Source: a virus (taxonomy: Duplodnaviria; Caudoviricetes). Taken from it: a stretch of 64,000 bases of DNA. Each line of letters begins with the position of its first letter. Position 1 is the first letter of the stretch. Below are positions 1-64,000 of the stretch, in pieces. The stretch lies in IMG/VR virus record IMGVR_UViG_3300005739_000025; one strand, given 5' to 3'. The notes below the pieces were generated by a model, which was not told the DNA's origin, made no database searches, and was given only the letters and a program-made list of their open reading frames with translations. The position numbers and the translations under genes are program-made.

Positions 1-80
1 ATATTTGGATCCTTACATAATTTTACAGGAAAGCTACATTCCTTTATTATTAGACATTTATAGAATAAATATTCTATAGT

Positions 81-740
81 ATGCCGTTATCATTTGATCC
101 TTATCACCTTACGTTAATTTTTGTTGCATTAATTACTGGTGTTATATCCCCAGTTGTTATACAGGTTACGAAATATTACCTTTCTCTATTAAGACACCCT
201 AAAATTAATCAAAGATCTGAAATTGTAAATGTTCTAAAGTTAGAAGAAAAAATTACTTTAAAACTTGAGTCAATTTTAAATAGATATAAAGCTGATAGAG
301 TATGGGTTGTAGAGTTTCACAATGGAGGACACACATATACAGGTAGAGGAATGCAAAAGTTTTCAGAGACTTACGAGGTATCTAATAAAGGTATATCTTT
401 AGAAAGTAACAACACTCAAAATCTTCCTACATCATTGTTTAGTACTTCTCTAGTTGCAATTAGTAATAATTATTTGTATATTGAAAATGTAAATGATGAT
501 GAAAAAAAAATTGTTACATCTACAGCATTTAAAGAATTTTTATTAAATAGAGGAGTTAAAAGTTTTATAGGTCTTCCAATCAAAAATATAGAAAATAACC
601 TTGTTGGGATTCTTTGTTTAGATAATGTTTTAAACACTTTTCAGCTTAAAGATGCCGAAATTTATGAGCTTAAACAAGACGCCAGTATATTGGCCGGTTA
701 TTTGGAATCTATTTTAAAATATGTACAAAATAAGGAATAA
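81..740 (+). CDS. Membrane-anchored GAF-like domain protein; possible T4 gpT-like holin
   Basis: N-terminal hydrophobic helix (LTLIFVALITGVISPVVI) then GAF-like pattern (ADRVWVVEFHNG...SFIGLPIKNIENNLVGILCLD); TAAATA at 66-71. Confidence 0.5.
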   Translation: MPLSFDPYHLTLIFVALITGVISPVVIQVTKYYLSLLRHPKINQRSEIVNVLKLEEKITLKLESILNRYKADRVWVVEFHNGGHTYTGRGMQKFSETYEVSNKGISLESNNTQNLPTSLFSTSLVAISNNYLYIENVNDDEKKIVTSTAFKEFLLNRGVKSFIGLPIKNIENNLVGILCLDNVLNTFQLKDAEIYELKQDASILAGYLESILKYVQNKE

Positions 741-942
741 AATCTATTTACTTCTTACTCCAAAACAATCAGTGAAGACTCTCTCTGTACTTTTATTTTT
801 TATTGGATTGACATGTATTCCTGCTTCTTTGTTTGTTGTGTTATCGTCAGGTTATAATTTAGACAATAAAATTATGGGACTATTTATAGGTCTTTGGGCT
901 CCTACATTAATAAGTATAGCTAATTTTTTTAAAAATAATTGA
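721..942 (+). CDS. Small two-helix membrane protein
   Basis: Two hydrophobic segments; directly follows the holin-like gene. Confidence 0.4.
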   Translation: MYKIRNKIYLLLTPKQSVKTLSVLLFFIGLTCIPASLFVVLSSGYNLDNKIMGLFIGLWAPTLISIANFFKNN

Positions 943-972
943 TTTATAAAAAATTATAATTAATATATAGGA

Positions 973-2118
973 ATGGAATATAAAATTTACCGTCTACCGG
1001 AATCCATAACAAAAAATATTAAAGATCTCTCTATAGCATATGGAAGCTCTAATAATATTATTCCAAAATTTTTAATTACCTATCTCACAGGTCTAGGCGT
1101 TCATACAAAAAATTATTCTGACTATTTTAAATCTGATAAGGTTTTAGAAAAACTATTTAAAGAAGGTGAAATTATAGAAATGAGTGAAACTAAAACTCTT
1201 AAAAATGAGTTAATTAGTAGGGATTTATACCCAGGCGATGAATTTATAGACTCAGATAAAAATTATATGTTCTTTTATAAGGATAATATTATTAGAGTAT
1301 GCATGAACGAAGAGGTGAGCTTTGCAACAAACAAAAAGGAAAACTGTAATATTATCTTTTACTACTCTTTAGATAAACAATGCGCTGATGTTGATTTCTT
1401 TGAATTTATTAACAAATCAAAAGAACCAAAAGTATTTTTACTTAATCAAGAATTTGGAGATTATGTATTTTCTAAATTTACTATTTCACTTCCTAAGACT
1501 TTTGATCTTAAATTAAACTATGGAGATGAATTTGAAAAAACTAGTAAAAAACTTATCGAGTCTATTAACTCTAATCATTCTGGTTTATACATGTTTCATG
1601 GACCTCCCGGTACAGGTAAATCTACATATATAAAATATCTGTCTTCAATTTTAAAAAAGGACGTAATATTTTTTCCAACTAGTTTAGTTGGTAATATTAC
1701 TAGCCCTGAAATTGTTAATTTACTAACAAGAAAACAAAATTGTGTTTTGGTTTTGGAAGACGCGGAAAAAGCTATTATTAAAAGAGACTCTAATAATGAC
1801 TCATCTTTAGTTTCAACCCTCTTAAATATGACAGACGGTATCTTAGGTGACGTACTTAAACTTAATGTTATAGTTACCTATAATTGTGATAGAACAGAAA
1901 TAGATGAAGCATTATTAAGAAAAGGTAGATTAAAAGCAGAACACTCATTTAAAGCATTGAGCAAAGAGAATGCTATTAGGTTAGCTAAAAAACTTAAACT
2001 TGACATAAATGTAGAAAGTGAGATGACACTTGCTGATATCTTTAACTACAAGAAAGATGAAGAACTAATAGGCAATAGAGAGACGTTAACTGAAAAGAAA
2101 AGAATAGGGTTTATTTAA
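973..2118 (+). CDS. AAA+ ATPase
   Basis: Walker A GPPGTGKS, Walker B LVLEDAE, LLNMTDG and ALLRKGR arginine-finger region. Confidence 0.85.
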   Translation: MEYKIYRLPESITKNIKDLSIAYGSSNNIIPKFLITYLTGLGVHTKNYSDYFKSDKVLEKLFKEGEIIEMSETKTLKNELISRDLYPGDEFIDSDKNYMFFYKDNIIRVCMNEEVSFATNKKENCNIIFYYSLDKQCADVDFFEFINKSKEPKVFLLNQEFGDYVFSKFTISLPKTFDLKLNYGDEFEKTSKKLIESINSNHSGLYMFHGPPGTGKSTYIKYLSSILKKDVIFFPTSLVGNITSPEIVNLLTRKQNCVLVLEDAEKAIIKRDSNNDSSLVSTLLNMTDGILGDVLKLNVIVTYNCDRTEIDEALLRKGRLKAEHSFKALSKENAIRLAKKLKLDINVESEMTLADIFNYKKDEELIGNRETLTEKKRIGFI

Positions 2119-2509
2119 TTCTTTTTCTTTTTACCTTCAATCTTTTATACGGTCCTATATCCACTTTAGTAAAGAATATTGATAGTAATTTCCATATATC
2201 ATATGGAGTAAGAATATTAACAATTTTCAATTCTATTCTAGCTACCCAGCCTTCCCAATTTTTAGGGTACAAGTCATGAAGAACTTCATGTATTATTGTT
2301 GGAATTAATTGCTTTCTATGATCTATTTTTATAGATTCATCCCAACAATATTCTCCACAGATTCCTCTCATTCTTTTAAAAACAAAGTAACCTCTAGGTT
2401 TTTCTGAAATTCTTTTAATAATTCTTCTAAAAATATATCTTAATTGAGATCTTGTATATTCTTTAGGGTCTCTATTATGCATGTTTTTATTATAACGTTT
2501 AGAACCCAT
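2111..2509 (-). CDS. Putative zincin-like (HExxH) protein
   Basis: IIHEVLHDL motif. Confidence 0.45.
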   Translation of the reverse strand: MGSKRYNKNMHNRDPKEYTRSQLRYIFRRIIKRISEKPRGYFVFKRMRGICGEYCWDESIKIDHRKQLIPTIIHEVLHDLYPKNWEGWVARIELKIVNILTPYDIWKLLSIFFTKVDIGPYKRLKVKRKRIK

Positions 2510-2566
2510 ATATCAATATTTACAAAAAAAACTTGACTTTTGTTTTTGTTCCGTTATAATATGTTT

Positions 2567-3124
2567 ATGAAAGCTAAAAAACTAATTGATAATTCTAAGA
2601 TTAGTCATTTGCTAGATGGAGTTAATACTAATAATAAACTCTCAGTTTGGTGGTATGATCTTAAGAAATCTATTAGATATATGATACCCTATCAAATAGT
2701 TGACTTTTATAATAAAAAAATTGAAACTATTTGGAAACCAAGACATTCCAGAATCAGAAAAGCTATTCCAAAATACTGGATGGATTTAGATTATGTAATT
2801 GTAGAAGTTAATTTTGAGATTATTAAATCATTTTACGAGGATGAATATAAAGAAGGTTTAGTTGATTGGACCGTAGATAAAAGTCACTCAGAATTTGCTA
2901 ACTGGCTTGAAAGTTCTTATCGCTATATTAAATACATAAAACCGGAATTAGAAAAAGAAAAGGAGGCAGCATATCCAAGCAATGATATCTCAATCAAACA
3001 AAGAGAGAAAATGTCCTATAACGAGCTTTATGGAGAGGTGGACAAAATTGAAAAACACATTCATAGGATGGATACTAAAATTCTAACCGATCTAATAAAG
3101 TATAGAGATTTTCTTTGGACATGA
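2567..3124 (+). CDS. Hypothetical phage protein (start moved to ATG 2567)
   Basis: Long ORF; TTGACT...GTTCC-gt-TATAAT (2555-2560) lies 6 nt before the ATG. Confidence 0.6.
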   Translation: MKAKKLIDNSKISHLLDGVNTNNKLSVWWYDLKKSIRYMIPYQIVDFYNKKIETIWKPRHSRIRKAIPKYWMDLDYVIVEVNFEIIKSFYEDEYKEGLVDWTVDKSHSEFANWLESSYRYIKYIKPELEKEKEAAYPSNDISIKQREKMSYNELYGEVDKIEKHIHRMDTKILTDLIKYRDFLWT

Positions 3125-3230
3125 AAAGATTAGACGAAATAGTATTAATTATATTATTATTTGTAGGTTTTGCTGTTGTAGCTTGGTCTATTCCAATAAT
3201 ACTATATAATATAAAGTATATAGCCTATTA

Positions 3231-3461
3231 ATGAATATTGGAAAAATTAATATATGGGTAGGGTGGGTGAGGTTTTTTAAAACCTATTGGGTTCCCAAAT
3301 TTTCTTTTTTTAATGGAGGTAAGTACTGGAAAATAGGATTTTATTGGTTAAAATATTTAATAGAATTATCGGGACCTAAAAAAGATAACACTATTTATAA
3401 AAGAGTTACTTCTGAAGAACTTGATAAAATTTTAAACGAACTTGATGACTATGCAAACTAA
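3231..3461 (+). CDS. Hypothetical aromatic-rich protein
   Basis: ORF in operon, overlaps next start. Confidence 0.45.
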   Translation: MNIGKINIWVGWVRFFKTYWVPKFSFFNGGKYWKIGFYWLKYLIELSGPKKDNTIYKRVTSEELDKILNELDDYAN

Positions 3462-3852
3462 AGATACAAATTTAATTAATAATAAAGCGTTAAGACAGAT
3501 TTGGTTTGTCTGTGGACTGATTTGCGTTGGATTGGGTATTATTGGATATATTTTACCGGTAATGCCTGGAACTACATTTATGATTATTGCTTTGTATTGC
3601 TTTGCAAAAAGCAATGAAAGATGGCACCGATGGATGTTAAACAATAAATATTTTGGACAAACATTGAGAGATTTTAAAGCAGGTAAAGGTATGTCACTAA
3701 CAGCTAAAATAACAGCCTACACATCTATTTTTGTTAGCATTGCTATAAGTATGTTTTTTGCTTCCAATTTTTATGTTCGTGTATTTCTTATATTTTGTTT
3801 TGTTTTCGCAACTACATGTGTAGTATTGCAAAAAACTAAAAAGACAAAATAA
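3442..3852 (+). CDS. ybaN: YbaN/DUF454 family inner-membrane protein
   Basis: GLGIIGYILPVMPGTTFMIIALYCFAKSNERWHRWMLNNKYFG family signature. Confidence 0.8.
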   Translation: MMTMQTKDTNLINNKALRQIWFVCGLICVGLGIIGYILPVMPGTTFMIIALYCFAKSNERWHRWMLNNKYFGQTLRDFKAGKGMSLTAKITAYTSIFVSIAISMFFASNFYVRVFLIFCFVFATTCVVLQKTKKTK

Positions 3853-3882
3853 TTAATTATAAATCTTCTTGGTTATATAAAA

Positions 3883-4746
3883 ATGAGGTCTATAGTTATA
3901 GCTGATATTCATCAACGAATAGATTCGGTAAAGAGAATTTTAGAAACTGAAAAAAATTACGATGAAGTAGTCTTTCTTGGTGATTGGTTTGATTCTTTCT
4001 ACGAACCACCTAGAGTAGCAGGCATGGAAGAGACTGCTGAGTATCTTCGGTATCTTGTTATGGATCACCCAGACAAGTCAAAGTTTACTTTCTTAATTGG
4101 TAATCACGATCTTTCTTACATCTATAACAATAGAGCCTCTTCAACAGCTTCTATTCATAAGTCAATTAAATTTTATTGCTCTGGCTTTTCCACTTCAAAA
4201 GCTAAAAAGTTTCGTAAAGTTTTTTACGATGAAGGTTTAAAAGATGACTTCTTTTATAAAAACTTTAAAATTGCTCATCAGACTCAAGGGTGGACTTTAT
4301 CTCATGCTGGTCTTCATGAAGGGTACATCCCGGTAGGTAAAAATGCAGACATACTAGTTAATGAAATTATTCCTCATGTTTGGAAGAACTTTAGAGACTT
4401 TACTATCCCACATCATTGGCTTATTTCAGGTGCCGGGCATTATAGAGGAGGCGATTGCCCAATTGGAGGCGCTCTTTGGCTTGATTGGCGAGCTGAATTT
4501 GAAGCTTCTGAACATATTGGAAAACAAATTGTTGGACATACTACAATTAAAATGCCAGAAGTAATTCACATGAATACAAACAAAGAGTCATGGAATCTTG
4601 ATACAGAAAAAGATTATGGTGTTATTATTGGGGGAATGATGACAACTAAGCCTATTCCTATTCCAGAACAAAAAAACTATAAATTAAACAAAAATGTCTT
4701 GAGTGTTTCTCAAAATACTCTAAAATGGGATCATTATGACGGTTAG
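3883..4746 (+). CDS. Calcineurin-like metallophosphoesterase
   Basis: ADIH, GDWFD, GNHD, SHAG and GHT motifs in order. Confidence 0.85.
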   Translation: MRSIVIADIHQRIDSVKRILETEKNYDEVVFLGDWFDSFYEPPRVAGMEETAEYLRYLVMDHPDKSKFTFLIGNHDLSYIYNNRASSTASIHKSIKFYCSGFSTSKAKKFRKVFYDEGLKDDFFYKNFKIAHQTQGWTLSHAGLHEGYIPVGKNADILVNEIIPHVWKNFRDFTIPHHWLISGAGHYRGGDCPIGGALWLDWRAEFEASEHIGKQIVGHTTIKMPEVIHMNTNKESWNLDTEKDYGVIIGGMMTTKPIPIPEQKNYKLNKNVLSVSQNTLKWDHYDG

Positions 4747-4951
4747 AGAATTGATAGAAGAGCTACAAAAACATTCTCCAGATAAGATGGTATTGGTTTC
4801 TGGTTATGAAGAAGGGTATGATGTTCTTAAAAACGTTTATGAGATTAAGGTAAAGCATGATCCTTCTGCAAAAGATAAACATTGGAAGGGTGAATATACC
4901 GATTACCCTCTTGACGAATGCTTAATAAACGCTATACTATTACCTAGATAA
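4736..4951 (+). CDS. Hypothetical phage protein
   Basis: MTVRELIEELQK...LVSGYEEGYD; coupled to upstream gene. Confidence 0.55.
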   Translation: MTVRELIEELQKHSPDKMVLVSGYEEGYDVLKNVYEIKVKHDPSAKDKHWKGEYTDYPLDECLINAILLPR

Positions 4952-4952
4952 T

Positions 4953-5174
4953 ATGGCTGGTATATCAGAAAAAGAATATAACGAACAGGTTGACGAGTCA
5001 CTAGTTCTATTTGGTGGAGGCGCCCCGTGCGCTAATATTGATCCTAGAATGTGGGATGACTTTAAGCAACTATATAAACAATACAACGATTCTGTTCCCA
5101 GGGTAGTCGATTGGTCTTACGATCAAGTCTTTGAGTGGGTAGAAGCATATAACGAAAGTAATGAGGGAAATTAA
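4953..5174 (+). CDS. Hypothetical protein
   Basis: Tightly packed ORF in operon. Confidence 0.5.
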   Translation: MAGISEKEYNEQVDESLVLFGGGAPCANIDPRMWDDFKQLYKQYNDSVPRVVDWSYDQVFEWVEAYNESNEGN

Positions 5175-5725
5175 TGAGCCCAGAATTAGAGAATAAACTT
5201 ATAGAAAAGTATCCAATACTTTTTAAAGGTGTCAACGAGCCTGTAACTAGATCATGCATGGCTTTTGGTTGTGAGTTTGATGATGGATGGTATAAGCTTT
5301 TAGATGAGCTTTGCGAATATCTTACTAAGCTCTCAAAAAGAGAAGACCTTCTCAAGCTTAATAAGAAATATCACACTGAAGAAAATCACGGTTTTATGTA
5401 TCTTAAGCGACCTACAATCACCTTCACACAAGTTAAAGAGAAGTTTGGGTTAATGAGAATTTACTGGACGGGTAATGGTGTTGAGAATTGGGAAGAGGTT
5501 TGTGCCAAAGTTCATCAAGATGATAGAGAGAAAGCGGTGAACAAATATTATGATGAGGTACAGAACGCTATTGACTATGTTGAGTTTCTTTCTTCTAAAG
5601 TCTGTGAGGTATGCGGTGAGCCTGGAAAGCTCTACACTAACGGTTGGTATATGACAAAATGTAAAAAGCATATTATCGAGCGTTATGGCTTTGATCCAGA
5701 TGAAGGCGAGCAAAAAGAGTTTTAA
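5174..5725 (+). CDS. Conserved phage protein with C-terminal Cys motif
   Basis: FGCEFDDGWY, QVKEKFGLMRIY and CEVCG...C motifs. Confidence 0.6.
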   Translation: MSPELENKLIEKYPILFKGVNEPVTRSCMAFGCEFDDGWYKLLDELCEYLTKLSKREDLLKLNKKYHTEENHGFMYLKRPTITFTQVKEKFGLMRIYWTGNGVENWEEVCAKVHQDDREKAVNKYYDEVQNAIDYVEFLSSKVCEVCGEPGKLYTNGWYMTKCKKHIIERYGFDPDEGEQKEF

Positions 5726-5726
5726 T

Positions 5727-6731
5727 ATGAAGAGATCTCTTAACTATAAAGATATACATTTAATTCCAAATTACTCGAGACTTAAATCAAGATCTCAAGC
5801 TGACACTTTTGTCGATTGGGGTAAGTTTACGTTTAAGCTTCCTATCGTCCCAGCCAACATGGCGTCTTGTATTAGCTATGAGAAAGCAACATGGCTAGCT
5901 CAAAACGGATACTTCTACATCATGCATAGGTTTTATGATTATGATGAGATTTTAAACTGGATGCGAAGGATGAATAAATGTAATGATCTTCTACCGTTTA
6001 TCTCAATTTCCGTTGGTATTAAAGAACGTGATGTTAAATTGTTAGAGACAATTGTAGATGAAAAATTACGTTTAGATTTTGTTACTGTAGACGTAGCTCA
6101 TGGAGACCATGAAGAGGTTATTGATATGCTCAAATATCTTAGAGAGCTTAAGAGATTACTTTATCCTGAACTTTTTATTATAGGTGGTAATATCGCTACC
6201 TCTGATGCTTATCTTAGGATGATACCTTATTGTGATGCAGTTAAAGTTGGTATTGCTTGTGGCGCTAGCTGTATAACTTATAATAAGACGGGCTTTTCTT
6301 CTCCTATGTTCTCAACCGTACAAGCAATCGCTAATGAAAGAAGAGAGCTTGGTATAAGTGATTATGATATTTTACCTAAACCTCTACCCTTTATCATAGC
6401 TGATGGGGGTATTAGCTGTAATGGTGATATAGCCAAAGCTCTTGTTGCGGGTGCTGATATGGTTATGGCAGGATCTATGTTCGCTAGATGTATTAATTCA
6501 CCTGCTATAGTTGATCCCACAGATCCAACTAAGAAGCTTTATTTTGGATCAGCATCATCAATGAATGGTAATAAAAAGAATATTGAAGGAAGAACTATAT
6601 CAATGCCTATGAATGGTATGACGTATGAGCAAAAGATGAATGAGATTAAACAAGATTTAACATCAGCTATATCTTATGCAGGTGGAAATGATCTTGACGC
6701 CTTTAAAGATGTGGAATTTAATTTAATTTAA
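5727..6731 (+). CDS. guaC: GMP reductase (IMPDH/GMPR family)
   Basis: PIVPANM, DVAHG, VKVGIACGASCIT, IIADGGI, KALVAGADMVMAGSMFA, YFGSAS, EG, SAISYAGG. Confidence 0.85.
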   Translation: MKRSLNYKDIHLIPNYSRLKSRSQADTFVDWGKFTFKLPIVPANMASCISYEKATWLAQNGYFYIMHRFYDYDEILNWMRRMNKCNDLLPFISISVGIKERDVKLLETIVDEKLRLDFVTVDVAHGDHEEVIDMLKYLRELKRLLYPELFIIGGNIATSDAYLRMIPYCDAVKVGIACGASCITYNKTGFSSPMFSTVQAIANERRELGISDYDILPKPLPFIIADGGISCNGDIAKALVAGADMVMAGSMFARCINSPAIVDPTDPTKKLYFGSASSMNGNKKNIEGRTISMPMNGMTYEQKMNEIKQDLTSAISYAGGNDLDAFKDVEFNLI

Positions 6732-7859
6732 TTTGCTTTCTAGATCTTTAATTTTTAAAGATAATTCTTTAATTGATTCTATTATTAAAGGTATAATTTT
6801 TTCATATCTTACCCCGTAGTATCCATTATCTTTTAGAGTCACTGCTTCAGGTAAAACTTCTAAAATTTCTTGAGCTAAAACACCTACATCTTTACTAGGT
6901 AAATCTTTTATATTTTCTATTTTTTTATAAGTTTCATTCCAATTAAAAGTTACTCCTGAAATTTTATCTACTTTTTCTAAAGGATCTGCTATTTTAACAA
7001 TATTATCTTTTAATCTTTTATCTGATGTATTAAAAGCGGTAATATCTCCAGTTGCAGTAATATTTCCCGTTACTGCTAAACCACCATTAGAAATTGTTAA
7101 ACCACCAGCTGTTACTGTTAAACCACCAGCTGTTACTGTTAAACCACCAGCTGTTACTGTTAAACCACCAGATCCTACTGTAATATTAGAAGATGTAGAG
7201 ATGGACCCGTTTATAGAAATACCTGTATTGCCTGTATTGTTTGAAATTCTATCTATTGATAAAGCAGTTCGAATACCGGCAATTGATGTTTGACCTGTCC
7301 CCCCTCTCCCAACTGGCAAGGTACCATCCGTTAATTTATCCGTGCTTAAATTAGCAATATAAGCAGCGGCTACAGCACCAGCTGTTATTTTTCCTCCATC
7401 TATTCCCGTTGCTAGTTTTGCATTTGTAACAGTACCATCTGTTAGTTTAGCTCCATCTATTCCCGTTGCTAGTTTTGCATTTGTAACAGTACCATCTGTT
7501 AGTTTAGCTCCATCTATTCCAGAAGCAATTTTTTCATTAGTAATATTGCCATTTGTTATATTTCTTGATACCACACCATTATTAGCTATGTCTTGTTCAG
7601 TAATTGAAAATCTAGCTATTTGTCCTCCCGCAAAATTAGATCCAGATAAAGTAGCAGTTTGAATTTTATTAGCCGGCAAGGGTCTGATGGCTGCTGCTGG
7701 AATAGAGCCTGTACCAGCTTGACTTAGTAACCCCCCAAAGTTAGGATCTCTAACAAAATCGTAAACTGTTTGAGCTAAAACAACAAAATTAGTAAGTCCT
7801 GTACCTGTAATTAAATTCTGAGGATTGTTTAATGCATTTATTGAAATTTGTGTAGCCAT
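6723..7859 (-). CDS. Tail fibre protein with C-terminal peptidase S74 intramolecular chaperone
   Basis: C-terminal SDKRLKDNI...GVTFNW...GVLAQEI...GVRYEKIIPLIIESIKEL; fibre-type repeats; TAAATA 6 nt upstream of ATG. Confidence 0.8.
   Translation of the reverse strand: MATQISINALNNPQNLITGTGLTNFVVLAQTVYDFVRDPNFGGLLSQAGTGSIPAAAIRPLPANKIQTATLSGSNFAGGQIARFSITEQDIANNGVVSRNITNGNITNEKIASGIDGAKLTDGTVTNAKLATGIDGAKLTDGTVTNAKLATGIDGGKITAGAVAAAYIANLSTDKLTDGTLPVGRGGTGQTSIAGIRTALSIDRISNNTGNTGISINGSISTSSNITVGSGGLTVTAGGLTVTAGGLTVTAGGLTISNGGLAVTGNITATGDITAFNTSDKRLKDNIVKIADPLEKVDKISGVTFNWNETYKKIENIKDLPSKDVGVLAQEILEVLPEAVTLKDNGYYGVRYEKIIPLIIESIKELSLKIKDLESKLN
7095..7170. repeat. 21-bp tandem repeat (~3.6 copies; GGLTVTA) in tail fibre
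   Basis: tgttaaaccaccagctgttac units at 7095, 7116, 7137, partial at 7158. Confidence 0.9.
7394..7520. repeat. 57-bp tandem repeat (2 copies plus partial; IDGAKLTDGTVTNAKLATG) in tail fibre
   Basis: ctccatctattcc restarts at 7394, 7451, 7508. Confidence 0.9.
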
Positions 7860-8226
7860 TTATAATATTTAGTAAAAGTTTATTTTTTGTGTAATTAACA
7901 TAATTATTTATATGGACAACGAAATATCCTTTATAAAGCTTATAAATGCATTAAGTAGATGCAAGGACACAGTTCAATTATATATTAAAAAATCTGAACA
8001 CTTAGGAAATATTAATGGAAGAGATTCTAATTATTTTTTATCTATTCAACAAAAATTAGATGATATTATAAAGGAGTTGAATGGGTAAAGGATCAAAGTG
8101 GAGAAAAACAGATTTTAAGAAGTTTTTTAGCAACTTCGATGGAATCAAACCTGCAAACAAAAAACTTCATAAAGAAGAGGTTAAGAAAGCTGGAAAGACA
8201 ATTTATAAGTATTAATAAATACTTTA

Positions 8227-8877
8227 ATGGTTTTTAACTATAAAAAGCTTTTTGAACAGCTATTAAAAGAAATTGATGTAAAAAATATAGGATTTTTTCC
8301 AGGCAAATTTAAACCACCCCATAAAGGTCATTTTAAAACAGCCTCTGTTGCAGCAAAACAAAACGATGTTGTTGTTGTTTTAATATCTGATAAAGAACAT
8401 GAAGGTTATACCGCGGAGAAATCTTTTAATATATGGTCAATATACAAAAAATATATACCAAACATTTTTCCCTATATAGTATCACCAACCCCCGTGCTAG
8501 CGTGTTATGATTTAGCCAATATCTTAAACAATGGAGAATATAAAGCTTCTCCTAAATCACCAACTATTAAATCAAACGCAAATGAAATAGTAGATAACGT
8601 TCAAGAGATTAAATCATACATTAATGTTGGAAATAATATAAATCTTAATCTTTATTCATCTCCAGAAGATCAAAGCAGATTTAAAAATATCTTAAAGGCT
8701 CCATATATGGGCAGAAGTATTATGAAAATAGAATTTAAACCTGTAGATAGACTAACAAGTGCTACCGCGTTCAGAACAGCGCTAAAAACTAAAAAAGGAA
8801 TTAATAATTTCCTTCCAAGTAACATATCTAACGACGATAAATTAAAAATTATAAATATATTAAATGATTCCGTTTAA
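8227..8877 (+). CDS. Cytidylyltransferase-like (HxGH) nucleotidyltransferase
   Basis: FPGKFKPPHKGH and terminal TSATAFR motifs; TAAATA 5 nt upstream. Confidence 0.75.
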   Translation: MVFNYKKLFEQLLKEIDVKNIGFFPGKFKPPHKGHFKTASVAAKQNDVVVVLISDKEHEGYTAEKSFNIWSIYKKYIPNIFPYIVSPTPVLACYDLANILNNGEYKASPKSPTIKSNANEIVDNVQEIKSYINVGNNINLNLYSSPEDQSRFKNILKAPYMGRSIMKIEFKPVDRLTSATAFRTALKTKKGINNFLPSNISNDDKLKIINILNDSV

Positions 8878-10198
8878 AAAATTTCTACATTTAGATAATT
8901 GTATTTTATTAGAATCAAATACAACTTCAAAGCAAATGGAAACTCATTTGACTCATTTAGAAGATTTAGCAATTGAAAGAGGCAAACAGGGGTTTAATGA
9001 TTTTGTTTCAACTGTATCTCAATTTATAAAAAAAATTGAAGGACAGGAGTCTGATATAGATATTAATGCAAAAATAGATGGTTCACCGGCTTTATTATTT
9101 GGAAGAGATCCTAGAAAAGAATTTGAAGGTCAATTCTTTATAGCGTTGAAGTATGCTGTGGACGCTACAAAAGGTATAATAAAAGAAGGAGCTAAGTTAT
9201 TACACTCAGATAGAGAGATTCAACAATTTTATGGGGATAGACCAGATTTTGCTAAGCGATTATCAAACTTACTAAGAGAGTTAAATAGAGCTTATGACAA
9301 CTCTGGACTAATCTATCAATGTGATGTATTGTATGCAGCTGCTACAGACAAACAAGTTCAGGAAATAGATGGTGAGGATTATATAATCTTTAAGCCTAAT
9401 GTAATCGTATATGCTATTCCAGTAGATGAGAAGAGCGAGTTGTTTAACCAAGTTAACAATAGTGAGATAGGGGTTGTGGTTCACGATTCCTTTGAAGGTA
9501 TTCCTAAAGACAGTTATATTAAATTAAAACAAAAGACTAGAAGAATTACCAAATTAGTAAATTTTGCAAAAAACGCTAACGTGTTTATTATGGGAGCTAA
9601 TTTTTCTCAAGTTGATGTAAATGTTAATAACAAATTTACATTTCAAATTAATAGTTTACTAGGAGAGTGTGCACAATTAGTAGCCCAAATACCAGACGAA
9701 TTTAACAATACATATGTTAATAGTCAGATAATGGAATATCTAAAAATCTACATTAACAAACAAGTTGATATGCCAACAGGAGGTATTTTTGGTAAAGACT
9801 TTAAAGATAAAGACGTAAACAGATTTATAAAAGGTTTTATAGTATTTTTAGAAAATAGATTTAAAGTTATAATTGGAAAAAAGAAAACAGAAAGAGGTAG
9901 AATGGGTCAAACAGAAAAATTAAATTCGTTGATCGATTATATCAATAGCAATATTGAAAGTATGTTTTATCTATTAAAGTTGTTTTCCTTAATGATTAAG
10001 ATTAAAAAGCTCATTATGTCTCTAATAGAGCAATTAACTTATGCTCTTAAAAGATCATTCTTTCAAGCTCCAGATGGAACTTTTGTAGCAACTAAAGGCG
10101 AAGGTCACGTTCTCTTTAACGGTGATACCCATGTTAAGATAGTTGACAGATTAGAATTTACAAAAGTAAATAGAGCTGCCGGTGGAAAAAGAGGTTGA
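8864..10198 (+). CDS. Conserved T4-like phage protein (DUF6267-like)
   Basis: HLTHLEDL, KIDGSPALLFG, GEGHV and VKIVDRLEF motifs; recalled as the usual neighbour of cytidylyltransferases in large myophages. Confidence 0.55.
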   Translation: MIPFKKFLHLDNCILLESNTTSKQMETHLTHLEDLAIERGKQGFNDFVSTVSQFIKKIEGQESDIDINAKIDGSPALLFGRDPRKEFEGQFFIALKYAVDATKGIIKEGAKLLHSDREIQQFYGDRPDFAKRLSNLLRELNRAYDNSGLIYQCDVLYAAATDKQVQEIDGEDYIIFKPNVIVYAIPVDEKSELFNQVNNSEIGVVVHDSFEGIPKDSYIKLKQKTRRITKLVNFAKNANVFIMGANFSQVDVNVNNKFTFQINSLLGECAQLVAQIPDEFNNTYVNSQIMEYLKIYINKQVDMPTGGIFGKDFKDKDVNRFIKGFIVFLENRFKVIIGKKKTERGRMGQTEKLNSLIDYINSNIESMFYLLKLFSLMIKIKKLIMSLIEQLTYALKRSFFQAPDGTFVATKGEGHVLFNGDTHVKIVDRLEFTKVNRAAGGKRG

Positions 10199-10414
10199 TT
10201 TACACAAATATTCCTATATTATTTTAACAATGGGACACGGAATATTTCCAAATTACGGAAAGCAATGGATTAAGTCTGGAGAATTTAATAGACTTTCTCA
10301 TGCTGAAAAAAGCGCAGTATTTTTTCCTAGACATAAAAAGAAAGTAACCAGAAACATTAAATCGGAAGAAGAAGATGATTCATTTGCTAAGCGTAATAAT
10401 AAGAAAAAATAATT

Positions 10415-10603
10415 ATGTATATTGTTAAAGTAGGAAAAGAAGAAGGGGCTCTTGAAAAAGCTCTTAAAAGGTTGAAATCTAAGATAATAGAAGATGGTCT
10501 TATGGAAGAATTATATAGACTTAGAGCTTTTGAGACCCCCAAGGAAAAGAAAAAGCGAAAACTTAGAATTAGATCTAAAGTATTTACTCGAAATAAATCT
10601 TGA
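10415..10603 (+). CDS. rpsU: 30S ribosomal protein bS21
   Basis: 62 aa basic protein: LEKALKRLK...GLMEELYRLRAFETPKEKKKRK matches the bS21 pattern. Confidence 0.85.
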   Translation: MYIVKVGKEEGALEKALKRLKSKIIEDGLMEELYRLRAFETPKEKKKRKLRIRSKVFTRNKS

Positions 10604-10634
10604 CTAAATTTGTAATTCCTCGATAATAGGTACA

Positions 10635-11471
10635 ATGAAAATTGACCTAGAAAAAACAAGCTTCATTAATGTAGAGGAAGTTGAAATTCCTTCCTCTTTT
10701 TACAATCGATTTAAGACTGAAAACAATCTTATCGATACTTTGTTCGGAGGCGGTGGCTTCCTCCCCGGTACTTCTTTCGCTCTAGCCGGGGGCCCCGGTT
10801 CTGGTAAATCTACTTTTCTTCTCCAGATTGGTGGTATTCTAGCTTCTCAAGGCAAGAACGTAGCTTATATTTCTGGCGAAGAGAGTGTTGTTCAAATCTC
10901 GTTTAACTGTAAGCGAATGAACATTAAGGGGGTCAAGGTGTCTAATATGACAGATGTTGACGAAATTTGTCAACAACTTGAAAAGAATAAATTTGACTTT
11001 GTTGTTATTGACTCTTTCCCGACTATCACTGCTAAGAGGGCTAAGTCGTTCAAGAAGCGCGAAGAGTATGTTATTAGTCGCTTGTGCAGTACTGCTAAGA
11101 AGACAGATACAGTCATTGGTTTTATTCAGCACGTTACTAAACAAGGCAATTATAAAGGGTCAACTCTTCTTCCTCACTCTGTTGATATGACCATTAAACT
11201 TACAAAGAACGAGGACGATCCTCAGAATCTTAACCTTCGTGACTTTATGGTCACTAAGAATCGTTTTGGGTCTAATGCGTTTATATCGCTCAATCTCACT
11301 CAACATGGATTTGATCTTGACAAAGACGTTAAAGCTAATGACCCTCTTGAAGGTGTGAGAGCTATTACTATGCAGCAAGCGGTTAGTATGTTCGGAACAT
11401 ACTACAAAGCCCATAAGATTCTTCAGCAGAAGGGTTTTGTTAAGAAGAGTAAGAAGTTTGTTAGAAACTAA
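10635..11471 (+). CDS. RadA/Sms-like RecA-superfamily ATPase (no Zn finger or Lon-like domain)
   Basis: GGPGSGKSTFLLQ, YISGEES, VVIDS, HVTKQG, HSVD, KNRFG. Confidence 0.8.
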   Translation: MKIDLEKTSFINVEEVEIPSSFYNRFKTENNLIDTLFGGGGFLPGTSFALAGGPGSGKSTFLLQIGGILASQGKNVAYISGEESVVQISFNCKRMNIKGVKVSNMTDVDEICQQLEKNKFDFVVIDSFPTITAKRAKSFKKREEYVISRLCSTAKKTDTVIGFIQHVTKQGNYKGSTLLPHSVDMTIKLTKNEDDPQNLNLRDFMVTKNRFGSNAFISLNLTQHGFDLDKDVKANDPLEGVRAITMQQAVSMFGTYYKAHKILQQKGFVKKSKKFVRN

Positions 11472-11883
11472 ATCTTAATGGCTTTTTACCAGCAGTAGGA
11501 GCTACAGGTTTTGAAGTAGGAGCAGGAGTAGATGTCGGTTGATTATAACCTGTTGCTGAAGGCGAACCAGGCTCACTTACTGATCCAGCTTGAAGGTTTA
11601 CTAAGTCAGGATTACTTTGAGCAGCTGCTGGAATACCCTTAATTTGTTTATAGATAGATAAAACATTACCATTTTGAAGTAATTGTTGCATAGCTTTTTT
11701 AACATCAGCACTTAAATTTGAACCTTGTACTAATGCTAATACTTGAGCAATATCTTTTCCTTCAACTTCTTGTTTAATTTGTCCTACAATATTTTGAACA
11801 TCGTCTTGTTGAACATTCTGCAAATTACTTTGCTCCTTAAGTGCTTTGTAGCTTTCAAAAATAAATTTACTGTCTCTATGCAT
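11461..11883 (-). CDS. Probable head-packaged protein (RDSKFIFESY leader)
   Basis: Leader shared with late genes; TAAATA 5 nt upstream. Confidence 0.55.
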   Translation of the reverse strand: MHRDSKFIFESYKALKEQSNLQNVQQDDVQNIVGQIKQEVEGKDIAQVLALVQGSNLSADVKKAMQQLLQNGNVLSIYKQIKGIPAAAQSNPDLVNLQAGSVSEPGSPSATGYNQPTSTPAPTSKPVAPTAGKKPLRFSF

Positions 11884-11941
11884 AATTATATTTATAAAAA
11901 AAGCTTTATCTTTTACAGGGTTCTAGTATAATATATCGTAT

Positions 11942-12027
11942 GCCCGAGTGGTGGAATGGCAGACACAACGGACTTAAAATCCGTTGGCTTCACGGCCGTG
12001 TGGGTTCGAGTCCCACCTCGGGTACCA
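11942..12027 (+). tRNA. trnL: tRNA-Leu(UAA), CCA encoded
   Basis: GCCCGAG/CTCGGGT acceptor, acgga-ctTAAaa-tccgt, long variable arm, GGTTCGAGTCC. Confidence 0.95.
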
Positions 12028-12123
12028 TTTTAGACTAAATAAAATAGTATGACACTTTACATACAAAATAAACAATATAGAATAGAACAGCTCCTGGGCT
12101 GAGTTCTAACGTTGTTTACTTGG

Positions 12124-12156
12124 AACCCCGGCCTGTATAACAAGCCGGGGTTTTTT
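12124..12156 (+). terminator. Intrinsic terminator
   Basis: aaccccggc/gccggggtt stem followed by a T run. Confidence 0.75.
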
Positions 12157-12428
12157 ATTGATCTTTGACAATTTATAATATGAAAGAGAGGAGGTATTTA
12201 ATAGCCCAAGAAAACTTTCTTTTACTAAATCTCTTTTTACGAGGTTTACTTAAAGACTGTTCTCTGCTATTAATATAGCCAATCCCCCCATACATGCTAT
12301 AAACCAGACCAAGACCATTTGTGTAGTGGTGTGTGTTCATAACATGTATATTTATTGAAAAGATAAAGTAAATAAAGTTGAAACAAGTTTAAGATTTCTT
12401 AATACTTGTAGACATCAGTATTAAATTA

Positions 12429-12512
12429 GGGAGTCCGGTAAAGTTGGAGAGTTACTGTGGACTGTAAATCCACCGCCACTTGGCTAAATAGGTTCGAATC
12501 CTTTGGCTCCCA
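12429..12512 (+). tRNA. trnY: tRNA-Tyr(GUA)
   Basis: GGGAGTC/GGCTCCC acceptor, gtgga-ctGTAaa-tccac, long variable arm, GGTTCGAATCC. Confidence 0.9.
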
Positions 12513-12517
12513 TTTAT

Positions 12518-13519
12518 ATGAAAACTGCTAAAATTATAGGTTGTGGGTTATCTGGCATTACTTCAGCCGTTCTCTTAAAGGAGAAAGATTATAAGGTAAC
12601 TATATTTGAACAGAGAAACCATATTGGAGGCAATTGCTTTGATCAAGAAATAAACGGAGTTAACGTACACAAATACGGGCCTCATATCTTTCATACTAAT
12701 GATGAAGAAGTATTTGCTTTTCTTAGCAGGTTTACAGGTTGGTTTCCATTTAAGAACCAGCCATTAGGTATAACTGATATAGGTCCTATTCCCTTACCAT
12801 ATAGTCGTAAGACAGTTAAAGTTATAGGTAGAGAGTTATCTCAAGAAGAAATTGTAGATTTGATCTTTAAAGGGTATTCAGAAAAACAATGGGGTGTTCC
12901 ATTTGATCAGATACCAAAGTCTATTACAAATAGAATACCTAAAACAAAAGATTGTGACGATCCTACATGGTATGAAGGAGAGAAGTATCAGTGTCTTCCT
13001 TATCCAAGCTATACAAAGATGATGGAAAATATGTTAGAGGGAATAGAGGTTAGACTTGGTTGTTCTGAAAACGATTGGAAAGAATATAATGCTGATCTAA
13101 CAGTCTATACAGGAAAAATAGATCAATACTTTAACTTCTGTTTTGGTAAACTTCCATATAGATCATTGGATTTTGATTTTAAAATCAATTCTAATAGATT
13201 AGATAACTCTATTTTAAATTACAATCAAAAAGAAAAACCTTATACCAGGGTAGTAGATTATGGTTATTTTACATACAATTACGATAAACCTGAAACAGTA
13301 GTTGTTGCAGAATACCCAAAAGAATGCGGTGATAGTAATATTCCTTACTATCCAATCCCTTTTGGTAATGGAATAGAAATATATAACAAATACAAAGAGC
13401 TTGCAGATAAAGAAGAAAATACTATATTTGTAGGAAGATTAGCTACCTATACATATCTGGATATGTGGATGGCAGTTAGGCAAGCAATGTTGAAAATTAA
13501 AAATTACCTCGTGGTGTAA
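12518..13519 (+). CDS. glf: UDP-galactopyranose mutase
   Basis: IIGCGLSG FAD motif, HIGGNCFD, VHKYGPHIFHT, LPYRSL, PYYP, GRLATYTYLDM; start set to ATG 12518 after tRNA-Tyr. Confidence 0.92.
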   Translation: MKTAKIIGCGLSGITSAVLLKEKDYKVTIFEQRNHIGGNCFDQEINGVNVHKYGPHIFHTNDEEVFAFLSRFTGWFPFKNQPLGITDIGPIPLPYSRKTVKVIGRELSQEEIVDLIFKGYSEKQWGVPFDQIPKSITNRIPKTKDCDDPTWYEGEKYQCLPYPSYTKMMENMLEGIEVRLGCSENDWKEYNADLTVYTGKIDQYFNFCFGKLPYRSLDFDFKINSNRLDNSILNYNQKEKPYTRVVDYGYFTYNYDKPETVVVAEYPKECGDSNIPYYPIPFGNGIEIYNKYKELADKEENTIFVGRLATYTYLDMWMAVRQAMLKIKNYLVV

Positions 13520-13578
13520 TGGTAACACAGAAGCCTTTGGAGCTTTTATTCATAGTTCGAGTCTATGCGAGGTAGCCA
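13505..13578 (+). tRNA. trnQ: tRNA-Gln(UUG), CCA encoded
   Basis: TACCTCG/CGAGGTA acceptor, gaagc-ctTTGga-gcttt, AGTTCGAGTCT. Confidence 0.9.
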
Positions 13579-13652
13579 TAAATAATTTTTGTGGAATATT
13601 TTAAAACTATCTTTAAACTAATAGGCGAAATGTTTGAAGAGCTGTTTGGAAA

Positions 13653-13853
13653 ATGAATAAACAATCATTAATTATGGAGCTTGCTAAGCTTCAATTAGAA
13701 TACCAACAAGCTGTCAACTCTTTTAGTAACAAAGGGGTTTTTATAGACTTAGAGTCCCGCACACAAAAGGCTTATGGTTCGCTGATGAAGCTTGGAATGA
13801 ACCCTAAAGATATTAAAGAAGAAGTAGAAGAAATGATAAGAAATAGCTGGTAA
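13653..13853 (+). CDS. Hypothetical protein
   Basis: ORF between tRNAs. Confidence 0.45.
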   Translation: MNKQSLIMELAKLQLEYQQAVNSFSNKGVFIDLESRTQKAYGSLMKLGMNPKDIKEEVEEMIRNSW

Positions 13854-13882
13854 GTTTTAAAGGTTCCTATATACTATAGATA

Positions 13883-14068
13883 ATGAAATTCGAAAACGCA
13901 TTGCTTATTTTTATAGCCATTTATATTATTATAGATTCTATTCTTTCAGTACTAGATTCTAATAAGATTAATAATCTTCAAACACAAATCGATGAGCTTA
14001 AAATTATTGTTGATCAGAAGTTTTTATCTTCGATGGTTTTAGACACATACAATTTAATGCCCCGATAG
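13883..14068 (+). CDS. Small membrane-anchored coiled-coil protein
   Basis: N-terminal hydrophobic helix; GGTTCC-ta-TATACT 7 nt before ATG. Confidence 0.55.
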   Translation: MKFENALLIFIAIYIIIDSILSVLDSNKINNLQTQIDELKIIVDQKFLSSMVLDTYNLMPR

Positions 14069-14151
14069 TTTAATGGCAGAACACAGGTCTTATACACCTG
14101 AAGCTGGGAGACGCTGGCGTAGTGAAGGTTCGAGTCCTTCTCGGGGTACCA
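14059..14151 (+). tRNA. trnI: tRNA-Ile(UAU) with long variable region, CCA encoded
   Basis: GCCCCGA/TCGGGGT acceptor, caggt-ctTATac-acctg, 23-nt variable region, gaagg-TTCGAGT-ccttc. Confidence 0.85.
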
Positions 14152-14157
14152 AAAATT

Positions 14158-14298
14158 ATGGCACAGAAAACTAAAAATAACATTATAGGAAAAAGTTCTT
14201 TGGGAACTCATTACACTCAAGCAAAGAACGTTCGTCAGTTCTATAATAAGAATACTAGAGCTCAACGTTCTGATGCTGGTAAACGTAGGAAACCTTAA
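14158..14298 (+). CDS. 46-aa basic peptide, RSDAG family copy 1
   Basis: MAQKTKNNIIGK...NTRAQRSDAGKRRKP (own translation, below track cut-off). Confidence 0.65.
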   Translation: MAQKTKNNIIGKSSLGTHYTQAKNVRQFYNKNTRAQRSDAGKRRKP

Positions 14299-14299
14299 T

Positions 14300-14434
14300 A
14301 TGGCTAAAAATAAAATTGTAGGCGATTGGGGTGCATGGAGTGCTGGTAATAAGCAGACAGCGGCTAGCCTTAGAAAAGTTGGTATTAAAGCTCGTGCGCG
14401 AAGGTCTGACGCTGGTAAAAAGAGAAAGCCTTAA
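14300..14434 (+). CDS. 44-aa basic peptide, RSDAG family copy 2
   Basis: MAKNKIVGDWGAW...KARARRSDAGKKRKP. Confidence 0.65.
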   Translation: MAKNKIVGDWGAWSAGNKQTAASLRKVGIKARARRSDAGKKRKP

Positions 14435-14435
14435 T

Positions 14436-14573
14436 ATGATTATTCAAGCCTGGGGACATAAAAACGCATCTAAAAATGCCGCAAAACAAGCTAGAGCATT
14501 TGGTTATAAGGCGCGTGCAAAAAGATCTGATGCAGGTTACAAGCGCATGCGCAAGCCTAGACCGCCAAAATAA
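14436..14573 (+). CDS. 45-aa basic peptide, RSDAG family copy 3
   Basis: MIIQAWGHKNA...KARAKRSDAGYKRMRKPRPPK; start moved from the track's 14331. Confidence 0.65.
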   Translation: MIIQAWGHKNASKNAAKQARAFGYKARAKRSDAGYKRMRKPRPPK

Positions 14574-14579
14574 AATTAC

Positions 14580-14652
14580 GGCCTTGTAGCTCAATGGTTA
14601 GAGCAGTCGGCTCATAATCGATTGGTTGTAGGTTCGAATCCTACCGGGGCCA
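14580..14652 (+). tRNA. trnI: tRNA with CAU anticodon, likely Ile2 (lysidine) type
   Basis: GGCCTTG/CGGGGCC acceptor, gtcgg-ctCATaa-tcgat; G1-C72 pair argues against an initiator; Met elongator not excluded. Confidence 0.85.
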
Positions 14653-14868
14653 CAATTTGGCTAGGCGCATGCTCCAAAGGATCCAAATGCTACGGAGACT
14701 CCCGCGCTAGAGACGATGCAATGTTTGCGCAAACAACATCTAATTCTAGAGGAAGGAACTTAAGACCTTCTAGCCAATATTTTTTCTTACTTGCATACTC
14801 GGGGTCTTCCATGTAATATTGGAGCTAGTCTAACCCATAAGGTGTTGCAAGTAAGAACTTTTTTCGTA

Positions 14869-14940
14869 GGGTCGGTAGCTTAATGGTAAAGCAGCTGGCT
14901 TTTAACCAGTTGAGTGCGAGTTCGACTCTCGCCCGACCCA
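14869..14940 (+). tRNA. trnK: tRNA-Lys(UUU)
   Basis: GGGTCGG/CCGACCC acceptor, gctgg-ctTTTaa-ccagt. Confidence 0.92.
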
Positions 14941-14983
14941 TACCAATATCCATATAAGGCACTACTTAAGAATAAATAATAGT

Positions 14984-15400
14984 ATGAAACTTCATAATAA
15001 ACAAAAAGGTAATATAGGAGAAGCTGCTACTGCTCTTTTTTTGCTCAAAAAAGGCTACCCAGTGTTTAAAGAGCTAGGAGATTTATCTAAAGTAGATTTG
15101 TTGACAATTATTAATAACAGATGTTATAAAATACAAGTTAAAAATGCATCACGCGAAACTAACAAAGGTTCATTTACTTTTAATACTATTAAATATGGAC
15201 CAAATTATTCTTACAAATATAAAAAAGAAGATGTAGATATTTTTGCAGTCTATATTTCAACCATAGATGAATTAGTATTTTTGGGTTGGGGTGATTTAAA
15301 AAATGATACCCTTAATATTAGATATAAAAAAAGCTTGAACAACCAAAGTAAAAATATAAACTGGTATGAAGATTTTAAAAATTTTGATAGATTAATTTAA
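14984..15400 (+). CDS. PD-(D/E)XK endonuclease, free-standing homing type
   Basis: KGNIGEA...KVDLL...IQVKNA; C-terminal YKKEDVDIFAVY; TAAATA 5 nt upstream. Confidence 0.8.
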   Translation: MKLHNKQKGNIGEAATALFLLKKGYPVFKELGDLSKVDLLTIINNRCYKIQVKNASRETNKGSFTFNTIKYGPNYSYKYKKEDVDIFAVYISTIDELVFLGWGDLKNDTLNIRYKKSLNNQSKNINWYEDFKNFDRLI

Positions 15401-15435
15401 GGTATTGGTTCTGGGTTCGAGTCCCACCCGTTCCA
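15396..15435 (+). pseudogene. Orphan 3' half of a tRNA
   Basis: tttaa-ggtat-tggtt-cTGGG-TTCGAGT-CCCAc-ccgttcc-a; no matching 5' half found in the window. Confidence 0.6.
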
Positions 15436-15446
15436 TAAATATTCAT

Positions 15447-15839
15447 ATGCCAGTTTGTACATCTTTTGATTTTATATCAGTAAAAAGCGCAGGACAAGGA
15501 TTGTTTAATGGATACTATGTTCCTATTTCCGGATTTAAAACTACAGAAGATGGGCTAGAGAGATATAGTCATTATGTTTTAAATTTCTTTCAAAATGAAG
15601 GATATCCTAGATTAGAAGTAACAAATTTATCAGGTACACACTATGTGTGGGCTTTAAAATCTGACCCATCTACAATAGTTTATAGAACAAATGCAGTTAC
15701 AACTTCTACAACTATTTCCCAATGTCCTAATGGTCTAACCTGGATGTGGGGCCCCAATACTTCTTCAGGTTCGATACCTTCCTCTTCAGGTAAAACAAAT
15801 AAAAGTATTGCAGCAGAAATGGCAGCTCTCATTTCTTAG
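15447..15839 (+). CDS. Hypothetical late protein
   Basis: TAAATA (15436-15441) 5 nt before ATG 15447. Confidence 0.5.
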   Translation: MPVCTSFDFISVKSAGQGLFNGYYVPISGFKTTEDGLERYSHYVLNFFQNEGYPRLEVTNLSGTHYVWALKSDPSTIVYRTNAVTTSTTISQCPNGLTWMWGPNTSSGSIPSSSGKTNKSIAAEMAALIS

Positions 15840-15873
15840 TTGATAAAATACCAATTTCTTTTAAACTAATTTT

Positions 15874-16158
15874 ATGATTTATGAAAATTATGGCATTGTT
15901 AGAACTGATGCCCCAGATCAACAGCTTATCAATTTAATTGAGTCCATGAGCAAATGTGTTAGAGAGACCGAAGGACACTTTTCTTACAGCAGATGGAATA
16001 GACTCGTGGAGATTTATTATTATCTTAGATATGGTCTTTATGGAGATGCATGGATTAAGATTAATGATTTAAGAGATGACTTAAGATGGAGAATTCCCGA
16101 GGACGTCTATCACACATTAAAAGACATTTGCAAGGGAATGAATGTTCGAATAGCATAA
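15874..16158 (+). CDS. Hypothetical protein
   Basis: ORF between the nuclease region and tRNA-Asn. Confidence 0.5.
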   Translation: MIYENYGIVRTDAPDQQLINLIESMSKCVRETEGHFSYSRWNRLVEIYYYLRYGLYGDAWIKINDLRDDLRWRIPEDVYHTLKDICKGMNVRIA

Positions 16159-16164
16159 TTTAAA

Positions 16165-16239
16165 ACCTAGGTAGCTCAATGGTAGAGCTAGCGGCTGTTA
16201 ACCGCTCGGTTGTAGGTTCGAATCCTACCCTAGGTGCCA
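16165..16239 (+). tRNA. trnN: tRNA-Asn(GUU), CCA encoded
   Basis: ACCTAGG/CCTAGGT acceptor, gcgg-ctGTTaa-ccgc, GGTTCGAATCC. Confidence 0.95.
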
Positions 16240-16243
16240 TTAC

Positions 16244-16319
16244 GCGTTGGTAGCTCAGTGGATAGAGCAGTAGCCTTCTAAGCTATTGGTCGCAGGTTCG
16301 ATCCCTGCCCGACGCGCCA
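16244..16319 (+). tRNA. trnR: tRNA-Arg(UCU), CCA encoded
   Basis: GCGTTGG/CCGACGC acceptor, gtagc-ctTCTaa-gctat, GGTTCGATCCC. Confidence 0.95.
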
Positions 16320-16723
16320 TTTTTACTTGCTCTTTAATGAAGAGCTTATAAACTAAAATATATGAATAAATTAATTACCTTTCCAGATGAAAGCAAGTTT
16401 GAACTTATTTTTTGCGTGGAACATCCCAATCAATCGTTTCATGTTAAATATAAAGATAACAATATAGTTCAAGAGCTATTTGTTCCAAAAGATTTTATTT
16501 CTAATGAAAAGTAATTGGAAGGATATTAATATAGGAGACTTTTTTATTCCTGATTTAGTCTTAAACGGAGATACATTTTTGTATCAAAAGATTGACGAAC
16601 AAAAGCATAATGGCTATAATTGTATTTTGTTAAATACCGGGGAGCTTTGCAATATTTTTATTAATCCAACCTTACAAGAGCATTTTGTTAAAGTCGAAGT
16701 AACATTTAATTTAAGGGAGTTTA

Positions 16724-16870
16724 ATGGCTAGTAGAATAATTAAAGGATCAAATCATAGATACGAGACTGCTTCGTGGCTTAGAAAGCAAATCAATGCTGG
16801 TGTACCTAAGGGTTGTAAGATAAAGTTTAGAGCACAACGCAAAGACGCAGGTACCAAGCGAAGTAAATAA
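16724..16870 (+). CDS. 48-aa basic peptide, RSDAG family copy 4 (RKDAG variant)
   Basis: MASRIIKGSNHRYE...KFRAQRKDAGTKRSK, ends 6 nt before tRNA-Glu. Confidence 0.6.
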   Translation: MASRIIKGSNHRYETASWLRKQINAGVPKGCKIKFRAQRKDAGTKRSK

Positions 16871-16876
16871 TATTAC

Positions 16877-16948
16877 GTCGCCATCGTCTAACGGTTAGGA
16901 CACATGGTTTTCATCCATGCAATCGGAGTTCGATTCTCCGTGGCGATG
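16877..16948 (+). tRNA. trnE: tRNA-Glu(UUC)
   Basis: GTCGCCA/TGGCGAT acceptor, catgg-ttTTCat-ccatg, AGTTCGATTCT. Confidence 0.92.
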
Positions 16949-16992
16949 CTTATAGCTTGCACTATTCTTATCATATATTAAAATACTGGTCT

Positions 16993-17532
16993 ATGATTAA
17001 GAACATTATATATAGTGTTTTGGCAGCTGTAGCTATGGTTACCGTAGCTGTTGCCGGAACTGATTACAAAAAGAATGTTATTGAGGAAGACTGTAACTTT
17101 CGCAATAACGAGTGGCAAATTGATGCATATGGTGCTGGTGCCTTCTATAAGAACGGCCGTCCCGGTTGGGGTGGAGGAATCGGTGTTAACTATATCTTTG
17201 CCCGGTACTTTGGTATCGGAGTCGAGCAAGATTTAGTTGGACGTAATAGTACTGGTTCTAGTGCTTATGCTGAATGGGCTACCCTTGGTAACCTATTCCT
17301 CCGTTATCCAATCTGTTCTTTCAATCTCGCCCCCTACGCGATGGTAGGTGGGGGCGCGATTTACGGAACAAACAAAGGTATCGGCGTTGGGACAGTCGGT
17401 GGAGGCCTTGAGTGGCGCTTTGATGAAAACATTAGTGTTTTCTCAGACGCTCGTTGGCTTTATACCGGCAATGGAAACAACGACCACAGCGGTGCTATTC
17501 TTGGTCGCGCTGGTGTTCGCGTTGCATTCTAA
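16993..17532 (+). CDS. Outer-membrane beta-barrel protein (OmpA-like, probably 8-stranded) with signal peptide
   Basis: Signal peptide ending AVAG, alternating beta strands, C-terminal GVRVAF. Confidence 0.8.
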   Translation: MIKNIIYSVLAAVAMVTVAVAGTDYKKNVIEEDCNFRNNEWQIDAYGAGAFYKNGRPGWGGGIGVNYIFARYFGIGVEQDLVGRNSTGSSAYAEWATLGNLFLRYPICSFNLAPYAMVGGGAIYGTNKGIGVGTVGGGLEWRFDENISVFSDARWLYTGNGNNDHSGAILGRAGVRVAF

Positions 17533-17551
17533 TTAAATAGAAAAACAAGTT

Positions 17552-17582
17552 AAGAGCCAGTCGAAAGACTGGCTCTTTTTTT
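17552..17582 (+). terminator. Intrinsic terminator with GAAA tetraloop
   Basis: aagagccagtc-gaaa-gactggctctt then a T run. Confidence 0.85.
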
Positions 17583-17820
17583 ACCAAAAATATATTTCGT
17601 AAGAAGATTCGTAATAAGATGGTTTATCTGGAACTAATTTATCAAAGTTAACTTTATTTCTTATTTTATAATCGTAGTCATTTATTTTTCCTTTATAAGT
17701 TAAGACTAATTCATTCTTATGACTCTCTCTATCTCCTTGCTTTTCATAAGCATAATTACCTGACACGGTACACCCAGTTAAAAATACAACTAAAACTATT
17801 TGCATTAACTTTAAATGCAT
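17581..17820 (-). CDS. Putative lipoprotein
   Basis: Lipobox FLTGC after a hydrophobic segment. Confidence 0.55.
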   Translation of the reverse strand: MHLKLMQIVLVVFLTGCTVSGNYAYEKQGDRESHKNELVLTYKGKINDYDYKIRNKVNFDKLVPDKPSYYESSYEIYFW

Positions 17821-17833
17821 CTATAATGTATTT

Positions 17834-18226
17834 ATGAACGCTAAACACCAATTCAAATACACTTTTTCAGAATCTAATATGGAAGAATTCTCTCCTGTTG
17901 AGATTACATTTGAAGTTCCAGGAGATATTACAATTCCGCAGATGTTATATAACTTCGAATCATATCTTAAAGCCTGCGGTTTTTATTTTGATGGTCATTT
18001 AGAAATTGTTGATGAGACTTTAAATAATATCGATATAGCCGATGAAGTGTATGGCTATGTGGCTGACTTTGACAAAGAGTGTGGTTGTAAGACTACTTCT
18101 AGTCCTTTAGAGAAGTTTAACGAGGATCTATCTAAGCTTGAAAAAGAAGTAAAGAAAAATAAATGGGTACACGGTATTTGTAACCCTCCTTCATCTGATT
18201 GGAAAGTAACAAATAATGGAATATAG
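17834..18226 (+). CDS. Hypothetical phage protein
   Basis: ORF with FESYLKACGFYFDG; operon with the next two ORFs. Confidence 0.55.
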   Translation: MNAKHQFKYTFSESNMEEFSPVEITFEVPGDITIPQMLYNFESYLKACGFYFDGHLEIVDETLNNIDIADEVYGYVADFDKECGCKTTSSPLEKFNEDLSKLEKEVKKNKWVHGICNPPSSDWKVTNNGI

Positions 18227-18455
18227 AATTAAAGAAGAAAAAGTTAACGGACAATTATACTTCTATCCTCAATGGAAGAAAAGATGGTTTTGGCGTAGAT
18301 TTGTATGGTGGGGAGGGGAAGATGGAACTACTCCCCATACAGCCTTTTATAGAGATATGGCTGGTGCTTTGAGAGAGATAGCTGAAGATAAAGAAAATAG
18401 AAAGAAAAAAGCTATGGAAACGCCAAATAAACCGATTTATCATTATATACAATAA
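18216..18455 (+). CDS. Hypothetical phage protein
   Basis: YRIKEE...FYPQWKKRWFW pattern. Confidence 0.5.
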   Translation: MEYRIKEEKVNGQLYFYPQWKKRWFWRRFVWWGGEDGTTPHTAFYRDMAGALREIAEDKENRKKKAMETPNKPIYHYIQ

Positions 18456-18461
18456 TAAACC

Positions 18462-18713
18462 ATGATTACAAATAAACATTTTACAAAATTTAAAGAACAC
18501 CCAGAGGATAGAATTTATAGAGATAGAGAATTTATTAAAAGGTTAAATAATTATATTCATTCTGTATTTGATTTACTGGCATATGATTTAAGACTAAACG
18601 AAGAAGGTAAAGACTTCTTGTTTGATTATGTCTTTAATGAAGAAGCAGATATTGATTTTAGTGATTTTTTAAGAAAGTATAAAAGAAAGTATAGCGACTT
18701 TTATAAAAATTAA
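18462..18713 (+). CDS. Hypothetical protein
   Basis: ORF in operon. Confidence 0.5.
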   Translation: MITNKHFTKFKEHPEDRIYRDREFIKRLNNYIHSVFDLLAYDLRLNEEGKDFLFDYVFNEEADIDFSDFLRKYKRKYSDFYKN

Positions 18714-19708
18714 TCGTATCTAAATCTTATAGCTGCAATACCGTTTTGCCCATTATGAGGGCCATTATTTAAACCACTTCTCCAACCATTACCCCCACTT
18801 CCAGGAGCTGACGAACCCCCAGTTACATCACTTCCATAACCTCCTTGACAGATATAGCCTATTAAGCTACTATTTATTCCCGATCTAGGATTATAAGGAG
18901 CTCCCTCAAAGCCTCCAGGACCCCCTCCCCCTCCAGCCCATTGAGCTGAAGGGCTTGAAGTCGCTCCCCCACCTCTTCCTTCCCTTCCAGGAGAATTTCC
19001 CTCAGCTCCCCCTCCTCCATAATTACCTGAGGATCTACCCCCTCCTCCCCCGGACCCACCCCCTGTTCCTGAATTTCCGTTTTGCCCAGGTCTAACTGCA
19101 TTATCAGAAGATCCTCCTCCCCCACCTCCCCCTGCTGTTATTGAACCTCTAGAAGGGTTAGAAGTTATAAGAAAGGTTGTTTCACCCATAGACCCCCTAA
19201 CACTTTGACTTGTAGCTCTAGCCCCCCCTCTTCCGACATCAAATCTCCAAGTTTCTCCTGTAAAAGTTCGCCCTATATTACTTTCTACATACCCCCCGGC
19301 ACCCCCTCCACCACCATCCGTAGAAATTGTATTTCCTCTTCCTCCGCCCCCGCCTCCTGCGACTATTAAATAATCTATTTGTGTAAAACCTGTAATACCT
19401 GGATCTACAATTAATACATTACCTGAGCCAAATCCTGTATTACCAAATCTTACTGTTCTTCTTCCTGTGTTGCCAGCATTAGGATCCAAACCAGAGTCAG
19501 ATTCACTTGTTGATCCGGAATAGGATATTGTAGGGCATTTTGATTTACCAGCTAAATCACTTATTTTTATTGTTGTATCTGCTGTTGTTTTTCTTCCCAA
19601 TTCTCTAAATAAAGACTCATTAAAGTTCGCTTGAGCGTTTGATGTTCTGCCCAGATACGAATTAATCATAGACATTGATATAGGAACATTTGTATTAGGT
19701 AATGGCAT
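18710..19708 (-). CDS. Glycine-rich tail-fibre/adhesin-like protein
   Basis: N-terminal PISMSMINSYLG...IKISDLAGKS, YLIVAGGGGGG, poly-G loops; TAAATA 5 nt before ATG 19708. Confidence 0.65.
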   Translation of the reverse strand: MPLPNTNVPISMSMINSYLGRTSNAQANFNESLFRELGRKTTADTTIKISDLAGKSKCPTISYSGSTSESDSGLDPNAGNTGRRTVRFGNTGFGSGNVLIVDPGITGFTQIDYLIVAGGGGGGRGNTISTDGGGGGAGGYVESNIGRTFTGETWRFDVGRGGARATSQSVRGSMGETTFLITSNPSRGSITAGGGGGGGSSDNAVRPGQNGNSGTGGGSGGGGGRSSGNYGGGGAEGNSPGREGRGGGATSSPSAQWAGGGGGPGGFEGAPYNPRSGINSSLIGYICQGGYGSDVTGGSSAPGSGGNGWRSGLNNGPHNGQNGIAAIRFRYD

Positions 19709-19716
19709 AAAAGTAT

Positions 19717-20094
19717 TTATTTGATCCAACTAGCATCAAACACTTTCTCTCTCCCCTCTCGAATTGAATGAGAGAGTTGAGCTATTGAAGTAACATTATT
19801 TGTATATGCTCTTATTCTCCAAGATCCCATATTATCATAGGTAAAGAGCTGATTTTTTCCTGGAGGGTATAGATAGGCCACCATGGCATGTCCTCTTAAT
19901 TTACCTGTATCATTATCTTTCCAGGAATATCTAAATACTTCAGACCAAACACCATATTTGTTTAATGATTGTTTAAAAATAATGGCTGTAGGCAAGCAGG
20001 CATTTACTTCTCTCTCCATCCAATATTCGGGATTTTGGGGTGTAGTTTCGCATCCCGTTAACGCTAGAAGAATAAAAACCACCAAAATTTTCAT
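19717..20094 (-). CDS. Putative lipoprotein
   Basis: MKILVVFILLALTGC lipobox; later C...HA...YDN pattern could be a transglutaminase-like triad. Confidence 0.55.
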   Translation of the reverse strand: MKILVVFILLALTGCETTPQNPEYWMEREVNACLPTAIIFKQSLNKYGVWSEVFRYSWKDNDTGKLRGHAMVAYLYPPGKNQLFTYDNMGSWRIRAYTNNVTSIAQLSHSIREGREKVFDASWIK

Positions 20095-20587
20095 AAAAAG
20101 TATTTATCGGAGTATAAATAAAAAAACATGATACTTGTAATATCTTGTTTAATTAGTTTTAGTATTGGCTTTTGTATAGGAAGAAAAAGCTTAAAGCTTA
20201 TTTTCTAGTTGCTTTATATGAAAAGATTTCTATACTTAAAGTATGGATATATCTTTCATGGTTTTAATTTTTACATCGCTCGTAGTTGTAGCAACATGTT
20301 CTTATTGGTGGGGTCACTTTTCAGCAGCAAAATGCAAAAAAAAGAAAAAATCAAAAAAGAAGAAAAAGTAGAAAATTTTTCTGTTAAAACTTTAATTCTT
20401 TTATCTACTCGTCTAGATGAGATAGTAGGTAAGTCTGAACTTATTAATGAGTTACTAGAAGAAGAAGATGACCCTAGACTAATAAAGCTTTTAGATAAAA
20501 AACTTACAAAGTTAGAAAACGAATTAGAATATATAGGAAACAAGATTAGAATAGAGCAAGAGATCATTAAAAACTCTAAATAATCTG

Positions 20588-21169
20588 ATGGAACAAGATC
20601 CTATAACAGGGTTAAAATATAAATTTGTAAAACCTAGCGAGTTCAATTACGCTTATCATGTAGCTGGATCTTTATTTTATAAGATATCAAAAGCGCCAGG
20701 CAATAACACATTTGTTTCTTTTAATGAAGTGCACCCCTCTAGAGATAAAGAATTGCAAGATATATTAAGAAAAGATTTAGGTTACGGTATTCATACAAAA
20801 GGGTTTAATACAACTAATCTTGGAGCTCAAGAGATTAAATCATTGGAAAATTCTAAAGACTGGAACAACTATTATGTAAAGAGTACTCAAGATCTAATAG
20901 ATAAAGGTTTTTTATCTAAAACAAATTATAAAAACCATGGGTGGTCTATTGTGTATCCAGATACCATTCAGACTATTGCACCTTCTGCTCCACCTTGGGT
21001 TAAGGATAAATTAAACATTCTAAAACAAGCTAGTAAAACAAAAATTAATAGAAATATTCTTTCAATGTTTTTAGAGCGTTTATGCGAATTTATGATGCTT
21101 CATGAAGCATGGACTAATTTAAGACCTAAAACGAAAGAAGTGTTTAAAGACATTTTATCTGAGCTATGA
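20588..21169 (+). CDS. Tagged protein (C-terminal RPKTKEVFKDILSEL)
   Basis: C-terminal copy of the 24x motif. Confidence 0.7.
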   Translation: MEQDPITGLKYKFVKPSEFNYAYHVAGSLFYKISKAPGNNTFVSFNEVHPSRDKELQDILRKDLGYGIHTKGFNTTNLGAQEIKSLENSKDWNNYYVKSTQDLIDKGFLSKTNYKNHGWSIVYPDTIQTIAPSAPPWVKDKLNILKQASKTKINRNILSMFLERLCEFMMLHEAWTNLRPKTKEVFKDILSEL

Positions 21170-21579
21170 AACAGAAAGCGCCAAAGATGGAACTTATTCC
21201 AATTACGTCTGAGAACTACGAAAGAGTTTCTTGGCCAGCGCCTCATGGTACATCTTTTAAATTAACAAAAGATAAAAAATATGGAGTTACAAAGTTTACA
21301 GAGATGGGTCCTCTCGGTAAAGATTATATGCTAAAAAACGGGTACAGAAGAATATATTACTTTGATGGAGATGATGTATTAAAGTACTATGTCTATAATT
21401 CTATTCCCCTACCCCACCCCATTGATGCTAAAACAATGTATGAAATTGTTGATAAAAATACCGTTCCTAAAGCTTTAAGAAACGAAATTATGATTGCGTA
21501 TGTTATAGATAACTTAGGAAGACTTCTAAAGCCTAAAACTAGAGAGCATTTTGGGGATATTTTTAGCGAATTATCTTGA
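21166..21579 (+). CDS. Tagged protein (KPKTREHFGDIFSELS)
   Basis: C-terminal motif; ATGA coupling to upstream gene. Confidence 0.75.
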   Translation: MKQKAPKMELIPITSENYERVSWPAPHGTSFKLTKDKKYGVTKFTEMGPLGKDYMLKNGYRRIYYFDGDDVLKYYVYNSIPLPHPIDAKTMYEIVDKNTVPKALRNEIMIAYVIDNLGRLLKPKTREHFGDIFSELS

Positions 21580-22061
21580 CTAAATTCTGGGTTCCTTCAT
21601 AATAGGCACAATGAAAGATTACCTTTTATTGTTTATTGAATGTGTCTACCATCTTTTTAATGATAATAGACCCTTTAAAAAGAAAATTGAGCCATCATTA
21701 TTGGCAGAAAATATCTCATGGTTTAATAATTGTTCTTGGATCGAACAATTGATTGCATTTAAACAAATTTCCCGTTATTATACTTTTAAATGACATACGA
21801 AGAACAAATAGAACAGGTGCAAAGCGCTCTCAATTATCTCATTGCAGAGGGTATTGCTGTAGAAGATGGAAAAGGTCTCTATAGGCTTAAAACTGATAAA
21901 GAACTTAAACTAGAAATAGAGAGTCTTATTAATGAGTAATAAAGAAAAGATTATTAGAATTGGTACCTGGTTAACTATTTTTACTTTTTCTGTTGCCTTT
22001 TGGGTAGTTATAACTTATTATTCTTATCACTTTGTAAGAAATCTTATAATGTCTAACTAAT

Positions 22062-22283
22062 ATGAATAAAGAAACAATCGATTTGTTCAAACAATACGTG
22101 GTAGCAACATTAGATGAGCCTAACGGTATTTCTAAAGAAGCATATTCTTCGCTAATTAACCTTATGCAAGTTAATAGAGATTTTGCTCAAGAAATGCATG
22201 ATGTTGTAGATAAAATTGACTCACATGATAATAGATACTTCCTATTGGAAGATAACGAAGAGGAGTTTTCTTACGAGGAATGA
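22062..22283 (+). CDS. Hypothetical acidic protein
   Basis: ORF in operon. Confidence 0.5.
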   Translation: MNKETIDLFKQYVVATLDEPNGISKEAYSSLINLMQVNRDFAQEMHDVVDKIDSHDNRYFLLEDNEEEFSYEE

Positions 22284-22558
22284 TCAAGCTTTCAAATATT
22301 AATGAGGTAGCAGATAAGCTAAAAGAACTTAAAGAGGCTGTTGCTGTTTGCCAGAAAATAGAAGATCAAGTTTCGTGGGCTTGTGACTTTACAACTTATA
22401 GAACTATATCTGATGCCTTAGAGCCTATTTATGAGGCTGTAGATAGTGCAAAAGATTCAATTAATCAAGAAATAAATTATATTGAAGATCGTTTAGAAGA
22501 TTACAAGTGCAAACTTGATATTTTTGAACACGAAAATAAGATAGAAGTAAACGATTGA
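22280..22558 (+). CDS. Hypothetical coiled-coil protein
   Basis: ORF coupled to both neighbours. Confidence 0.5.
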   Translation: MIKLSNINEVADKLKELKEAVAVCQKIEDQVSWACDFTTYRTISDALEPIYEAVDSAKDSINQEINYIEDRLEDYKCKLDIFEHENKIEVND

Positions 22559-23634
22559 GTATATGTCTTAACATGATTGTTAAGGATGAATCTAAAAACA
22601 TCCTTAGATGTTTAGATTCAGTCTCACCCTATATAAACTATTGGGTAATTTGCGATACAGGTTCAAGCGATAATACAGTTGAAACTATTAAGAACTACTT
22701 TAACCAGAAAAATATTCCAGGAGAGATTCATGGTCATGGTTGGGTAAATTTTGGAGTTAATAGAAATTTAGCTTTAGAGTTAGCAAAAGATAAAGCGGAT
22801 TATATATTGCTTTGTGATGCTGATATGGAAATGGTAGTTAATCAACCAGATTTCTTTTCTAATATTAATAGCTATGGTTTTGATGAAGCTACTATTATTC
22901 AGGAATCTGATCATTTATCATATCACAACATAAGAATTGTAAGCGGTAAGAAAGATTTCAATTATGTTGGTCCTACTCATGAGTATATAACCGCTAAATT
23001 CAAAGATGTAAACAGATTAGATATAGATAAATCTGTACTATATTTCAAGGATCATGCTTCAGGATTTAATAGAACAAACAAATTTCAAAGAGACATAGAG
23101 TTGTTGGAAAACGAGCTGCTAAAGTTTCCATCCAATCAAAGATATAGATTTTACCTGGCCCAAAGCTACAGAGATAACAACGATAAAGATAACGCCATTG
23201 CCAATTACAAAAAGGTTCTTTATTGTAATGGCTATGTTCAAGAGAAGTACATATCTTGTTTAAATTTAGGTAGATTATATAAAGATAAAGGAGAAAAAGA
23301 ATTAGCAGTCTTTTACTACTTAAAATCTATAGAGTTTGATAGTTCTAGAATAGAGTGTATGGTAGAGGCTACAACTATTCTTAGAGAATTAAATCAACAT
23401 AATTTGGTTTGTTTGCTCTATGATAGATATAAAAATTACTCTAAAAATATACAGCACGCATTATTTCTAGAGCCAAAACTATATAATAACGAGCTTGAAT
23501 TTAATTTTTCAATTTCAGCCTTTTATGTTAATAGAAAGGAAGAAGGTTTACAAGCTATTAAAAAAATACTTGAATCTCCAGATAGTTCAGATCATATTAG
23601 ATTTTTAAGTGAAAAAAACTTGAAATTTTTTTAA
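22555..23634 (+). CDS. Glycosyltransferase family 2 with TPR-like C-terminal region
   Basis: ICLNMIVKDE...CLDS...CDTGSSDNT, LLCDAD (DxD), THE, RYRFYLAQSY. Confidence 0.85.
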   Translation: MSICLNMIVKDESKNILRCLDSVSPYINYWVICDTGSSDNTVETIKNYFNQKNIPGEIHGHGWVNFGVNRNLALELAKDKADYILLCDADMEMVVNQPDFFSNINSYGFDEATIIQESDHLSYHNIRIVSGKKDFNYVGPTHEYITAKFKDVNRLDIDKSVLYFKDHASGFNRTNKFQRDIELLENELLKFPSNQRYRFYLAQSYRDNNDKDNAIANYKKVLYCNGYVQEKYISCLNLGRLYKDKGEKELAVFYYLKSIEFDSSRIECMVEATTILRELNQHNLVCLLYDRYKNYSKNIQHALFLEPKLYNNELEFNFSISAFYVNRKEEGLQAIKKILESPDSSDHIRFLSEKNLKFF

Positions 23635-23691
23635 AATTTTAGTTGAGGTTCCTTAGAAAGACTATATATTAATAGAAGTTCTTTGACATTT

Positions 23692-24070
23692 AAGGGGGTA
23701 GCAGATAGCCGGTTGAGTCGTGCACTGCTTTAAACTGATCTTGACTCGATCAAGCCTTCTTAACAACGGTAAGGTATGGTGTTTAACGTCCCTAACAAAA
23801 TGTATCACCTTATAAATGGTATGCGAACTCTACCACTCTTAAGATCTAAAGAGTCTTCACAGTAAGATAAGCCGCAACAGGCTAAAAAATAGAGCGTGTC
23901 GGTTCTAGGTAAGTACCAAGCCGAAGACTATAGATGGTCAAAAACCTATGTAAAATACGGTTAGGTGTTCTTCGAGTGAGTGTATAAAAATATGCTAGGC
24001 ATTACTCACTCGATACCAGATAAGGCGCAACTTAATCTGGTCCGAAGTGCGATAAAAACACCCAATTTTC
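23692..24070 (+). ncRNA. Candidate large structured non-coding RNA, family unassigned
   Basis: No ORF; several helices visible (tcgagtgagt/actcactcga, ccagataag/cttaatctgg, actctt/aagagt, gagtc/gactc, agcc/ggct); boxA-like gttctttgacat immediately upstream. Confidence 0.55.
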
Positions 24071-24469
24071 CATGCATAGATTAGCTTATTCAATTCTAGC
24101 GTTTTTATTTGGATTCTGGTTATGTGAATTCATAATTAGTTTATTCTTGAAGAAAGATAAAATTCCTTTAGAATAAGAATATGAAAGTAAAACCAGCTTA
24201 CATGTCATTAATGATTTCCTTTGCACTATTTGCTATTTTAGTCTATCTTGTTAGTAGACTTTAATATGACTCAGGAAGAAAAAATATATCAACTTCGCGC
24301 TCTTCTCTCTTACATTAATATGAGAGTAGGGGAGTTTTATAGTATGGGACTCTACAATAACAACCCGACTAGAAAAGAACTATTCTTTATTCTTAAAGAT
24401 ATAAAAAAAACATTAGAACAGACAAGTAATTAATTGCATTTTTATTAAAGTTCCTACATACTTTTAACA

Positions 24470-24715
24470 ATGAAAGAGCTAAACAAATTAAGGGAAGAAG
24501 TAGCTGATCAAGAATTACATAAATATGATTTTTATGGGTACGTAGAGGATTCCAGTAATTGGGTAAAAGATGGAGATGTGTGGTCCTGTAAGGTCTATCT
24601 TGAAAATGAAGATGAGTATGAAGAAGAGGGAACTACTATTCCTTATTCCTTTACAGTATTTTTCGAAGAAGGTACCACCGAGGTTGAGTCTGTAGAATCA
24701 GAGTGTTTAGCTTAA
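24470..24715 (+). CDS. Small acidic early-type protein
   Basis: AGTTCC-ta-CATACT 7 nt before ATG; E/D-rich. Confidence 0.55.
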   Translation: MKELNKLREEVADQELHKYDFYGYVEDSSNWVKDGDVWSCKVYLENEDEYEEEGTTIPYSFTVFFEEGTTEVESVESECLA

Positions 24716-25213
24716 TGGCAAAATATAAAAAAGATTTTCAAACTATAATCTACAAAGGTTATAAAATAGAACAAGTTATTAATCACAATCCTTATCTTTT
24801 CTATGGAGGATATGGTTATCCTGAGAATCACCCTAAGCGTAGATATATGAAACCTATATACGCTGTTCAATGGGCTGATAAGAAGGAAGGTTATTGTTAC
24901 GAAACATACTACTATACTTCTTTAGTTGCCGCAAAGAGAATGATAAATTTTACTGTTAATCGCAATAAGGTCCCTGCATAATATTAACAATGACGAAATA
25001 CGATATTAATTCCCAAGTGGAAGAGTACTTTGGTACATTTGCTGCTGAACCTGCTAATGAAGACATGGTCAGTCTTAGCAGCTATTCTATTGAAGAATAC
25101 GAAGAGTATATTTCAAAAGAATCCCAAGAAAATAGTGAAATTTAATTTAGTTGCTGTTCCTATAAGGTTCCTGTACAATATTTACATAATCAAGAAAGGA
25201 GGTGAAACAAATA

Positions 25214-25546
25214 ATGGAAAACGTTATCAAAGTCGAGCGTAAGAACGGTAAGATCGTTCGTCAGACCGAAGGTAAACGCCGTGGACGCCCTAGTGGTTCT
25301 GGCAACCCTTCGCTTAAGTTGACCTGCTTGGTCACGGGTAAGTCCCGTGCTACCAATCAGAAGTATCTCCAGGCTAAGGCTGATCGTTTGGGCGTTACTG
25401 TTGACGAAATCGTTAACAACTATGTCTCTAAGGACGGTCTCAAGCAGATGGATACTTTCAATCACGCTAACAAAGAGTTGCTACGTCGTATCAATGGTGG
25501 AACTCGCATTAGCTCTGAGAAGGTCGCTGTTGCTAAAGCTGCTTAA
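25214..25546 (+). CDS. Basic putative DNA-binding protein with AT-hook-like RRGRPS
   Basis: Strong SD AGGAGGT at 25197-25203; GGTTCC-tg-TACAAT upstream; start moved to ATG 25214. Confidence 0.6.
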   Translation: MENVIKVERKNGKIVRQTEGKRRGRPSGSGNPSLKLTCLVTGKSRATNQKYLQAKADRLGVTVDEIVNNYVSKDGLKQMDTFNHANKELLRRINGGTRISSEKVAVAKAA

Positions 25547-25738
25547 TCAATAGAGCGTCTCCAGTTCAATCCTGCAGACGCTTCTATCTTATGAAAAAAC
25601 AAATTCAAAAACAATTAAAGTTTGCTTCTAAACTCTTACAAGAAATTTCCCGGGAACATAAAAAGGGAAACTACTATAGGTTTGGTTATTTGGCATATGA
25701 TGTTCAATTAAAAGAGTACGAAAGACTTAAAGCATTAT

Positions 25739-25948
25739 ATGAAAAGCATCGCTAGTATTCTTTGTTTACTGATTACTGGTTGTGCTACCAATCCAGTAGG
25801 AGCGGGATTTCAAAAAGAGTTTCCTTATAAATTTAGACCATATCCTGAATCTCCAGACATTTATAATTTCTCTCTTAATAATATTATCGATTTAACTCCA
25901 TACATATGGTTCCCACAAAAAGATACGCCTATATTTTCACCATTTTAA
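25739..25948 (+). CDS. Putative small lipoprotein
   Basis: LLITGC lipobox. Confidence 0.45.
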   Translation: MKSIASILCLLITGCATNPVGAGFQKEFPYKFRPYPESPDIYNFSLNNIIDLTPYIWFPQKDTPIFSPF

Positions 25949-26045
25949 TATTAGTGGTTCTAGTATCGTGTTGCTCAATAAATAATTCAAATAACAACAT
26001 GGACAAAGAGGTCCGTAAGATGTTTGAATTTATTGAACGACCACT

Positions 26046-26402
26046 ATGCGAAAAGAAGCCTTCGTTAAAAGATTAGAAAGCGGAAGACTAGTTTTTAGTT
26101 TTTACCCTCCTTTAAAAGACCTAGGAGGTAATCATTATTTTGATAAGCTTATCGTTGATTTAAACGATAAAAAGGTATATAAAGAGCTAGGAAAAACCAA
26201 AGTAGGTTATTTTTCTGAAGCTAGAGTTATAGAAGACGATGGAAGCGTGGGTAGATCTCTACTTCAAATAACTCATAGTACCCCATTTTCCTTTCAAGAG
26301 TTTGTAGATTTTCTACCTAAAGTTAAAGGTGAATATAAAGTTGTAGAGCTTAAACCTAAGACCGAAGAACACTTCGGAGATATATTGAGAGGACTATCGT
26401 AA
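26046..26402 (+). CDS. Tagged protein (KPKTEEHFGDILRGLS)
   Basis: C-terminal motif. Confidence 0.75.
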   Translation: MRKEAFVKRLESGRLVFSFYPPLKDLGGNHYFDKLIVDLNDKKVYKELGKTKVGYFSEARVIEDDGSVGRSLLQITHSTPFSFQEFVDFLPKVKGEYKVVELKPKTEEHFGDILRGLS

Positions 26403-26803
26403 TGAAACTTAAAGGAAAAGCATATTTTGTAAAAAAATTCTCAAATAATATATTTGGAAGCGATGAAGCTGATAGAATTATAAAATCTTCCAAAAATGTT
26501 AAAGGTAAAAGAAATATAGCACTCTATAAAGTATCTCCCCCCATTAAAGGACATCAATATGTTGTAGTTAGTAGTGTTAAAATAGAGATACCTATGAACA
26601 AAAAAGAAAGTCATATTATTCAAGAGACAATGGTATTTTTTTCTAATCATAAAGGGGATGTGGAATTTGGTCAAGAGTTTAAAACCTTTTACGGCTTCTT
26701 ACCCCATGATAAAGTGTTAATGGATATCGGCTATGAGCTTGTAGAGTTTAAGCTTAAACCAGAAACAGAAAAATATTTTGGAGACATTTTAAGAGAACTA
26801 TGA
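26402..26803 (+). CDS. Tagged protein (KPETEKYFGDILREL)
   Basis: C-terminal motif; stop/start overlap. Confidence 0.75.
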   Translation: MKLKGKAYFVKKFSNNIFGSDEADRIIKSSKNVKGKRNIALYKVSPPIKGHQYVVVSSVKIEIPMNKKESHIIQETMVFFSNHKGDVEFGQEFKTFYGFLPHDKVLMDIGYELVEFKLKPETEKYFGDILREL

Positions 26804-27222
26804 GTAAAAAATTAGAAGATGGTTATTTTTTAGACGATGGAAGAACGGGTATTGTTTATAAACCTATAAAATTAGGAGATTATGATGTATTTTTTAGTAA
26901 CGGTCTATTTTTTACTTTAGTAAAAGATGAAATAGTTACAGGTTACAAGTTTTACTCGTTAATGCACATAACCGCAAAAAAACATGGATTAAGTATAAAG
27001 TCTGTTCCAAAATGGCCCAAAGAAACGTTAATGTGGGGTCATGACTTTTTAAATAAGTTTGATCAAAATTTACCATATTTGTGTATAGTTAAACCTTGGA
27101 CGGTTCCGAGAAAATATTTTGATACAGGAGCTGCTCAATACTATAGTTTATACAAAAAGCCTTCTAAATTAATGAAACCTAAAACAAGAAAACATTTCGG
27201 AGACATAATAGATAATTTATGA
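26800..27222 (+). CDS. Tagged protein (KPKTRKHFGDIIDNL)
   Basis: C-terminal motif; ATGA coupling. Confidence 0.75.
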   Translation: MSKKLEDGYFLDDGRTGIVYKPIKLGDYDVFFSNGLFFTLVKDEIVTGYKFYSLMHITAKKHGLSIKSVPKWPKETLMWGHDFLNKFDQNLPYLCIVKPWTVPRKYFDTGAAQYYSLYKKPSKLMKPKTRKHFGDIIDNL

Positions 27223-27318
27223 GTGATAAAGTAGAAGAGATTAAAGAAGCTATTTCTAAACTAACTATTGAAGAGGTAAATGAATTAGCCGAAAAGCTAA
27301 AAGATATACTTAAACTAG

Positions 27319-27780
27319 ATGAAGACATTTAAGACATTTATAACCGAGAATGTGATACAAATGAGTGCTACTAGAGCTACTAAAGAGTATCCTTTTGTTT
27401 CTGAGCTAGACGATCAAAGTATAAAAGAGCTTTTATTAATTAGAAAGCCTGAAGACATTAAATCGGTATCTCTTGAAGCTATGTGGATGGATGATAGTGT
27501 AGAGTGTTACGGTATTATATTAAATGGAGTAGTTATGGGATTGTGGTGGTACGGACCTCATATTAAGGGATATCTACAAAAATTTAACGATAAACTAGAC
27601 GCTAAGAACAGAGCATTTCTACAAAAAGAAGTATTTGAAATTTTAGAAAATGAAAAACAGAGAATATACGATGAAGCAGGAGATGAAAGATTAGATAGAA
27701 TAGAAAAAGAAATAGAAATGCTTGATAAAATGAAACCTAAAACAAAAGAGTATTTCTATGACATAATGAAAGAACTATGA
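27319..27780 (+). CDS. Tagged protein with CTS-like leader (MKTFKTFITE ... KPKTKEYFYDIMKEL)
   Basis: Carries both N-terminal leader and C-terminal motif. Confidence 0.78.
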   Translation: MKTFKTFITENVIQMSATRATKEYPFVSELDDQSIKELLLIRKPEDIKSVSLEAMWMDDSVECYGIILNGVVMGLWWYGPHIKGYLQKFNDKLDAKNRAFLQKEVFEILENEKQRIYDEAGDERLDRIEKEIEMLDKMKPKTKEYFYDIMKEL

Positions 27781-28223
27781 CAAGAGGTAAAGCTATTTTA
27801 ATTAAAGATCTTACCCCTAGAAGTAAGGAAGATTTTCAAAGAGTGGTAAAAAGTGTTCCTAGATTTGATTATCTTTTTAGTAAGTTTGAGGGTCTTAATA
27901 TAGATCATATGGAGCTTAAAGTGTATAAGCTTAACCCAAAGCTATTTGTTGATAATGTTATTAAAGATTGTGAATATGTATTAATAGCTACAATATTCAT
28001 ATCAAAACATAATGAAAACAGATACAAGTATGAGTATAAAGAATCATCTGTTTATAAGAGTAATAAAAATGGAAAGATTTTAAACACCGATGAAATTTAT
28101 ATGACCCATAGAAACACTGATCATGAAGATGTGTTAAATGATATGGGAAGAGAGTGGTATGATCTAATAAAGCTTAAGCCTAAAACATCAGAACACTTTG
28201 GAGATATATTAATGAATATATGA
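27777..28223 (+). CDS. Tagged protein (KPKTSEHFGDILMNI)
   Basis: C-terminal motif; ATGA coupling. Confidence 0.75.
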   Translation: MTRGKAILIKDLTPRSKEDFQRVVKSVPRFDYLFSKFEGLNIDHMELKVYKLNPKLFVDNVIKDCEYVLIATIFISKHNENRYKYEYKESSVYKSNKNGKILNTDEIYMTHRNTDHEDVLNDMGREWYDLIKLKPKTSEHFGDILMNI

Positions 28224-28651
28224 ACAAATACTTTCAAGCTTTAAATAGGGGTTGGGACGTAGATGAAGATTCAGGGTTTAAATTTAAACATATAAATCCT
28301 TATGAATATGACATGATATATTTTCCATATATTCAAGGTTTTTATAAAATTATAAAGAATAAAAAATTTAAAATGTCTTTCGAGCCTCCTTGGTTTATAG
28401 CGCCTGTTAAGCTTTCTGAATCTTTATTAAATGATGCTAAAAAATGGGAAAAAGCTCATTTAATTCTTCTTAGAGAAATTAACCCAGATACGTTATGGGA
28501 GGATCTTTATATGATAGCTGATAAGTCAAGCACCCCCAACCATTTAAAATCTCAAATACTATCTGCTTCTTTACGTCCTAACTTTATAAAAAGAATGAAG
28601 CCAGAGACTCAAAAACATTTTAAAGATATTTTTATAGGATTAGAAGATTAG
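28220..28651 (+). CDS. Tagged protein (KPETQKHFKDIFIGLED)
   Basis: C-terminal motif; ATGA coupling. Confidence 0.75.
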   Translation: MNKYFQALNRGWDVDEDSGFKFKHINPYEYDMIYFPYIQGFYKIIKNKKFKMSFEPPWFIAPVKLSESLLNDAKKWEKAHLILLREINPDTLWEDLYMIADKSSTPNHLKSQILSASLRPNFIKRMKPETQKHFKDIFIGLED

Positions 28652-30041
28652 ATCAAGTATTCTATAAAGTCTAGGAACATCAAGCTTAAAATGATAGTTG
28701 ATAAAATTTAGAGTTCCTTTATACTTCTATTAAATCTACAGATCTAATAGCGGGGTTGCTCTATTAGCTCCCCCGCACGCTAATAGATACACATACACAT
28801 ATACGATATAACATTATGCACGTTAACGGATACATGCCTTACGTTGGAATAACGGCCAGTGATATGATTAAAAAACTGGATATACATTTTGTCTCTACAA
28901 AGGATGGATTAATGAAGGTAGATGAGTCTACCAAAGAGTTCAATCCAGTAAATAATTATGAACGGAAACTGTACTATCAGTCCGAGTGGGAAAAGAACGG
29001 ATACAGAGTATATTGATACTCTCTATTGCGATTGTAAGATAGAAGATATTAATAGAGCTTTAGATGAGCTTGATAACTATCTTGGCATCAATCCATTTGC
29101 TACTATAAGTAAAATAAATAGAGACAAGCTTAATAATGTTCTAGATAAAATGTATGAAACCCACGGACGACTCAAACAAAGATTATACAGTTGATTGGTT
29201 AAAATCTAAAGAAGATTTTCCAAAATGGCTTTCTAAGATTTTCTGCTCTAAAGAGTATGAGCTCCGTATGCAGGCCCTCAAAAGAATTAATTCTGAGAGT
29301 ATGAACGTGGATGTAGAGAAGAATTAAGTCTGAACAAACCCTATACCTTACTCTTAATTGATTGTAAATTTTTAATCTAGGAACCTCAACACCATAAATA
29401 ATATGGTGATCAAGATGTATGAGGTTACCGTTAAAGGTAGTTGGGGCTCAAGGAGTTACACAGTAGGTAAAATAGAGAAGGATTTGTTAGTACGTGTATT
29501 TAAAGGTGTTACAAAAGTGAAAGAAATAGAGTTGCCGGATCAGGAAAAAGCCTCCATAATTCCTGGTGATGAATAAGAGAAACACATTCGAAGAAGCCAT
29601 GACAGCTTATAGGCTTCGTTCAGATCAAATGCGCGGTATTCTCCGTAGAATTGCTTCTGCAAGATTAGTTAATGGGGGAGCTGAGGAGGTTGGATCCTCA
29701 GACATCAACCATGAACTCCATGCTATGTATAATGAGTATGGAGGAGATTTCGACGCCATTCTACTTGATTCTCTCTCTGAGTATGCAGCCTGAAACAGCT
29801 ATTGAAAACTTAGGAACGATCTTTGCTTATGACGCCGATGGGTATGAAATCTGCGTTGGAGATTATGTATCCCATAATAGGAAGCTCTATAGAGTGCAAA
29901 AGCTTAAGTGGGATGTTTCCGGTGATGGACTTTATCGTGAGACTGTTTACCTAGAGCTCATACACGTCAAATCAACAAGGATTAAAATTGTTGAGGACAA
30001 AGATGTTGAGCTCCTCAACTAGTTCCGGCATAATAAGGACA

Positions 30042-30332
30042 ATGAAGATCAAAAACGTCAAAAAGTATACGATTAGTGAACCGAAGCGCACTACAAGTCA
30101 TGCGTATTTCTTTCATGATAAAGAGTCTATAGCAGATAACTTTGTCAATAGACGTCAACGTCCCTATGAGGTGTATAAGTATTTGCTTCTTGAACTACTT
30201 CATAAGGAAGGCATTACAGGTGTCAAACCACAATGGAGACAGCGCTGTGGATGTTCCTGTGGCTGTTCGCCTGGGTTTGTTCTCCAGGGCCTGAACAACT
30301 TCCATAAGGACTTCTTTATTGACGTCGAATAA
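30042..30332 (+). CDS. Cys-motif phage protein (WRQRCGCSCGCSPGF)
   Basis: AGTTCC-gg-CATAAT 7 nt before ATG 30042. Confidence 0.6.
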   Translation: MKIKNVKKYTISEPKRTTSHAYFFHDKESIADNFVNRRQRPYEVYKYLLLELLHKEGITGVKPQWRQRCGCSCGCSPGFVLQGLNNFHKDFFIDVE

Positions 30333-30333
30333 A

Positions 30334-30347
30334 GGTTCCGATATACT
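30334..30347 (+). promoter_or_regulatory. Representative GTTCC-NN-TATACT promoter (about 21 copies in window)
   Basis: GGTTCC 30334-30339, TATACT 30342-30347, ATG 30356; same geometry at 2548, 10615, 13862, 21590, 24449, 25166, 30021, 30576, 31713, 31927, 32304, 32865, 33454, 33672, 33947, 34720, 34929, 35162, 35477, 35722. Confidence 0.8.
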
Positions 30348-30596
30348 GTTAGGTGATGAATAAGAAACGCGACTACAGGGTCGTTTATTATGACTGGAAG
30401 GAAGATGCACCTGTGGGGGATATTATCCGTTACGGAAGGAAATACAAGAACTTCTTCCAGCTCCCCTATGATGATGGGAACTATATCGTGTTTTCCAACT
30501 TTAAAATCAAGTCCGGAGAGGACTGTGAAAAGCTAATCTTTCTGGACGTCTCAGAATTTTGTTGATCTAATAAAAGGTTCCGGTATAATAAATTGT

Positions 30597-31088
30597 ATGA
30601 ACATCAAAGAAGAATTGAAATTGTTGAAGGCTACTGGACGGCTCTCTACCCACCCGCACATTCATTGTTGTAAGTGTAATGGGAAGACCACGGCTTTTGG
30701 CACTAATCTGCAGGGCAAGATTCAGAAAGCCGGTGGATTAGAAGAACTTCTATCAACTTTTGAGTGTAGAAGTTGTAGAAACGCTGGAAAACCAGTCATC
30801 GTAAAAGTAAATACTGGGATGAAGAAAAAGCGTAAACCCAAGGAGCTCAGGACTTCTGAGCTTTTGAAGAATCCACCAAAGATGAACTTTTCCCCGCGGG
30901 CCCGCTTGAGTCTCTTAGAGCATCCAGAGATTACAGCTGAGTTGACGTCTGTGGCTTGTGTTCGTCCTGATATTTATCTAGATTCTGAACGCACATGTGA
31001 TTACTGCAACCTTTATCAATTGTGCAAAGCACCTTGCCGGAAGCTCTCCAAACATGGATGGCAGGTTAAGGAGCTAATAAATGCATAG
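30597..31088 (+). CDS. Cys-rich putative zinc-finger protein
   Basis: HCCKC, CRSC and C-terminal C..CDYC..C..C clusters. Confidence 0.6.
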   Translation: MNIKEELKLLKATGRLSTHPHIHCCKCNGKTTAFGTNLQGKIQKAGGLEELLSTFECRSCRNAGKPVIVKVNTGMKKKRKPKELRTSELLKNPPKMNFSPRARLSLLEHPEITAELTSVACVRPDIYLDSERTCDYCNLYQLCKAPCRKLSKHGWQVKELINA

Positions 31089-31656
31089 AACTATTATTCT
31101 TATTGGACCAGAGGGGGTAGGGAAGTCCTCGGTAAGTGATATATTATCCAAAAGACTTAATTTACCTATGGCCTTCTCTGACTATTTTGTCAGGACAAGG
31201 ATCAACGAATCAAAGAAATTCTCTACCTTAAAAGCCCTATATTATCGTCTAGTCAAAGGCTTCTGGACTTTTTACAAATACATAAAGCCTTTTGAGGCTG
31301 ATGTTGTTGTAGAGGTATTGAATAAGACAAAGAATGGGATTATTGATTTTGGTGCCGGGCATTCTGTTTTTGACGACGAAAAGCTGTTTGATAGGGTAAA
31401 AAAAGCCTTTGAGCCCCATAGATTTGTTTTTTTACTACTACCATCCCCGGACTTAGACAAATCAATTAAAATACTAAATGATGCCAATCCTCACCTCTTA
31501 AAAATCAAACCAAACATAACCGAACACTTTATTAAGAGCAAGTGTAATTACGAATTGGCCAAATATGTTATATACACCAAAGACAAGCTTTTTGATAAAG
31601 TAGCCCAAGAGATCATAGACATCATTCTTAAAGAGGAACGCAAAAAAGAGGAATAG
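31081..31656 (+). CDS. Shikimate-kinase-like P-loop kinase
   Basis: IILIGPEGVGKS, SD, IIDFGAG. Confidence 0.65.
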   Translation: MHRTIILIGPEGVGKSSVSDILSKRLNLPMAFSDYFVRTRINESKKFSTLKALYYRLVKGFWTFYKYIKPFEADVVVEVLNKTKNGIIDFGAGHSVFDDEKLFDRVKKAFEPHRFVFLLLPSPDLDKSIKILNDANPHLLKIKPNITEHFIKSKCNYELAKYVIYTKDKLFDKVAQEIIDIILKEERKKEE

Positions 31657-31947
31657 TTCAAAGGACCCTTGAACTTCTCACGAAAAACTACTTTCTGGTT
31701 GACTTTCTTTTCGGTTCCGCAATAATATTAACAATGAACAGATACGAAAAGTATGAATGGTTGGAGCAAACGTGCTCGGAGAAGTTTATGAAAGAAGAGT
31801 TCGTTCTTGAGCTTCTTCATTATATGGGCGAGGATGACTTTGAAGATTTCTACGACAGATTGTGCAGGCTTTGGGATATTGCCAAGAGCCCGGAAGAGCT
31901 GGAGAAACAATTTGCCTAAGATTAAAGGTTCCGGTAATATATTAGGT

Positions 31948-32229
31948 ATGATAATGACACCGAAAGCAAAGCAATACGGACGTAAGCTCCAGGAGATCTC
32001 AGAAAAGTATCTGAAGAGGAACGTCAAGTTGTTCAAAGCCGGGGAATTAGGCTTTAAGGATGATGTAAGGATGATCTTTGATGATGCAAGCACTCTCTAC
32101 CTGGCCGGAGGCTTTATGGTTCATGGCGACTTCGATCAGGCCTATGGTATGTTGTCTAAGATGGATACAGCAGTGAGGGAGGAAGTACCAGCTTATATCT
32201 GGAATTACTTGGAAAAGTTCGCCAAGTAA
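31948..32229 (+). CDS. Early protein, paralogue of 35182-35475
   Basis: MIMTPKAKQYG...DTAVREEVPAYIWNYLEKF; start set by promoter geometry. Confidence 0.65.
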   Translation: MIMTPKAKQYGRKLQEISEKYLKRNVKLFKAGELGFKDDVRMIFDDASTLYLAGGFMVHGDFDQAYGMLSKMDTAVREEVPAYIWNYLEKFAK

Positions 32230-32529
32230 CTAATCATCGAAGATGCGTTGCCGGCCCGGAGAGGGGCTATTAACCACAGATAAAAGCCTGGCAAGGGGAT
32301 AAGGGTTCCGGTATACTTTAAACAATGAACAAACCAATGGTCGATTTACTGGTCGATAGGCTCAGAAAGACATGGGCTCTGGCAGAATCTTTGAATGGGG
32401 TAAGAGGGGTGGCTCAGATTAGACGGGACTATTGCGATACGTGCAATGATATTATCGGACTGCTTAAAAAAGAACACGGTCTTAGTAGTGAAGAGGTAAA
32501 TAAGATTTGGACTGATATAGAGGACTAAT

Positions 32530-32739
32530 ATGAACGGAGACATCAAAAGACAATTCAAAGTCAATCTGAAGATGGTAGGTCTAGACGGAAATGCGTTTGC
32601 TATCATGGGGGCATTTCAGGCTCAGGCCAGAAAAGAGGGCTGGACAAAAGAAGAGATCAATGAGGTCTTGGATAAAGCCAGGTCAGGGGATTACGATAAT
32701 CTTGTGGCAACTATAGCAGAACATTGTGTTAATCCGTAG
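32530..32739 (+). CDS. Conserved small phage protein
   Basis: VGLDGNAFAIMG...ARKEGW...SGDYDNL motif. Confidence 0.6.
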   Translation: MNGDIKRQFKVNLKMVGLDGNAFAIMGAFQAQARKEGWTKEEINEVLDKARSGDYDNLVATIAEHCVNP

Positions 32740-33967
32740 AAAAACGGAGGAAATCTAGTAAAAACCTGCAGATTTAATAGCAAAACCGAGCGAATAGGTG
32801 CGTATATCTGATAGGAACGTATTACATATCACGGTGTTACATTATTTCGCTTGAAGATATCGTAAGTTCCTGCATAATGATTGGGATGAATAAGAAAAAC
32901 GAAGAAAAGCTCAAACAGAAGCAATTGAAAGCAATCAACGGTCGATTAGAGAAGCTCGTCGACAAGATGAACAAAGACTACAACAACTGCATCCAGGAGC
33001 TTTTGCAGCTCTCGGTGCTGTTGCAGAACATCGAAACAAGCGGTGAAGCGCTCAACACCAACAAGGCTCTGATGCGATAATGGATAAGAACTATACATTA
33101 CAAGAGCTCTCTGATTTGCTTGTTCAGCTCGGCAAAAAGCGTCACGGACTAGATTGCGCTTATCCTTTTGCACTCGGAACGGTTATAGGGATGGTGGACT
33201 TCCATATTAAGAACAACCCTGATAGGCTTCAAGAGGTCATTAACGAGCGCTATAGCTTTACACAGAAAGAACTAGCCAATGCACATAAGTAACGTAGATT
33301 GGGCCCTGGAGGCCGTAGATAGAGCAGCCCAGGCTGAAGAACTAGAGACTCTCGTAGCGGAAATCAAGTCTATAGTTGAGTCTCCGTTCTATAAAGACTC
33401 AATGCTCAGGTCTTTGATTACAAGGGAGATACAAAAAGCTGGTTACTAACAAAGGTTCCTCTATACTTAAACGTGATGAATAAGAACACCAAATTCCACA
33501 AAGACCTCTTGGCCTTTGTCCGTTACATCCACAACAACGACACCATGACCATGGAGAAGAAGTACTACGCTTTGGTCTCCACTCTGGGACACGACCTCAA
33601 CGGGGTGATCAATGAAGATGCTTTCTTCTCACCGCGGTGCTCGGGTTATTCCAAGCTGGAAGAGTAATTAAGGTTCCGGTATTATAGGAGCTGATGAATA
33701 AGAAAGAACTAACCAAGGACTCTATCACCGGGGCGGTATTCCGGTATGGTACGGCCAAGCTAGGCAACCACTGGATGGATGGTGAGGAGGTTGTTATGAT
33801 AACCCTCAAGTCCTTAAAGGACGGGTATGCCTCCTACCATCAGGTCGTTGATCTCAACACGGCCTACGAGCTCAAGTGTCAATTGGACAGGCTTTTGGGG
33901 ATCCAAATGCGTAATTGGGCCAAGAATCAGCTTGTAAACCGCTAATAGTTCCGTTACTCTATTAACA

Positions 33968-34333
33968 ATGGCTAAAGTAGAACACCGTAGAATCAATCGC
34001 ACCGTTGTCACGATCACCGAGGACGAGCTTCTCAAGAACCTCAAATCGACATACGCAGACATCATTCTTGATACAGACAGAGAAGATCTGGCCTCGGTCG
34101 TTGGCAGGTTTCTCAATGATTGTAGAGAAGTGGAACAACAGCGCTATGTCAAGCTGTTCAGGGATGGTATGACTATGATGCTCCTAGGGGACACGTTTGG
34201 GACCGTTGTGGACAAGTACTTCATCGATAAGAAGAAGCCCAAGCACTACGATACCGGGGAAATGGAGATCTTGGTGGTCATTGATTGCGGGGATCACATG
34301 CAGACCATTTACGAACAAGACCTCCAATACTAA
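33968..34333 (+). CDS. Hypothetical early protein
   Basis: AGTTCC-gt-TACTCT 7 nt before ATG. Confidence 0.55.
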   Translation: MAKVEHRRINRTVVTITEDELLKNLKSTYADIILDTDREDLASVVGRFLNDCREVEQQRYVKLFRDGMTMMLLGDTFGTVVDKYFIDKKKPKHYDTGEMEILVVIDCGDHMQTIYEQDLQY

Positions 34334-34674
34334 AGTCTTATTCATCAACCGCCCGGATGAGAAAATATCGGGCTTGCACCGAGGCGGTTCTTCATATATT
34401 ATAAAGATCTAACATGAAACAAAAAACGAAACAGAAACTGGTTAGTAATCAAATCCAAAGCATCCGTAACGCTATCAAGGGCCTTTATCAGCTCAAGCGC
34501 AATGGTTGTTACTTGGATGCTCGTCAGCGCAAGGCCGTCTATGCTATCGCTAGCAATGACCTCGCCCCGCTCGAGTGGGCCTAAGACCAGGTTCTTTGGT
34601 TAAGTAGTATAGCTTCCCTTCAATGGGCCACGTACTACGAGTACTAGGCTAGAATAGTACGGAACAACAACAAT

Positions 34675-34701
34675 AAAGGGTAGGTCTAGCACTACCCTTT
34701 T
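34675..34701 (+). terminator. Probable intrinsic terminator
   Basis: aaagggtag/ctacccttt stem. Confidence 0.55.
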
Positions 34702-35181
34702 CCCCTGGAATAGATTTAAAGTTCCCGTATACTGATTGGTGATGAATAAGACAAACGAACTGATCAAGATCCTAGACGAGTTCTATGGCAATGGCATATT
34801 GGGTTTAGCCTCAAAGGTCGGCTACTTGACGGGTATGCTAAAGGAGATAGAACTGGAGTACAAGTCCGCTGGGACAATCTACGAAGAGCACATCCAGCAC
34901 ATCAAAAAGAATCTTTGCAAGTAATTAAAGTTCCGCTATACTGATAGGTGATGAAACACAAAATTCAAATTTTAGATGGCTGTGGGCGGGAAATTAAGAT
35001 TATTGAACGCACTCTTAAGTACAAAGGTTTGTTCAAAGGTAATGTAAACATACCACCTCTTTTTTGTAGCTATAAAGGCACGAGTTATAGCGTTGCGTAT
35101 GATATACTCGAAAAGCGCAATAAAACTTATTTAGACAACTTTTGCATTGTAGTTGATTAAAGGTTCCGATATACTATTGGT

Positions 35182-35475
35182 ATGATTAAGACACCGAAAG
35201 GCAAAGAGTACGGTAAGCGCATGAAGGTTCTCTCCATCACTTACCTCACCAAGAACACCAAGCTGTTCTTCAACGGTCAGTGGGAGGAAGACGATATCGA
35301 ACTGCTCTACACCGACGCAGCTAACCTTGCCATGATTGGTCAGTACCTGATCGATGGCAATATCAACGCAGCCTACAGTCTTGCTTCTGAGCTTGACACG
35401 CTCGTCCGCGATGAGATCCCGAACTCGGTCTGGAACTACATGCAGAAGTATACAGAAGAGCTTGCTGCAGCTTAA
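35182..35475 (+). CDS. Early protein, paralogue of 31948-32229
   Basis: MIKTPKGKEYG...DTLVRDEIPNSVWNYMQKY. Confidence 0.65.
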   Translation: MIKTPKGKEYGKRMKVLSITYLTKNTKLFFNGQWEEDDIELLYTDAANLAMIGQYLIDGNINAAYSLASELDTLVRDEIPNSVWNYMQKYTEELAAA

Positions 35476-36466
35476 CAGTTCCGCTATACTGATAGGTGAT
35501 GAATAAGAAAACGTTCAAGTTCGAGGTCAGCTTTAACCTCAACCTAGCCAAAGGAGAGAAGCTCGACACAACGTCGATCCGCTCTTTTCAGACCCAGCTC
35601 TTCAATTTCGTCCAGGAGTGGAATGGCAATAACGGCTACTTCTATGGCTATGACTCCATCTACGGCGATAGAGACATCGACCCTACCGCCATCAAGGTTA
35701 AAAGGCTTGTCAGCCGCTAAGCTTCCTGCATAATAATTGTATGATCAATAACATCATCCAGTACATCAAAGACGTTAAGCATACGATGAGCTATAGCACC
35801 ACCGATGACATCATCTGGATCTATATGCCATTGGTCGTTATGATAGCGACGGTGTCGTTTGCTATCTGCTCTATCATCTTCACCATCCTTTAATATGACC
35901 GAACAACAACTCATCACAATGATAGCCGTTATGTCATGGCTGTCCGAACAATCACTCCAAGTCAAAGTCTGGAACAACTAATATGTCATTCGACGTCGAT
36001 ACACTCAAGCACACAAACGTACTTAATGTTGATCAGCTCTATCAAGACTATCCTCTTGGATCGATTGATGACCTCAATCCATCTGATGATAAAGAAGAGC
36101 TGAGACATATTGAGCTATTGTCTAAAGAAGTACTCAGTGAAGAAGAGGCCCAGGAGCTGGACCTCCTAACGGACAAGTTTATTAACGATCTGAATGATCG
36201 GGTAAGTAAGATAGTCTTCTGAGACGCACATGATGTGGTGATGGATAGCTAGAGGGTGTGGTCTAGCTATAGAGGTGGGTGGGGTGCTAGAGACTGTGGT
36301 GGTTCTCTAGCACCCCCGTGTGTCTAGAGAGCAGCACGGCTATAGAGGCTAAGGACGGAAATTTGCTCTATATAGAGAACAGGGTCTTAAACTTGGGTTC
36401 CCATGCTTCCGCGCGGGTGCAAATTTTTCGTGCTAAAATCAGCTATATGGAACTTAGACCGGAGTA

Positions 36467-36907
36467 TTATCTATCCAATACATCTACTATATCACCAAAG
36501 AGTTCTTTTGATTGTGGCTTTAAGGTTTCAGAGAAGTCTTCTTCCTCTTTATAGCCTATACCTGTATCGGTAAAGGCACCTTTAAGTAATTCTAGTAACG
36601 TCTTTTTACTAGATATATGAGCTATTCTCATTGTTTTTTTATGCCTATTATATGGAGCTTCATATGTCTTTATATGCTTATCTATATTAGCCCAATTACC
36701 AGGTCTATCTTCTGGTTTCATTGTTTTAAATATATTGACCCATTTAATAGGCATCTTCGTTACAGGAAACATCTTTATTAGCGGATCTTTACCTCTAAGA
36801 ACTGAATGATCATACTTTATAAACAGTATCCATAGTCTTTTAACTTTATTGGCTAATACTTCATCATATGTCTTTCCTATATTGGTTAGGTCTCTTTTAA
36901 AGTACAT
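36467..36907 (-). CDS. Tagged protein (KPQSKELFGDIVDVLDR)
   Basis: C-terminal motif; TAAATA 7 nt upstream. Confidence 0.72.
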   Translation of the reverse strand: MYFKRDLTNIGKTYDEVLANKVKRLWILFIKYDHSVLRGKDPLIKMFPVTKMPIKWVNIFKTMKPEDRPGNWANIDKHIKTYEAPYNRHKKTMRIAHISSKKTLLELLKGAFTDTGIGYKEEEDFSETLKPQSKELFGDIVDVLDR

Positions 36908-36914
36908 TCTTATA

Positions 36915-36955
36915 TATTTACATTTTTCGGCAACGACCCTTCGGTTTATATATAA
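36915..36955. repeat. 41-bp direct repeat, copy A
   Basis: tatttacatttttcggcaacgacccttcggtttatatataa; one mismatch to 38365-38405. Confidence 0.9.
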
Positions 36956-37048
36956 GGGAAAAAATTTTTGTGCAAAATTTTCGTTCTAAAATCAGCCATT
37001 AGGTTTTATTATAATTTTTAATTGCTTTTTGTTGATTAAATATTATTA

Positions 37049-37468
37049 ATGGTTGATTGTAATGTTGATAATATATTGGTATCAGGAGCTCAGGTTGGGA
37101 GGGTAAATGGAACATATTCAAATGTCGGACTATTAAGTGGTTTTTCATTCTTTACAAAAGATAATGCTACTCAATACTTCTTTATAAGAATTTCATTAAC
37201 TTCATTAAGATGGGAGATATATGCAACTCCTCTCTTTAGCCCATCTGCACCTCAATCAGTACTTTATTATAGCTCTCAGAGCTTTGATTCAATAGCAAAT
37301 ATCCCTCCATGTCCCTCTGACCCCACTATTGTTTGGTCAGGCCCTTATAACCCAGTACCTACTGTAAGTCAGGTGTCTAAAGTTCAGATGAGAGATTTTA
37401 AATTTGCTACAGCAACAGAAGCTGGGTCAGCTCGCTTTAGACGTCTAGTTGCTTTAGGTTACGTTTAA
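37049..37468 (+). CDS. Hypothetical late protein, possibly tail-associated
   Basis: TAAATA 6 nt upstream; S/T/P-rich, beta-type sequence. Confidence 0.5.
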   Translation: MVDCNVDNILVSGAQVGRVNGTYSNVGLLSGFSFFTKDNATQYFFIRISLTSLRWEIYATPLFSPSAPQSVLYYSSQSFDSIANIPPCPSDPTIVWSGPYNPVPTVSQVSKVQMRDFKFATATEAGSARFRRLVALGYV

Positions 37469-37848
37469 TCTTTTGGTATCCACTCCGAGGCCATCTTCTT
37501 GTGCTCCTCACCGTCCTCACGCTGGGATAGCTCTTCATCTCTACTAGCTATATCTTTATTATATCCCTTTACTATCTTCCAGGCATCTTCTCTTGACTGA
37601 AACTTACCTTCACTATCTATAAATCCATCTTGGAACTTCTTCTTTTCGTACATTTTATAGAATTTTTCAGCAGCGACATCTACGTGTACGTTATTAATAG
37701 CAGCCAGACGCTTAATGATTCTATCATGGACGTTGGCGTGCATATCACCTTTCCTCCCGGCTATTACCTTTCCGGACGGCAATTTTACAGCAGGTGCCAC
37801 TATCTTTAAGTTCTCCAGTAACAGATTTACTATAGAATCAAACTTCAT
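37465..37848 (-). CDS. Probable head-packaged protein (MKFDSIVNLLLE leader)
   Basis: Leader ending LLE; DGFIDSEGKFQSREDA motif. Confidence 0.6.
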   Translation of the reverse strand: MKFDSIVNLLLENLKIVAPAVKLPSGKVIAGRKGDMHANVHDRIIKRLAAINNVHVDVAAEKFYKMYEKKKFQDGFIDSEGKFQSREDAWKIVKGYNKDIASRDEELSQREDGEEHKKMASEWIPKD

Positions 37849-38364
37849 TACTAACCTCTTCTGTTCTTTATATACATAAAGATACGCTCTACTATATCGC
37901 CAGATACAGTCGGACCTAGTTTTTGTTTTACTTCTGGTGTTTCAACTCTCTGGCGAATCCTCTCCATTAACTCGTTATCATCGGTTATGTTATAGAGGTC
38001 TTCAAAGTAATAATCTAATAGTGTATTAGGTGAAAATTGTTCTTTAACCGGCATTGCCTTACGGACAGGTACCTTTTGACCCATTCTCTCCTTATTAGCT
38101 AATTCTCTGGCCTGATCAACTAAGTTAACTATCTTCTTAAAGTCTACACCCATTTGTAAGAACTTTTGATTTAAACTATCCATTTTACCAGATAATAAAT
38201 CCGCATACATACCTGGTGTGTCTTTTTTATAAGATCTAACAACAGACGAGGGTCTTTGGTTATGTTATGGGTTAATTGCTTTAAACCTAACTGGTTAACA
38301 GTCATCATGTCCTGGGCGACGTTTTCTAATAACTTCTTTACTGTCCTATCGAAATTCATATTAT

Positions 38365-38405
38365 TATTTACATTTTTCGGCAACGACCCTACGGTTTATA
38401 TATAA
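38365..38405. repeat. 41-bp direct repeat, copy B
   Basis: tatttacatttttcggcaacgaccctacggtttatatataa; degenerate third copy at 39131-39163. Confidence 0.9.
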
Positions 38406-38468
38406 CGAAAAAATTTTTGCTCGATTTTTTTGTTACAAAACTAGCCATAAGGAACTTAGACCCGGGTA

Positions 38469-39125
38469 TTATGGTATAGCTTCGAATTTACCCTTTATAC
38501 CCAAACCACCACCGGATATTAAACTATTCTTCATATCTGGTGGTACTTCAGTATTAAGAAACTGCATTAATGAGGCAACACCAGCTGCCCCAGGTCCGGT
38601 TATTCTTGGAGGCCTCATTTTTATCTTCCCAGTCTCAAACGCTTTTTGTAATTTATTATATATTTGTTGAAACTTATTAAAATCTCTTTCAGTCTTAAAC
38701 CCCCAATCACCTGTTTTAGGATCTCTTACAATTCTCTGAATAGTCTTTATATCTGTTGATGGGGCGTCAGCAGGTAGTACTTTATAATTTCTATTAGCAA
38801 AAGAATCTTTACTAGAAGCTATGGCCTGTTCAGTAGGTTCTTTTTTAAATAACCACTTATACATTCTATAAGCTGGATCTTCCAACTTATCTCTATCAGC
38901 TCTCAATACATACCCCAATTTTTCACCAAGCTTCTTATCTCTAACGTTCATAGGAAAGTACTGACTTTTAGGTTCTGGTTTATCTACAAAATAGGAATCA
39001 CCACCATAACCAGTAGATCTTACCTTACCAGTTTTCAATATATTACGCACTTCTTCTGAGCCAGTAGAAACACGAGACCCTAAATTTTGTTCTAGTAATC
39101 TGTTTACTAGTCTATCAAAATTCAT
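38469..39125 (-). CDS. Probable head-packaged protein (MNFDRLVNRLLE leader)
   Basis: TAAATA 5 nt before ATG 39125; same leader as 38171-38359 (MNFDRTVKKLLE). Confidence 0.6.
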   Translation of the reverse strand: MNFDRLVNRLLEQNLGSRVSTGSEEVRNILKTGKVRSTGYGGDSYFVDKPEPKSQYFPMNVRDKKLGEKLGYVLRADRDKLEDPAYRMYKWLFKKEPTEQAIASSKDSFANRNYKVLPADAPSTDIKTIQRIVRDPKTGDWGFKTERDFNKFQQIYNKLQKAFETGKIKMRPPRITGPGAAGVASLMQFLNTEVPPDMKNSLISGGGLGIKGKFEAIP

Positions 39126-39161
39126 ATTATTATTTACTATTTGCGGCATAGAACCTTCGGT

Positions 39162-40754
39162 TTAAAAATATTCCTGTAATACTTCTTTAAAATAATTTTT
39201 ATCCGATTCACCCAAGGTATCAAATATATCACCAAAGTGTTTTTTAGTTTCCGGTTTTAATGGCAATTCATCAGGAATAAATTCATATACACCTGGTTGG
39301 GTTTGAAATTCTATATAACTTTTTTGTATCTTTCTTAATTGTTTTTCCGATCCAGTAAACATGCTGTTATTAAAATCCCCCTTCCATTGATTGTATACTC
39401 TAACACCTCTATACTGGTTTGACCAGGAAGAACTAATAGGAAACTGTAATGCCTCTTTATAAAGTTTTAATCTTTTTCCTCTTAAGTCACTAAGTGGCTG
39501 CAGCCAATATTTTACCTGCATTACAGAATCATCATCGTCATTATCAGTATATGTAAACGACATTACCCAAAGAGGCTCTTTTCTTTCCGTACCTTCTTTT
39601 AAAGAAGACAAAATATCGCTAAAGTGTTCTTTGGTTTTTGGCTTAAGGTCTAGCTCTTCTTTCATTCTAGTACCATATATATAATTCTTATAGTCTAAAA
39701 ATTCTTTGTTAACCTTATCCTTTGGACCTATAAACGCTATTACCGTGGAGTACTTTCCAATATAGTTTCCAAGTCGTACATCTATATCTTTATCATCTTC
39801 ATAGAGACCGTGTTTGTAATTAACTTTATGATTGACTAGATTTTCTACTATCTCTTTATCCTTATCATTTAACCCTTCTAGACGCATATGTTTATAATCA
39901 GCATAAGCTACCTCCGTACCTCTTGGTTTATAGATCTTAATCAAAAATATAAACTTTTCTTTTTGCTGTCTACTCTCCTGCAACGCCGTAAAGATATCAC
40001 CAAAATGTTTTTTAGTTTCTGGTTTAACAGGTAAATCTTCTTCTAAACTTTTAAATGTAATTTTATAAGTCTTTATTAAATCCTTAACATCTGATAAAGA
40101 ATTAATAATGAAAGCTAGCCTGTATCTCACCTTACCACTATTATAGTGCTGTAATTCATAAGCCTTCATACCTGGAGTTGTTTTATATTGTTTCATCATC
40201 TTAAGTAACTTTTTTTCATCATCTGTCATCTCACTTATTTTTTTATAACTGTAAAGAGCTCTTTCTTCTGAGTAATACGCTTTTGGGTTCTCCCTCAACA
40301 CTCTTAGAAAGAATATATATTTGTCTCTATTTTTAGATTCATCTAAATTTGTAAGTATATCTTCAAAAGCTTCTCGAGATTTAGGTCTCATAGTTTTTTT
40401 AGCATATTCATTTTTAAGTTTCTTTATTATTTCTTCTCTATGTACATCCCACCAACGGTAAGATGCTTTATATGATGATTCATAGTCGCCTAGGTATTTG
40501 CTTACCACTAGATCTTTAAAAGAATAACCCGGTGTGTCCATATACTCTACAATTTCAATTACAGCATACTGCTCTCTTAAACTCTTATACCAACCTTCTT
40601 GTGGATCTTTATTTTCTAGTCTTACAGTGTATATAATTTCTCTATTATCTTTATCTATTTTTATATCTTGTACTGTTATTTTTACTGGTAAATCACTATA
40701 GAATATATTCTGAAATGATTCGGCTATGCTGTATAAATCTCTTTTACGGTTCAT
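39162..40754 (-). CDS. Polyprotein with four tagged modules
   Basis: RPKSREAFEDILTNLDES, KPETKKHFGDIFTALQES, KPKTKEHFSDILSSLKEG, KPETKKHFGDIFDTLGES. Confidence 0.8.
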   Translation of the reverse strand: MNRKRDLYSIAESFQNIFYSDLPVKITVQDIKIDKDNREIIYTVRLENKDPQEGWYKSLREQYAVIEIVEYMDTPGYSFKDLVVSKYLGDYESSYKASYRWWDVHREEIIKKLKNEYAKKTMRPKSREAFEDILTNLDESKNRDKYIFFLRVLRENPKAYYSEERALYSYKKISEMTDDEKKLLKMMKQYKTTPGMKAYELQHYNSGKVRYRLAFIINSLSDVKDLIKTYKITFKSLEEDLPVKPETKKHFGDIFTALQESRQQKEKFIFLIKIYKPRGTEVAYADYKHMRLEGLNDKDKEIVENLVNHKVNYKHGLYEDDKDIDVRLGNYIGKYSTVIAFIGPKDKVNKEFLDYKNYIYGTRMKEELDLKPKTKEHFSDILSSLKEGTERKEPLWVMSFTYTDNDDDDSVMQVKYWLQPLSDLRGKRLKLYKEALQFPISSSWSNQYRGVRVYNQWKGDFNNSMFTGSEKQLRKIQKSYIEFQTQPGVYEFIPDELPLKPETKKHFGDIFDTLGESDKNYFKEVLQEYF

Positions 40755-40755
40755 A

Positions 40756-41949
40756 TTAACAATGATAATTTAAGTACCTTTGAGCAGCCTTAGCTGTATT
40801 ATTACCTTTATTCTTTTGTTTTGATTTAATTCCTCTAGCTTTAGAACAAGACATCTTACCTTTTACTTGTCGTTTTAGAATACCAGGTCTCACCGGATCG
40901 TGTATAGATTTTTCTGATAAACAACTATCCATTATATTATCAAATATATCACCAAAGTGTTTTTCTGTTTCTGGTTTAAAATCTAGCTCTGGTTCGAATT
41001 TTCCTCTACCTGACCCAAAAGTAAGTATATTATTATCTAAAACTATTCTTAAATTGTCCTTCCCACCAATAAATGCATAATGCTTTCTTAATACAGGGTA
41101 AAATTTAGCTCCTGTGTAATGAGATGTATATTCTCTCTCATTAAATGTACCTCTTATTTTATTATTGTCTACATAAAATGTCATATCATTTAAACGTTCT
41201 TTATCCCTTTCTGTTAAGTCCTTTAATGGTTTTATTTTATAGTAATGTTTAGAATCCTTTGAAGCTTCATTTATGTTCATGAATAGAATATAGGGTTCTT
41301 GACCTTCCGGTATTTTAATTTCATCCATTAAATCGTTTATTGCTTCAACACTTTCGTTTAAACCGACTATTATATCACCGAAATGCTTTTGAGTCTCCGG
41401 CTTCATTGACTTTTTAATTTCATATGCATTAAGGGTCTTATTGTTAACCTTATCTAAAAATTTACCCAACTCCATCAAATCATTATCATTACTACTATCA
41501 TACGGTTTACCATACATTTTTCTACTACGTTTTAACTCTCTTATACCAGATTTAATATCGGTACTAATATCCTGACTTTGAGCAGTTGTTAGGTGAGTTA
41601 GTCCAGAATGTATCATTTGACCATGGGTGCCCTTACCCTTCAATTCGGGTTCATAAAGATATATATCTGTTTCTACTTCGTCTTCATTCATTGCCCAATC
41701 ATATATTGTTCTTATAACTTTATATTTTTTCTTTGAAGTTCTATCTTCAACATCATAATCAAATACTGCTTCACCATCTTCATTATAATATTTTTGTAAT
41801 GTAGAAATATAAAATCTACCATTGTCAACACTCTCGTTAAGACCACCCATTACACCATCAAAGTGTTTTTTTGTTTTTGGTCTAGCAGCTAAAACTTTTT
41901 TATCTTGTAAATTTTCCAATAAATTGCTAATTGTTTTATAGAATCCCAC
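40756..41949 (-). CDS. Polyprotein with leader, three tags and a basic C-terminal module
   Basis: MGFYKTISNLLE leader; RPKTKKHFDGVMGGLNES, KPETQKHFGDIIVGLNES, KPETEKHFGDIFDNI...LSE. Confidence 0.8.
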   Translation of the reverse strand: MGFYKTISNLLENLQDKKVLAARPKTKKHFDGVMGGLNESVDNGRFYISTLQKYYNEDGEAVFDYDVEDRTSKKKYKVIRTIYDWAMNEDEVETDIYLYEPELKGKGTHGQMIHSGLTHLTTAQSQDISTDIKSGIRELKRSRKMYGKPYDSSNDNDLMELGKFLDKVNNKTLNAYEIKKSMKPETQKHFGDIIVGLNESVEAINDLMDEIKIPEGQEPYILFMNINEASKDSKHYYKIKPLKDLTERDKERLNDMTFYVDNNKIRGTFNEREYTSHYTGAKFYPVLRKHYAFIGGKDNLRIVLDNNILTFGSGRGKFEPELDFKPETEKHFGDIFDNIMDSCLSEKSIHDPVRPGILKRQVKGKMSCSKARGIKSKQKNKGNNTAKAAQRYLNYHC

Positions 41950-42003
41950 AATTTTATTTAAGATTTAAAGTATATTTTTAGCTACTATTCGTTATAATAA
42001 ATT

Positions 42004-42714
42004 GTGGGTAAATCTATAGTCTATTATGGTTATATAGGAAATGATATGTATGTTGAGCCAGAAAAAGTCTGGCCAACAGCTATAGGTAATTGTCTATTGT
42101 TGTCTAAACTACATTCTGATGGCACGGCCGGTGGGGTGACTAAATGCCCCGCTTTCAAAGAATTTTATAAAAATACATTTTTAATAACCTCACCCTTTGA
42201 TTATAAACTTAATATAACAGATAGGAAGTTTCAATGTTATGATTATGATCAAGATTTTTATGATAGATATATCATTACAAGAGATGTTTCTAATAGAGTA
42301 TTAAGCTTAAGAGCACCAGAAATTATATTTTTTAGTGAAGATAAAAACTTGGAACTGGAAATGTTGCCTCCTCTTTTAAGTCCTAATATGTTTTCTAATT
42401 GTTTGTACATAACAGGCAAATACAACATAGGAAAACATTTTCGTACACTAGAATTAGCTTTAGCTTTAAGAGAGGATAAAGAATTAGAGATTAATTCAGG
42501 AGACAGTCTATATTATGTTAGATTTAACACGGACAATGAAGTAGAGTTAAGAAGATTTTTATTCAATACAGAACTAATGCAAATTATAACTTATATAACA
42601 AATATAAGAACTTATACTAAAAAAATAAAACCGTTATGTGAGTACTATACTAAAGCTATGCAATTCGGTTATAGAAATAAAATTCTTAAAAATATACGTA
42701 AAAATTTATTTTAA
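42004..42714 (+). CDS. Conserved hypothetical phage protein
   Basis: 236-aa ORF with CPAFKE...TFLITSPFD motif. Confidence 0.55.
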   Translation: MGKSIVYYGYIGNDMYVEPEKVWPTAIGNCLLLSKLHSDGTAGGVTKCPAFKEFYKNTFLITSPFDYKLNITDRKFQCYDYDQDFYDRYIITRDVSNRVLSLRAPEIIFFSEDKNLELEMLPPLLSPNMFSNCLYITGKYNIGKHFRTLELALALREDKELEINSGDSLYYVRFNTDNEVELRRFLFNTELMQIITYITNIRTYTKKIKPLCEYYTKAMQFGYRNKILKNIRKNLF

Positions 42715-42745
42715 CGTGATTAACAGCAGAATAAATAATTATACA

Positions 42746-42949
42746 GTGAAAGTAAATGACTCGTCTTTCTATAAAGAGTTCTTAGCAATGAAAGAAGAGA
42801 TTTTAAAACACAAATGGTACGAGTCTGAAAGAGTAGGCTATGATATAGGATTTTCTAGAGCGTTAATTGACTGGACTATAAAATTTAAATCTACCTTTTT
42901 AAAACAAAGAAAGAAAAAAATTAAATCGTATATTTCATACCCAAATTAG
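42746..42949 (+). CDS. DUF4032-like small protein
   Basis: YKEFLAMKEEILKHKWYESERVGYDIGFSRALIDW; TAAATA upstream of GTG 42746. Confidence 0.65.
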   Translation: MKVNDSSFYKEFLAMKEEILKHKWYESERVGYDIGFSRALIDWTIKFKSTFLKQRKKKIKSYISYPN

Positions 42950-43292
42950 AGGGTTGAGTTTGAGGAGCTGTAGGAGCGACTCTACCTGTAGGGGCTGTTA
43001 ATTTAGCTAGTAACACTGTTATATTTTCTATAGCTTTCATCATATTGTTTAGTTTTTGATCTAATGAGTTTATCTGATTAGTGAGATTTTGTAAGTTCGG
43101 TGCACCACCTGTTGATGTGCTTTGAGTATTGCTCATAGCTGTGGGAGCGCTAAAACTATTAGCATTTGGTGTAGATGACGTAGGAACTGTAGGCTGAAAA
43201 CTGTTTGGATTCAAAGCCATAGGAGGAGTTGCCTCTTTAACTAAACTTTTAGTATAGTTTTCAAAAATATTATTGAAATCTTCTTTTTTCAT
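42921..43292 (-). CDS. Probable head-packaged low-complexity protein
   Basis: FNNIFENYTKSLVKE leader; P/S/T linker and short coiled coil. Confidence 0.55.
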   Translation of the reverse strand: MKKEDFNNIFENYTKSLVKEATPPMALNPNSFQPTVPTSSTPNANSFSAPTAMSNTQSTSTGGAPNLQNLTNQINSLDQKLNNMMKAIENITVLLAKLTAPTGRVAPTAPQTQPSNLGMKYTI

Positions 43293-43570
43293 TACCAGTT
43301 TTTACAAGAAAAATATTTTGCAGTTCCAGGCTTTGCTGATGAACATTTGTGACGCGCTCTAAAAGATTTGCGACGTTTTGGATTTGATTTTTTAATTCTT
43401 CTTTTTGGATCACCATAATGTACGCGTTTTAACTTACCACCAACTCGAGCACATCTCATATATTTTTTATCTGTTCTCGTTGATGATTGCTGACCGGTAA
43501 CTTTAGTACATCTGCTACCTTTTTTTGCTTCTTCTAAAATTTGATTAACTAAATTATCGAAATTAAGCAC
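43292..43570 (-). CDS. Basic Cys-containing virion-type protein
   Basis: NFDNLVNQILEE leader; HYGDP...RRKSFRARHKC...YFSCKNW, recalled as widespread in large phages. Confidence 0.65.
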   Translation of the reverse strand: MLNFDNLVNQILEEAKKGSRCTKVTGQQSSTRTDKKYMRCARVGGKLKRVHYGDPKRRIKKSNPKRRKSFRARHKCSSAKPGTAKYFSCKNW

Positions 43571-43789
43571 TTCTATATTCCCCTTCGATATCATGAGCTA
43601 TTTGCATTAACCTATCACCATCCCCTCTTCTTGCTTTCATAGAAGATATTCTAGTAGCTATAGCTGCAATTTCAGAAGCTAAATTGATCATTTTATTTTT
43701 ATGCTCTGGCGGTTCACCAATATCAGATTCATAAACTTTTGAATACGCCTCAGAAATATTATATAACTCATTCTTCTTCATAAATGTAT

Positions 43790-44743
43790 TTATAAAGAAC
43801 CTATAATGTCTCCGAAATGTTCTTTTGTTTTAGGCTTCATATTTTTAGTGCTCAGTATCTTTAATCTTTCTTTTTGTGACATTAAAGCAATTTTTAAAAC
43901 CTCAAATGCATCTTTATCAACATCTAATGTATTATTTGTCAAACCATCATACAACTCATACCCACCTATATATGTTAAAGATTTACCCCCTTGTTTATGT
44001 TTTTTTAATGGAATAAGATCCGTATCCCAACGTTTAGTTTTTTTATCTAATATTTTTCTCTTTAATTCTAATCCTAAAAACATAGGTGTTTTTTCATCTA
44101 CAGAATAAGAAAAGTGCTGTAATATTTCATAAAACTTTACACCTTTAGAAGTATTATACCTCACCGTTATTTCATCAATTATTTTGTTATATCTATAACC
44201 AGGATTCTTTGAATATATTCTATTAAAGTCTATAATTTCGGGCTCATTTGTTTGCCTTGACTCTGAAACCGCGCCTAATATATCACCAAAGTGTTTTTTA
44301 GTCTCCGGCTTCATACCCATTGCCTCAATACTCCTCTTTTTCATATCAAAATTACTAACTTGATCTAAAATTTCTTCAATTATTCTAAAACCTTTTTTAT
44401 TTTTAAAATATGGATGCTTATGAATAGCGTGAGCCGCTACTAAATTCATTGGCAGCTCTTTCATTAAATTACGATCTATTGAATGAAGGATCATACCTTC
44501 TTCGCTATTATATCTGCAGTGAAAAATTGCAGTAGATTGTAATATACCAGGCTTATCTTCCTTCAATTTTTCAAAAATCTGAAAAACATTAAACCTTTCT
44601 TTTGTAATAGTATCTTCAAACCTAAAAAAATCGTTTATAAAATGATTAGAAATATCTCTTCTAAATTCTATAAGCTCTACATTTACAGGCTCTGATTTGC
44701 CTCTACTATACGCCTCAAATATTAACTTAGATGTAATATCCAC
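43790..44743 (-). CDS. Two-module tagged polyprotein with leader
   Basis: MDITSKLIFEAY leader; KPETKKHFGDILGAVSES and terminal KPKTKEHFGDIIGSL. Confidence 0.8.
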   Translation of the reverse strand: MDITSKLIFEAYSRGKSEPVNVELIEFRRDISNHFINDFFRFEDTITKERFNVFQIFEKLKEDKPGILQSTAIFHCRYNSEEGMILHSIDRNLMKELPMNLVAAHAIHKHPYFKNKKGFRIIEEILDQVSNFDMKKRSIEAMGMKPETKKHFGDILGAVSESRQTNEPEIIDFNRIYSKNPGYRYNKIIDEITVRYNTSKGVKFYEILQHFSYSVDEKTPMFLGLELKRKILDKKTKRWDTDLIPLKKHKQGGKSLTYIGGYELYDGLTNNTLDVDKDAFEVLKIALMSQKERLKILSTKNMKPKTKEHFGDIIGSL

Positions 44744-44755
44744 ACTTATATTTAA

Positions 44756-45298
44756 TTATAAAGAAGATAATATGTCACCAAAATGCTTTTGTGTTTCTGG
44801 CTTCATGTTTCTTAATCTTAAGTAGTTGTTTAGATTTTTTAACTCATCTTTAGAATAAACACCCTCGGTCACCGATAAATCTTCATAATCATTTAATACA
44901 TCTGCCATTACGTGCTTTATAAGATTTTTCATATCATCTAACATAGGTCCATGTTTATGTCTGCTTTTAGCATTATGAACAAGCTCTAATACAAAATAGT
45001 AAACATATCTAGGAAAATTTAATTTATCTGTTAAACCATACTTACTACGTAAATTTATTAAAATATTTTTTCTATGCATTCTAAACGGTCCAAGCTCAAA
45101 TAACCCTCTTACTAAAAACGGTAACAAAGGTATACCAACAATATTATTAAACATATCATAGAGTTTATTCTCTAGCCACGATTGTCCTCCTAATTCCCTC
45201 AATTGCCACAAAGTTTCAGTATTTTTCTTTATAGCAATATTAAAAAGAAAAGCAGCAACTTTATCAGCGTATTCGTTCTCGCTCGGTGTTAATGTCAT
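44756..45298 (-). CDS. Tagged protein (KPETQKHFGDILSSL)
   Basis: C-terminal motif. Confidence 0.75.
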   Translation of the reverse strand: MTLTPSENEYADKVAAFLFNIAIKKNTETLWQLRELGGQSWLENKLYDMFNNIVGIPLLPFLVRGLFELGPFRMHRKNILINLRSKYGLTDKLNFPRYVYYFVLELVHNAKSRHKHGPMLDDMKNLIKHVMADVLNDYEDLSVTEGVYSKDELKNLNNYLRLRNMKPETQKHFGDILSSL

Positions 45299-46389
45299 AA
45301 CTCTCTTAAAATATCTCCAAAATGTTCTTTTGTTTTCTTTTTCATTCTAGTATCTGAAAAATAATTAGAATCCATAAGGTTTAATAGCAATGCATTTTTT
45401 AAAAACACCTCTGCTATCTTGTAGTTAGTATCATAGGAGTGAGGAAAATAACAATAATATATGTACGATGTATTAACGTGGGATTTTCTATCTTGCATTA
45501 ATATTTCTAAATATTTTTTAGCATTTGGACCAGCGTTATATGATGTTACACCTGTATCCAATAAACCATTTACCTCATTTACATCTATTTCTGGATTATT
45601 ATACACACAATCATATAAAACATGTTTTTCTATGTAAGGTTGTAAAAACTTAGTGAGTATAAAATCATCCGGATCTTCACTTACATATATATTTTCTTTT
45701 ATTACCAAATATGGCATTATATTAAGTTTTACTAGTGAATATAGTTCGTGCTGATTTCTAATTTTAGAGAGCGCAGTGCCTCTATATTTGTAACCTGTTA
45801 AATCATTGGCTAAATTAGCTACTATTTCGCAAATTCTTTTTTCAAAGTCTACCAACTTTAAACTTTTTATCTTACCTGCAGATGTATGTTGATAGCTTTC
45901 TAAAATGCTTTTATATTGTTCATTAAACCCCAAACCTTTTATGATATCACCAAAATGTTTTTTTGTCTCAGGTTTAAACGCTAGTCCTTCTTTTTTATAC
46001 GCCAGCAACCAATTTGCTTTTTTTTCTACCTCCGACATGTAGGTTCCTTGTCTATAAAAATCAGGTACTTTCTTTTGCATTTTATCAAAGTCTTTATCAT
46101 CTCTATCTGTAAAAACATAACCTTTAAAAAGAGTGCTATCTGCTTTTAATGCAACAATAATTTGAGAATGGTTTGCAAAATCTAACTTAGTTCTTTTTCT
46201 ACTATTTTTTGTATTGACAAATACAAATGCAAATCTTTCAAAATTATTATTCTCTAAATAATTTATAATCTTTTGTAGGTTATCTTTGTTATAGTTTATA
46301 AAAAGATTGCTATTAATTCCTGGAAACGCTTTTCTTACTATATTTCCATTATAAATCTTACCAACCTTTAATTGATTAAAAACTTTCAT
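45295..46389 (-). CDS. Two-module tagged polyprotein
   Basis: KPETKKHFGDIIKGLGFNE...ILES and terminal KKKTKEHFGDILREL. Confidence 0.8.
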   Translation of the reverse strand: MKVFNQLKVGKIYNGNIVRKAFPGINSNLFINYNKDNLQKIINYLENNNFERFAFVFVNTKNSRKRTKLDFANHSQIIVALKADSTLFKGYVFTDRDDKDFDKMQKKVPDFYRQGTYMSEVEKKANWLLAYKKEGLAFKPETKKHFGDIIKGLGFNEQYKSILESYQHTSAGKIKSLKLVDFEKRICEIVANLANDLTGYKYRGTALSKIRNQHELYSLVKLNIMPYLVIKENIYVSEDPDDFILTKFLQPYIEKHVLYDCVYNNPEIDVNEVNGLLDTGVTSYNAGPNAKKYLEILMQDRKSHVNTSYIYYCYFPHSYDTNYKIAEVFLKNALLLNLMDSNYFSDTRMKKKTKEHFGDILREL

Positions 46390-46988
46390 TTATCTAACGC
46401 TCCAAATATATCTCCAAAATGTTTTTTAGTCTCAGGTTTTAAACTTTTATTGAATACGTATTTTTCCCAATAGCTATGTCCCTCTTCAGCGTATTTTTTA
46501 GCTAGTGCATGAAACATAATAGCTAATACTCTAAATCCCTTATCATATAATTCACCATCTTCTAATTCTTCAAATAAACGTTTAAACTCTATTCGCCTCC
46601 CAGCACCTCCAACATACTTTAATAAAGATTTATTAAGAATTTTTTCTATCTTGTCTTTATCTTCATCTTTTAATATACTTTCGCGGGGCTGCATTAAATC
46701 GTAAAAAAACCATCCAATATGCTTTTGCGTCCTTTCATCCACATTAGGATCAAACTTAAATAACCTTCTAAAATTTGCTGTATTCTGATCTTCTATATCA
46801 GTATTATAATACATGTTTGATTTTGCTCTTTGTCTTTCAGTTTTAAATCTATTAGATTTTGGTAGAGCTTTATACTGATTTCTTTTTCTTAACAACATGT
46901 TTATAGTGTAAGTAAGAAGCTTATGTTCTTCTGGAGTTACATCTACCAGTATTTCCTCTAAGAAAAGAATATACTTTTTGAAGTTCAT
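46386..46988 (-). CDS. Tagged protein with leader (MNFKKYILFLEE ... KPETKKHFGDIFGALDK)
   Basis: Both motifs; TAAATA 6 nt upstream. Confidence 0.78.
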   Translation of the reverse strand: MNFKKYILFLEEILVDVTPEEHKLLTYTINMLLRKRNQYKALPKSNRFKTERQRAKSNMYYNTDIEDQNTANFRRLFKFDPNVDERTQKHIGWFFYDLMQPRESILKDEDKDKIEKILNKSLLKYVGGAGRRIEFKRLFEELEDGELYDKGFRVLAIMFHALAKKYAEEGHSYWEKYVFNKSLKPETKKHFGDIFGALDK

Positions 46989-47000
46989 CTAAATTATTTA

Positions 47001-47678
47001 TTAACTGTTGATACCTGCGAGTATATCCCCGAAATGCTTTTGAGTCTCTGGCTTCATAGTTCTTTTAATTCTATATTTTTTTAACGATTTATAAAAACTA
47101 TTTTGGCTCATAACTTCTACCCAACCATCTCTATCATAAAGAGCAATACTTCCAATAAAAGCGTACATACCAGTTCTAATTATTTCTTTAATTTTTTCTA
47201 TATCATTATATACACCTTTAAAGTTCTCTCTTCCCCACCCATCTAATCCCCCAATCATCATAGTGATTGATACTGAGTATTCACTTTTTTTCCAAATAGT
47301 ATTCGCTTTTTTCTTGTCAAATAATCTATCTATTAATGCTTTTACGGAAGGTTCTTTATCTAATTCTAAAAAAGTACCTCCAACATAGTCCCAGTCATCA
47401 TCTCTTCTTGGTTTATGATCTATTAAATTACATAAAAATTTGTATATATTTTTTATAATGTAATCTTCATCCGGATAGTAGATCGCTTCATCAGTAGCAA
47501 TACCACCAGGCCTATTAAAAGGTTGTTTTGCTAATTTAAAATAATATTTTTGTAAAAATTGTGAAATAAGAGTTATGCAATCTTCTTCTCTTTGTGTTAA
47601 AGGTATTGGCCTGTACCCGTCTACCTCTGGAAAACGTGTACCTTCGATTATCGTTCGAACTTGCTCGTAAAAGTCCAT
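47001..47678 (-). CDS. Tagged protein with leader (MDFYEQVRTIIE ... KPETQKHFGDILAGINS)
   Basis: Both motifs; start moved to 47678. Confidence 0.75.
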   Translation of the reverse strand: MDFYEQVRTIIEGTRFPEVDGYRPIPLTQREEDCITLISQFLQKYYFKLAKQPFNRPGGIATDEAIYYPDEDYIIKNIYKFLCNLIDHKPRRDDDWDYVGGTFLELDKEPSVKALIDRLFDKKKANTIWKKSEYSVSITMMIGGLDGWGRENFKGVYNDIEKIKEIIRTGMYAFIGSIALYDRDGWVEVMSQNSFYKSLKKYRIKRTMKPETQKHFGDILAGINS

Positions 47679-47926
47679 CTCATTATCTTGCAGATGGTAT
47701 CCAGCTTGCATCCTCAGGATTTTCTGGAAGTTTTAATGTTTTAGCCTGACCTTGATCAGATCTATAACCCTCAATTAAGTCTAAAACTTTTTTTAAACCT
47801 TCAGCTATTTGATCTAAAACATCACCTTTTACTGCCTCTGCATCTTCATCTGGCATTTGTTCTTGTTGAGAACATTGAGATTCTACTACAGTTTTGTATG
47901 CTTTATATATGCTGCTATTATTCATA

Positions 47927-48412
47927 TTATCTTGTTAATAAGTTTCTTAAGTTATACATTATAGACCAAACAGATGGTCTACTGATTACTCTTTTTATTT
48001 CCTCTAAAAGAGAACGGTCTTTAATGTGAGTTGTTGCGTAACTTTTTATAAACTCTTTTAGTTGATTAATATCTATATTTTTATATCTATCTAATCCAAA
48101 GTTCTCTAAACCTAAAAAGAAAGCGTCTTCTACTTCGTCAATTAAATCTTTTATATAAGGAAGATTCGATTGGAACATAAAGTATTTTGATTTTCTTTCT
48201 ACAGGTTTTTGAACTAGCTTTGTATTTTCTACATTACTATTTTCTGCAAAGTTTTCCAAAAGTTTATTAAACTCTGAATAGTTTCTTTCAACACCCAAAA
48301 GTTTTTTATACTTTGAATTCTCTAAAATTTGTCTTTGTTTTTCAGTTAACTTATGTTTACCGTAGTAATATTTTTCAGCTAACAATTTTAATTTTTTGTC
48401 TCTTGAGTTCAT
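47927..48412 (-). CDS. Probable head-packaged protein
   Basis: MNSRDKKLKLLAEKY leader; internal ILE and LLE sites. Confidence 0.5.
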   Translation of the reverse strand: MNSRDKKLKLLAEKYYYGKHKLTEKQRQILENSKYKKLLGVERNYSEFNKLLENFAENSNVENTKLVQKPVERKSKYFMFQSNLPYIKDLIDEVEDAFFLGLENFGLDRYKNIDINQLKEFIKSYATTHIKDRSLLEEIKRVISRPSVWSIMYNLRNLLTR

Positions 48413-48413
48413 A

Positions 48414-50009
48414 TTATTTTGTTGCGCAGCCTCCACCTGCAATAATTTTTTTAATTCTTGGAAGAACTTCTTCTAAGAATTCTTTTTTGACCGCTGGATC
48501 AAACTCTTCATAAACTACAAAGTCTAACATGAATGTTAGAAGATCTCTAGGCATATCTTTATTTAAAGTCTCAAACATAACACAAACTGCTTCTGGAGAT
48601 AAATTGTTCATTATTTTAGCTAAACCTATCATTACCTCTCTATCATCAGGTGATATTTTATCCCCAGCCCCTTTAGCATTTTGTGATGCAATTCTAAGTT
48701 TGTTTGCTACAAACACAATTAAAGCTAACATTTTATCTAAGGGTTGATCTTTAAGATACTTTTTAGGATCTTTTAAAATCTTACCCATATCAAAAGATTG
48801 AATGTGTTTTAAGAAAGTATCAAATCTATTTGCCCACGGTACACCAGCGCGCTGAGCAGCAAATAATCTAATGTTTTCCATCGCGTTAAATGATCTACCA
48901 GATGCTTTTTGTTCATCATACTTCTTTCTGAAATATTCTATACCCTTAGAAATCTTTTCTAACACTCTAGGAGTCACAAATGGATTTTCGCCGTTCGGTT
49001 CTTTGTATAGGGCGTCTTCAGGTACAGCTTTTGTGAACGCTACAATAGCATCATCTATACCGGCATTAACAGCATAGTCTCTCCATTCATCTGGATTTAC
49101 TACAAGAACACCAGCTCCAAAGCGGTTAATGTTAGCAGGAGAAATTGGCTCGTTTCCAAAAAGTTCACCCATGTTACATGCAGCTACTATTCCGACGTCT
49201 TTGGCAATTCTCCTGTCACCCAAAACTCTATCAAGTACAATTTTAAACGCAGCGTCTTTTACTTCTTTAGATCCTTGATTGAATTCATCCAAAAATAAAA
49301 ATCCATCTGCACCTTCTCTTGTTAAAAGATAAGCCCATGAAGGTGGACTATAAACTGTGTAAGGTTTATCAGATTTTACAGGTACACCCACGACGTCTGA
49401 TCTATCCATTTCTGCTAATCTTAAATCCACATAAACAAAATAGGAAGTGGGATCTTGAATAAGAGCATCTCTTTCTTCATCACTTAGATCAAAAAATTCT
49501 ACATATTCTTTGTTCTTTTCATTAGCAATTCTTTTTGATACTTGTTTAAAAATACTACTCTTACCCACACCTGGATCACCAATTAATAGGAAAGACTCTT
49601 TCATATCATAAGCAGCTTCTGCTTGTTCTTCTACTTGTCTTATAGACATTTCTGGAAATTCTGTCTCTTTCCAGCTTATAAGATCTGAATCACCGAATCT
49701 AGGAATATCTACTATTGATGTTGGATCTTGTTTTATTTGAGAAGCAACCTGCGCTTCTTTGTTAGCAGCTGAAATTAATGGCTGCGCTTGTTTTACAATA
49801 TCATCGGAGCTTATTTCAGGTTCTTGAGCTTGTTGAGCTATTTCACCAGCCTGACCTTTTAGTTGGGAAGCTTTTTGCTGAACACTTTTAGGGTTAACTT
49901 GTTTACCCTTAACCATTTGCATTGGTTTTGAAAAAGGAACCTCACCACCTACCGCTTCATTTAAAACTTTTTTGTATAGATTGAATATATTCTTGGAATT
50001 AGAGTCCAT
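48414..50009 (-). CDS. MoxR-like AAA+ ATPase with N-terminal leader
   Basis: GDPGVGKS, VDLRLAEMDRSDVVG, LFLDEFN, AACN, NRF, TPR; leader MDSNSKNIFNLYKKVLNE. Confidence 0.8.
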   Translation of the reverse strand: MDSNSKNIFNLYKKVLNEAVGGEVPFSKPMQMVKGKQVNPKSVQQKASQLKGQAGEIAQQAQEPEISSDDIVKQAQPLISAANKEAQVASQIKQDPTSIVDIPRFGDSDLISWKETEFPEMSIRQVEEQAEAAYDMKESFLLIGDPGVGKSSIFKQVSKRIANEKNKEYVEFFDLSDEERDALIQDPTSYFVYVDLRLAEMDRSDVVGVPVKSDKPYTVYSPPSWAYLLTREGADGFLFLDEFNQGSKEVKDAAFKIVLDRVLGDRRIAKDVGIVAACNMGELFGNEPISPANINRFGAGVLVVNPDEWRDYAVNAGIDDAIVAFTKAVPEDALYKEPNGENPFVTPRVLEKISKGIEYFRKKYDEQKASGRSFNAMENIRLFAAQRAGVPWANRFDTFLKHIQSFDMGKILKDPKKYLKDQPLDKMLALIVFVANKLRIASQNAKGAGDKISPDDREVMIGLAKIMNNLSPEAVCVMFETLNKDMPRDLLTFMLDFVVYEEFDPAVKKEFLEEVLPRIKKIIAGGGCATK

Positions 50010-50017
50010 AAAGTTAT

Positions 50018-51523
50018 TTATGAGTGAGATACGTCAATAAAATAGGTAGGACCGAATTTTTTAAGAATCTCGTCTGTACCATCCATTGTGATAAAAAATA
50101 ATTTTTTAGGGGCTTGGGGTAGAATAGGATTATCCTCTACATATCCGTCAGTAAAAACTAATAAACCGCCTTTAATTGGTTTACCTTGATAATACTTGTC
50201 TAAAAATTGTTTTACGCTTGAAAGAGTTGTTCCACCCCCATGAGCTTTCATATTCATTAAACCTTCAGTTATCTTTGACATACTCATTTTAGATGTATCT
50301 ATTTCAAAATGATCAGCAACAGTAGCGTCCCAAAGTAATACTAAAATCTTTACCTTATTATTTCTAAAAACTTTTAAAATATCTATAATTCCGCCTAAAA
50401 AAGTTTTTAATACAGGGTCTGTTATAGACCCACTAGTGTCGATAGCTACTACAGCTTGCAATTCATTTTTAACAGTATACCTTCTTGGGTGAAAGTAAGT
50501 TCCACCACCCAATCTTCTACTCTCTCTTGACCAATCTGTTTTAACTACAGACGAACCAACTATAAAATTCTTTAACAATTGTTTCCAATTAACTTTGGCA
50601 CTTAGTAGTCTTTTATCAAAAGATCTAGGCATACCCGGGTCAGTGCCTCTTCTTTTTGCTTCATCTTGCGCTTGTTGTGCTGCCTCTTGAACTTTACTCT
50701 TTAGTGCGTTATCTCTTTGCTGATCCGACATACCAGATGTATCGTTTTTTTGGTAAACCGGATCATTAGAAGGTACTTTTTCACCCTTTATTTGTTCAGC
50801 CTCTTGAGGTGTTAAATGTTTGTCCAGCTCACCCATCTGGTCTATTACTTGTTGAATACACTGTTTGACCTGTTCAGGGGGACCACTTTTAATTAATATA
50901 TCATATAATTGTTCTGCGTCCATGTCAGTTATATCGACCTTTTTCATTTGAATTCCGGTAACATTTAAAGAAGGAGATTTGCCTTTAGTGTTTATTTTTG
51001 CTTTTGATGCATCTGGTATCTCAATTATCCATCTACCATTTTTATTTTGAGGTATAAGACCCATCTTAGGTAAGGAAATACCCATATCTACTAAATCTCT
51101 ATTCATTATGTAATCGGTAGCATAATTCCAAATCGTCATATCTCTTCCTCTTTGTCTTGTGAACGTCAAAGTTGCTATATGCATTACTTCGTGAGCTAAA
51201 ACACCCATTACTTCATCATCAGATAACTCGTTTAAAACGAAATTTGCGTTAATATAAATGTTTGCAGAGTTATCCACAGCCATAGTGTTAATCCCGTAAC
51301 GAGCTGCTTCTTCTGGTTTTATAACAACAGTTTTAAGCTTTTGAAGAGTTAAACCAAAAAAAGGATAAACTTTATATAATCTAAACTTGGCTCTTACAAG
51401 TTTATCTTCAAAAGTCTTAAATACCTTAGGGTCCATAGGAGCTTGATCTGTTGGACCTGCTTGTTCTAGTAGTATTCTTCTATAAGATTTAAATATAGAA
51501 TCTCCATCAAAGTTATAGCGCAT
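50018..51523 (-). CDS. VWA-like domain protein with N-terminal putative metallopeptidase (DUF2201 type)
   Basis: TMAVD, LAHEVMH, WNYATDYIMN, AIDTSGS (MIDAS), GGGT, VFTDG; start set at MRYNFDGDSIFKSY. Confidence 0.8.
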   Translation of the reverse strand: MRYNFDGDSIFKSYRRILLEQAGPTDQAPMDPKVFKTFEDKLVRAKFRLYKVYPFFGLTLQKLKTVVIKPEEAARYGINTMAVDNSANIYINANFVLNELSDDEVMGVLAHEVMHIATLTFTRQRGRDMTIWNYATDYIMNRDLVDMGISLPKMGLIPQNKNGRWIIEIPDASKAKINTKGKSPSLNVTGIQMKKVDITDMDAEQLYDILIKSGPPEQVKQCIQQVIDQMGELDKHLTPQEAEQIKGEKVPSNDPVYQKNDTSGMSDQQRDNALKSKVQEAAQQAQDEAKRRGTDPGMPRSFDKRLLSAKVNWKQLLKNFIVGSSVVKTDWSRESRRLGGGTYFHPRRYTVKNELQAVVAIDTSGSITDPVLKTFLGGIIDILKVFRNNKVKILVLLWDATVADHFEIDTSKMSMSKITEGLMNMKAHGGGTTLSSVKQFLDKYYQGKPIKGGLLVFTDGYVEDNPILPQAPKKLFFITMDGTDEILKKFGPTYFIDVSHS

Positions 51524-51550
51524 AAGTAAACCATAAGTATTTAGATATTC

Positions 51551-53212
51551 ATGCATAGTTTTAAAGATTTTATTAAATTGTATGAAGCGACTTTGCAAGA
51601 GCTTAGAAGTAAAGGCTTTGTAGAGCCGGGCCCTAGAGCTAGACATCAAATAGGTGACTATGTTATTATTAAGTCTGACGGTCGTTGGCCAATGTATCAA
51701 TCGGCTAGATCTTCACCATATATAGGACAATATGGTAAAGTGGTAGGCTATAAACAGGCAACAGGTTCGTATGTTAAATATGCCGTAGAGTTTCCAGATA
51801 AAAACGTTGAAGCGTTTCATAGTCATTACGTTGCAGGCTCATTTAAAGATGAAACTTCTGCAAAAAAATATGCCTTAGATCCAAAAAAGAAAAGAAATCC
51901 TACGGGTATTAATTTCAATCCGAAAATTAAACCTGAAGACTTAAAGGGTTATGTAGACGGTGTAAATAGATTAGTTGCTAATGCTAAATTTGAAGAACTA
52001 TTAAATAAAATATTTTCACAACAACCTTTTGAACTTAACAGATTAGAAAAACCTATATCCTTTAATAGTGATGACGGTAAGTATGTAGCAACTATTTTGA
52101 TGTCTAGACCCTTAAAGGGTATGTTAAAGCCAGGTAATAAAATAAGATCCTACGACAGTGTTAATTTAAGAATAACTAGCAATAGCTTTAGAAAATATAT
52201 AAGCGAAAATATTTGTATATATAGACTTAATAATACAGTAAATGGTAAACTGGTAAATGAAACCGGGGCAACTAGACTCTTTAATGTGACGTATAGTCAT
52301 AGTCCTTACAATGTAGTCAAGCCACACTTAAAGTTAGAACACTTACTTTACGAAGATAGAACAATTGATTTTACAGATAAAAATACCCTACTTAAATCAA
52401 TTTATAATAGCGGTCTAGGCACACTTTCAACTAAGGTTTTTAATTTGTACCCTAATGCTACAAAAGATAATCAAATATTTGAAGAAAATTACTCTAAACC
52501 TTTTATAGAAACTATGAACTTTTTAAATGGTAATTTTTCCTTAGAAGAAATTTTTAACAGCTTATATCAAGTAACAGAGAGGGGTGGGAAAAAATTTATT
52601 GGTGTACATAGAGTAAATGCAAACGCTGATACTTTAAGATTTTTCTTAAACTATGAATTCGACCCCACTAAAAAGCGTTCCGGTAGAGATCAAACATTAG
52701 TTATAATTGAAGATAATCCAAACAGAATAAAACAGATACCCCTGGGCATGCCTAAAGTAGTGATTCAACCTAAAGATGCATATTACAGAAAAATCTATCC
52801 AAAATTATTAAATCTTAACATGATTCCTGATACAGTTAAGGATCTTACATTATATAATCTCGAAATTAAATCCCTACAAGGTCTTCCAGAACAAATGGAT
52901 GCCTTACACATAGACCACAGCTTTATGGAATCTTTAAAAGGTCTTACAACTAAAGTTATAAAAGGTGAATTTAGAGTAAGAACAGATTTAAAGACTCTTC
53001 AAGGCGGTGAACACACAGTCTGTGGTAAGCTGGATATATATGATAATAGAAGCTTAAAATCTTTAAAAGGAATTCCCAAAGCTAAAGAATATACACTACC
53101 AAATCAATTTACGGTTAAAGACGCGCAAAAAGAAGTTCAACAAAGAGAGTTTATAGGAAATTTAAAGCCAAAAACTAAAGAGACATTTGCAGATATTTTT
53201 GGTTCTTTATAA
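51551..53212 (+). CDS. Large tagged protein with leader, KOW/SH3-like N-domain and LRR-like C-domain
   Basis: MHSFKDFIKLYE; IGDYVII...GQYGKVVG; repeated xSLxGLP units; terminal KPKTKETFADIFGSL. Confidence 0.7.
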   Translation: MHSFKDFIKLYEATLQELRSKGFVEPGPRARHQIGDYVIIKSDGRWPMYQSARSSPYIGQYGKVVGYKQATGSYVKYAVEFPDKNVEAFHSHYVAGSFKDETSAKKYALDPKKKRNPTGINFNPKIKPEDLKGYVDGVNRLVANAKFEELLNKIFSQQPFELNRLEKPISFNSDDGKYVATILMSRPLKGMLKPGNKIRSYDSVNLRITSNSFRKYISENICIYRLNNTVNGKLVNETGATRLFNVTYSHSPYNVVKPHLKLEHLLYEDRTIDFTDKNTLLKSIYNSGLGTLSTKVFNLYPNATKDNQIFEENYSKPFIETMNFLNGNFSLEEIFNSLYQVTERGGKKFIGVHRVNANADTLRFFLNYEFDPTKKRSGRDQTLVIIEDNPNRIKQIPLGMPKVVIQPKDAYYRKIYPKLLNLNMIPDTVKDLTLYNLEIKSLQGLPEQMDALHIDHSFMESLKGLTTKVIKGEFRVRTDLKTLQGGEHTVCGKLDIYDNRSLKSLKGIPKAKEYTLPNQFTVKDAQKEVQQREFIGNLKPKTKETFADIFGSL

Positions 53213-54232
53213 TTCTATAGCGTTTCTACCAGATATAAAACCTTCAGGATAAATACCACCCCTTAGATTTTCAACAACTATTCCTTCACTTTCTATTCTT
53301 CTACCCACACGATAAGTTGCAGCAAAATATGCTTTATAGTCACCCTTGAATGCCCAGGTAACATCATCAGCAGTATGCATGGTATCTGAAAAATTTAACT
53401 CATAAATTTTACCTTTACCTTTTAGTGTAGGATCACCTTGACCAATACACTGAACAAAATTTCTTCCAAAATTCTTACTTCCTTGATTCCAATCAAACCC
53501 ATAAACGGATTTACCAACTAATTTTTTACCTTGATCATCTTTAGGCACTTCTCTCTTAAAACTCATTCCACTCTGTGCAATATTGCTATTGTAATTAGAC
53601 TTTAAGTAGTCATAAACATCTTTAATAAAGTCTTTAACTAATTTACTGTTATAAATTTCAACACCAGAGTCTCTGGATAACCCACTATATTGTTGAAAAG
53701 CGCTAGAGCCGCCTTCCTTCTTATGAGATATAAACCCTACCTCTTTTTCTTTATCGTCAATTAAAGCTATATCAGCTTTAGGATCTCCAATTATATGTTT
53801 AGAGCTAGCCTTAACAACATTTTTTATTTTATACTTTCCAATTTTTATTGTTATTGGTCCACCACTTTTTTTAACTGCTTCTTTTACGAGAGCATCCAGA
53901 TTGTTAGATGCTTTTTCTTCAGCTTCTTTTCTATTTTTACCTAAAGGCTTTACAACTATATTGACATTGTTATCCAAAGCTACTAATCCAATAGAAGAAA
54001 TATTTCTAATAGTCTTGTTATCTGGTTTAATAAATCTAGCATTTTGATCCTTAAAGATATCTACAATTTTATTCATAGCATTTAATCTATTACCTTTAGT
54101 GTATGCAAAAACCTTATTACCTTTCATTTTCACTAAAAATTGATTATTTTCTAATCTAGTAATAATATCGATTAAGATATCTTCTTTAGATTTTTCTTCT
54201 ACAACATTTAAAAACTTTTTAAAATTAATCAT
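53207..54232 (-). CDS. Putative PD-(D/E)XK-fold nuclease with CTS-like leader
   Basis: MINFKKFLNVVEE; GDPKADIALID...FISHKKEG...FQQYSG. Confidence 0.6.
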   Translation of the reverse strand: MINFKKFLNVVEEKSKEDILIDIITRLENNQFLVKMKGNKVFAYTKGNRLNAMNKIVDIFKDQNARFIKPDNKTIRNISSIGLVALDNNVNIVVKPLGKNRKEAEEKASNNLDALVKEAVKKSGGPITIKIGKYKIKNVVKASSKHIIGDPKADIALIDDKEKEVGFISHKKEGGSSAFQQYSGLSRDSGVEIYNSKLVKDFIKDVYDYLKSNYNSNIAQSGMSFKREVPKDDQGKKLVGKSVYGFDWNQGSKNFGRNFVQCIGQGDPTLKGKGKIYELNFSDTMHTADDVTWAFKGDYKAYFAATYRVGRRIESEGIVVENLRGGIYPEGFISGRNAIEL

Positions 54233-54501
54233 AACTTTTTAAGTTGTATTTCAGTTTTTTTAAGTTTGTCTCCAGGTTTAAAATTCTTACCCTTATTCTT
54301 TACTTCAAATTCAATCAAATTGCCAGCTATTCTCTTACCATCTTTAACCTTTTTTACAGATCTAACTACACCTTTAGCATCTTTTTCTTTACACCCTGGA
54401 TTAATATCTTTTACTCTATCACCAGGTTTTAGCTCGTTAACACAAACGTTGCAACTATCTTCTTTTAATAAACTGTTTACTAATTTGGAAAAAAGACCCA
54501 T
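54229..54501 (-). CDS. Small KOW/SH3-like protein with leader
   Basis: MGLFSKLVNSLLKE; LKPGDRVKD...GVVRSV. Confidence 0.5.
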   Translation of the reverse strand: MGLFSKLVNSLLKEDSCNVCVNELKPGDRVKDINPGCKEKDAKGVVRSVKKVKDGKRIAGNLIEFEVKNKGKNFKPGDKLKKTEIQLKKL

Positions 54502-54509
54502 GTATATAC

Positions 54510-54938
54510 TTATTCAGGCCATACGTACTCTAAGTCACGAGGAACTGTTGGCCACAAAGATCCATAAAATAAAGGATCTTTTTGCACAAGCATAGATTTA
54601 TGTGATAAATGAATATTATTATTACCTAACCAATAAGGCATCTTTAAATCTTGAGAGTTATCGTAATGAGCTTCTATTTTATCTAAACAAGTGTCATTAT
54701 AACCTCGCGATATCCATTCATTACATATAGCTATACCATAGAATACTAATGCATTAGAGTAATCATGCCACATTTTTCTGCAAGGGTGGTTTTTCCAACC
54801 TCTTATAGGCTGATTGGTTTTTATTTTCTTTATTGAATTTAAAAGCTGTAAAACTTCAACTCTTTGTTTGCCAAGACGCTTTTGATCTAATACTTTAGCC
54901 GAACTTTGGAAACATTCAAATGGCAAAAACGTTTGCAT
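54510..54938 (-). CDS. Pyrimidine-dimer DNA glycosylase family (MSMEG_6728-like)
   Basis: MQTFLP...LDQKRLGKQRVE...GWKNHP...MW...RGYND...HLSHKSML. Confidence 0.8.
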   Translation of the reverse strand: MQTFLPFECFQSSAKVLDQKRLGKQRVEVLQLLNSIKKIKTNQPIRGWKNHPCRKMWHDYSNALVFYGIAICNEWISRGYNDTCLDKIEAHYDNSQDLKMPYWLGNNNIHLSHKSMLVQKDPLFYGSLWPTVPRDLEYVWPE

Positions 54939-54961
54939 CTACTATAATGATAAATAGTTTT

Positions 54962-55393
54962 ATGAAAATTCAAGAAATTTACGATATTATTGTTGAAAGT
55001 AAAGTGGGAAGATTTTCAGGAGCTGGTATTATATTTTTTGACGGAAAAAGGGTATTGTTACTTAAAAAAAATAATAATAGATGGGTGTTTCCTGGAGGTA
55101 AGCCCATTCAAGGAGAAACACCCCTACAAACAGCTAAAAGAGAAACTAAAGAAGAGGTTGGTAGATGTCCAGGCGAAATAGTTTCAGAATTAAAATTTGA
55201 AATCGACGATAGAACATTTCACTCTTTTATTAGCAAGATTAATAAAATATTTGATGTAGAGGTTTCCGATGAGCATAAAGATTATACTTGGATTGATTAT
55301 AAAAAAATTAGAGATCTTAAATTACACAAGAATATACTTTTTACTATTAAGAAAGTGATTAAGAAATTAACTGAACTAGATGTTGATAAATAA
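54962..55393 (+). CDS. NUDIX hydrolase
   Basis: WVFPGGK...GETPLQTAKRETKEEVG Nudix box; TAAATA 5 nt before ATG 54962; IIVES leader. Confidence 0.88.
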   Translation: MKIQEIYDIIVESKVGRFSGAGIIFFDGKRVLLLKKNNNRWVFPGGKPIQGETPLQTAKRETKEEVGRCPGEIVSELKFEIDDRTFHSFISKINKIFDVEVSDEHKDYTWIDYKKIRDLKLHKNILFTIKKVIKKLTELDVDK

Positions 55394-55415
55394 AATTTTT
55401 GTAATATAATAATGT

Positions 55416-56057
55416 ATGGCAAAATTTTTCTCTACTAAAGTTATAGAATTAGGCTCTGCTGCTTTTAGACAACCTAAAGCAACAAGTCACTGCAAATTTG
55501 TTCATGGCTATAGGTTAAAAGCAAAGATCTGGGTTGCAGCAGAAATTTTAGATAGTAATAACTGGGTATTTGATTTTGGCTCATTTAAAGAGCTTAAAGC
55601 TACCTTACAAAAGACTTTTGACCATAAGCTTGTGATAGATAAAAATGATCCTGCTAAACATGTCTTTAGAGAGTTAGAGAGATACGGAGCTGTTGACATT
55701 ATAGAGATGGACGGTGTTGGTATAGAAAAGTTTGCTGAGTTTGTGTTTAATCAAACAGATACTTTTGTAAAATATACAACTCAAAATAGAGTTTGGTGCG
55801 AAAAGGTTGAAGTGTTTGAACATGAAGATAATTCTGCAATTTATCAGATATCAGATAAAAAAACTGATGAATGCAAATCCAAGTGCTGTAAAAAAGAAGA
55901 GCCAACATTACCAAGTGTAATTGAAAAGGCAGAGGAACCAGTTCCATTACAAACCCAATCAAATATTCCAGCCCCTGGACCACAACCGGCTCAATTTGGT
56001 AACAAAGTAACTACTGGGTGGTCGAATCCTTTTGCGGGGACCAGCTGGGGAGCGTAG
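55416..56057 (+). CDS. queD: 6-carboxy-tetrahydropterin synthase (QueD/PTPS family)
   Basis: SHCKFVHGY, WVFDFG, FDHKL, GIEKFAE, VEVFEHEDNSA. Confidence 0.8.
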   Translation: MAKFFSTKVIELGSAAFRQPKATSHCKFVHGYRLKAKIWVAAEILDSNNWVFDFGSFKELKATLQKTFDHKLVIDKNDPAKHVFRELERYGAVDIIEMDGVGIEKFAEFVFNQTDTFVKYTTQNRVWCEKVEVFEHEDNSAIYQISDKKTDECKSKCCKKEEPTLPSVIEKAEEPVPLQTQSNIPAPGPQPAQFGNKVTTGWSNPFAGTSWGA

Positions 56058-56898
56058 AAGTAGTAATATTAGAGCACTGAGAGTTTTTCTTACATTCTTT
56101 AGTTGTCTCTTTAGCTATTAGATAAGCTTTTTTGAGCTGTGTAAACTTTTTAACAATATACTTACATATATCAGATCTCATAATATCATCTTCATCAAAT
56201 TCTACGCAGTATATACCTTTTTCTTGTGCCTCTTCATTAAGAAAAGCATTGTAAACATCTAAGAAACCAGATTTACCTGTAGGGAGATCAGATTGTGCCG
56301 GGTCTCCACATATTATAAGCTTACTAAACTGACCCATTCTGGTCATAATTGTCTGAATCTCAGAATATACAGCATTTTGCATTTCATCTGCTATAACAAA
56401 GTTGACATTAAAAGAAGCACCCCTTAAGTAGTTAACAGGTGTAGGTTTTACCCTTTCTTCTGTAAAGAGACGTTTAATATCGTGTTCTTTTATCAGTTCT
56501 TCTAGTTTATCAGCTAGCGGTAATGCAAAAGGTCTAAATTTATCACTACTCTCACCTGGTAAGCTACCTAAACTTTTTGTAGCACTCTCTACAATAGATC
56601 TTACATAAATGATTTCTGTAACTCGTTTAGATGCTAGCATTTTTAATGCAGAATATACCGCTAACAAGCTTTTACTAGTACCAGCTGGACCGTTCAAAAA
56701 TACTATCTTAGTATTTTTATTATTGATTAATTCAATAACAGCTTTTTGTTTTTCTGTCCATGGTAGATCTTTTATTTTTAAATCAAAGTCTATTTTATCT
56801 CTTTGAAATACATAAGGTGAATTATCTGTTGCAGACAAAGTTATCGTTTTAGAGTTACGTAACTCTTTACTATTACGACTACGAGTTTTTTTACTCAC
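56011..56898 (-). CDS. phoH: PhoH family ATPase
   Basis: GPAGTSKS, LGSLPG, YLRGASF, IADEMQN, TRMG, GDPAQSD, RS. Confidence 0.9.
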   Translation of the reverse strand: MSKKTRSRNSKELRNSKTITLSATDNSPYVFQRDKIDFDLKIKDLPWTEKQKAVIELINNKNTKIVFLNGPAGTSKSLLAVYSALKMLASKRVTEIIYVRSIVESATKSLGSLPGESSDKFRPFALPLADKLEELIKEHDIKRLFTEERVKPTPVNYLRGASFNVNFVIADEMQNAVYSEIQTIMTRMGQFSKLIICGDPAQSDLPTGKSGFLDVYNAFLNEEAQEKGIYCVEFDEDDIMRSDICKYIVKKFTQLKKAYLIAKETTKECKKNSQCSNITTSTLPSWSPQKDSTTQ

Positions 56899-56949
56899 TC
56901 ATTTATATTTAGTCTAGATATTATAAAGCTATATAGTATAATAATCATT

Positions 56950-57714
56950 ATGGAATCTATCGATATTACTAAAGAGACGTTATTTTTATCTGACGACAAA
57001 GTTTTTTATACTATAGAGGGGGAAGGTGAATTTATCGGTAAACCTTCCGTATTCATGAGGTTATCGATGTGTAACTTGACATGTATTGGATTTGCATCCG
57101 AAGATTCCCCTAACGGGTGTGACTCGTTTATATCTTGGTCAGTAAAGAATAAAATGACATTTGAAGAGATCTTTAAGATGATGGAAGAGAATGGGTATAT
57201 AGAACATCTTAAGAATAAAGCTATTCTCAAACTTACTGGTGGCGAACCTTTAATTCAACAAAAACAGTTGTTAAAGTTTATTGAAGTCTTTACAGAGAGA
57301 TATGGCTTTATTCCGGTGATTGACTTTGAGACAAACGCAACTCTCTTCCCTGATAGCGATTGGAATCAAAAGTGGATGGCAACATTTACTACCTCTCCTA
57401 AACTTACCACTAATGGAGACCCAGAAGAAAAGACCTATAAGCCTGATGTTCTTAAATGGCATGTTGAGCACAACTCCGGATTTAAATTTGTCATTACTTC
57501 AGATAAAGATATAGAAGAAATTTGGAGTAAGTATGTAGAAAATAAAAACGGCGTCAACGTTCCGCTAAATAGAATTTGGTTTATGCCTTGTTGTGGTTCT
57601 AGACAAGAGCATGTAGAGAATGCTGCAGCAGTTGCAGAGTATGCTAAAGCCATGCACGTCAACTTTTCACCAAGATTACAATTAGTAATCTGGGATAAAG
57701 CGTTGAAGGTATAA
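56950..57714 (+). CDS. queE: 7-carboxy-7-deazaguanine synthase (radical SAM, QueE)
   Basis: FYTIEGEG, FMRLSMCNLTC...GCDS, TGGEPL, ETN, SPKL, FKFV, SPRLQ. Confidence 0.85.
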   Translation: MESIDITKETLFLSDDKVFYTIEGEGEFIGKPSVFMRLSMCNLTCIGFASEDSPNGCDSFISWSVKNKMTFEEIFKMMEENGYIEHLKNKAILKLTGGEPLIQQKQLLKFIEVFTERYGFIPVIDFETNATLFPDSDWNQKWMATFTTSPKLTTNGDPEEKTYKPDVLKWHVEHNSGFKFVITSDKDIEEIWSKYVENKNGVNVPLNRIWFMPCCGSRQEHVENAAAVAEYAKAMHVNFSPRLQLVIWDKALKV

Positions 57715-57729
57715 TAAATAAATATACCT

Positions 57730-58686
57730 ATGGCTTATAATAAGGACTCAAGATCTATATTTGATAGATATGTAAATAAAATACTTCAAGAGGCAGGTGA
57801 AGGTGATGTAGCTCGTTCACAATTTAGTGATGAACCAGTAGATCCCAAAGCTCAAGCAGAAGAACTTAAAAAGCGCGCCGAAGCACTTAATGATGCAGCT
57901 AAAAAATACCCTGGTCAAAAAGTATTCTTACAACAAGATGGAACTTATGCACCAGCTTCACAAGCAGATAAACAGTTTACTGCAGTAGGCGATAAAAGCG
58001 CCCCTGGTGAAGGTTTTAACGCTGTTACAAAAGATAATCCAGAACCACCACCTACAGAGACAAAAACAGCAGCTGAAGTTCCAGCTACACAACAATTAAC
58101 TAAAACAACAACAAACCCACCAACTCCAGAAGAGATAAAACAATATGGTGCAACTGGTGCCGAATTAAGACAATCAAGCGGTGGGCAATTTATGTCTAGA
58201 GAAGACAGAACCAATCAAGAAAAGGTTGACGCTATTTTAGGAAAAGGCAAATACAAAGCAGGGTCAGCCGAAGCTAATTTAGCATTGGCAGATTATTTTA
58301 AGAAAAATCCCATATCTTCTAAAACTTCTGCAGCAGTACCCCCATCGACAACTCAACCATTACAAACAGTTAATACCGGAAGACCTGGCCAACCTGTGGG
58401 TAGTATTTCAACACCAGGAATTCAATCAACCCCAGGTTATAATGCAGAATTTAACCCCACAGCAAATAATCAGACACAAGGTAGTTCTATGAGCTTAAAA
58501 CCTTCACAACCTTCTTTAAGTGATCTTGGAATTCAAGTTACTTCAGGTCAAAAGCCCGTCACTACAACACCAGCTCCAGTAGCTCCAGCAGCTCCGACTT
58601 CCACAACACAACCCCCAAAACCTAAAAATAGAGCAGAAGCAGCAACTCTAGCTAGAAATAGAAACCCACAACCAAAAAGTGCATAA
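57730..58686 (+). CDS. Low-complexity T/P/Q-rich probable virion protein
   Basis: DSRSIFDRYVNKILQE leader; TAAATA 5 nt upstream. Confidence 0.6.
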   Translation: MAYNKDSRSIFDRYVNKILQEAGEGDVARSQFSDEPVDPKAQAEELKKRAEALNDAAKKYPGQKVFLQQDGTYAPASQADKQFTAVGDKSAPGEGFNAVTKDNPEPPPTETKTAAEVPATQQLTKTTTNPPTPEEIKQYGATGAELRQSSGGQFMSREDRTNQEKVDAILGKGKYKAGSAEANLALADYFKKNPISSKTSAAVPPSTTQPLQTVNTGRPGQPVGSISTPGIQSTPGYNAEFNPTANNQTQGSSMSLKPSQPSLSDLGIQVTSGQKPVTTTPAPVAPAAPTSTTQPPKPKNRAEAATLARNRNPQPKSA

Positions 58687-58701
58687 TTATTTTATTAGAT
58701 A

Positions 58702-58707
58702 TAAATA
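58702..58707 (+). promoter_or_regulatory. Representative T4-like late promoter core TAAATA, 5-6 nt before the start codon
   Basis: Same spacing at 8216, 14973, 15436, 37037, 54951, 57719, 60058 and on the minus strand at 7866, 11889, 19714, 38365, 39131, 43787, 44749, 46995, 63551, 63926. Confidence 0.75.
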
Positions 58708-58712
58708 GTTTA

Positions 58713-59405
58713 ATGGTTACTTTTAAGAGCTTTTTAAAAGAAGCAGTTCTACCACAACAACAAACTCAACAAGCATACCAAGGCGGTCAAGGTGGCGGCG
58801 GTAGAGTTACTCAATCTCATAATGGCACTAGAAATCAGCCTTTATCGCAGGCATTAGTAGTAACAATTCAAAAGGGTTTAGCTGGAACAGGTTTAGATTG
58901 GCATAGTTATAGTGGAGGTCAGCCCGCACGCGGCACGAGTAAAGCAAGAGTAGGAAGCACAAGACACGATAACGGTAGAGCTTCAGATGGTTATTTTAAA
59001 GATGCAGCAACAGGTAGAGTTTTAGACGCTGCAAATGCTGCAGATAGACAAAGAATAGCAGGCGCGTTAGGTAAGCTAAGACAGTCAGGTATTCAAGGTC
59101 TAGGCTGGGGCCCAGGGTATATGGGCACAAAAAACTTTCATATAGATATCGTCTCTCCAGAAATTTGGGGTGAAAATGGAAGAAGTGCAAACGCTCATCA
59201 ATGGGTCGTAGCTGCAGCGGGTGGAAGTGTTCTACCCCCTTCTTCATCCGAATATGGTATTGGACAAGACGGTCAAACAGCAGCTGCCGGTGGTGGACAA
59301 CAGCCTACTGCTTCTGATTATGATTCAGTAGGAGCCGCTGTTGGTGGGCTTCAATCTGGTGTTTCTAAAATTTTAGGAGGTATAAGTAATCCAACAAGCC
59401 TATGA
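58713..59405 (+). CDS. Putative M15-type (LAS) peptidoglycan peptidase with CTS-like leader
   Basis: MVTFKSFLKE; YSGG...GSTRHDNGRASD (H-x6-D) and FHID. Confidence 0.6.
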   Translation: MVTFKSFLKEAVLPQQQTQQAYQGGQGGGGRVTQSHNGTRNQPLSQALVVTIQKGLAGTGLDWHSYSGGQPARGTSKARVGSTRHDNGRASDGYFKDAATGRVLDAANAADRQRIAGALGKLRQSGIQGLGWGPGYMGTKNFHIDIVSPEIWGENGRSANAHQWVVAAAGGSVLPPSSSEYGIGQDGQTAAAGGGQQPTASDYDSVGAAVGGLQSGVSKILGGISNPTSL

Positions 59406-60055
59406 AAACCTTTAAACAATTTTTATTAGAAATAAAACTAGTAAACATACCTTATGACGGTAGAACCGCCCCTACTAGGTATAATAATCCAGGCGGTGCT
59501 TACCCTTCATCATCGTTTGAAAAATTTGGAATGAAAGGTTACGGTATTATTGGTGGTGGCCATAAAATAGGATATTATGATAATGTAGCTGATGGTGTTG
59601 CTGCCAACATATATCATTTAAGAAAAATGCCAATTGTAGGTAAAACGGTAGCTGAAGCTAGAAATTATTGGGTTACAGGTAGAATGGGCGGTAGAAAAAG
59701 TTTGCCAGGTATGAATGATAATCAAGTCATTACTGCTGAGCTACTTAAGGATCATAACTGGTTAGCTGCTTGGATGGTAGCTACTGCAAAAGAAGAAGGT
59801 TTTAAAGGGACTTTAGATAGAAATGTATTTGATGCAGCGTTTAAAAAACTTGATAATGTGTCTAATTACGACCCTTCTAAAGCACCAGAATTACAAGGAA
59901 CTCAAGCAACAGGTGGTACCCCTCAACCAGGTACAGAAAATACACCAGGTGGTGAGGCTAATAATGCGCCAACCTATGAAACACCAGCAGCTGCTGTTGC
60001 AGGTTTGTTAGGCGGTTTAGATAAACTAAAAAAAGCGATAACACCGTCTCTTTAA
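59402..60055 (+). CDS. Putative lysozyme-like virion hydrolase with CTS-like leader
   Basis: MKTFKQFLLE; RYNNPGG (RNNNPG-type motif), DGVAA, MVATAKEEG. Confidence 0.5.
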   Translation: MKTFKQFLLEIKLVNIPYDGRTAPTRYNNPGGAYPSSSFEKFGMKGYGIIGGGHKIGYYDNVADGVAANIYHLRKMPIVGKTVAEARNYWVTGRMGGRKSLPGMNDNQVITAELLKDHNWLAAWMVATAKEEGFKGTLDRNVFDAAFKKLDNVSNYDPSKAPELQGTQATGGTPQPGTENTPGGEANNAPTYETPAAAVAGLLGGLDKLKKAITPSL

Positions 60056-60069
60056 CATAAATAATTATT

Positions 60070-60939
60070 ATGGATCGCGATAGTAAGTTAATTTTTGAGA
60101 ATTATCATAAAAAAGTAATTTTAGAAGCTGACACAACACAAGAAAACGATGATGAAAGTTGGATGACATCTTGGTTAGGTATTCCCCCTGAAGTTGTCTT
60201 TCCGTTAAAAGTTTTAGATCCTACAGGTGTTTTAAGTTATGAGGATGCCTATAAAGCCATTAACAACTACTCAGAAAGAAGAGATGTACCATCTTTTGTA
60301 ATGATGTTACTTTCTATATTTTGTGCTCTACCCAATTTTGGTTTATTAGCCGCTGGTGTTGGAGGAGCTGGGTGGGCAGCAGTAAAATCAGGTGCGAGAG
60401 CAGCAGTGAAAGCAGGACCTCACGCAGCAATGTCATTTGGTGAAAAGCTACTAGCTGGAATTTCTAAAACCCCTGGTTTAGCACCTAAAGCGGTAAAAGC
60501 TGTTGATGAATTAGTAGCACAAGGAATAATAAAAGATAAAATGGCAGCTGCTGTACTAAAAGAAACATTTAAAACAGGTAGCTTAAATGGAGTGATAACA
60601 GGTTTAGGTAAAAAAGGATCTCTTACAGCTAAATATGGTGCAAAAAATGTGGAAAATATAATGAGTAAAATACCTATTAGTGGAAGAATGGCGACAAAAG
60701 CTGGTTTTGATACAAGTATTAAAAAAGGTATTTATGGTAAATTGGCAAAAACGAAGCTAGGTACAAGAGCATTAATGAATATTGGAGATTCTAATTTATT
60801 ACCGGGTAAACTTTATAAACCAAAATCATCTGCTTCTGAACAAGAGCAAGAACAAGAACCCCGTACATCCCCTGGTAAATCTAGAGAAGAAGTTTTAGAT
60901 CAATTAAAAAAACTTAGACAAAGAGCAGGATTAGAATAA
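60070..60939 (+). CDS. Probable head-packaged membrane-interacting protein
   Basis: MDRDSKLIFENYHKKVILE; LDPTG followed by hydrophobic and Gly/Ala-rich helices. Confidence 0.55.
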   Translation: MDRDSKLIFENYHKKVILEADTTQENDDESWMTSWLGIPPEVVFPLKVLDPTGVLSYEDAYKAINNYSERRDVPSFVMMLLSIFCALPNFGLLAAGVGGAGWAAVKSGARAAVKAGPHAAMSFGEKLLAGISKTPGLAPKAVKAVDELVAQGIIKDKMAAAVLKETFKTGSLNGVITGLGKKGSLTAKYGAKNVENIMSKIPISGRMATKAGFDTSIKKGIYGKLAKTKLGTRALMNIGDSNLLPGKLYKPKSSASEQEQEQEPRTSPGKSREEVLDQLKKLRQRAGLE

Positions 60940-60940
60940 A

Positions 60941-61954
60941 ATGACACCTTTAGAAATTTTAAATCAATTGAACAGTATTATTGAAGGAGCAGACGCAAGC
61001 GCTTTAGCCGATCCTCAAACTGTTCAAAGTATTGCTAATACTTTTTCCGGTGCGGTAAAATTAACTCTTAATAATCCTTCTGTATTATCTCAAAATTTTC
61101 AAGACTACGTTCAAGCAATTACAAATTTTAGTAATTTATCGGACCCCTTTTCTACTATTACTGAAAACGAATTAATAGGTACATCTTTTAACAAGATGAT
61201 GGATTTATTATCTAAATCTGGGCCATCAGAAAATGGTGAACAACCTTCTGACGAACAACCTCAATCACCAGAGCCTCAAGATCAGCCCCCCACACCACCT
61301 GCACCACCTGCTGCACCCGACAGAGATGCACCACAACCTCCTCCACCACCACCCACGCCACCTGCTCCTCCAAAACCTCCAGGTTCCCCAACAAACGTAC
61401 CTTCAGACTCTAAATCCCAAAAACCAGCACCTTCTTCAAACTCAAGTAAGGAACCCTCTGATTCAGAAGAATCGTTGTTCAGAAAATTTCATGGAACGAG
61501 CTTTGATCCAAAATCGTCAATGGATAAGAGAAAAATGGAAATGCTTAGACAAGCGGAAAAAGAAGTAGGTTCTAAAGATGAATCAAAACTAAGACAAGCC
61601 GCTTATGCACTACAATACGGTGGTAAACAACCTTCTTCTAGTAGTAAAACTACTTCTAAGTCACCAACAGTTAAGTTTGGTGATACTCAACAACCTACTT
61701 ATATTCAAGTTGCCGGTGGTAAATTTGTTCCTGCTTCCAATAAAGATGTTGCAGCTGGTAATCAAATATGGATTAAAAATCCGAGAAAAGGGCAAGGAGA
61801 AACACACAAGCCAAACTATGTTCAGGTTAGAACTGAAAAAGGTGAAAGCTTGAGACCCAAGTCTCAACTACCTGGTACACTAGGATCATTATCAAACTTT
61901 TTAGGCGACGTAGGCAATACGCTTGATAAAACATCAAGAAAACCAAGAAGATAA
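60941..61954 (+). CDS. Proline-rich multi-domain probable virion protein
   Basis: LNSIIE leader, poly-P linker, LFRKFHGTSFDPKSSMD motif. Confidence 0.55.
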   Translation: MTPLEILNQLNSIIEGADASALADPQTVQSIANTFSGAVKLTLNNPSVLSQNFQDYVQAITNFSNLSDPFSTITENELIGTSFNKMMDLLSKSGPSENGEQPSDEQPQSPEPQDQPPTPPAPPAAPDRDAPQPPPPPPTPPAPPKPPGSPTNVPSDSKSQKPAPSSNSSKEPSDSEESLFRKFHGTSFDPKSSMDKRKMEMLRQAEKEVGSKDESKLRQAAYALQYGGKQPSSSSKTTSKSPTVKFGDTQQPTYIQVAGGKFVPASNKDVAAGNQIWIKNPRKGQGETHKPNYVQVRTEKGESLRPKSQLPGTLGSLSNFLGDVGNTLDKTSRKPRR

Positions 61955-61992
61955 TTCTTGATAATCAGTAAAAATATACTATATATAAATGT

Positions 61993-62721
61993 ATGAGAAT
62001 TGCTTTTAGTGGAGCTGCATGCACAGGCAAAACTACAACTGTTAACGCTTTTTTACAAAAATGGCCAAACTACACATTGGTAAAAAGCGATTACAGAAAA
62101 ATAATTAAAAAGACGAAAAAGCATAGTAAAAACGTTACACCAAAAAGTCAAAAAGAAATTTTGGATATTTTAATTAAAGAAAGTTCACCCTTTACACCCC
62201 ACGATAAGGTTTGTTATGATAGATGTGCACTAGACAATTTAGTTTATTCTCTCTGGGCACATGGATCGGAAAAAAAAGGATTTAGTGAAAAGTTTATTTC
62301 TCAAACAATTGAATCTGTAAAAGAAGCAATGAGATATCTAGATGTTATTTTTATATTTTCTAGAGACTTAATGCCTCCTAATATTGAAAGTGACGGTACA
62401 AGGGAAACGGACCCTATTTATGTTAAGGAGATAGATAATATTTTTAAAGCAATTGCCAAACAAGCTCAAGACGATATAGCCAAATCGCCTTTCTTTCCTA
62501 AAGATGATTCACCAGCAGTAATAGAAATTCATGGTACAACAGAAGAAAGATTAGCCCAAATTGCACTTTACGTAACACCAGAAGGTACTGCATATGGTGA
62601 AGAACAATCCGTATTTAATATGGAAGAGCTTAATAAAATGTATTCTTTACTAGCGGATCAAAAGCACTTACTGACTGATGAGCAAAAACAAAAGTTAGGA
62701 TTGTTGGATTTGAATAAATAA
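61993..62721 (+). CDS. P-loop nucleotide kinase/ATPase (AAA_28-like)
   Basis: RIAFSGAACTGKTT, CYDRCALDNLVY, DGTRETD. Confidence 0.7.
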   Translation: MRIAFSGAACTGKTTTVNAFLQKWPNYTLVKSDYRKIIKKTKKHSKNVTPKSQKEILDILIKESSPFTPHDKVCYDRCALDNLVYSLWAHGSEKKGFSEKFISQTIESVKEAMRYLDVIFIFSRDLMPPNIESDGTRETDPIYVKEIDNIFKAIAKQAQDDIAKSPFFPKDDSPAVIEIHGTTEERLAQIALYVTPEGTAYGEEQSVFNMEELNKMYSLLADQKHLLTDEQKQKLGLLDLNK

Positions 62722-62932
62722 GAGTAGTGAAAGACTACAATAGTAAGTTTAATAACATAATGGAAAATTTTGGTAGTATTCTTTTAAAAAAGAGAATGTT
62801 TTATCCTAGAAACTTTAAACTATCTGATAAATTTACTAATACATTAAAAGAAGAAATTAAAAGACTTAAAAAAGAAGGTCTTTCAGATTCTAAAATTATA
62901 GAAAAATTATCTAAGTGTATTAGATTTTATTG

Positions 62933-63544
62933 TTAATCTAAACCTACAACAATAGTATAGGAATAAAATCTTTCAACCACAGACGATATATTTGAACTAA
63001 CGAATAAAGTGTATGTTGTATCGTTTCCTACCTCTACAGGTACACCACTTAATGAGAATGTGGTAAATTCTCCAGGGGATTGATAATAAGAGTTATAGTC
63101 TGGCGAAGAATATAGTCTCTTAACGTTTATATCTGAATTGGTAAAATCCGCTGCTAAAGTCGGTATTGTTACAACGATAGTAGCGGTGGTTTCGTTAGCG
63201 GCTATACTAAATTGTCTCTTTCTATATACAACACTACTTCTTGTTTGGTTTATAGCGCTTAATAATTGGATATCTGTTGTGTTTGATATTACTCTAGCTG
63301 ATAAGCTTCTATAGTCTGAACTAACAGCGGAAACAGCGGTAGATAAACTTATTTGCGAAGCAGACAAAGAAAATATATTGTTAGCTATTCCATTATAGAA
63401 ACTAGTATTTTGAGGACCTATAACAAAATCGCTAAAATCTAACTTGTTTGTACCAGCATTATTCTCTACAATCAAATAGTTACCAGCTAATATTTGTTCT
63501 AATTGTGGCAACTCTTTAACGTTAATTGTATTAAAATTATTCAT
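62933..63544 (-). CDS. Putative tail/baseplate structural protein
   Basis: INVKELP...YLIVENNAGTNKLDF pattern, S/T-rich coiled stretch; TAAATA 6 nt upstream. Confidence 0.55.
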   Translation of the reverse strand: MNNFNTINVKELPQLEQILAGNYLIVENNAGTNKLDFSDFVIGPQNTSFYNGIANNIFSLSASQISLSTAVSAVSSDYRSLSARVISNTTDIQLLSAINQTRSSVVYRKRQFSIAANETTATIVVTIPTLAADFTNSDINVKRLYSSPDYNSYYQSPGEFTTFSLSGVPVEVGNDTTYTLFVSSNISSVVERFYSYTIVVGLD

Positions 63545-63553
63545 TTAAAGTAT

Positions 63554-63919
63554 TTATCCTAATATTACAACCCTGTAATTAGCGGTATTTAAAATATTAG
63601 GAAATGATAATGTTATAGTATTAGTTGTAGTATGTAAAACTGTATAATTTGATGTTAATTGATAAAACGTTGTATTGTCATATACATTTGTGATTAAATC
63701 TCTAGAATTTAGATTATGAATAACTGTATAAACATTATCAGTTCCATTACCTATATTGGAAACAAATTTAGTACTACCTCCAATATAACTTTTCATGTAT
63801 TCACCTAAAGTAGATAATTTTAAGGTAAAGGTGTTAGAATCTTGTATAATCAATTTATCACCAGCACTTAAAAAGTTATTTTTTGTTGGTAATTGATCTA
63901 TAAAAACACTAGTAGGCAT
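63554..63919 (-). CDS. Putative tail-fibre-associated structural protein
   Basis: IDQLP...GDKLII; YTVIHNLNSRD...NTITLSF...YRVVILG. Confidence 0.55.
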   Translation of the reverse strand: MPTSVFIDQLPTKNNFLSAGDKLIIQDSNTFTLKLSTLGEYMKSYIGGSTKFVSNIGNGTDNVYTVIHNLNSRDLITNVYDNTTFYQLTSNYTVLHTTTNTITLSFPNILNTANYRVVILG

Positions 63920-64000
63920 ACAATTTATTTAGGTAGATATTTAAATGTTCCACTATAATATATAATTATGATTTTTGTAGGTATTGTAACTTGTAATCGT

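What the first reader, a model, noticed from the sequence alone, without database searches (positions are those of the whole stretch)
20588..53212. A ~16-aa C-terminal tag on 17 largely unrelated proteins (24 copies): candidate new sorting/delivery system
Seen: the motif [KR]P[KEQ][TS]xx[HYV]F[GKE]DI[LFIM]xx[LI] ends 15 ORFs (20588, 21166, 26046, 26402, 26800, 27319, 27777, 28220, 36467, 43790, 44756, 45295, 46386, 47001, 51551) and occurs 9 more times internally (4x in 39162, 3x in 40756, 1x in 43790, 1x in 45295). The upstream 110-540 aa are mostly dissimilar. Codons in the motif vary synonymously (aagcctaaaactagagagcattttggggat vs aaaccagaaacagaaaaatattttggagac), so the peptide is conserved, not a DNA repeat. 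F, I, L, L fall at i, i+3, i+4, i+7, an amphipathic docking helix preceded by a basic KP cap. Tagged genes sit in translationally coupled operons on both strands. Inference: the tag is a zip code recognised by one machine (head packaging, ejection through the tail, docking on a phage or host complex, or timed degradation). I do not recognise it from any described family.
Basis: partly seen in the sequence, partly recalled or inferred. Interest (0 to 1): 0.92.

Follow-up and report, generated by a model that had tools for sequence, protein, structure and literature searches.

The report
Shared C-terminal tag on phage cargo
A large uncultured freshwater T4-like phage puts the same 15-residue C-terminal peptide on about 19 unrelated small proteins, some strung into polyproteins with T4-type head-protease sites after each copy, which points to an undescribed address label on proteins packed into the phage head.

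Summary
There are 24 copies of Φ-[KR]-P-[KE]-T-x-x-H-F-G-D-I-Φ-x-x-L (one degenerate) in 17 ORFs: 15 within 0-2 residues of the stop and 9 internal. Half of the identical residues use different codons, so selection acts on the peptide. The bodies fall into about 19 unrelated families here and about 28 in the lineage. AlphaFold2 models show the tag as a low-confidence helix appended to confident, different folds, so it is not the end of a shared domain.

New here: all 58 internal tags in the lineage are followed by Φ-x-E (chance 18%, P about 3e-43), the T4 gp21 prohead-protease motif. Orthologues switch between fused and separate genes exactly at these junctions. Many of the same proteins start with T4-type capsid-targeting leaders (MKTFKTFITE versus T4 ipI MKTFKEF, ipII/III MKTYQEFIAE).

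Best reading (0.5): these are head-internal cargo proteins cut into 14-26 kDa units that each keep the tag as a docking peptide. The receptor is unknown. An adjacent MoxR/VWA-HExxH pair is a rival.

The tag is confined to one freshwater phage lineage (55 clusters in 1.84 billion proteins). It is absent from Pfam, IMG/VR and the literature searched. First-stage notes on overlapping windows of this genome had already flagged the tag, the L-x-E sites and the leaders.

The parts
20588..21169 (+). Tagged ORF, 193 aa, no leader, orphan body; tag at 21122-21166
   Evidence: only hit is itself; TAAATA 11 nt before the ATG
21166..21579 (+). Tagged ORF, 137 aa, no leader; tag at 21529-21573
26046..26402 (+). 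Tagged ORF, 118 aa, no leader; tag at 26352-26396
26402..26803 (+). Tagged ORF, 133 aa; tag at 26756-26800; body related to ORF 27777
26800..27222 (+). Tagged ORF, 140 aa; tag at 27175-27219
27319..27780 (+). Tagged ORF, 153 aa, with T4-like class A leader MKTFKTFITE|N; tag at 27733-27777
27777..28223 (+). Tagged ORF, 148 aa; tag at 28176-28220
28220..28651 (+). Tagged ORF, 143 aa; tag at 28598-28642
36467..36907 (-). Tagged ORF, 146 aa; tag at 36476-36520; TAAATA 13 nt before the ATG
39162..40754 (-). Four-module polyprotein, 530 aa, leader MNRKRDLYSIAE|S. Tags at 40344-40388, 39981-40025, 39600-39644 and 39213-39257, followed by LDE|S, LQE|S, LKE|G and LGE|S
   Evidence: module 3 modelled
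40756..41949 (-). Polyprotein, 397 aa, leader MGFYKTISNLLE|N. Degenerate tag at 41839-41883 (LNE|S), tags at 41359-41403 (LNE|S) and 40933-40977, then a basic Cys-containing 58-aa tail
43790..44743 (-). Two-module protein, 317 aa, class B leader MDITSKLIFE|A. Internal tag at 44267-44311 (VSE|S), terminal tag at 43793-43837
44756..45298 (-). Tagged ORF, 180 aa, no leader; tag at 44759-44803. Fused behind another module in relative P0028
45295..46389 (-). Two-module protein, 364 aa. Internal tag at 45931-45975 (then GFNE|Q), terminal tag at 45298-45342
46386..46988 (-). Tagged ORF, 200 aa, leader MNFKKYILFLEE; tag at 46395-46439. Fused to the ORF 47001 orthologue in relatives
47001..47711 (-). 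Tagged ORF, probable start at MDFYEQVRTIIE|G (47678); tag at 47010-47054
51551..53212 (+). Largest tagged protein, 553 aa, leader MHSFKDFIKLYE|A, weak LRR-like hints; tag at 53165-53209
50018..51556 (-). DUF2201_N putative metallopeptidase (HEVMH) plus VWA (MIDAS DTSGS) protein with a class B-like leader; heads the minus-strand array
   Evidence: conserved synteny
48414..50009 (-). MoxR-type AAA+ ATPase with leader MDSNSKNIFNLY..LNE; TAAATA 11 nt before the ATG
47683..48412 (-). Two conserved untagged ORFs (161 and 80 aa) between MoxR and the first tagged gene
42921..43781 (-). Three untagged small ORFs (72, 100 and 123 aa) inside the array, each with a leader-like N-terminus
37465..39149 (-). 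Untagged leader-bearing ORFs at the end of the array (127 aa T4_Y16D-like, 119 aa, 62 aa, 226 aa) with class C leaders M.FD..VN.LLE

Best explanation
The tagged proteins are an expanded arsenal of head-internal (probably ejected) cargo proteins of a roughly 244-kb freshwater T4-like phage.

Shown: the tag is an appended, portable amphipathic helix with a basic K-P-x-T cap. It sits on about 28 unrelated bodies and is under peptide-level selection. Every internal copy is followed by a Φ-x-E site. Orthologues exist either as separate genes ending at the tag or as fusions joined tag-Φ-x-E-S. About half of the tagged proteins, and many untagged neighbours, start with leaders like the T4 internal-protein capsid-targeting sequence, and these also end in Φ-x-E.

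Inferred: a gp21-type prohead protease removes the leaders and cuts the polyproteins inside the prohead, so that each 14-26 kDa, mostly basic unit ends in the tag. The tag then docks each unit onto one common partner in the head (core, protease, shell interior or packaged DNA). In this reading it acts as a C-terminal targeting and retention signal, and it presents the adjacent cleavage site. The receptor itself is not identified.
For: 24 copies at the stated places. 50% synonymous codon differences at identical residues. About 28 unrelated body families.

AF2: in the fused orthologue, tag 1 with its junction (212-229) and tag 2 (389-401) have pLDDT below 50, between confident bodies. In the repeated module, the body has pLDDT above 90 and the tag helix 58-60.

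Junctions: 45 of 58 internal tags have E exactly five residues after the core (P=4e-39). All 58 have Φ-x-E within 8 residues, against 18% by chance (P=3e-43). P1' is mostly S, N or A. Natural C-termini cluster at the same position.

Fusion and fission at the junction: ORF 47001 and ORF 46386 are one 400-aa protein in relatives, joined by tag-LNES or tag-LAES. Boundaries differ in L003/L004. Modules are shuffled in P0028, P0029 and P0046.

T4 comparison: gp21 cuts after L/I-X-E and capsid-targeting leaders are 10-20 residues (PMC9026906, PMC5694885). The T4 record gives ipII/III MKTYQEFIAE|A and ipI MKTFKEF, against MKTFKTFITE|N and MKTFKQFLLE|I here. The leader pattern occurs at 29 of 102 N-termini against 8% of internal windows (P=2e-9). 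T4 ip genes flank the tRNA cluster, as the tagged cluster does here (tRNAs at 11.9-16.9 kb).

Modules are 13.6-26.5 kDa, and 15 of 23 have pI of 8.5 or more. TAAATA lies at a fixed 11-13 nt before the ATG of 25 genes, including a tail-fibre-like gene and five tagged genes.
Against: No head gene, gp21 homologue or virion proteome was available: the rest of the genome is not held, so the protease is assumed from T4-likeness. Seven of the eight plus-strand tagged ORFs, plus ORFs 44756 and 45295, have no leader, and most of them have no TAAATA motif, so their presence in the head rests on the tag alone. If a leader suffices for entry, a second entry signal is redundant. The fact that every module keeps its own tag fits a post-cleavage role (retention, ejection or a host target) at least as well as an entry role. 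The tag HMM finds nothing significant in T4. A metallopeptidase/AAA+ pair heads the operon and could be the true processing machine.
Confidence: 0.5

Rival explanations
1. The tag acts after injection. The leaders and the protease load and separate the units, and the tag then addresses every unit to one host hub or site (a host complex, the membrane or the incoming DNA), or orders their exit through the tail.
For: Every module of a polyprotein keeps its own tag even though one leader should be enough for entry. Terminal tags with no cleavage site are conserved as strongly as internal ones. Leaderless tagged ORFs could be made and act in the cell without being packaged.
Against: No similarity to any known hub-binding motif was found (Pfam). 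The host is unknown, so nothing could be tested. The central Asp and flanking charges make a membrane-targeting helix unlikely; this is my own inference.
Confidence: 0.2
2. The tag is the handle for the co-operonic MoxR AAA+ / VWA-HExxH pair. The VWA MIDAS site binds the invariant Asp, and the zincin domain (or ATPase-driven remodelling) processes or matures the tagged proteins.
For: The gene order VWA(DUF2201_N, HEVMH, DTSGS) - MoxR - 161 aa - 79 aa - tagged genes is conserved in three lineage members. MoxR/VWA pairs generally act on specific protein substrates (general knowledge, not tested here). Both proteins carry leaders, so they could travel with the cargo.
Against: The synteny comes from one lineage only. 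MoxR/DUF2201 pairs occur in many phages that lack the tag (605 phage records). The same Φ-x-E motif ends the N-terminal leaders, which fits the Glu-specific gp21 family. The plus-strand tagged cluster lies more than 20 kb away. The co-fold gave no verdict and so counts neither way.
Confidence: 0.12
3. The tag is only an extended substrate-recognition element for the prohead protease. Terminal copies are leftovers of polyprotein fission and have no function of their own.
For: The core F-G-x-Φ-Φ-x(0-3)-E is very rare in T4 (4 hits in 83,926 ORF residues). Two of the three hits in real genes are in the main gp21 substrates, gp22 (ETFGTVFE|A) and gp23 (AFGSFLTE|A, the maturation site). A short-tag sub-clade reads HFGSIVE|S in the same register.
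Against: Terminal tags lack the Glu yet are nearly invariant between orthologues whose bodies have diverged to about 60% identity. Orphan single-module ORFs keep the tag. The T4 pattern was noticed post hoc, and the full tag HMM does not score gp22 or gp23.
Confidence: 0.08
4. The tag is a C-terminal degron or timing signal read by a host or phage protease.
For: It is at the C-terminus, exposed and flexible.
Against: The last residues vary (SEL, GLS, DNL, LED, LDK, INS), and the conserved part lies 4-15 residues from the end. Internal copies are conserved too. Nothing links the tag to a degradation system.
Confidence: 0.05
5. The motif is the last helix of one shared fold, so all the ORFs are divergent paralogues.
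For: One real paralogous module family exists (clusters 0/9/22; hhalign probability 92%).
Against: All other cluster pairs score below 30% hhalign probability. The modelled bodies are all-alpha in one case and a four-stranded alpha/beta domain in the other. The tag is the low-confidence appendage in both.
Confidence: 0.02

Closest known systems
T4 internal proteins (IPI, IPII, IPIII, Alt) with the N-terminal capsid-targeting sequence, processed by gp21
   Same: Both are diverse, small, mostly basic proteins that share only a short signal. Both sets of genes lie beside the tRNA cluster. Both have leaders of the MKT[FY].. type ending in L/I-x-E, and cleavage after Glu.
   Different: The shared signal studied here is C-terminal, 15 residues long, is retained rather than removed, and is unrelated in sequence to the T4 leader. 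The cargo is arranged as multi-module polyproteins, with 24 units in one window. Nine tagged proteins have no leader at all.
Encapsulin cargo targeting peptides
   Same: A short C-terminal peptide on otherwise unrelated cargo directs it to the interior of an HK97-fold shell (PMC7925596).
   Different: There is no sequence relationship to the tag. Encapsulins are cellular compartments with no protease processing or polyproteins. Binding of this tag to a capsid protein is untested.
Processed ejection and inner-body proteins of giant phages (phiKZ, SPN3US)
   Same: Dozens of head-internal proteins, including paralogue families, are cut after Glu at a three-residue motif by a gp21-related protease (PMC5694885).
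   Different: Those phages use long N-terminal propeptides and A/S/G-x-E sites. No common C-terminal tag or tag-delimited polyprotein has been described there.
MoxR AAA+ / VWA substrate systems
   Same: An AAA+ ATPase and a VWA-MIDAS protein are encoded in one operon with candidate substrates that carry an invariant acidic residue.
   Different: No binding has been shown (one search gave no verdict). Such pairs are common in phages that lack the tag.

Membership tests
T4-type internal (capsid-targeted) proteins | N-terminal 10-20 residue leader resembling MKTYQEFIAE or MKTFKEF and ending in L/I-x-E | tested here: inconclusive
   Present on ORFs 27319, 39162, 40756, 43790, 46386, 47001 and 51551, and arguably 36467. 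Absent from ORFs 20588, 21166, 26046, 26402, 26800, 27777, 28220, 44756 and 45295.
T4-type internal (capsid-targeted) proteins | The genome encodes a gp21-family (S77) prohead protease and T4-type head core genes | not testable with these tools
   The whole genome is not held, and the relative's 237-kb contig cannot be searched. An unchecked first-stage note places gp23 about 114 kb beyond the window.
T4-type internal (capsid-targeted) proteins | Found in the virion in processed form | not testable with these tools
   The phage is uncultured and known only from metagenomes. No proteome is available.
T4-type internal (capsid-targeted) proteins | Small, diverse, mostly basic proteins encoded near the tRNA cluster | tested here: met
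   Units are 13.6-26.5 kDa and 15 of 23 have pI of 8.5 or more. tRNAs lie at 11.9-16.9 kb and the tagged cluster starts at 20.6 kb. The T4 ip genes flank the T4 tRNA cluster.
gp21-type cleavage site | Hydrophobic residue (L/I) at P3 and Glu at P1, in an exposed segment | tested here: met
   All 58 internal tags are followed by Φ-x-E, 45 of them in one fixed register. The junction has low pLDDT in the model. Actual cleavage has not been shown.
Encapsulin-type C-terminal cargo targeting peptide | Short C-terminal peptide shared by unrelated cargo | tested here: met
Encapsulin-type C-terminal cargo targeting peptide | The peptide binds the inner face of the HK97-fold shell protein | not testable with these tools
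   The capsid protein of this lineage could not be obtained.
MoxR/VWA substrate | Physical recognition of the tag by the VWA or peptidase protein | tested here: inconclusive
   Complex prediction gave no verdict. Only conserved synteny supports this.
Any Pfam, PHROG or PDB family for the tag or the bodies | Significant profile or fold match | tested here: not met
   No Pfam hit above threshold for any of the 17 proteins. No Foldseek match with E of 0.001 or better in the PDB for either model or in AFDB for the repeated-module model.

The most novel reading that the evidence does not exclude
The tag is a second, C-terminal cargo code of a tailed virus, orthogonal to the N-terminal T4 capsid-targeting sequence. 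It docks each protease-released unit to a defined site in the head, or orders its exit through the tail. This would make it a viral counterpart of encapsulin targeting peptides, and it would let one phage load and deliver dozens of unrelated effectors as tag-delimited polyproteins.
Probability: 0.3. Interest if true: 0.85.

Novelty: new variant of a known kind. Interest (0 to 1): 0.74.

Why it matters
T4's short N-terminal leader is the textbook way to load arbitrary proteins into a phage head, and it is already used for protein delivery. A distinct C-terminal signal that is retained, combined with self-separating polyproteins, would be a new principle for how large phages organise and deliver many effector proteins at once. 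It would also mark about 28 unknown protein families as probable injected host-takeover or anti-defence factors. If it proves portable, it would give a second, orthogonal handle for packaging cargo into capsids. Finally, it offers a concrete test of what gp21-type proteases recognise beyond L/I-x-E.

Tried and rejected
1. blastn of 7.9 kb against 50,697 phage records found no match.

2. A degenerate DNA pattern for K-P-x-T-x-x-H-F-G-D-I in IMG/VR gave 2 hits. Both are chance: about 51% GC, single copy and wrong context. The lineage is therefore absent from IMG/VR.

3. Pfam on all 17 tagged proteins and 8 untagged neighbours gave nothing above threshold.

I therefore could not obtain the gp21, gp22 or gp23 of this lineage.

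5. Complex prediction of the VWA/HExxH protein (with Zn and Mg) against a 44-residue tag-plus-junction segment gave no verdict. It is evidence neither for nor against binding.

6. Foldseek of both models against the PDB, and of the module model against AFDB clusters, gave no convincing fold match. ESM-Atlas look-alikes gave only weak LRR-like hints for ORF 51551 and nothing for ORF 44756.

7. The tag HMM against all six frames of T4 scored at best 5.8 bits, in an unrelated frame. Homology of the tag to any T4 sequence is not supported. Only the minimal F-G-x-Φ-Φ-x-E core recurs in gp22 and gp23, and that was noticed post hoc.

8. The full T4 late-promoter octamer TATAAATA is not enriched in the window: 8 found against 15 expected. 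The shorter TAAATA at a fixed distance is enriched.

9. The shared-fold reading was rejected.

10. The DNA-repeat reading was rejected: the tags are 65% identical at nucleotide level with half of the identical residues encoded synonymously.

11. Sliding-clamp, SSB-tail and ssrA-type motifs were considered from memory. I saw no convincing match and could not test them.
Full report
OBSERVATION. Fifteen end an ORF within 0-2 residues of the stop codon. Nine are internal: four in ORF 39162-40754, three in 40756-41949 (one degenerate), one in 43790-44743 and one in 45295-46389. The aligned consensus is Φ-[KR]-P-[KE]-T-x-[KE]-H-F-G-D-I-Φ-x-x-L. F is invariant, and P, T, D and I are at least 90% conserved. 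Each conserved residue is encoded by two to four codons, and 50% of identical residue pairs use different codons, so selection acts on the peptide and not on a DNA repeat.

ARE THE BODIES UNRELATED? I cut all proteins at their tags and compared the bodies. BLASTP gives no pair below E=0.01 within the window. I then added the 66 lineage proteins and the ORFs of two related contigs. phmmer single-linkage clustering gives 31 clusters. hhalign merges only clusters 0, 9 and perhaps 22, and every other pair has a probability below 30%. The merged group is a genuine paralogous module of about 110 residues, and it builds the polyproteins (alignment A3). The window therefore holds 24 units from about 19 families.

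- In a fused two-module orthologue (P0003), the leader (1-23), tag 1 with its junction (212-229) and tag 2 (389-401) are the segments with pLDDT below 50. Two helical bodies lie between them.
- In the repeated module, the alpha/beta body has pLDDT above 90 and the tag helix (112-124) has 58-60.
The tag is thus an appended helix on different folds and not the end of a common domain. Neither model has a convincing match in the PDB, and the module model has none in AFDB.

DISTRIBUTION. A profile of the 24 copies, searched against 1.84 billion representative proteins, finds 55 clusters, nearly all with the match at the exact C-terminus or repeated internally. They come from ENA, JGI and Logan metagenome assemblies, including a 237-kb contig. 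The window's own contig is 244 kb, and the runs that hold it are freshwater metagenomes. IMG/VR, the phage collection, Pfam and the searchable literature hold nothing comparable.

JUNCTIONS. Across the lineage, 45 of 58 internal tags carry Glu exactly five residues after the core (x-x-L-x-E). A short-tag sub-clade carries it directly after the core (I-Φ-E), and the apparent exceptions read F-N-E or V-K-E two residues later. All 58 have Φ-x-E within eight residues, against 18% for random windows (P about 3e-43). The next residue is S in 33 cases, otherwise mostly N, A or K. Natural C-termini cluster at the same place.

The orthologues of ORF 47001 and ORF 46386 are separate genes here and in two relatives, but in at least eight others they form one protein of about 400 residues, joined by tag-L-N/A-E-S. 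The relatives L003 and L004 break the array at different junctions. Modules recombine between polyproteins in P0028, P0029 and P0046. Terminal tags do not need the Glu, so the Glu belongs to the junction and not to the tag. This is the expected signature of a cleavage site. T4 gp21 cuts after L/I-X-E (PMC9026906), and the giant-phage relatives of gp21 also cut after Glu (PMC5694885).

LEADERS. Many proteins in and around the arrays begin with conserved amphipathic leaders that also end in Φ-x-E:
- Class A reads MKTFKTFITE, MKTFKQFLLE, MVTFKSFLKE or MHSFKDFIKLYE.
- Class B reads MD..SKLIFE.Y.
- Class C reads M.FD..VN.LLE.
The T4 record itself gives MKTYQEFIAE|A for ipII and ipIII and MKTFKEF...ITE|A for ipI. 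In T4, residues 4 and 7 of this leader carry the targeting function and residues 8 and 10 the processing function (PMC9026906). Class A matches at all four positions. The leader pattern occurs at 29 of 102 N-termini against 8% of internal windows (P=2e-9). About half of the tagged proteins have a leader. So do MoxR, the VWA protein and several untagged array members.

T4's ip genes flank its tRNA cluster. Here the nine tRNAs lie at 11.9-16.9 kb and the first tagged cluster starts at 20.6 kb. The units are 13.6-26.5 kDa (one is 63.5 kDa) and mostly basic. TAAATA sits 11-13 nt before the ATG of 25 genes, where about 0.2 would be expected. These genes include a tail-fibre-like gene and five tagged genes, and the motif is associated with leaders (odds ratio 3.3, P=0.02).

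MECHANISM. Shown: a portable C-terminal peptide on unrelated bodies, Φ-x-E junctions, fusion and fission at those junctions, and T4-type leaders. Inferred: a gp21-family protease removes the leaders and separates the modules in the prohead, so that each unit ends in the tag.

What the tag itself does is the open step. One leader should bring in a whole polyprotein, yet every module keeps its own tag, and terminal tags are conserved without a cleavage site. The tag therefore most likely acts on each released unit. I favour docking to a common head component, giving targeting of leaderless units, retention and site presentation. A role in ejection or at a host target is a serious rival.

One lead concerns T4. 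The minimal core F-G-x-Φ-Φ-x(0-3)-E occurs only four times in all T4 ORFs of 60 residues or more. Two of the three hits in real genes are the scaffold gp22 (ETFGTVFE|A) and the gp23 maturation site (AFGSFLTE|A). I noticed this post hoc, and the full tag profile does not score them.

THE MoxR/VWA RIVAL. The minus-strand array is headed by a DUF2201_N/VWA protein with an intact HEVMH motif and a MIDAS DTSGS motif, followed by a MoxR ATPase. This order is conserved in L003 and L005. The pair could be the processing or remodelling machine. The only co-fold allowed gave no verdict. Such pairs are widespread in phages without the tag.

LIMITS. No head genes of this lineage could be read. No expression or proteome data exist. 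T4-likeness rests on the leaders, a T4_Y16D-like domain, tail-fibre similarity, homologues in T4-like Aeromonas phages and unchecked first-stage notes.

VERDICT. This is a new variant of a known kind: virion cargo signals and protease-processed internal proteins. First-stage notes on overlapping windows of this same genome had already flagged the tag, the L-x-E sites and the leaders, and I checked each of these here.

Noticed in passing
window-wide, e.g. 50015-50020(-), 46994-46999(-), 43787-43792(-), 20578-20583(+): TAAATA lies at a fixed 11-13 nt (motif start to ATG) before 25 of 102 genes, where about 0.2 would be expected. That leaves only 5-7 nt between the motif and the start codon. It looks like a T4-type late promoter giving leaderless or near-leaderless mRNAs, or a translation signal.
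   Followed up: partly
51551-51556: The palindrome ATGCAT appears to serve as the start codon plus His codon for both divergent genes. ORF 51551 (+) begins MHSF... and the VWA/HExxH gene (-) begins MHEY..., so their starts overlap by 6 nt.
   Followed up: no
40756-40932(-) and 43292-43594(-): The 58-residue tail after the last tag of ORF 40756 and the 100-aa ORF 43292 are both extremely basic, contain Cys and end alike (..YLNYHC and ..YFSCKNW). In relative P0035 the same tail follows a tag-LNE|R junction. They may be protamine-like DNA-binding peptides released by cleavage.
   Followed up: no
37465-37848(-): This untagged 127-aa ORF has a class C leader and belongs to a domain that scores weakly as Pfam T4_Y16D in relatives. 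There it is fused in front of a tagged body (P0059) or after the last tag (P0044).
   Followed up: partly
48414-51556(-): Both the MoxR ATPase and the VWA/HExxH protein carry class B-like leaders (MDSNSKNIFNLY..LNE and ..DSIFKSYRRILLE), which suggests that an AAA+/peptidase pair is itself packaged into the head.
   Followed up: partly
L008/L012 (T4 NC_000866: gp22 at about 104222, gp23 at about 105119): In T4, F-G-x-Φ-Φ-x(0-3)-E occurs only in gp22, gp23, uvsW and one spurious antisense ORF. The gp23 copy is the known maturation site. This may be an unrecognised extended gp21 determinant.
   Followed up: partly
27219-27330(+): A short ORF beginning MSDKVEEIKEAISKLTIEEV... overlaps the start of tagged ORF 27319 in another frame. 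It is acidic and helical, and its function is unknown.
   Followed up: no
8227-10198(+), 11461-11883(-), 53207-54232(-), 57730-60939(+): Further untagged ORFs carry clear class A or class B leaders (MVFNYKKLFE, MIPFKKFL, MHRDSKFIFESY, MINFKKFLNVVEE, MVTFKSFLKE, MKTFKQFLLE, MDRDSKLIFENY). The leader-bearing cargo set is much larger than the tagged set.
   Followed up: partly
6723-7859(-): This 378-aa protein has a C-terminal region matching T4-type long-tail-fibre and baseplate-wedge PHROGs (E down to 2e-33). It lies between metabolic genes and the tRNA array.
   Followed up: no

Follow-up and report, generated by a model that had tools for sequence, protein, structure and literature searches.

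An island of raised GC content, free of open reading frames and lying between genes rather than within one, runs directly into the start codon of a conserved 34-codon ORF in the DNA of an uncultured large T4-like phage, and we suggest, with a probability of roughly 40%, that this island is the long structured 5' leader of that small gene. All positions given below are those of the window, by which we mean the whole 64,000-nt stretch of phage DNA that was analysed. In the mechanism that we have in mind, the island (~23680-24071) would be transcribed on the plus strand as untranslated RNA, and its functional core would be formed by the 3' ~225 nt, comprising a branched domain (23844-23935), two stem-loops (23972-24041) and a conserved 24-nt linker. 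The RNA would then run directly into the AUG (24072) of a conserved 34-codon membrane-peptide gene, and the leader would set translation and/or stability of the small-peptide message, a likely route being that the start region is masked or freed by folding, or that the RNA provides a binding or processing site. Any role of the 5' 150 nt is something that we infer.

Several lines of evidence lead us to this reading: there is no terminator between the island and the ORFs that follow, though the phage has canonical terminators elsewhere; the 3' edge of the island coincides with the AUG of an ORF for which two homologues are known; the segment 24001-24071 is conserved in a relative, where comparison with its protein P0247 indicates one change that keeps a G-U pair and one pair altered on both sides; GC content is uniform across the island, with sharp edges and AT-rich flanks; and the region 23839-24070 is locally stable, its middle domain favouring the plus strand. 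If the reading is correct, a tiny membrane-peptide gene would once more prove to be under RNA-level control in a large phage, a useful result though hardly a surprising one. The features concerned are the following.

22555-23634, 5' neighbour of the island: family-2 glycosyltransferase with TPR repeats
23643-23670, plus strand: sigma-70-like promoter match TTGAGG-16-TATATT (9 of 12 positions matching), a weak candidate for the start of the untranslated RNA
23680-24071, plus strand: GC-enriched, ORF-free island, a candidate untranslated RNA, delimited by GC bins and by ORF and coding scans
23690-23838, plus strand: 5' part of the island, which folds like shuffled sequence (z -0.58 on the plus strand, -0.40 on the minus strand)
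23844-23935, plus strand: middle branched domain, with predicted closing helices 23844-48/23931-35 and 23852-58/23923-29
23959-24067, plus strand: 3' domain, with hairpins 1 and 2 and a predicted closing helix 23964-69/24057-62
24001-24071, plus strand: segment conserved in a relative on indirect evidence (hairpin 2, with the 3' strand of hairpin 1 before it and the linker to the start codon after it)
24072-24176, plus strand: ORF of 34 codons, with two homologues, whose small hydrophobic product has a charged tail
24181-24264, plus strand: possible tiny hydrophobic ORF of 27 codons and uncertain status (low coding score, not in the public protein collection)
24266-24433, plus strand: 55-codon ORF (P0243), found on four contigs, the longest of 244,006 bp

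Contigs that encode proteins of the source phage reach 244,006 bp, and among cultured phages the closest to it are T4-like cyanophages and pelagiphages, with a protein identity of ~25%. Beyond the 3' end of the island lie very small ORFs, and the first ORF past the glycosyltransferase that is present in the public protein collection is the one at 24266-24433. A tRNA array comes to an end 6.7 kb upstream of the island.

That the stretch contains no ORF, as the preliminary description had it, is borne out by every approach that we applied. The longest stop-free frame, on the minus strand, has 55 codons, and 23635-24241 is the longest stretch in the 64-kb window without a stop-free frame of at least 60 codons, the remaining stretches of this kind being tRNA sites. 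Trained on 27 long ORFs of the window, a codon-usage score stays below zero in every frame between ~23600 and 24450. None of the nine small ORFs within 23662-24264 is present in the public protein collection, and neither the six read-through frames of the island, when searched against Pfam and PHROG, nor a comparison of the stretch with 242 fetched proteins (glycosyltransferase, DUF6267 and others) revealed any protein remnant. We therefore reject two explanations that would derive the island from coding sequence, namely a decayed C-terminal extension of the glycosyltransferase and a pseudogene from any of the families in Pfam or PHROG. The contrast in base composition with the flanks, which had likewise been remarked upon, also holds up: GC content is 0.38-0.47 in each 40-nt bin between 23680 and 24080 and 0.12-0.30 in both flanks. 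Note that a GC content of 0.40 is ordinary for the window overall (mean 0.34, standard deviation 0.07). The island is thus non-coding and has a compositional boundary on each side; an unconstrained spacer in this genome would be expected to be AT-rich.

Turning to signals for transcription, sigma-70-like promoter matches around the stretch occur at chance frequency and are not enriched over shuffled sequence. No intrinsic terminator was found in 23300-24500, and canonical ones are present elsewhere in the phage, at 12123-12160 and 17552-17577. Given that a terminator is absent near the island, we read the stretch as part of a longer plus-strand transcription unit and not as a self-contained gene. 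A boxA-like 12-mer ahead of the stretch had been taken as a possible sign of a stable RNA, but there are six near-matches to it in the window (at most two mismatches) against 9.0 expected, and a boxA site of the kind that serves rrn-type antitermination is rejected, its matches being at chance level. T4 late-promoter motifs are rejected on the same grounds, the octamers likewise occurring at chance level. Two observations on such signals in other parts of the window may be recorded here. Octamers of the form TATAAATR at 7857, 8850, 56900, 58700 and 61984 often stand 5-13 nt before the start codons of larger genes, and the motif overall is no commoner in the window than chance would have it. 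The site at 17552-17577 is a strong 11-bp GC-rich hairpin with a terminator score on both strands, the only strong site of this sort between 11.5 and 31 kb.

The start codon of the 34-codon ORF lies directly where the GC island stops. The public protein collection does not contain this ORF as such, but two homologues are known: P0246 (35 aa), which shares its start and is 71% identical (E 1.3e-8), and P0247 (67 aa), the last 34 residues of which align with it at 76% identity (E 1.8e-8). The peptide, which matches no Pfam or PHROG family, consists of a single hydrophobic helix and a charged tail, and 24072-24176 is likely to be an unannotated small membrane-peptide gene. P0247 is of further use, for its extra 33 N-terminal residues, the product of an over-extended ORF call, correspond to the DNA that precedes the ORF in the relative and so provide an indirect view of the RNA that adjoins the start codon. 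Residues ...YTQSMPAKAQLKLVR of P0247 match the window frame 23980-24084 (...ITHSIPDKAQLNLVR), and the residues that come next, CDKNTRFS, match the window's other frame (CDKNTQFS), which leads into the AUG. This switch of frame implies that the two phages differ by a 1-nt indel at 24046-47, which speaks against translation of the segment into a conserved protein. Deducing the nucleotide differences that the P0247 protein forces (it comes from a 673-bp contig, the alignment is assumed and third-codon bases are unseen), we count 7 in 69 nt of the segment 24001-24071 and 11 in 102 nt of the ORF. Since a substitution in a frame without selection on the protein usually alters a residue, the untranslated segment would appear to be about as conserved as the ORF itself. 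Three of the forced changes fall into hairpin 2. One of them, A24015 to G, retains the predicted pair with U24041 as G-U, on the plus strand only; the other two, A24020 to C and U24036 to A or G, affect both sides of one predicted pair, which would become either C-G, a compensatory change, or C-A. These changes are compatible with the pairing of hairpin 2 and, at this level of resolution, suggestive.

How well does the island fold? Taken as a whole, the 391-nt stretch has a minimum free energy (MFE) z-score, computed against dinucleotide shuffles, of -2.78 on the plus and -1.06 on the minus strand. Across consecutive 390-nt segments of the 64 kb, however, the plus-strand mean is -0.68 (standard deviation 1.31), and 7% reach -2.78, so that the global value is not exceptional for this genome. 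A more differentiated picture emerges when the island is considered in parts. In the 5' part, helices are predicted at 23711-20/23742-51 and, over a long range, at 23690-701/23830-842, with pair probabilities of ~0.9 in one context; the long-range helix and the actctt/aagagt hairpin share bases and alternate between folds. The middle domain encloses hairpins at 23870-73/23880-83, 23890-95/23902-07 and 23908-10/23915-17; here MFE and centroid structures are equal, the domain recurs in a 435-nt fold, and 23839-23954 has a z-score of -2.88 on the plus strand (none of 200 shuffles being as stable) versus -1.26 on the minus strand. The 3' domain holds hairpin 1 (23972-82/24003-13, including a perfect 10-bp helix, 23972-81/24004-13) and hairpin 2 (24015-24/24031-41). 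For 23955-24070, z-scores are -3.76 on the plus and -4.58 on the minus strand, the two hairpins being equally stable on both.

To place these values we scanned the first ~26 kb of the window in 453 segments of 116 nt. Within this sample 23955-24070 ranks sixth and two neighbouring segments are in the top 4%, the local stability of 23839-24070 falling into the top ~1-4%. Note that comparable clusters of scores also occur within coding sequence, for example at 22505-22852. The 3' part of the island is thus locally fold-stable; the ORF downstream of it is conserved, and so, on the indirect evidence above, are the last ~70 nt of the island. For the helices named in the preliminary description, this means that those at 23972-81/24004-13, 24015-24/24031-41, 23711-20/23742-51 and 23870-73/23880-83 are recovered, and that the long-range pairing, 23690-23701/23830-23842, competes with actctt/aagagt. 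Its portrayal of the whole as a multi-helix region is reasonable for ~23844-24067 and unsupported for the first 150 nt (z -0.58).

The stretch belongs to no RNA family that we could recognise. With Rfam 15 at gathering thresholds, the whole window yields tRNAs only, and cmscan of 1 kb with lax filters and E-values up to 10 gives just four short matches at chance level. The Infernal comparison with Rfam that the preliminary description had recommended therefore ends without a family for the stretch, and its remark that hallmarks of tmRNA, RNase P and group I introns are not recognisable agrees with the negative results from the Rfam models and ARAGORN. Specifically, the models for GOLLD, ROOL, OLE and raiA (Rfam 15) do not score at threshold on the stretch, the catalytic cores of group I and group II introns and of RNase P RNA find no Rfam match in it, ARAGORN reports no tmRNA there, and neither a T-arm nor a CCA end is visible in its sequence. 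A frame from GCC GAA GAC... to UAG can be read at 23920-23964, but the typical end of a tag and a supporting structure are absent, and tmRNA is rejected given that there is neither an RF00023 match at E-values up to 10 nor an ARAGORN call. A positive control for the RF00023 model is provided by a complete relative (G008, an IMG/VR contig of 229,717 bp), which carries a full-length tmRNA of 404 nt (87 bits) on the minus strand at 197,801-198,204 (positions 17801-18204 of locus L171). Its tag is unusually long, with 33 residues from AEDNFDM... to ...ELELV, and it was missed by the ARAGORN run on that genome. Large RNA genes, in other words, do occur in this phage group. Between the tmRNA of the relative and the stretch there is no similarity.

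Searches for DNA homologues of the stretch were negative throughout. This applies to blastn against 50,697 phage records and against plasmids, to blastn and nhmmer against 80 glycosyltransferase loci and against 78 related-phage loci found by DUF6267 alignment, and to BLAST against five whole records (G006-G010), the complete 229,717-bp relative included. An exact 19-mer from the 5' end of the RNA was not found in IMG/VR; the duplicated motif GATAAGSCGCAAC...GATAAGSCGCAAC is absent from IMG/VR and has three chance matches in GTDB genomes, all in high-GC bacteria. A covariance model built from the single sequence 23690-23842 recovered nothing but that sequence when run over 1.09 Mb of DNA from related phages. 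Relatives of the locus were sought by other routes as well, and none was found in IMG/VR by single-protein searches with the TPR glycosyltransferase, DUF6267 and P0122, in metagenomes with alignment A1, or in IMG/VR, metagenomes and GTDB with the peptide pattern YEEEGTTIP. Five IMG/VR contigs of ~250 kb with a glycosyltransferase proved unrelated. Relatives of individual genes do exist: P0002 is 56% identical to the glycosyltransferase, P0122 (on contigs of up to 119,772 bp) is 60% identical to an 81-codon ORF further downstream, and contigs that encode P0246 (four from JGI, the longest of 7.6 kb), P0247 (ENA), P0122 and P0002 (JGI, 6,562 bp) are present in public metagenomes.

The closest relative examined over the syntenic interval, G006 (DUF6267 identity 64%), has a block of minus-strand ORFs in place of glycosyltransferase, island and 81-codon ORF (22555-24715 of the window), all three of which are missing there, and from this we conclude that the locus lies in a variable (hyperplastic) region. 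Regions of this type in T4-type phages harbour PeSLs, short repeated cassettes of promoter and stem-loop (PMC2839356, PMC4122927). The island resembles these in its setting, a variable region of a T4-like phage, and in combining a promoter-like site with stem-loops, but it is far longer and unrepeated: no part of the stretch has a further copy in the 64-kb window, the best match being one of 19 nt (E 0.03), and a PeSL repeat is rejected for want of a second copy there.

There are a number of other ways in which the island might be explained. The preliminary description had proposed a novel large non-coding RNA, and much of what that claim rests on survives, in that the stretch is non-coding, compositionally distinct, without an Rfam family and, in its 3' part, indirectly conserved; what did not emerge, given ordinary fold stability and a 5' 150 nt free of signal, is an ornate RNA of 370 nt, and no terminator was found that would delimit a separate RNA gene. 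Imagine nonetheless a stand-alone, trans-acting stable RNA of an undescribed class, excised from a longer transcript and protected at its end by the two 3' hairpins. Such an RNA would account for the sharp-edged GC island, the branched and strand-asymmetric middle domain and the failure of any known family to match; a relative does carry a tmRNA, and large phage RNAs without an assigned function exist, GOLLD and ROOL being ornate examples from phages and prophages (PMC12286853). We nevertheless regard it as unlikely. It would require both release by processing and conservation of the 5' half, and it has to contend with the lack of a terminator, the unexceptional stability of the fold, a 5' 40% without signal, the absence of the island from the syntenic interval in G006, and searches of 50,697 phage records, IMG/VR patterns, related-phage loci and one complete related genome without a homologue. 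Compared with GOLLD and ROOL (PMC12286853), the island is likewise phage-encoded, gene-free, hundreds of nucleotides long and situated in a tRNA-rich genome, but it is shorter, matches neither model, lies 6.7 kb from the nearest tRNA gene and is not outstanding in fold stability. In its fullest form, with the whole ~390-nt island a new-class RNA confined to one freshwater T4-like phage lineage, whose target in trans might be, for example, the translation machinery of the host, the proposal seems to us doubtful; if true, this lineage would gain an orphan class of RNA that is new. Descent from a large RNA that is already known, be it tmRNA, RNase P RNA, a group I or II intron, GOLLD or ROOL, in divergent or degenerate form, is far less probable still. 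The length of ~390 nt is close to that of a tmRNA, the sequence starts with GGGGG, and the tmRNA of the relative, at 404 nt, is of similar size, but no Rfam match appears even with lax filters up to E 10, ARAGORN is negative, the island has no RF00023 match, tRNA-like domain or visible T-arm or CCA end, and nothing in it resembles the G008 tmRNA. That the island belongs to any large RNA family already described is all but excluded.

One might also suppose that the island is mostly non-functional DNA of a variable region, such as a decayed acquired fragment, of which the last ~100 nt hold ordinary inter-gene signals, that is, processing or stabilising hairpins and a translation start region. 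This is about equally likely as a stand-alone RNA, and thus no favourite. It sits well with the absence of island, glycosyltransferase and 81-codon ORF alike from G006's syntenic interval, with a 5' part that folds like shuffled sequence and with a GC content of 0.40 being common elsewhere in the window. Against it, no frame bears any trace of a protein family, stop-free frames are not longer than expected at random, the raised GC content is uniform over all 400 nt, and the middle domain is stable in a strand-specific manner. A more speculative variation on the theme of a leader is a type I toxin-antitoxin-like arrangement, in which the 34-codon peptide would be a membrane toxin silenced by the folded leader together with an antisense RNA from the minus strand. 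The shape of the peptide, with its hydrophobic helix and charged tail, fits, the peptide is conserved, a long folded leader adjoins its AUG, promoter-like sites are found on the minus strand at 24292-24263 and 23954-23927, and the minus strand of 24070-24270 folds with a z-score of -2.33. Against this, the peptide matches no toxin family, the promoter matches are at chance level, and T4-like phages commonly encode small membrane peptides for other reasons; we consider this sub-case improbable.

The structured 5' leader, which we prefer, has its own difficulties: ~390 nt is long for a 34-codon gene, the 5' 150 nt carry no fold signal, the stability of the whole region is ordinary for the genome, the promoter match is without statistical weight, and the minus strand would form the two hairpins with equal stability. 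Moreover, that the RNA adjoins the AUG of a conserved small ORF is as compatible with a leader as with a stand-alone RNA. Structured leaders and translational operators are familiar from the T4 gene 32 leader and from the long folded leaders of the hok and tisB small-peptide mRNAs. Like these, the island would be a folded untranslated RNA extending up to the start codon of a small gene, with stable hairpins, a possible closing helix near the start region and a conserved segment adjoining the AUG; it differs in being long (~390 nt, with a structured core of ~225 nt) and in having no sequence relation to leaders described so far.

Some further observations concern other stretches in the window and in its relatives. 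The complete relative has two gene-free stretches of 308 and 241 nt, both with a GC content of 0.39 (95,287-95,594, locus L166, and 218,808-219,048, locus L172), which match no Rfam family and show no similarity to the island. A peak in GC content of up to 0.54 at 25151-25625 of the window coincides with an ORF at 25202-25546 that has homologues in G006 (44%) and G008 (40%), and is therefore attributed to a protein gene and not to a second RNA candidate. Finally, a perfect 13-bp inverted repeat is present at 36281-36316 (GGGGTGCTAGAGA / TCTCTAGCACCCC, with a loop of 10 nt), the sole perfect one among the 25 longest listed.

Follow-up and report, generated by a model that had tools for sequence, protein, structure and literature searches.

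Phages pack proteins into their heads for injection, in many cases to act as a first strike against host defences, and to our knowledge the only well-understood address label for such packed proteins is the N-terminal CTS of T4, which is carried by IPI-III and Alt and removed by gp21. The prohead proteases of T4 and of giant phages cut on the C-terminal side of Glu and remove CTS propeptides of 10-20 aa (PMC5694885), and the known prohead proteases almost always remove an N-terminal propeptide (PMC10052503). The proteases phiKZ gp175 and SPN3US gp245, which recognize A/S/G-x-E sites and cleave after Glu at multiple sites per substrate, likewise strip long N-terminal propeptides, with no C-terminal tag or tandem cargo units described there (PMC10052503).

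The locus described here lies in a 64-kb stretch of DNA (64,000 nucleotides, all of it referred to below as the window) from an uncultured aquatic phage that appears to be large and distantly T4-like, a placement that draws on weak homology and on promoter motifs. Its proteins are similar to T4's internal proteins and to Alt in being diverse, fast-evolving late cargo with a short conserved peptide adjoined by hydrophobic-x-Glu, and many of them also have N-termini that look CTS-like, but the shared peptide, or tag, is C-terminal and would be retained where the T4 CTS is removed, it occurs up to four times per chain in the window and seven times in the relative L002, and several mature units per chain are proposed. 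Neither the tag nor the cargo has sequence similarity to the T4 CTS and internal proteins. Like phiKZ and SPN3US, this is a large phage with many proteins that may be head-internal or ejected, and cleavage after Glu at multiple sites per substrate is proposed for it as well.

The cargo-loading peptides of encapsulins, which dock inside an HK97-fold shell, seem the best functional analogy for the tag. Both are short conserved C-terminal peptides carried by unrelated cargo on a flexible linker, though the tag belongs to a phage and not a nanocompartment, and has a different motif; we know of no polyproteins or protease sites in encapsulin systems. The C-terminal helix-turn-helix of the P22 scaffolding protein is, like the tag, a basic helical C-terminal element, and in P22 it is enough to load fused cargo into the procapsid, but it belongs to a single scaffold protein while the tag is common to many genes, and no homology was found between the tag and this coat-binding element. 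RNA-virus polyproteins, with their 3C-type cleavage after Gln/Glu, resemble the chains described here in that one ORF encodes several independently folding units with short conserved protease-type sites between them, though the virus here is a phage with a dsDNA genome, its units are accessory modules that can be interchanged and not a replication or structural set, and the junction tag would be retained.

Results

The tag comprises 17 residues with the consensus L/M-K-P-E/K-T-x-K/E-H-F-G-D-I-x-x-x-L, and an HMM built on it, searched against all six frames of the window, finds 24 copies and none beyond these, with scores of 10-38.6 bits compared with 3.5 bits for the best chance match. Fifteen copies are ORF-terminal and nine are internal, the latter spread over four ORFs (four in ORF 39162, three in ORF 40756, and one each in ORFs 43790 and 45295; Table 1). 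Mean nucleotide identity among the copies is 0.63, and their synonymous codons are free to vary, so the repeat is conserved as a peptide and not as a DNA repeat. The terminal copies in the window stop 0-2 residues past the last hydrophobic position, and among the terminal tags of the clade and fetched loci 76/76 terminate between -3 and +4 residues from position 17 (the last Leu), and for 40 of them position 17 is itself the end; the short extensions often contain D or E (LDK, LED, LE, LEK, LENI). A tag-only profile, with downstream residues excluded, matches only 64 proteins (clusters) among 1.84 billion (1.84e9). The tagged cargo proteins belong to no Pfam family and are mostly without mutual similarity, and the same 17-residue tail on many unrelated proteins, some of them strung into chains in which a site of head-protease type comes after every internal tail, suggests an undescribed mode of cargo sorting and release.

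The hydrophobic (L/I)-x-Glu motif of gp21-type sites follows every internal tag, both in the window (9/9) and in the clade and fetched loci (66/66 distinct internal tags), against a background rate for hydrophobic-x-E of 0.025 per position. In seven of the nine window copies the Glu lies exactly two residues past the last hydrophobic residue of the tag (binomial P = 4e-7 at a Glu frequency of 0.075, with paralogues that are not fully independent), and 49 of the 66 clade tags have the exact register L/I/V17-x-E19, in which the residue after Glu is S in 28/49 and small or polar in nearly all. Where junctions can be matched across related genomes, the Glu is constant and the residue before it changes (D/N/Q/S/G/K), and wherever a chain runs more than four residues past a tag a Glu site is present, even ahead of tails of only 8-16 residues. 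In the shifted variants (LNFNES, IMDSCLSE) the Glu follows the Leu at a distance of 4 to 7 residues, in one subgroup (HFGDI-V/M-E or DIFSE) it comes earlier, by three to four positions, and the junction of ORF 45295 has a second site, ILE/S, seven residues beyond FNE/Q. A preliminary description of this DNA had listed the same nine L/V/F/I-x-E sites and had placed the ends of the 15 terminal copies near the final hydrophobic position; both claims hold, and the Glu on which its processing scheme relied is conserved in the homologues.

A domain of ~105-120 aa, which the preliminary description had noted at ~120 aa, is recovered by an iterated HMM with E-values of 1e-18 to 1e-29 in units 2-4 of ORF 39162, in unit 3 of ORF 40756, and in nine copies in relatives. 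Module number and order differ among related genomes, with fusions and fissions exactly at the tags, and modules that are single and tagged in one genome are internal polyprotein units in another. The product of ORF 47001, alone in the window, has a 59%-identical homologue in L002 that is fused through an internal tag and LNFNES to a second unit, the module of ORF 44756, also alone in the window, is unit 2 behind another unit in L002 (6510-7598), and unit 2 of ORF 43790 stands alone in L002 and as P0052. When fused, this last module is preceded by a tag plus SES and then RQTNEPEIIDF, and when alone by a T4 CTS-like leader, MNFKTFIEE followed by AKKSDKEPVITDF, so that hydrophobic-x-E lies at about an equal distance before the module. 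The first tag of ORF 40756 sits directly behind a 22-residue leader and has no payload, as had been described, and the earlier proposal that modules are gained and lost at tags agrees with the differing module numbers.

AlphaFold2 predicts folded modules with tags and junctions of low confidence. The repeated module has a pLDDT of 81 and its tag region 52-60, and in the two-unit protein of ORF 43790 the confidence minimum is at residues 155-164, which is the tag/SES junction, with the leader and the terminal tag also low. These models support an exposed junction in which tag and junction are flexible, and such a floppy junction would fit any linker, cut or uncut.

By inspection, leader-like N-termini occur in most multi-tag chains and in about a third of single-tag proteins, and a strict leader pattern is found in 12% of N-termini compared with 1.5% of internal windows; in roughly half of the tagged proteins no N-terminal leader is obvious. 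Comparison of the leaders with the T4 CTS gave no sequence homology. Of the 74 gene starts in the window, 24 have TAAATA in the 30 nt upstream, the heads of tag operons included, against 1.5 expected, with late-promoter-like motifs similar to that of ORF 40756 before 44743, 46988, 43781, 50009, 51523, 36907 and 20588. An AAA_5 ATPase and a HEVMH/VWA protein lie mid-array both in the window and in L002, but this adjacency with the tag is confined to a small clade, tag and pair do not co-occur across genomes, and the ATPase family is found in 605 phage records versus 64 protein clusters for the tag. A DUF6267 protein has matches in T4-like cyanophages and pelagiphages, with about 26% identity, a search with T4 gp21 as query matched close T4 relatives only, and the sequencing runs searched, none of them RNA, held only small shares of the stretch.

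Table 1. Features of the window. ORFs are named in the text by their lower coordinate; a slash marks the proposed point of cleavage.
Feature	Coordinates	Strand	Remarks
Second array, eight single-unit ORFs ending in tag	20588..28651	+	ORFs 20588, 21166, 26046, 26402, 26800, 27319, 27777, 28220
146-aa protein	36467..36907	-	Most divergent terminal tag (10 bits)
Polyprotein, 530 aa	39162..40754	-	CTS-like leader (MNRKRDLYSIAES...), four module+tag units, 13-aa tail after LGE/S
Internal tag 4 of ORF 39162	39207..39263	-	Site LGE/S, then 13 residues
Internal tag 3 of ORF 39162	39594..39650	-	Site LKE/G
Internal tag 2 of ORF 39162	39975..40031	-	Site LQE/S
Internal tag 1 of ORF 39162	40338..40394	-	Site LDE/S
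Polyprotein, 397 aa	40756..41949	-	Leader MGFYKTISNLLEN, tag 1, two module+tag units, tail
Internal tag 3 of ORF 40756	40912..40983	-	Shifted site LSE/K, Glu seven residues past tag
Internal tag 2 of ORF 40756	41353..41409	-	Site LNE/S
Internal tag 1 of ORF 40756	41833..41889	-	Site LNE/S
TAAATA late-promoter-like motif	41955..41960	-	Just upstream of ORF 40756
Two-unit protein, 317 aa	43790..44743	-	Leader MDITSKLIFEAY, internal tag + VSE/S, terminal tag
Terminal tag of ORF 43790	43793..43843	-	Last Leu is the end
Internal tag of ORF 43790	44261..44317	-	Site VSE/S
Single-unit tagged protein, 180 aa	44756..45298	-	
Two-unit protein, 364 aa	45295..46389	-	Junction GL-GFNEQYKSILES; downstream module retains own leader
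Internal tag of ORF 45295	45919..45981	-	Shifted site FNE/Q
Single-unit tagged protein, 200 aa	46386..46988	-	ATAAATA 6 nt upstream of start
Single-unit tagged protein	47001..47711	-	
MoxR-type AAA+ ATPase (AAA_5, phrog_1297)	48414..50009	-	Within tag array; leader-like N-terminus
Putative metallopeptidase HExxH (HEVMH) + VWA (DTSGS MIDAS motif)	50018..51523	-	Pfam DUF2201_N/DUF2201
Largest cargo, 553 aa	51551..53212	+	Leader MHSFKDFIKLYEA and terminal tag

Discussion

We give about an even chance to the reading in which late cargo modules, single or chained, bear the tag as a docking peptide and are cut after hydrophobic-x-Glu by a head protease. Late genes would encode cargo proteins in which each folded module has a flexible C-terminal tail carrying the tag, and the modules are encoded either singly or in head-to-tail polyproteins, most often with an N-terminal leader that looks T4 CTS-like in front. 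The head-maturation protease would cut after the hydrophobic-x-Glu behind every internal tag, and probably also after the similar site that closes the N-terminal leaders, and the products would be one-module units with two residues left behind the tag, which is near to where the singly encoded proteins naturally end. Since most terminal tags end at Leu and not at Leu-x-Glu, a cut product would resemble the natural end without being identical to it. The cleavage reading is well motivated but unproven, and several mature units from one chain are without precedent among the prohead-protease substrates in PMC10052503, which counts against it. The polyprotein processing put forward in the preliminary description stands as far as the conserved Glu, the modules that break at tags and the flexible junctions are concerned; cutting inside the head by a gp21-type protease belongs with what we infer, and so do the occurrence of any cleavage, the identity of the enzyme, the location of the proteins in the head, and the partner of the tag.

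The tag may be the peptide by which all its carriers dock onto one partner, and its role would most likely be cargo loading into the prohead, with a role after ejection as the alternative. The preliminary description held that the action of the tag must come after maturation and at a free C-terminus, a claim for which we found no supporting result, and because an obvious leader is missing from roughly half of the tagged proteins, the tag may itself be a packaging signal that acts before cleavage. We regard the packaging role as at least as likely as the post-maturation one. In a more specific and more tentative form, which we consider possible but doubtful, the tag would be an encapsulin-type address by which each genome brings at least 17 unrelated proteins to the shell or scaffold of the prohead, with polyproteins that co-package in fixed ratios and are then separated by the head protease. 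Packaging would then have a second route that does not depend on the N-terminal CTS, and injected effectors could be swapped through a natural modular system.

It is rather unlikely that no cleavage occurs and that the tag is a short linear motif for binding a hub, with the chains as multivalent beads on a string and the Glu mimicking a free carboxylate or capping a helix. Such a motif would suit the terminal copies that end at or beside the Leu with many short D- or E-containing extensions, and the flexible short helix predicted for the tag is typical of a docking motif, but charge mimicry requires a fixed spacing, and the Glu is displaced downstream in the shifted variants and upstream in one subgroup. 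The preference for Ser after the Glu and the equivalent leader site ahead of stand-alone modules are also left unaccounted for.

The cut could instead be made by another enzyme for which the tag is the docking site, be it the HExxH/VWA protein together with its MoxR ATPase or some other protease of phage or host origin, though we consider this improbable. MoxR/VWA pairs remodel client proteins, and the position of such a pair in the middle of the array in both the window and L002 is consistent with a part in processing, but the numbers of ATPase records and tag clusters given above indicate that the ATPase is not tied to the tag. The P1-Glu, P3-Leu signature, moreover, is the specificity of T4-type head proteases, and we know of no such specificity described for DUF2201. 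Least probable is a tail that binds a hub of replication or transcription, for example the phage sliding clamp, and is unrelated to the head, since although the tag lies at the extreme C-terminus with a basic stretch before an acidic-hydrophobic core (G-D-I-L) and presumably resembles the clamp-binding tails at the extreme C-termini of T4 gp43, gp33 and gp55, this explains neither the internal copies with their conserved Glu nor the CTS-like leaders and late-promoter context, and gives no reason for 17 or more function-unknown proteins to share a hub.

If head-loaded, protease-released cargo is the correct reading, a retained C-terminal label and chains of label plus cut site would represent a new sorting logic for phage cargo, one that would account for the evolution of the cargo set, with modules joining and separating at the label. 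Many proteins of unknown fold would become candidates for injected effectors, and the label could possibly serve as a C-terminal tag with which foreign proteins are loaded into capsids.

The downstream module of ORF 45295 has a stand-alone form, P0047, which starts MGFNEQYKVILES. Beyond LSE/K, ORF 40756 continues for about 51 aa as a basic tail with Cys, and in the relative P0036 the same tail comes after LNE/R.

Tag copies and the sites that follow them

A hidden Markov model of the 17-residue tag (consensus L/M-K-P-E/K-T-x-K/E-H-F-G-D-I-x-x-x-L), run against all six frames, found 24 copies in the window scoring 10 to 38.6 bits, with the next best match at 3.5 bits. Fifteen of these are terminal, with the ORF ending 0 to 2 residues past the last hydrophobic position, and nine are internal and spread over four minus-strand ORFs. 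Seven internal copies are followed in register by LDE↓S, LQE↓S, LKE↓G, LGE↓S, LNE↓S (twice) or VSE↓S, where the arrow marks the presumed cut, and two have a shifted site, FNE↓Q and, seven residues downstream, LSE↓K. The preliminary description had reported these tags and sites, and it was correct in every detail that could be checked. If Glu occurs at a frequency of 0.075, the binomial probability of finding it at +2 in seven of nine internal tags is ~4e-7, though these are paralogues that share descent. The T4 cleavage consensus is L/I-x-E, and the sites after the internal tags agree with it: P3 is Leu, P1 is Glu, and a small residue follows. This fit favors cutting by a head protease.

Codons at the conserved tag positions are free to vary (mean nucleotide identity 0.63, longest common run 27 nt), so that what is conserved is the peptide, and a DNA repeat or shufflon was rejected because synonymous codons differ. 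Also rejected were translation starts inside the chains after the tags, as Met follows one junction only, and 2A-like skipping, inteins and RiPP multi-core precursors, for which the motif and its folded modules of ~105-190 aa are unsuitable. An acidic pair (LEE, KEE, PDE or EPE) is found 4 to 6 residues upstream of the tag in the repeated-module family only (alignment A2; for example, window 39981-40337). In that family a second cut at this pair might excise the tag, but the feature is not general, and excision of the tag as a propeptide was rejected because the upstream acidic EE is confined to this family.

Conservation of the glutamate

A 30-column profile, comprising the tag and 13 uninformative upstream residues with all downstream residues left out on purpose, matched only 64 of 1.84 billion representative proteins at E <= 1e-3. 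All 64 appear to belong to the same phage clade, and no Pfam family was found in any of them. Pooling the profile-matched proteins with the window and the related loci gave 66 distinct internal and 76 terminal tags, counts that overstate independence because the clade proteins are related by descent. In 49 of the 66 internal tags, tag position 17 is L, I or V and position 19 is Glu, with no restriction at 18. Ser comes directly after this in-register Glu in 28 of these tags, and one of N, G, K, A, Q, E, T, R and Y does so in the rest; the remaining 17 internal tags all have hydrophobic-x-Glu nearby. The conservation of Glu in homologues, on which the preliminary description had made its proposal depend, is thus clear, with hydrophobic-x-Glu at 66/66 internal tags and a background of 0.025 per position in the pooled proteins. 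At junctions compared across related genomes, the Glu and the hydrophobic residue are kept while the middle residue varies (D/N/Q/S/G/K).

All 76 terminal tags stop -3 to +4 residues from position 17, 40 of them exactly at 17, and the Glu site is present in every tag with more than 4 residues after it, including those with tails of only 8-16 residues. In one lineage the internal Glu is shifted upstream by 3 to 4 positions (HFGDI-V/M-E or HFGDIFSE). The tagged relatives P0009, P0023, P0034 and P0037 combine this early internal Glu with shortened terminal tags (HFGDIV, HFGDLID, HFGDILG), and P0021 and P0035 have the early Glu and no terminal tag. Early-Glu variants occur only in the short-terminal-tag lineage or in chains without a terminal tag, and this covariation, involving few and related proteins, is suggestive.

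Modules and leaders

Metagenome contigs were searched with a degenerate DNA pattern of the tag, which three contigs matched, and one of these, the 11.8-kb locus L002, is syntenic with window 37465-51700. When chains were split at the tags and all modules were compared with each other, a module that is encoded singly with its tag in one genome was seen to recur inside a chain of a different genome. For example, window 47001-47711 (236 aa) shares 59% identity with the first unit of a 458-aa L002 protein, whose second unit has its match in unit 2 of window 45295-46389; a different L002 chain has a unit 2 that matches window 44756-45298, and unit 2 of window 43790-44743 has a stand-alone form in L002 and as the related protein P0052. 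Chains of the relatives contain 2 to 7 tags each, with seven in a 747-aa ORF of L002 (1547-3790, minus strand) and five each in P0013 (750 aa) and P0009 (624 aa). The recurring domain noted earlier was borne out by an iterated HMM, which aligned 13 copies of ~105-120 aa at E-values of 1e-18 to 1e-29 (alignment A2). Judged from these sequence comparisons, the modules are autonomous and mobile. An untagged tail, basic and Cys-containing (SIHDPVRPG…; window 40756-40926, minus strand), comes after the last tag of the ORF at 40756 and is kept in the relative P0036, and the C-terminal half of a neighboring 100-aa ORF (43292-43594, minus strand; phrog_7595, function unknown) is likewise basic and Cys-containing.

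In the fusion at 43790-44743, the sequence preceding unit 2 is tag-SES↓RQTNEPEIIDF, and its stand-alone homologues begin MNFKTFIEE↓AKKSDKEPVITDF. A leader resembling the T4 capsid-targeting sequence (CTS), with a final hydrophobic-x-Glu, here replaces the tag and Glu site of the fusion at a similar distance to the first conserved residues of the module. In another fusion the leader of the downstream gene is retained, its junction GL-GFNEQYKSILES being the counterpart of MGFNEQYKVILES in the stand-alone related protein P0047. Both junctions fit a model in which a removable element ending in the same type of site would precede each module. Leader-like N-termini were seen by inspection in the majority of multi-tag chains and in roughly one single-tag protein in three, and 12% of N-termini versus 1.5% of internal windows match a strict leader pattern. 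A leader is not obvious in many of the single-unit tagged proteins. The true start of 47001-47711 (minus strand) probably lies downstream of the annotated ATG: the homologues P0032 and P0019 begin at the equivalent of an internal Met (MDFYEQVRTIIEG, near 47678), and with that start the leader ends in I-I-E↓G. CTS-like leaders of three types (MKTFKxFxxE, MNFDxxVxxLLE and DSKLIFExY) are also present on many untagged ORFs, so the packaged-cargo set may be much larger than the tagged set.

Tagged chains, untagged leader-bearing ORFs and other genes of the window
Feature	Position	Strand
Internal tags, 4 copies	39162-40754	minus
Internal tags, 3 copies	40756-41949	minus
Internal tag, 1 copy	43790-44743	minus
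Internal tag, 1 copy	45295-46389	minus
N-termini of untagged leader-bearing ORFs	11883, 37848, 39149, 43292, 43594, 43781, 47925, 53207-54232	minus
N-termini of untagged leader-bearing ORFs	57730, 58713, 59402, 60070	plus
Tail-fiber-like protein with Peptidase_S74 chaperone domain	6723-7859	minus
UDP-galactopyranose mutase	12503-13519	plus
IMPDH/GMP-reductase-family gene	5685-6731	plus

Predicted structure

In the AlphaFold2 models, built from shallow alignments of 13 and 10 sequences, respectively, the repeated module forms a compact alpha/beta domain (pLDDT 81, pTM 0.72) and a two-unit protein consists of two beta-rich domains (pLDDT 71, pTM 0.43). The tag of the first model (last 19 residues) is a short free helix with pLDDT 52-60, and confidence in the second is lowest in loop 91-105, in residues 155-164 (tag end and SES) and in the terminal tag, with low values for the leader as well. 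On the basis of this low confidence, tags and junctions are predicted to be exposed and flexible, a property that a protease site and a docking peptide would both require and that proves neither. No assignable fold was obtained for the repeated module with Foldseek against the PDB (best E 0.01), a VIA wide search (best Z 4.4) or BFVD (best E 0.011), and for a 553-aa cargo the ESM Atlas look-alikes were weak LRR-like leads only.

Proposed processing of the chains and possible role of the tag

T4 gp21 and the prohead proteases of giant phages cut C-terminal to Glu and remove capsid-targeting propeptides of 10-20 residues from internal proteins (PMC5694885; PMC3012670; PMC9958956). We consider the chances evenly balanced that a head protease cuts the chains after each internal tag; it would do so after the Glu that follows the tag, and each released unit would carry the tag and two further residues at its end. 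Cleavage, the enzyme responsible, localization to the head and the partner of the tag are all features that we infer. In the giant phage SPN3US, all head-protease cuts except one remove an N-terminal propeptide (PMC10052503), and compared with such processing a single chain that yields several mature units, each with its tag, would be a variant of a new kind.

It is unlikely, though worth considering, that there is no cleavage and that Glu substitutes for the free carboxylate of the terminal copies, since the shifted variants vary in spacing, and the preference for Ser after Glu and the equivalence of the leader and the tag plus Glu site both argue against this. We regard it as improbable that a different protease cuts the chains, the main candidate being an HEVMH/VWA protein with its MoxR ATPase: the pair lies inside the array in both the window and L002, but the ATPase family is present in 605 phage records while the tag is limited to one clade. 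That the tag is a clamp-type hub tail is very improbable, as the internal copies would be left unexplained.

As for what the tag would do in units released by a head protease, the earlier suggestion that it acts after maturation found no support. Because a leader is not obvious in many tagged proteins and the tag is borne on the flexible C-terminal tail of unrelated cargo, a role in cargo loading is at least as likely, in which it would be akin to encapsulin targeting peptides and to the coat-binding C-terminus of the P22 scaffolding protein.

Distribution and gene context

The tag is rare and limited to one clade. No match was found to the tag letters in a literature search, to the tag profile among PDB sequences, to the window DNA or a tagged ORF protein in 50,697 public phage genome records, or to the ATPase or degenerate tag pattern in IMG/VR; an alignment search with the ATPase returned one 70-kb contig that is 31% identical and unrelated. 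Pfam and PHROGs searches of the tagged ORFs and their neighbors matched only the ATPase and the VWA/peptidase, and a weak precomputed T4_Y16D match on P0021 could not be reproduced. Among the matches listed for a T4 gp21 query, there were close T4 relatives only. The polyprotein is recorded on a 244,006-bp contig and its nearest relatives on a 237,194-bp ENA contig, and the sequencing runs with small parts of the stretch are aquaculture, freshwater and lagoon metagenomes.

The window encodes a DUF6267 protein that is ~26% identical to T4-like cyanophage and pelagiphage proteins, as well as PhoH and a QueE-like radical-SAM gene. TAAATA, which resembles the T4 late promoter TATAAATA, is found <=30 nt upstream of 24/74 gene starts versus 1.5 expected, mostly 4-8 nt ahead of the start codon, and these starts include the tag-operon heads at 20588, 36907, 41949, 44743 and 46988; ATAAATA is not enriched across the window (38 found versus 47.8 expected). 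The placement of TAAATA suggests T4-type late promoters and almost leaderless mRNAs, and we interpret the element as a large uncultured phage of aquatic origin that is distantly T4-like. Window 48414-51523 (minus strand), midway along the array of tagged genes, encodes a MoxR-type AAA+ ATPase and an HExxH (HEVMH)/VWA (DTSGS MIDAS) protein, both of which have leader-like N-termini (…NIFNLYKKVLNEA and …DSIFKSYRRILLEQA) with TAAATA directly upstream, and this arrangement is kept in L002.
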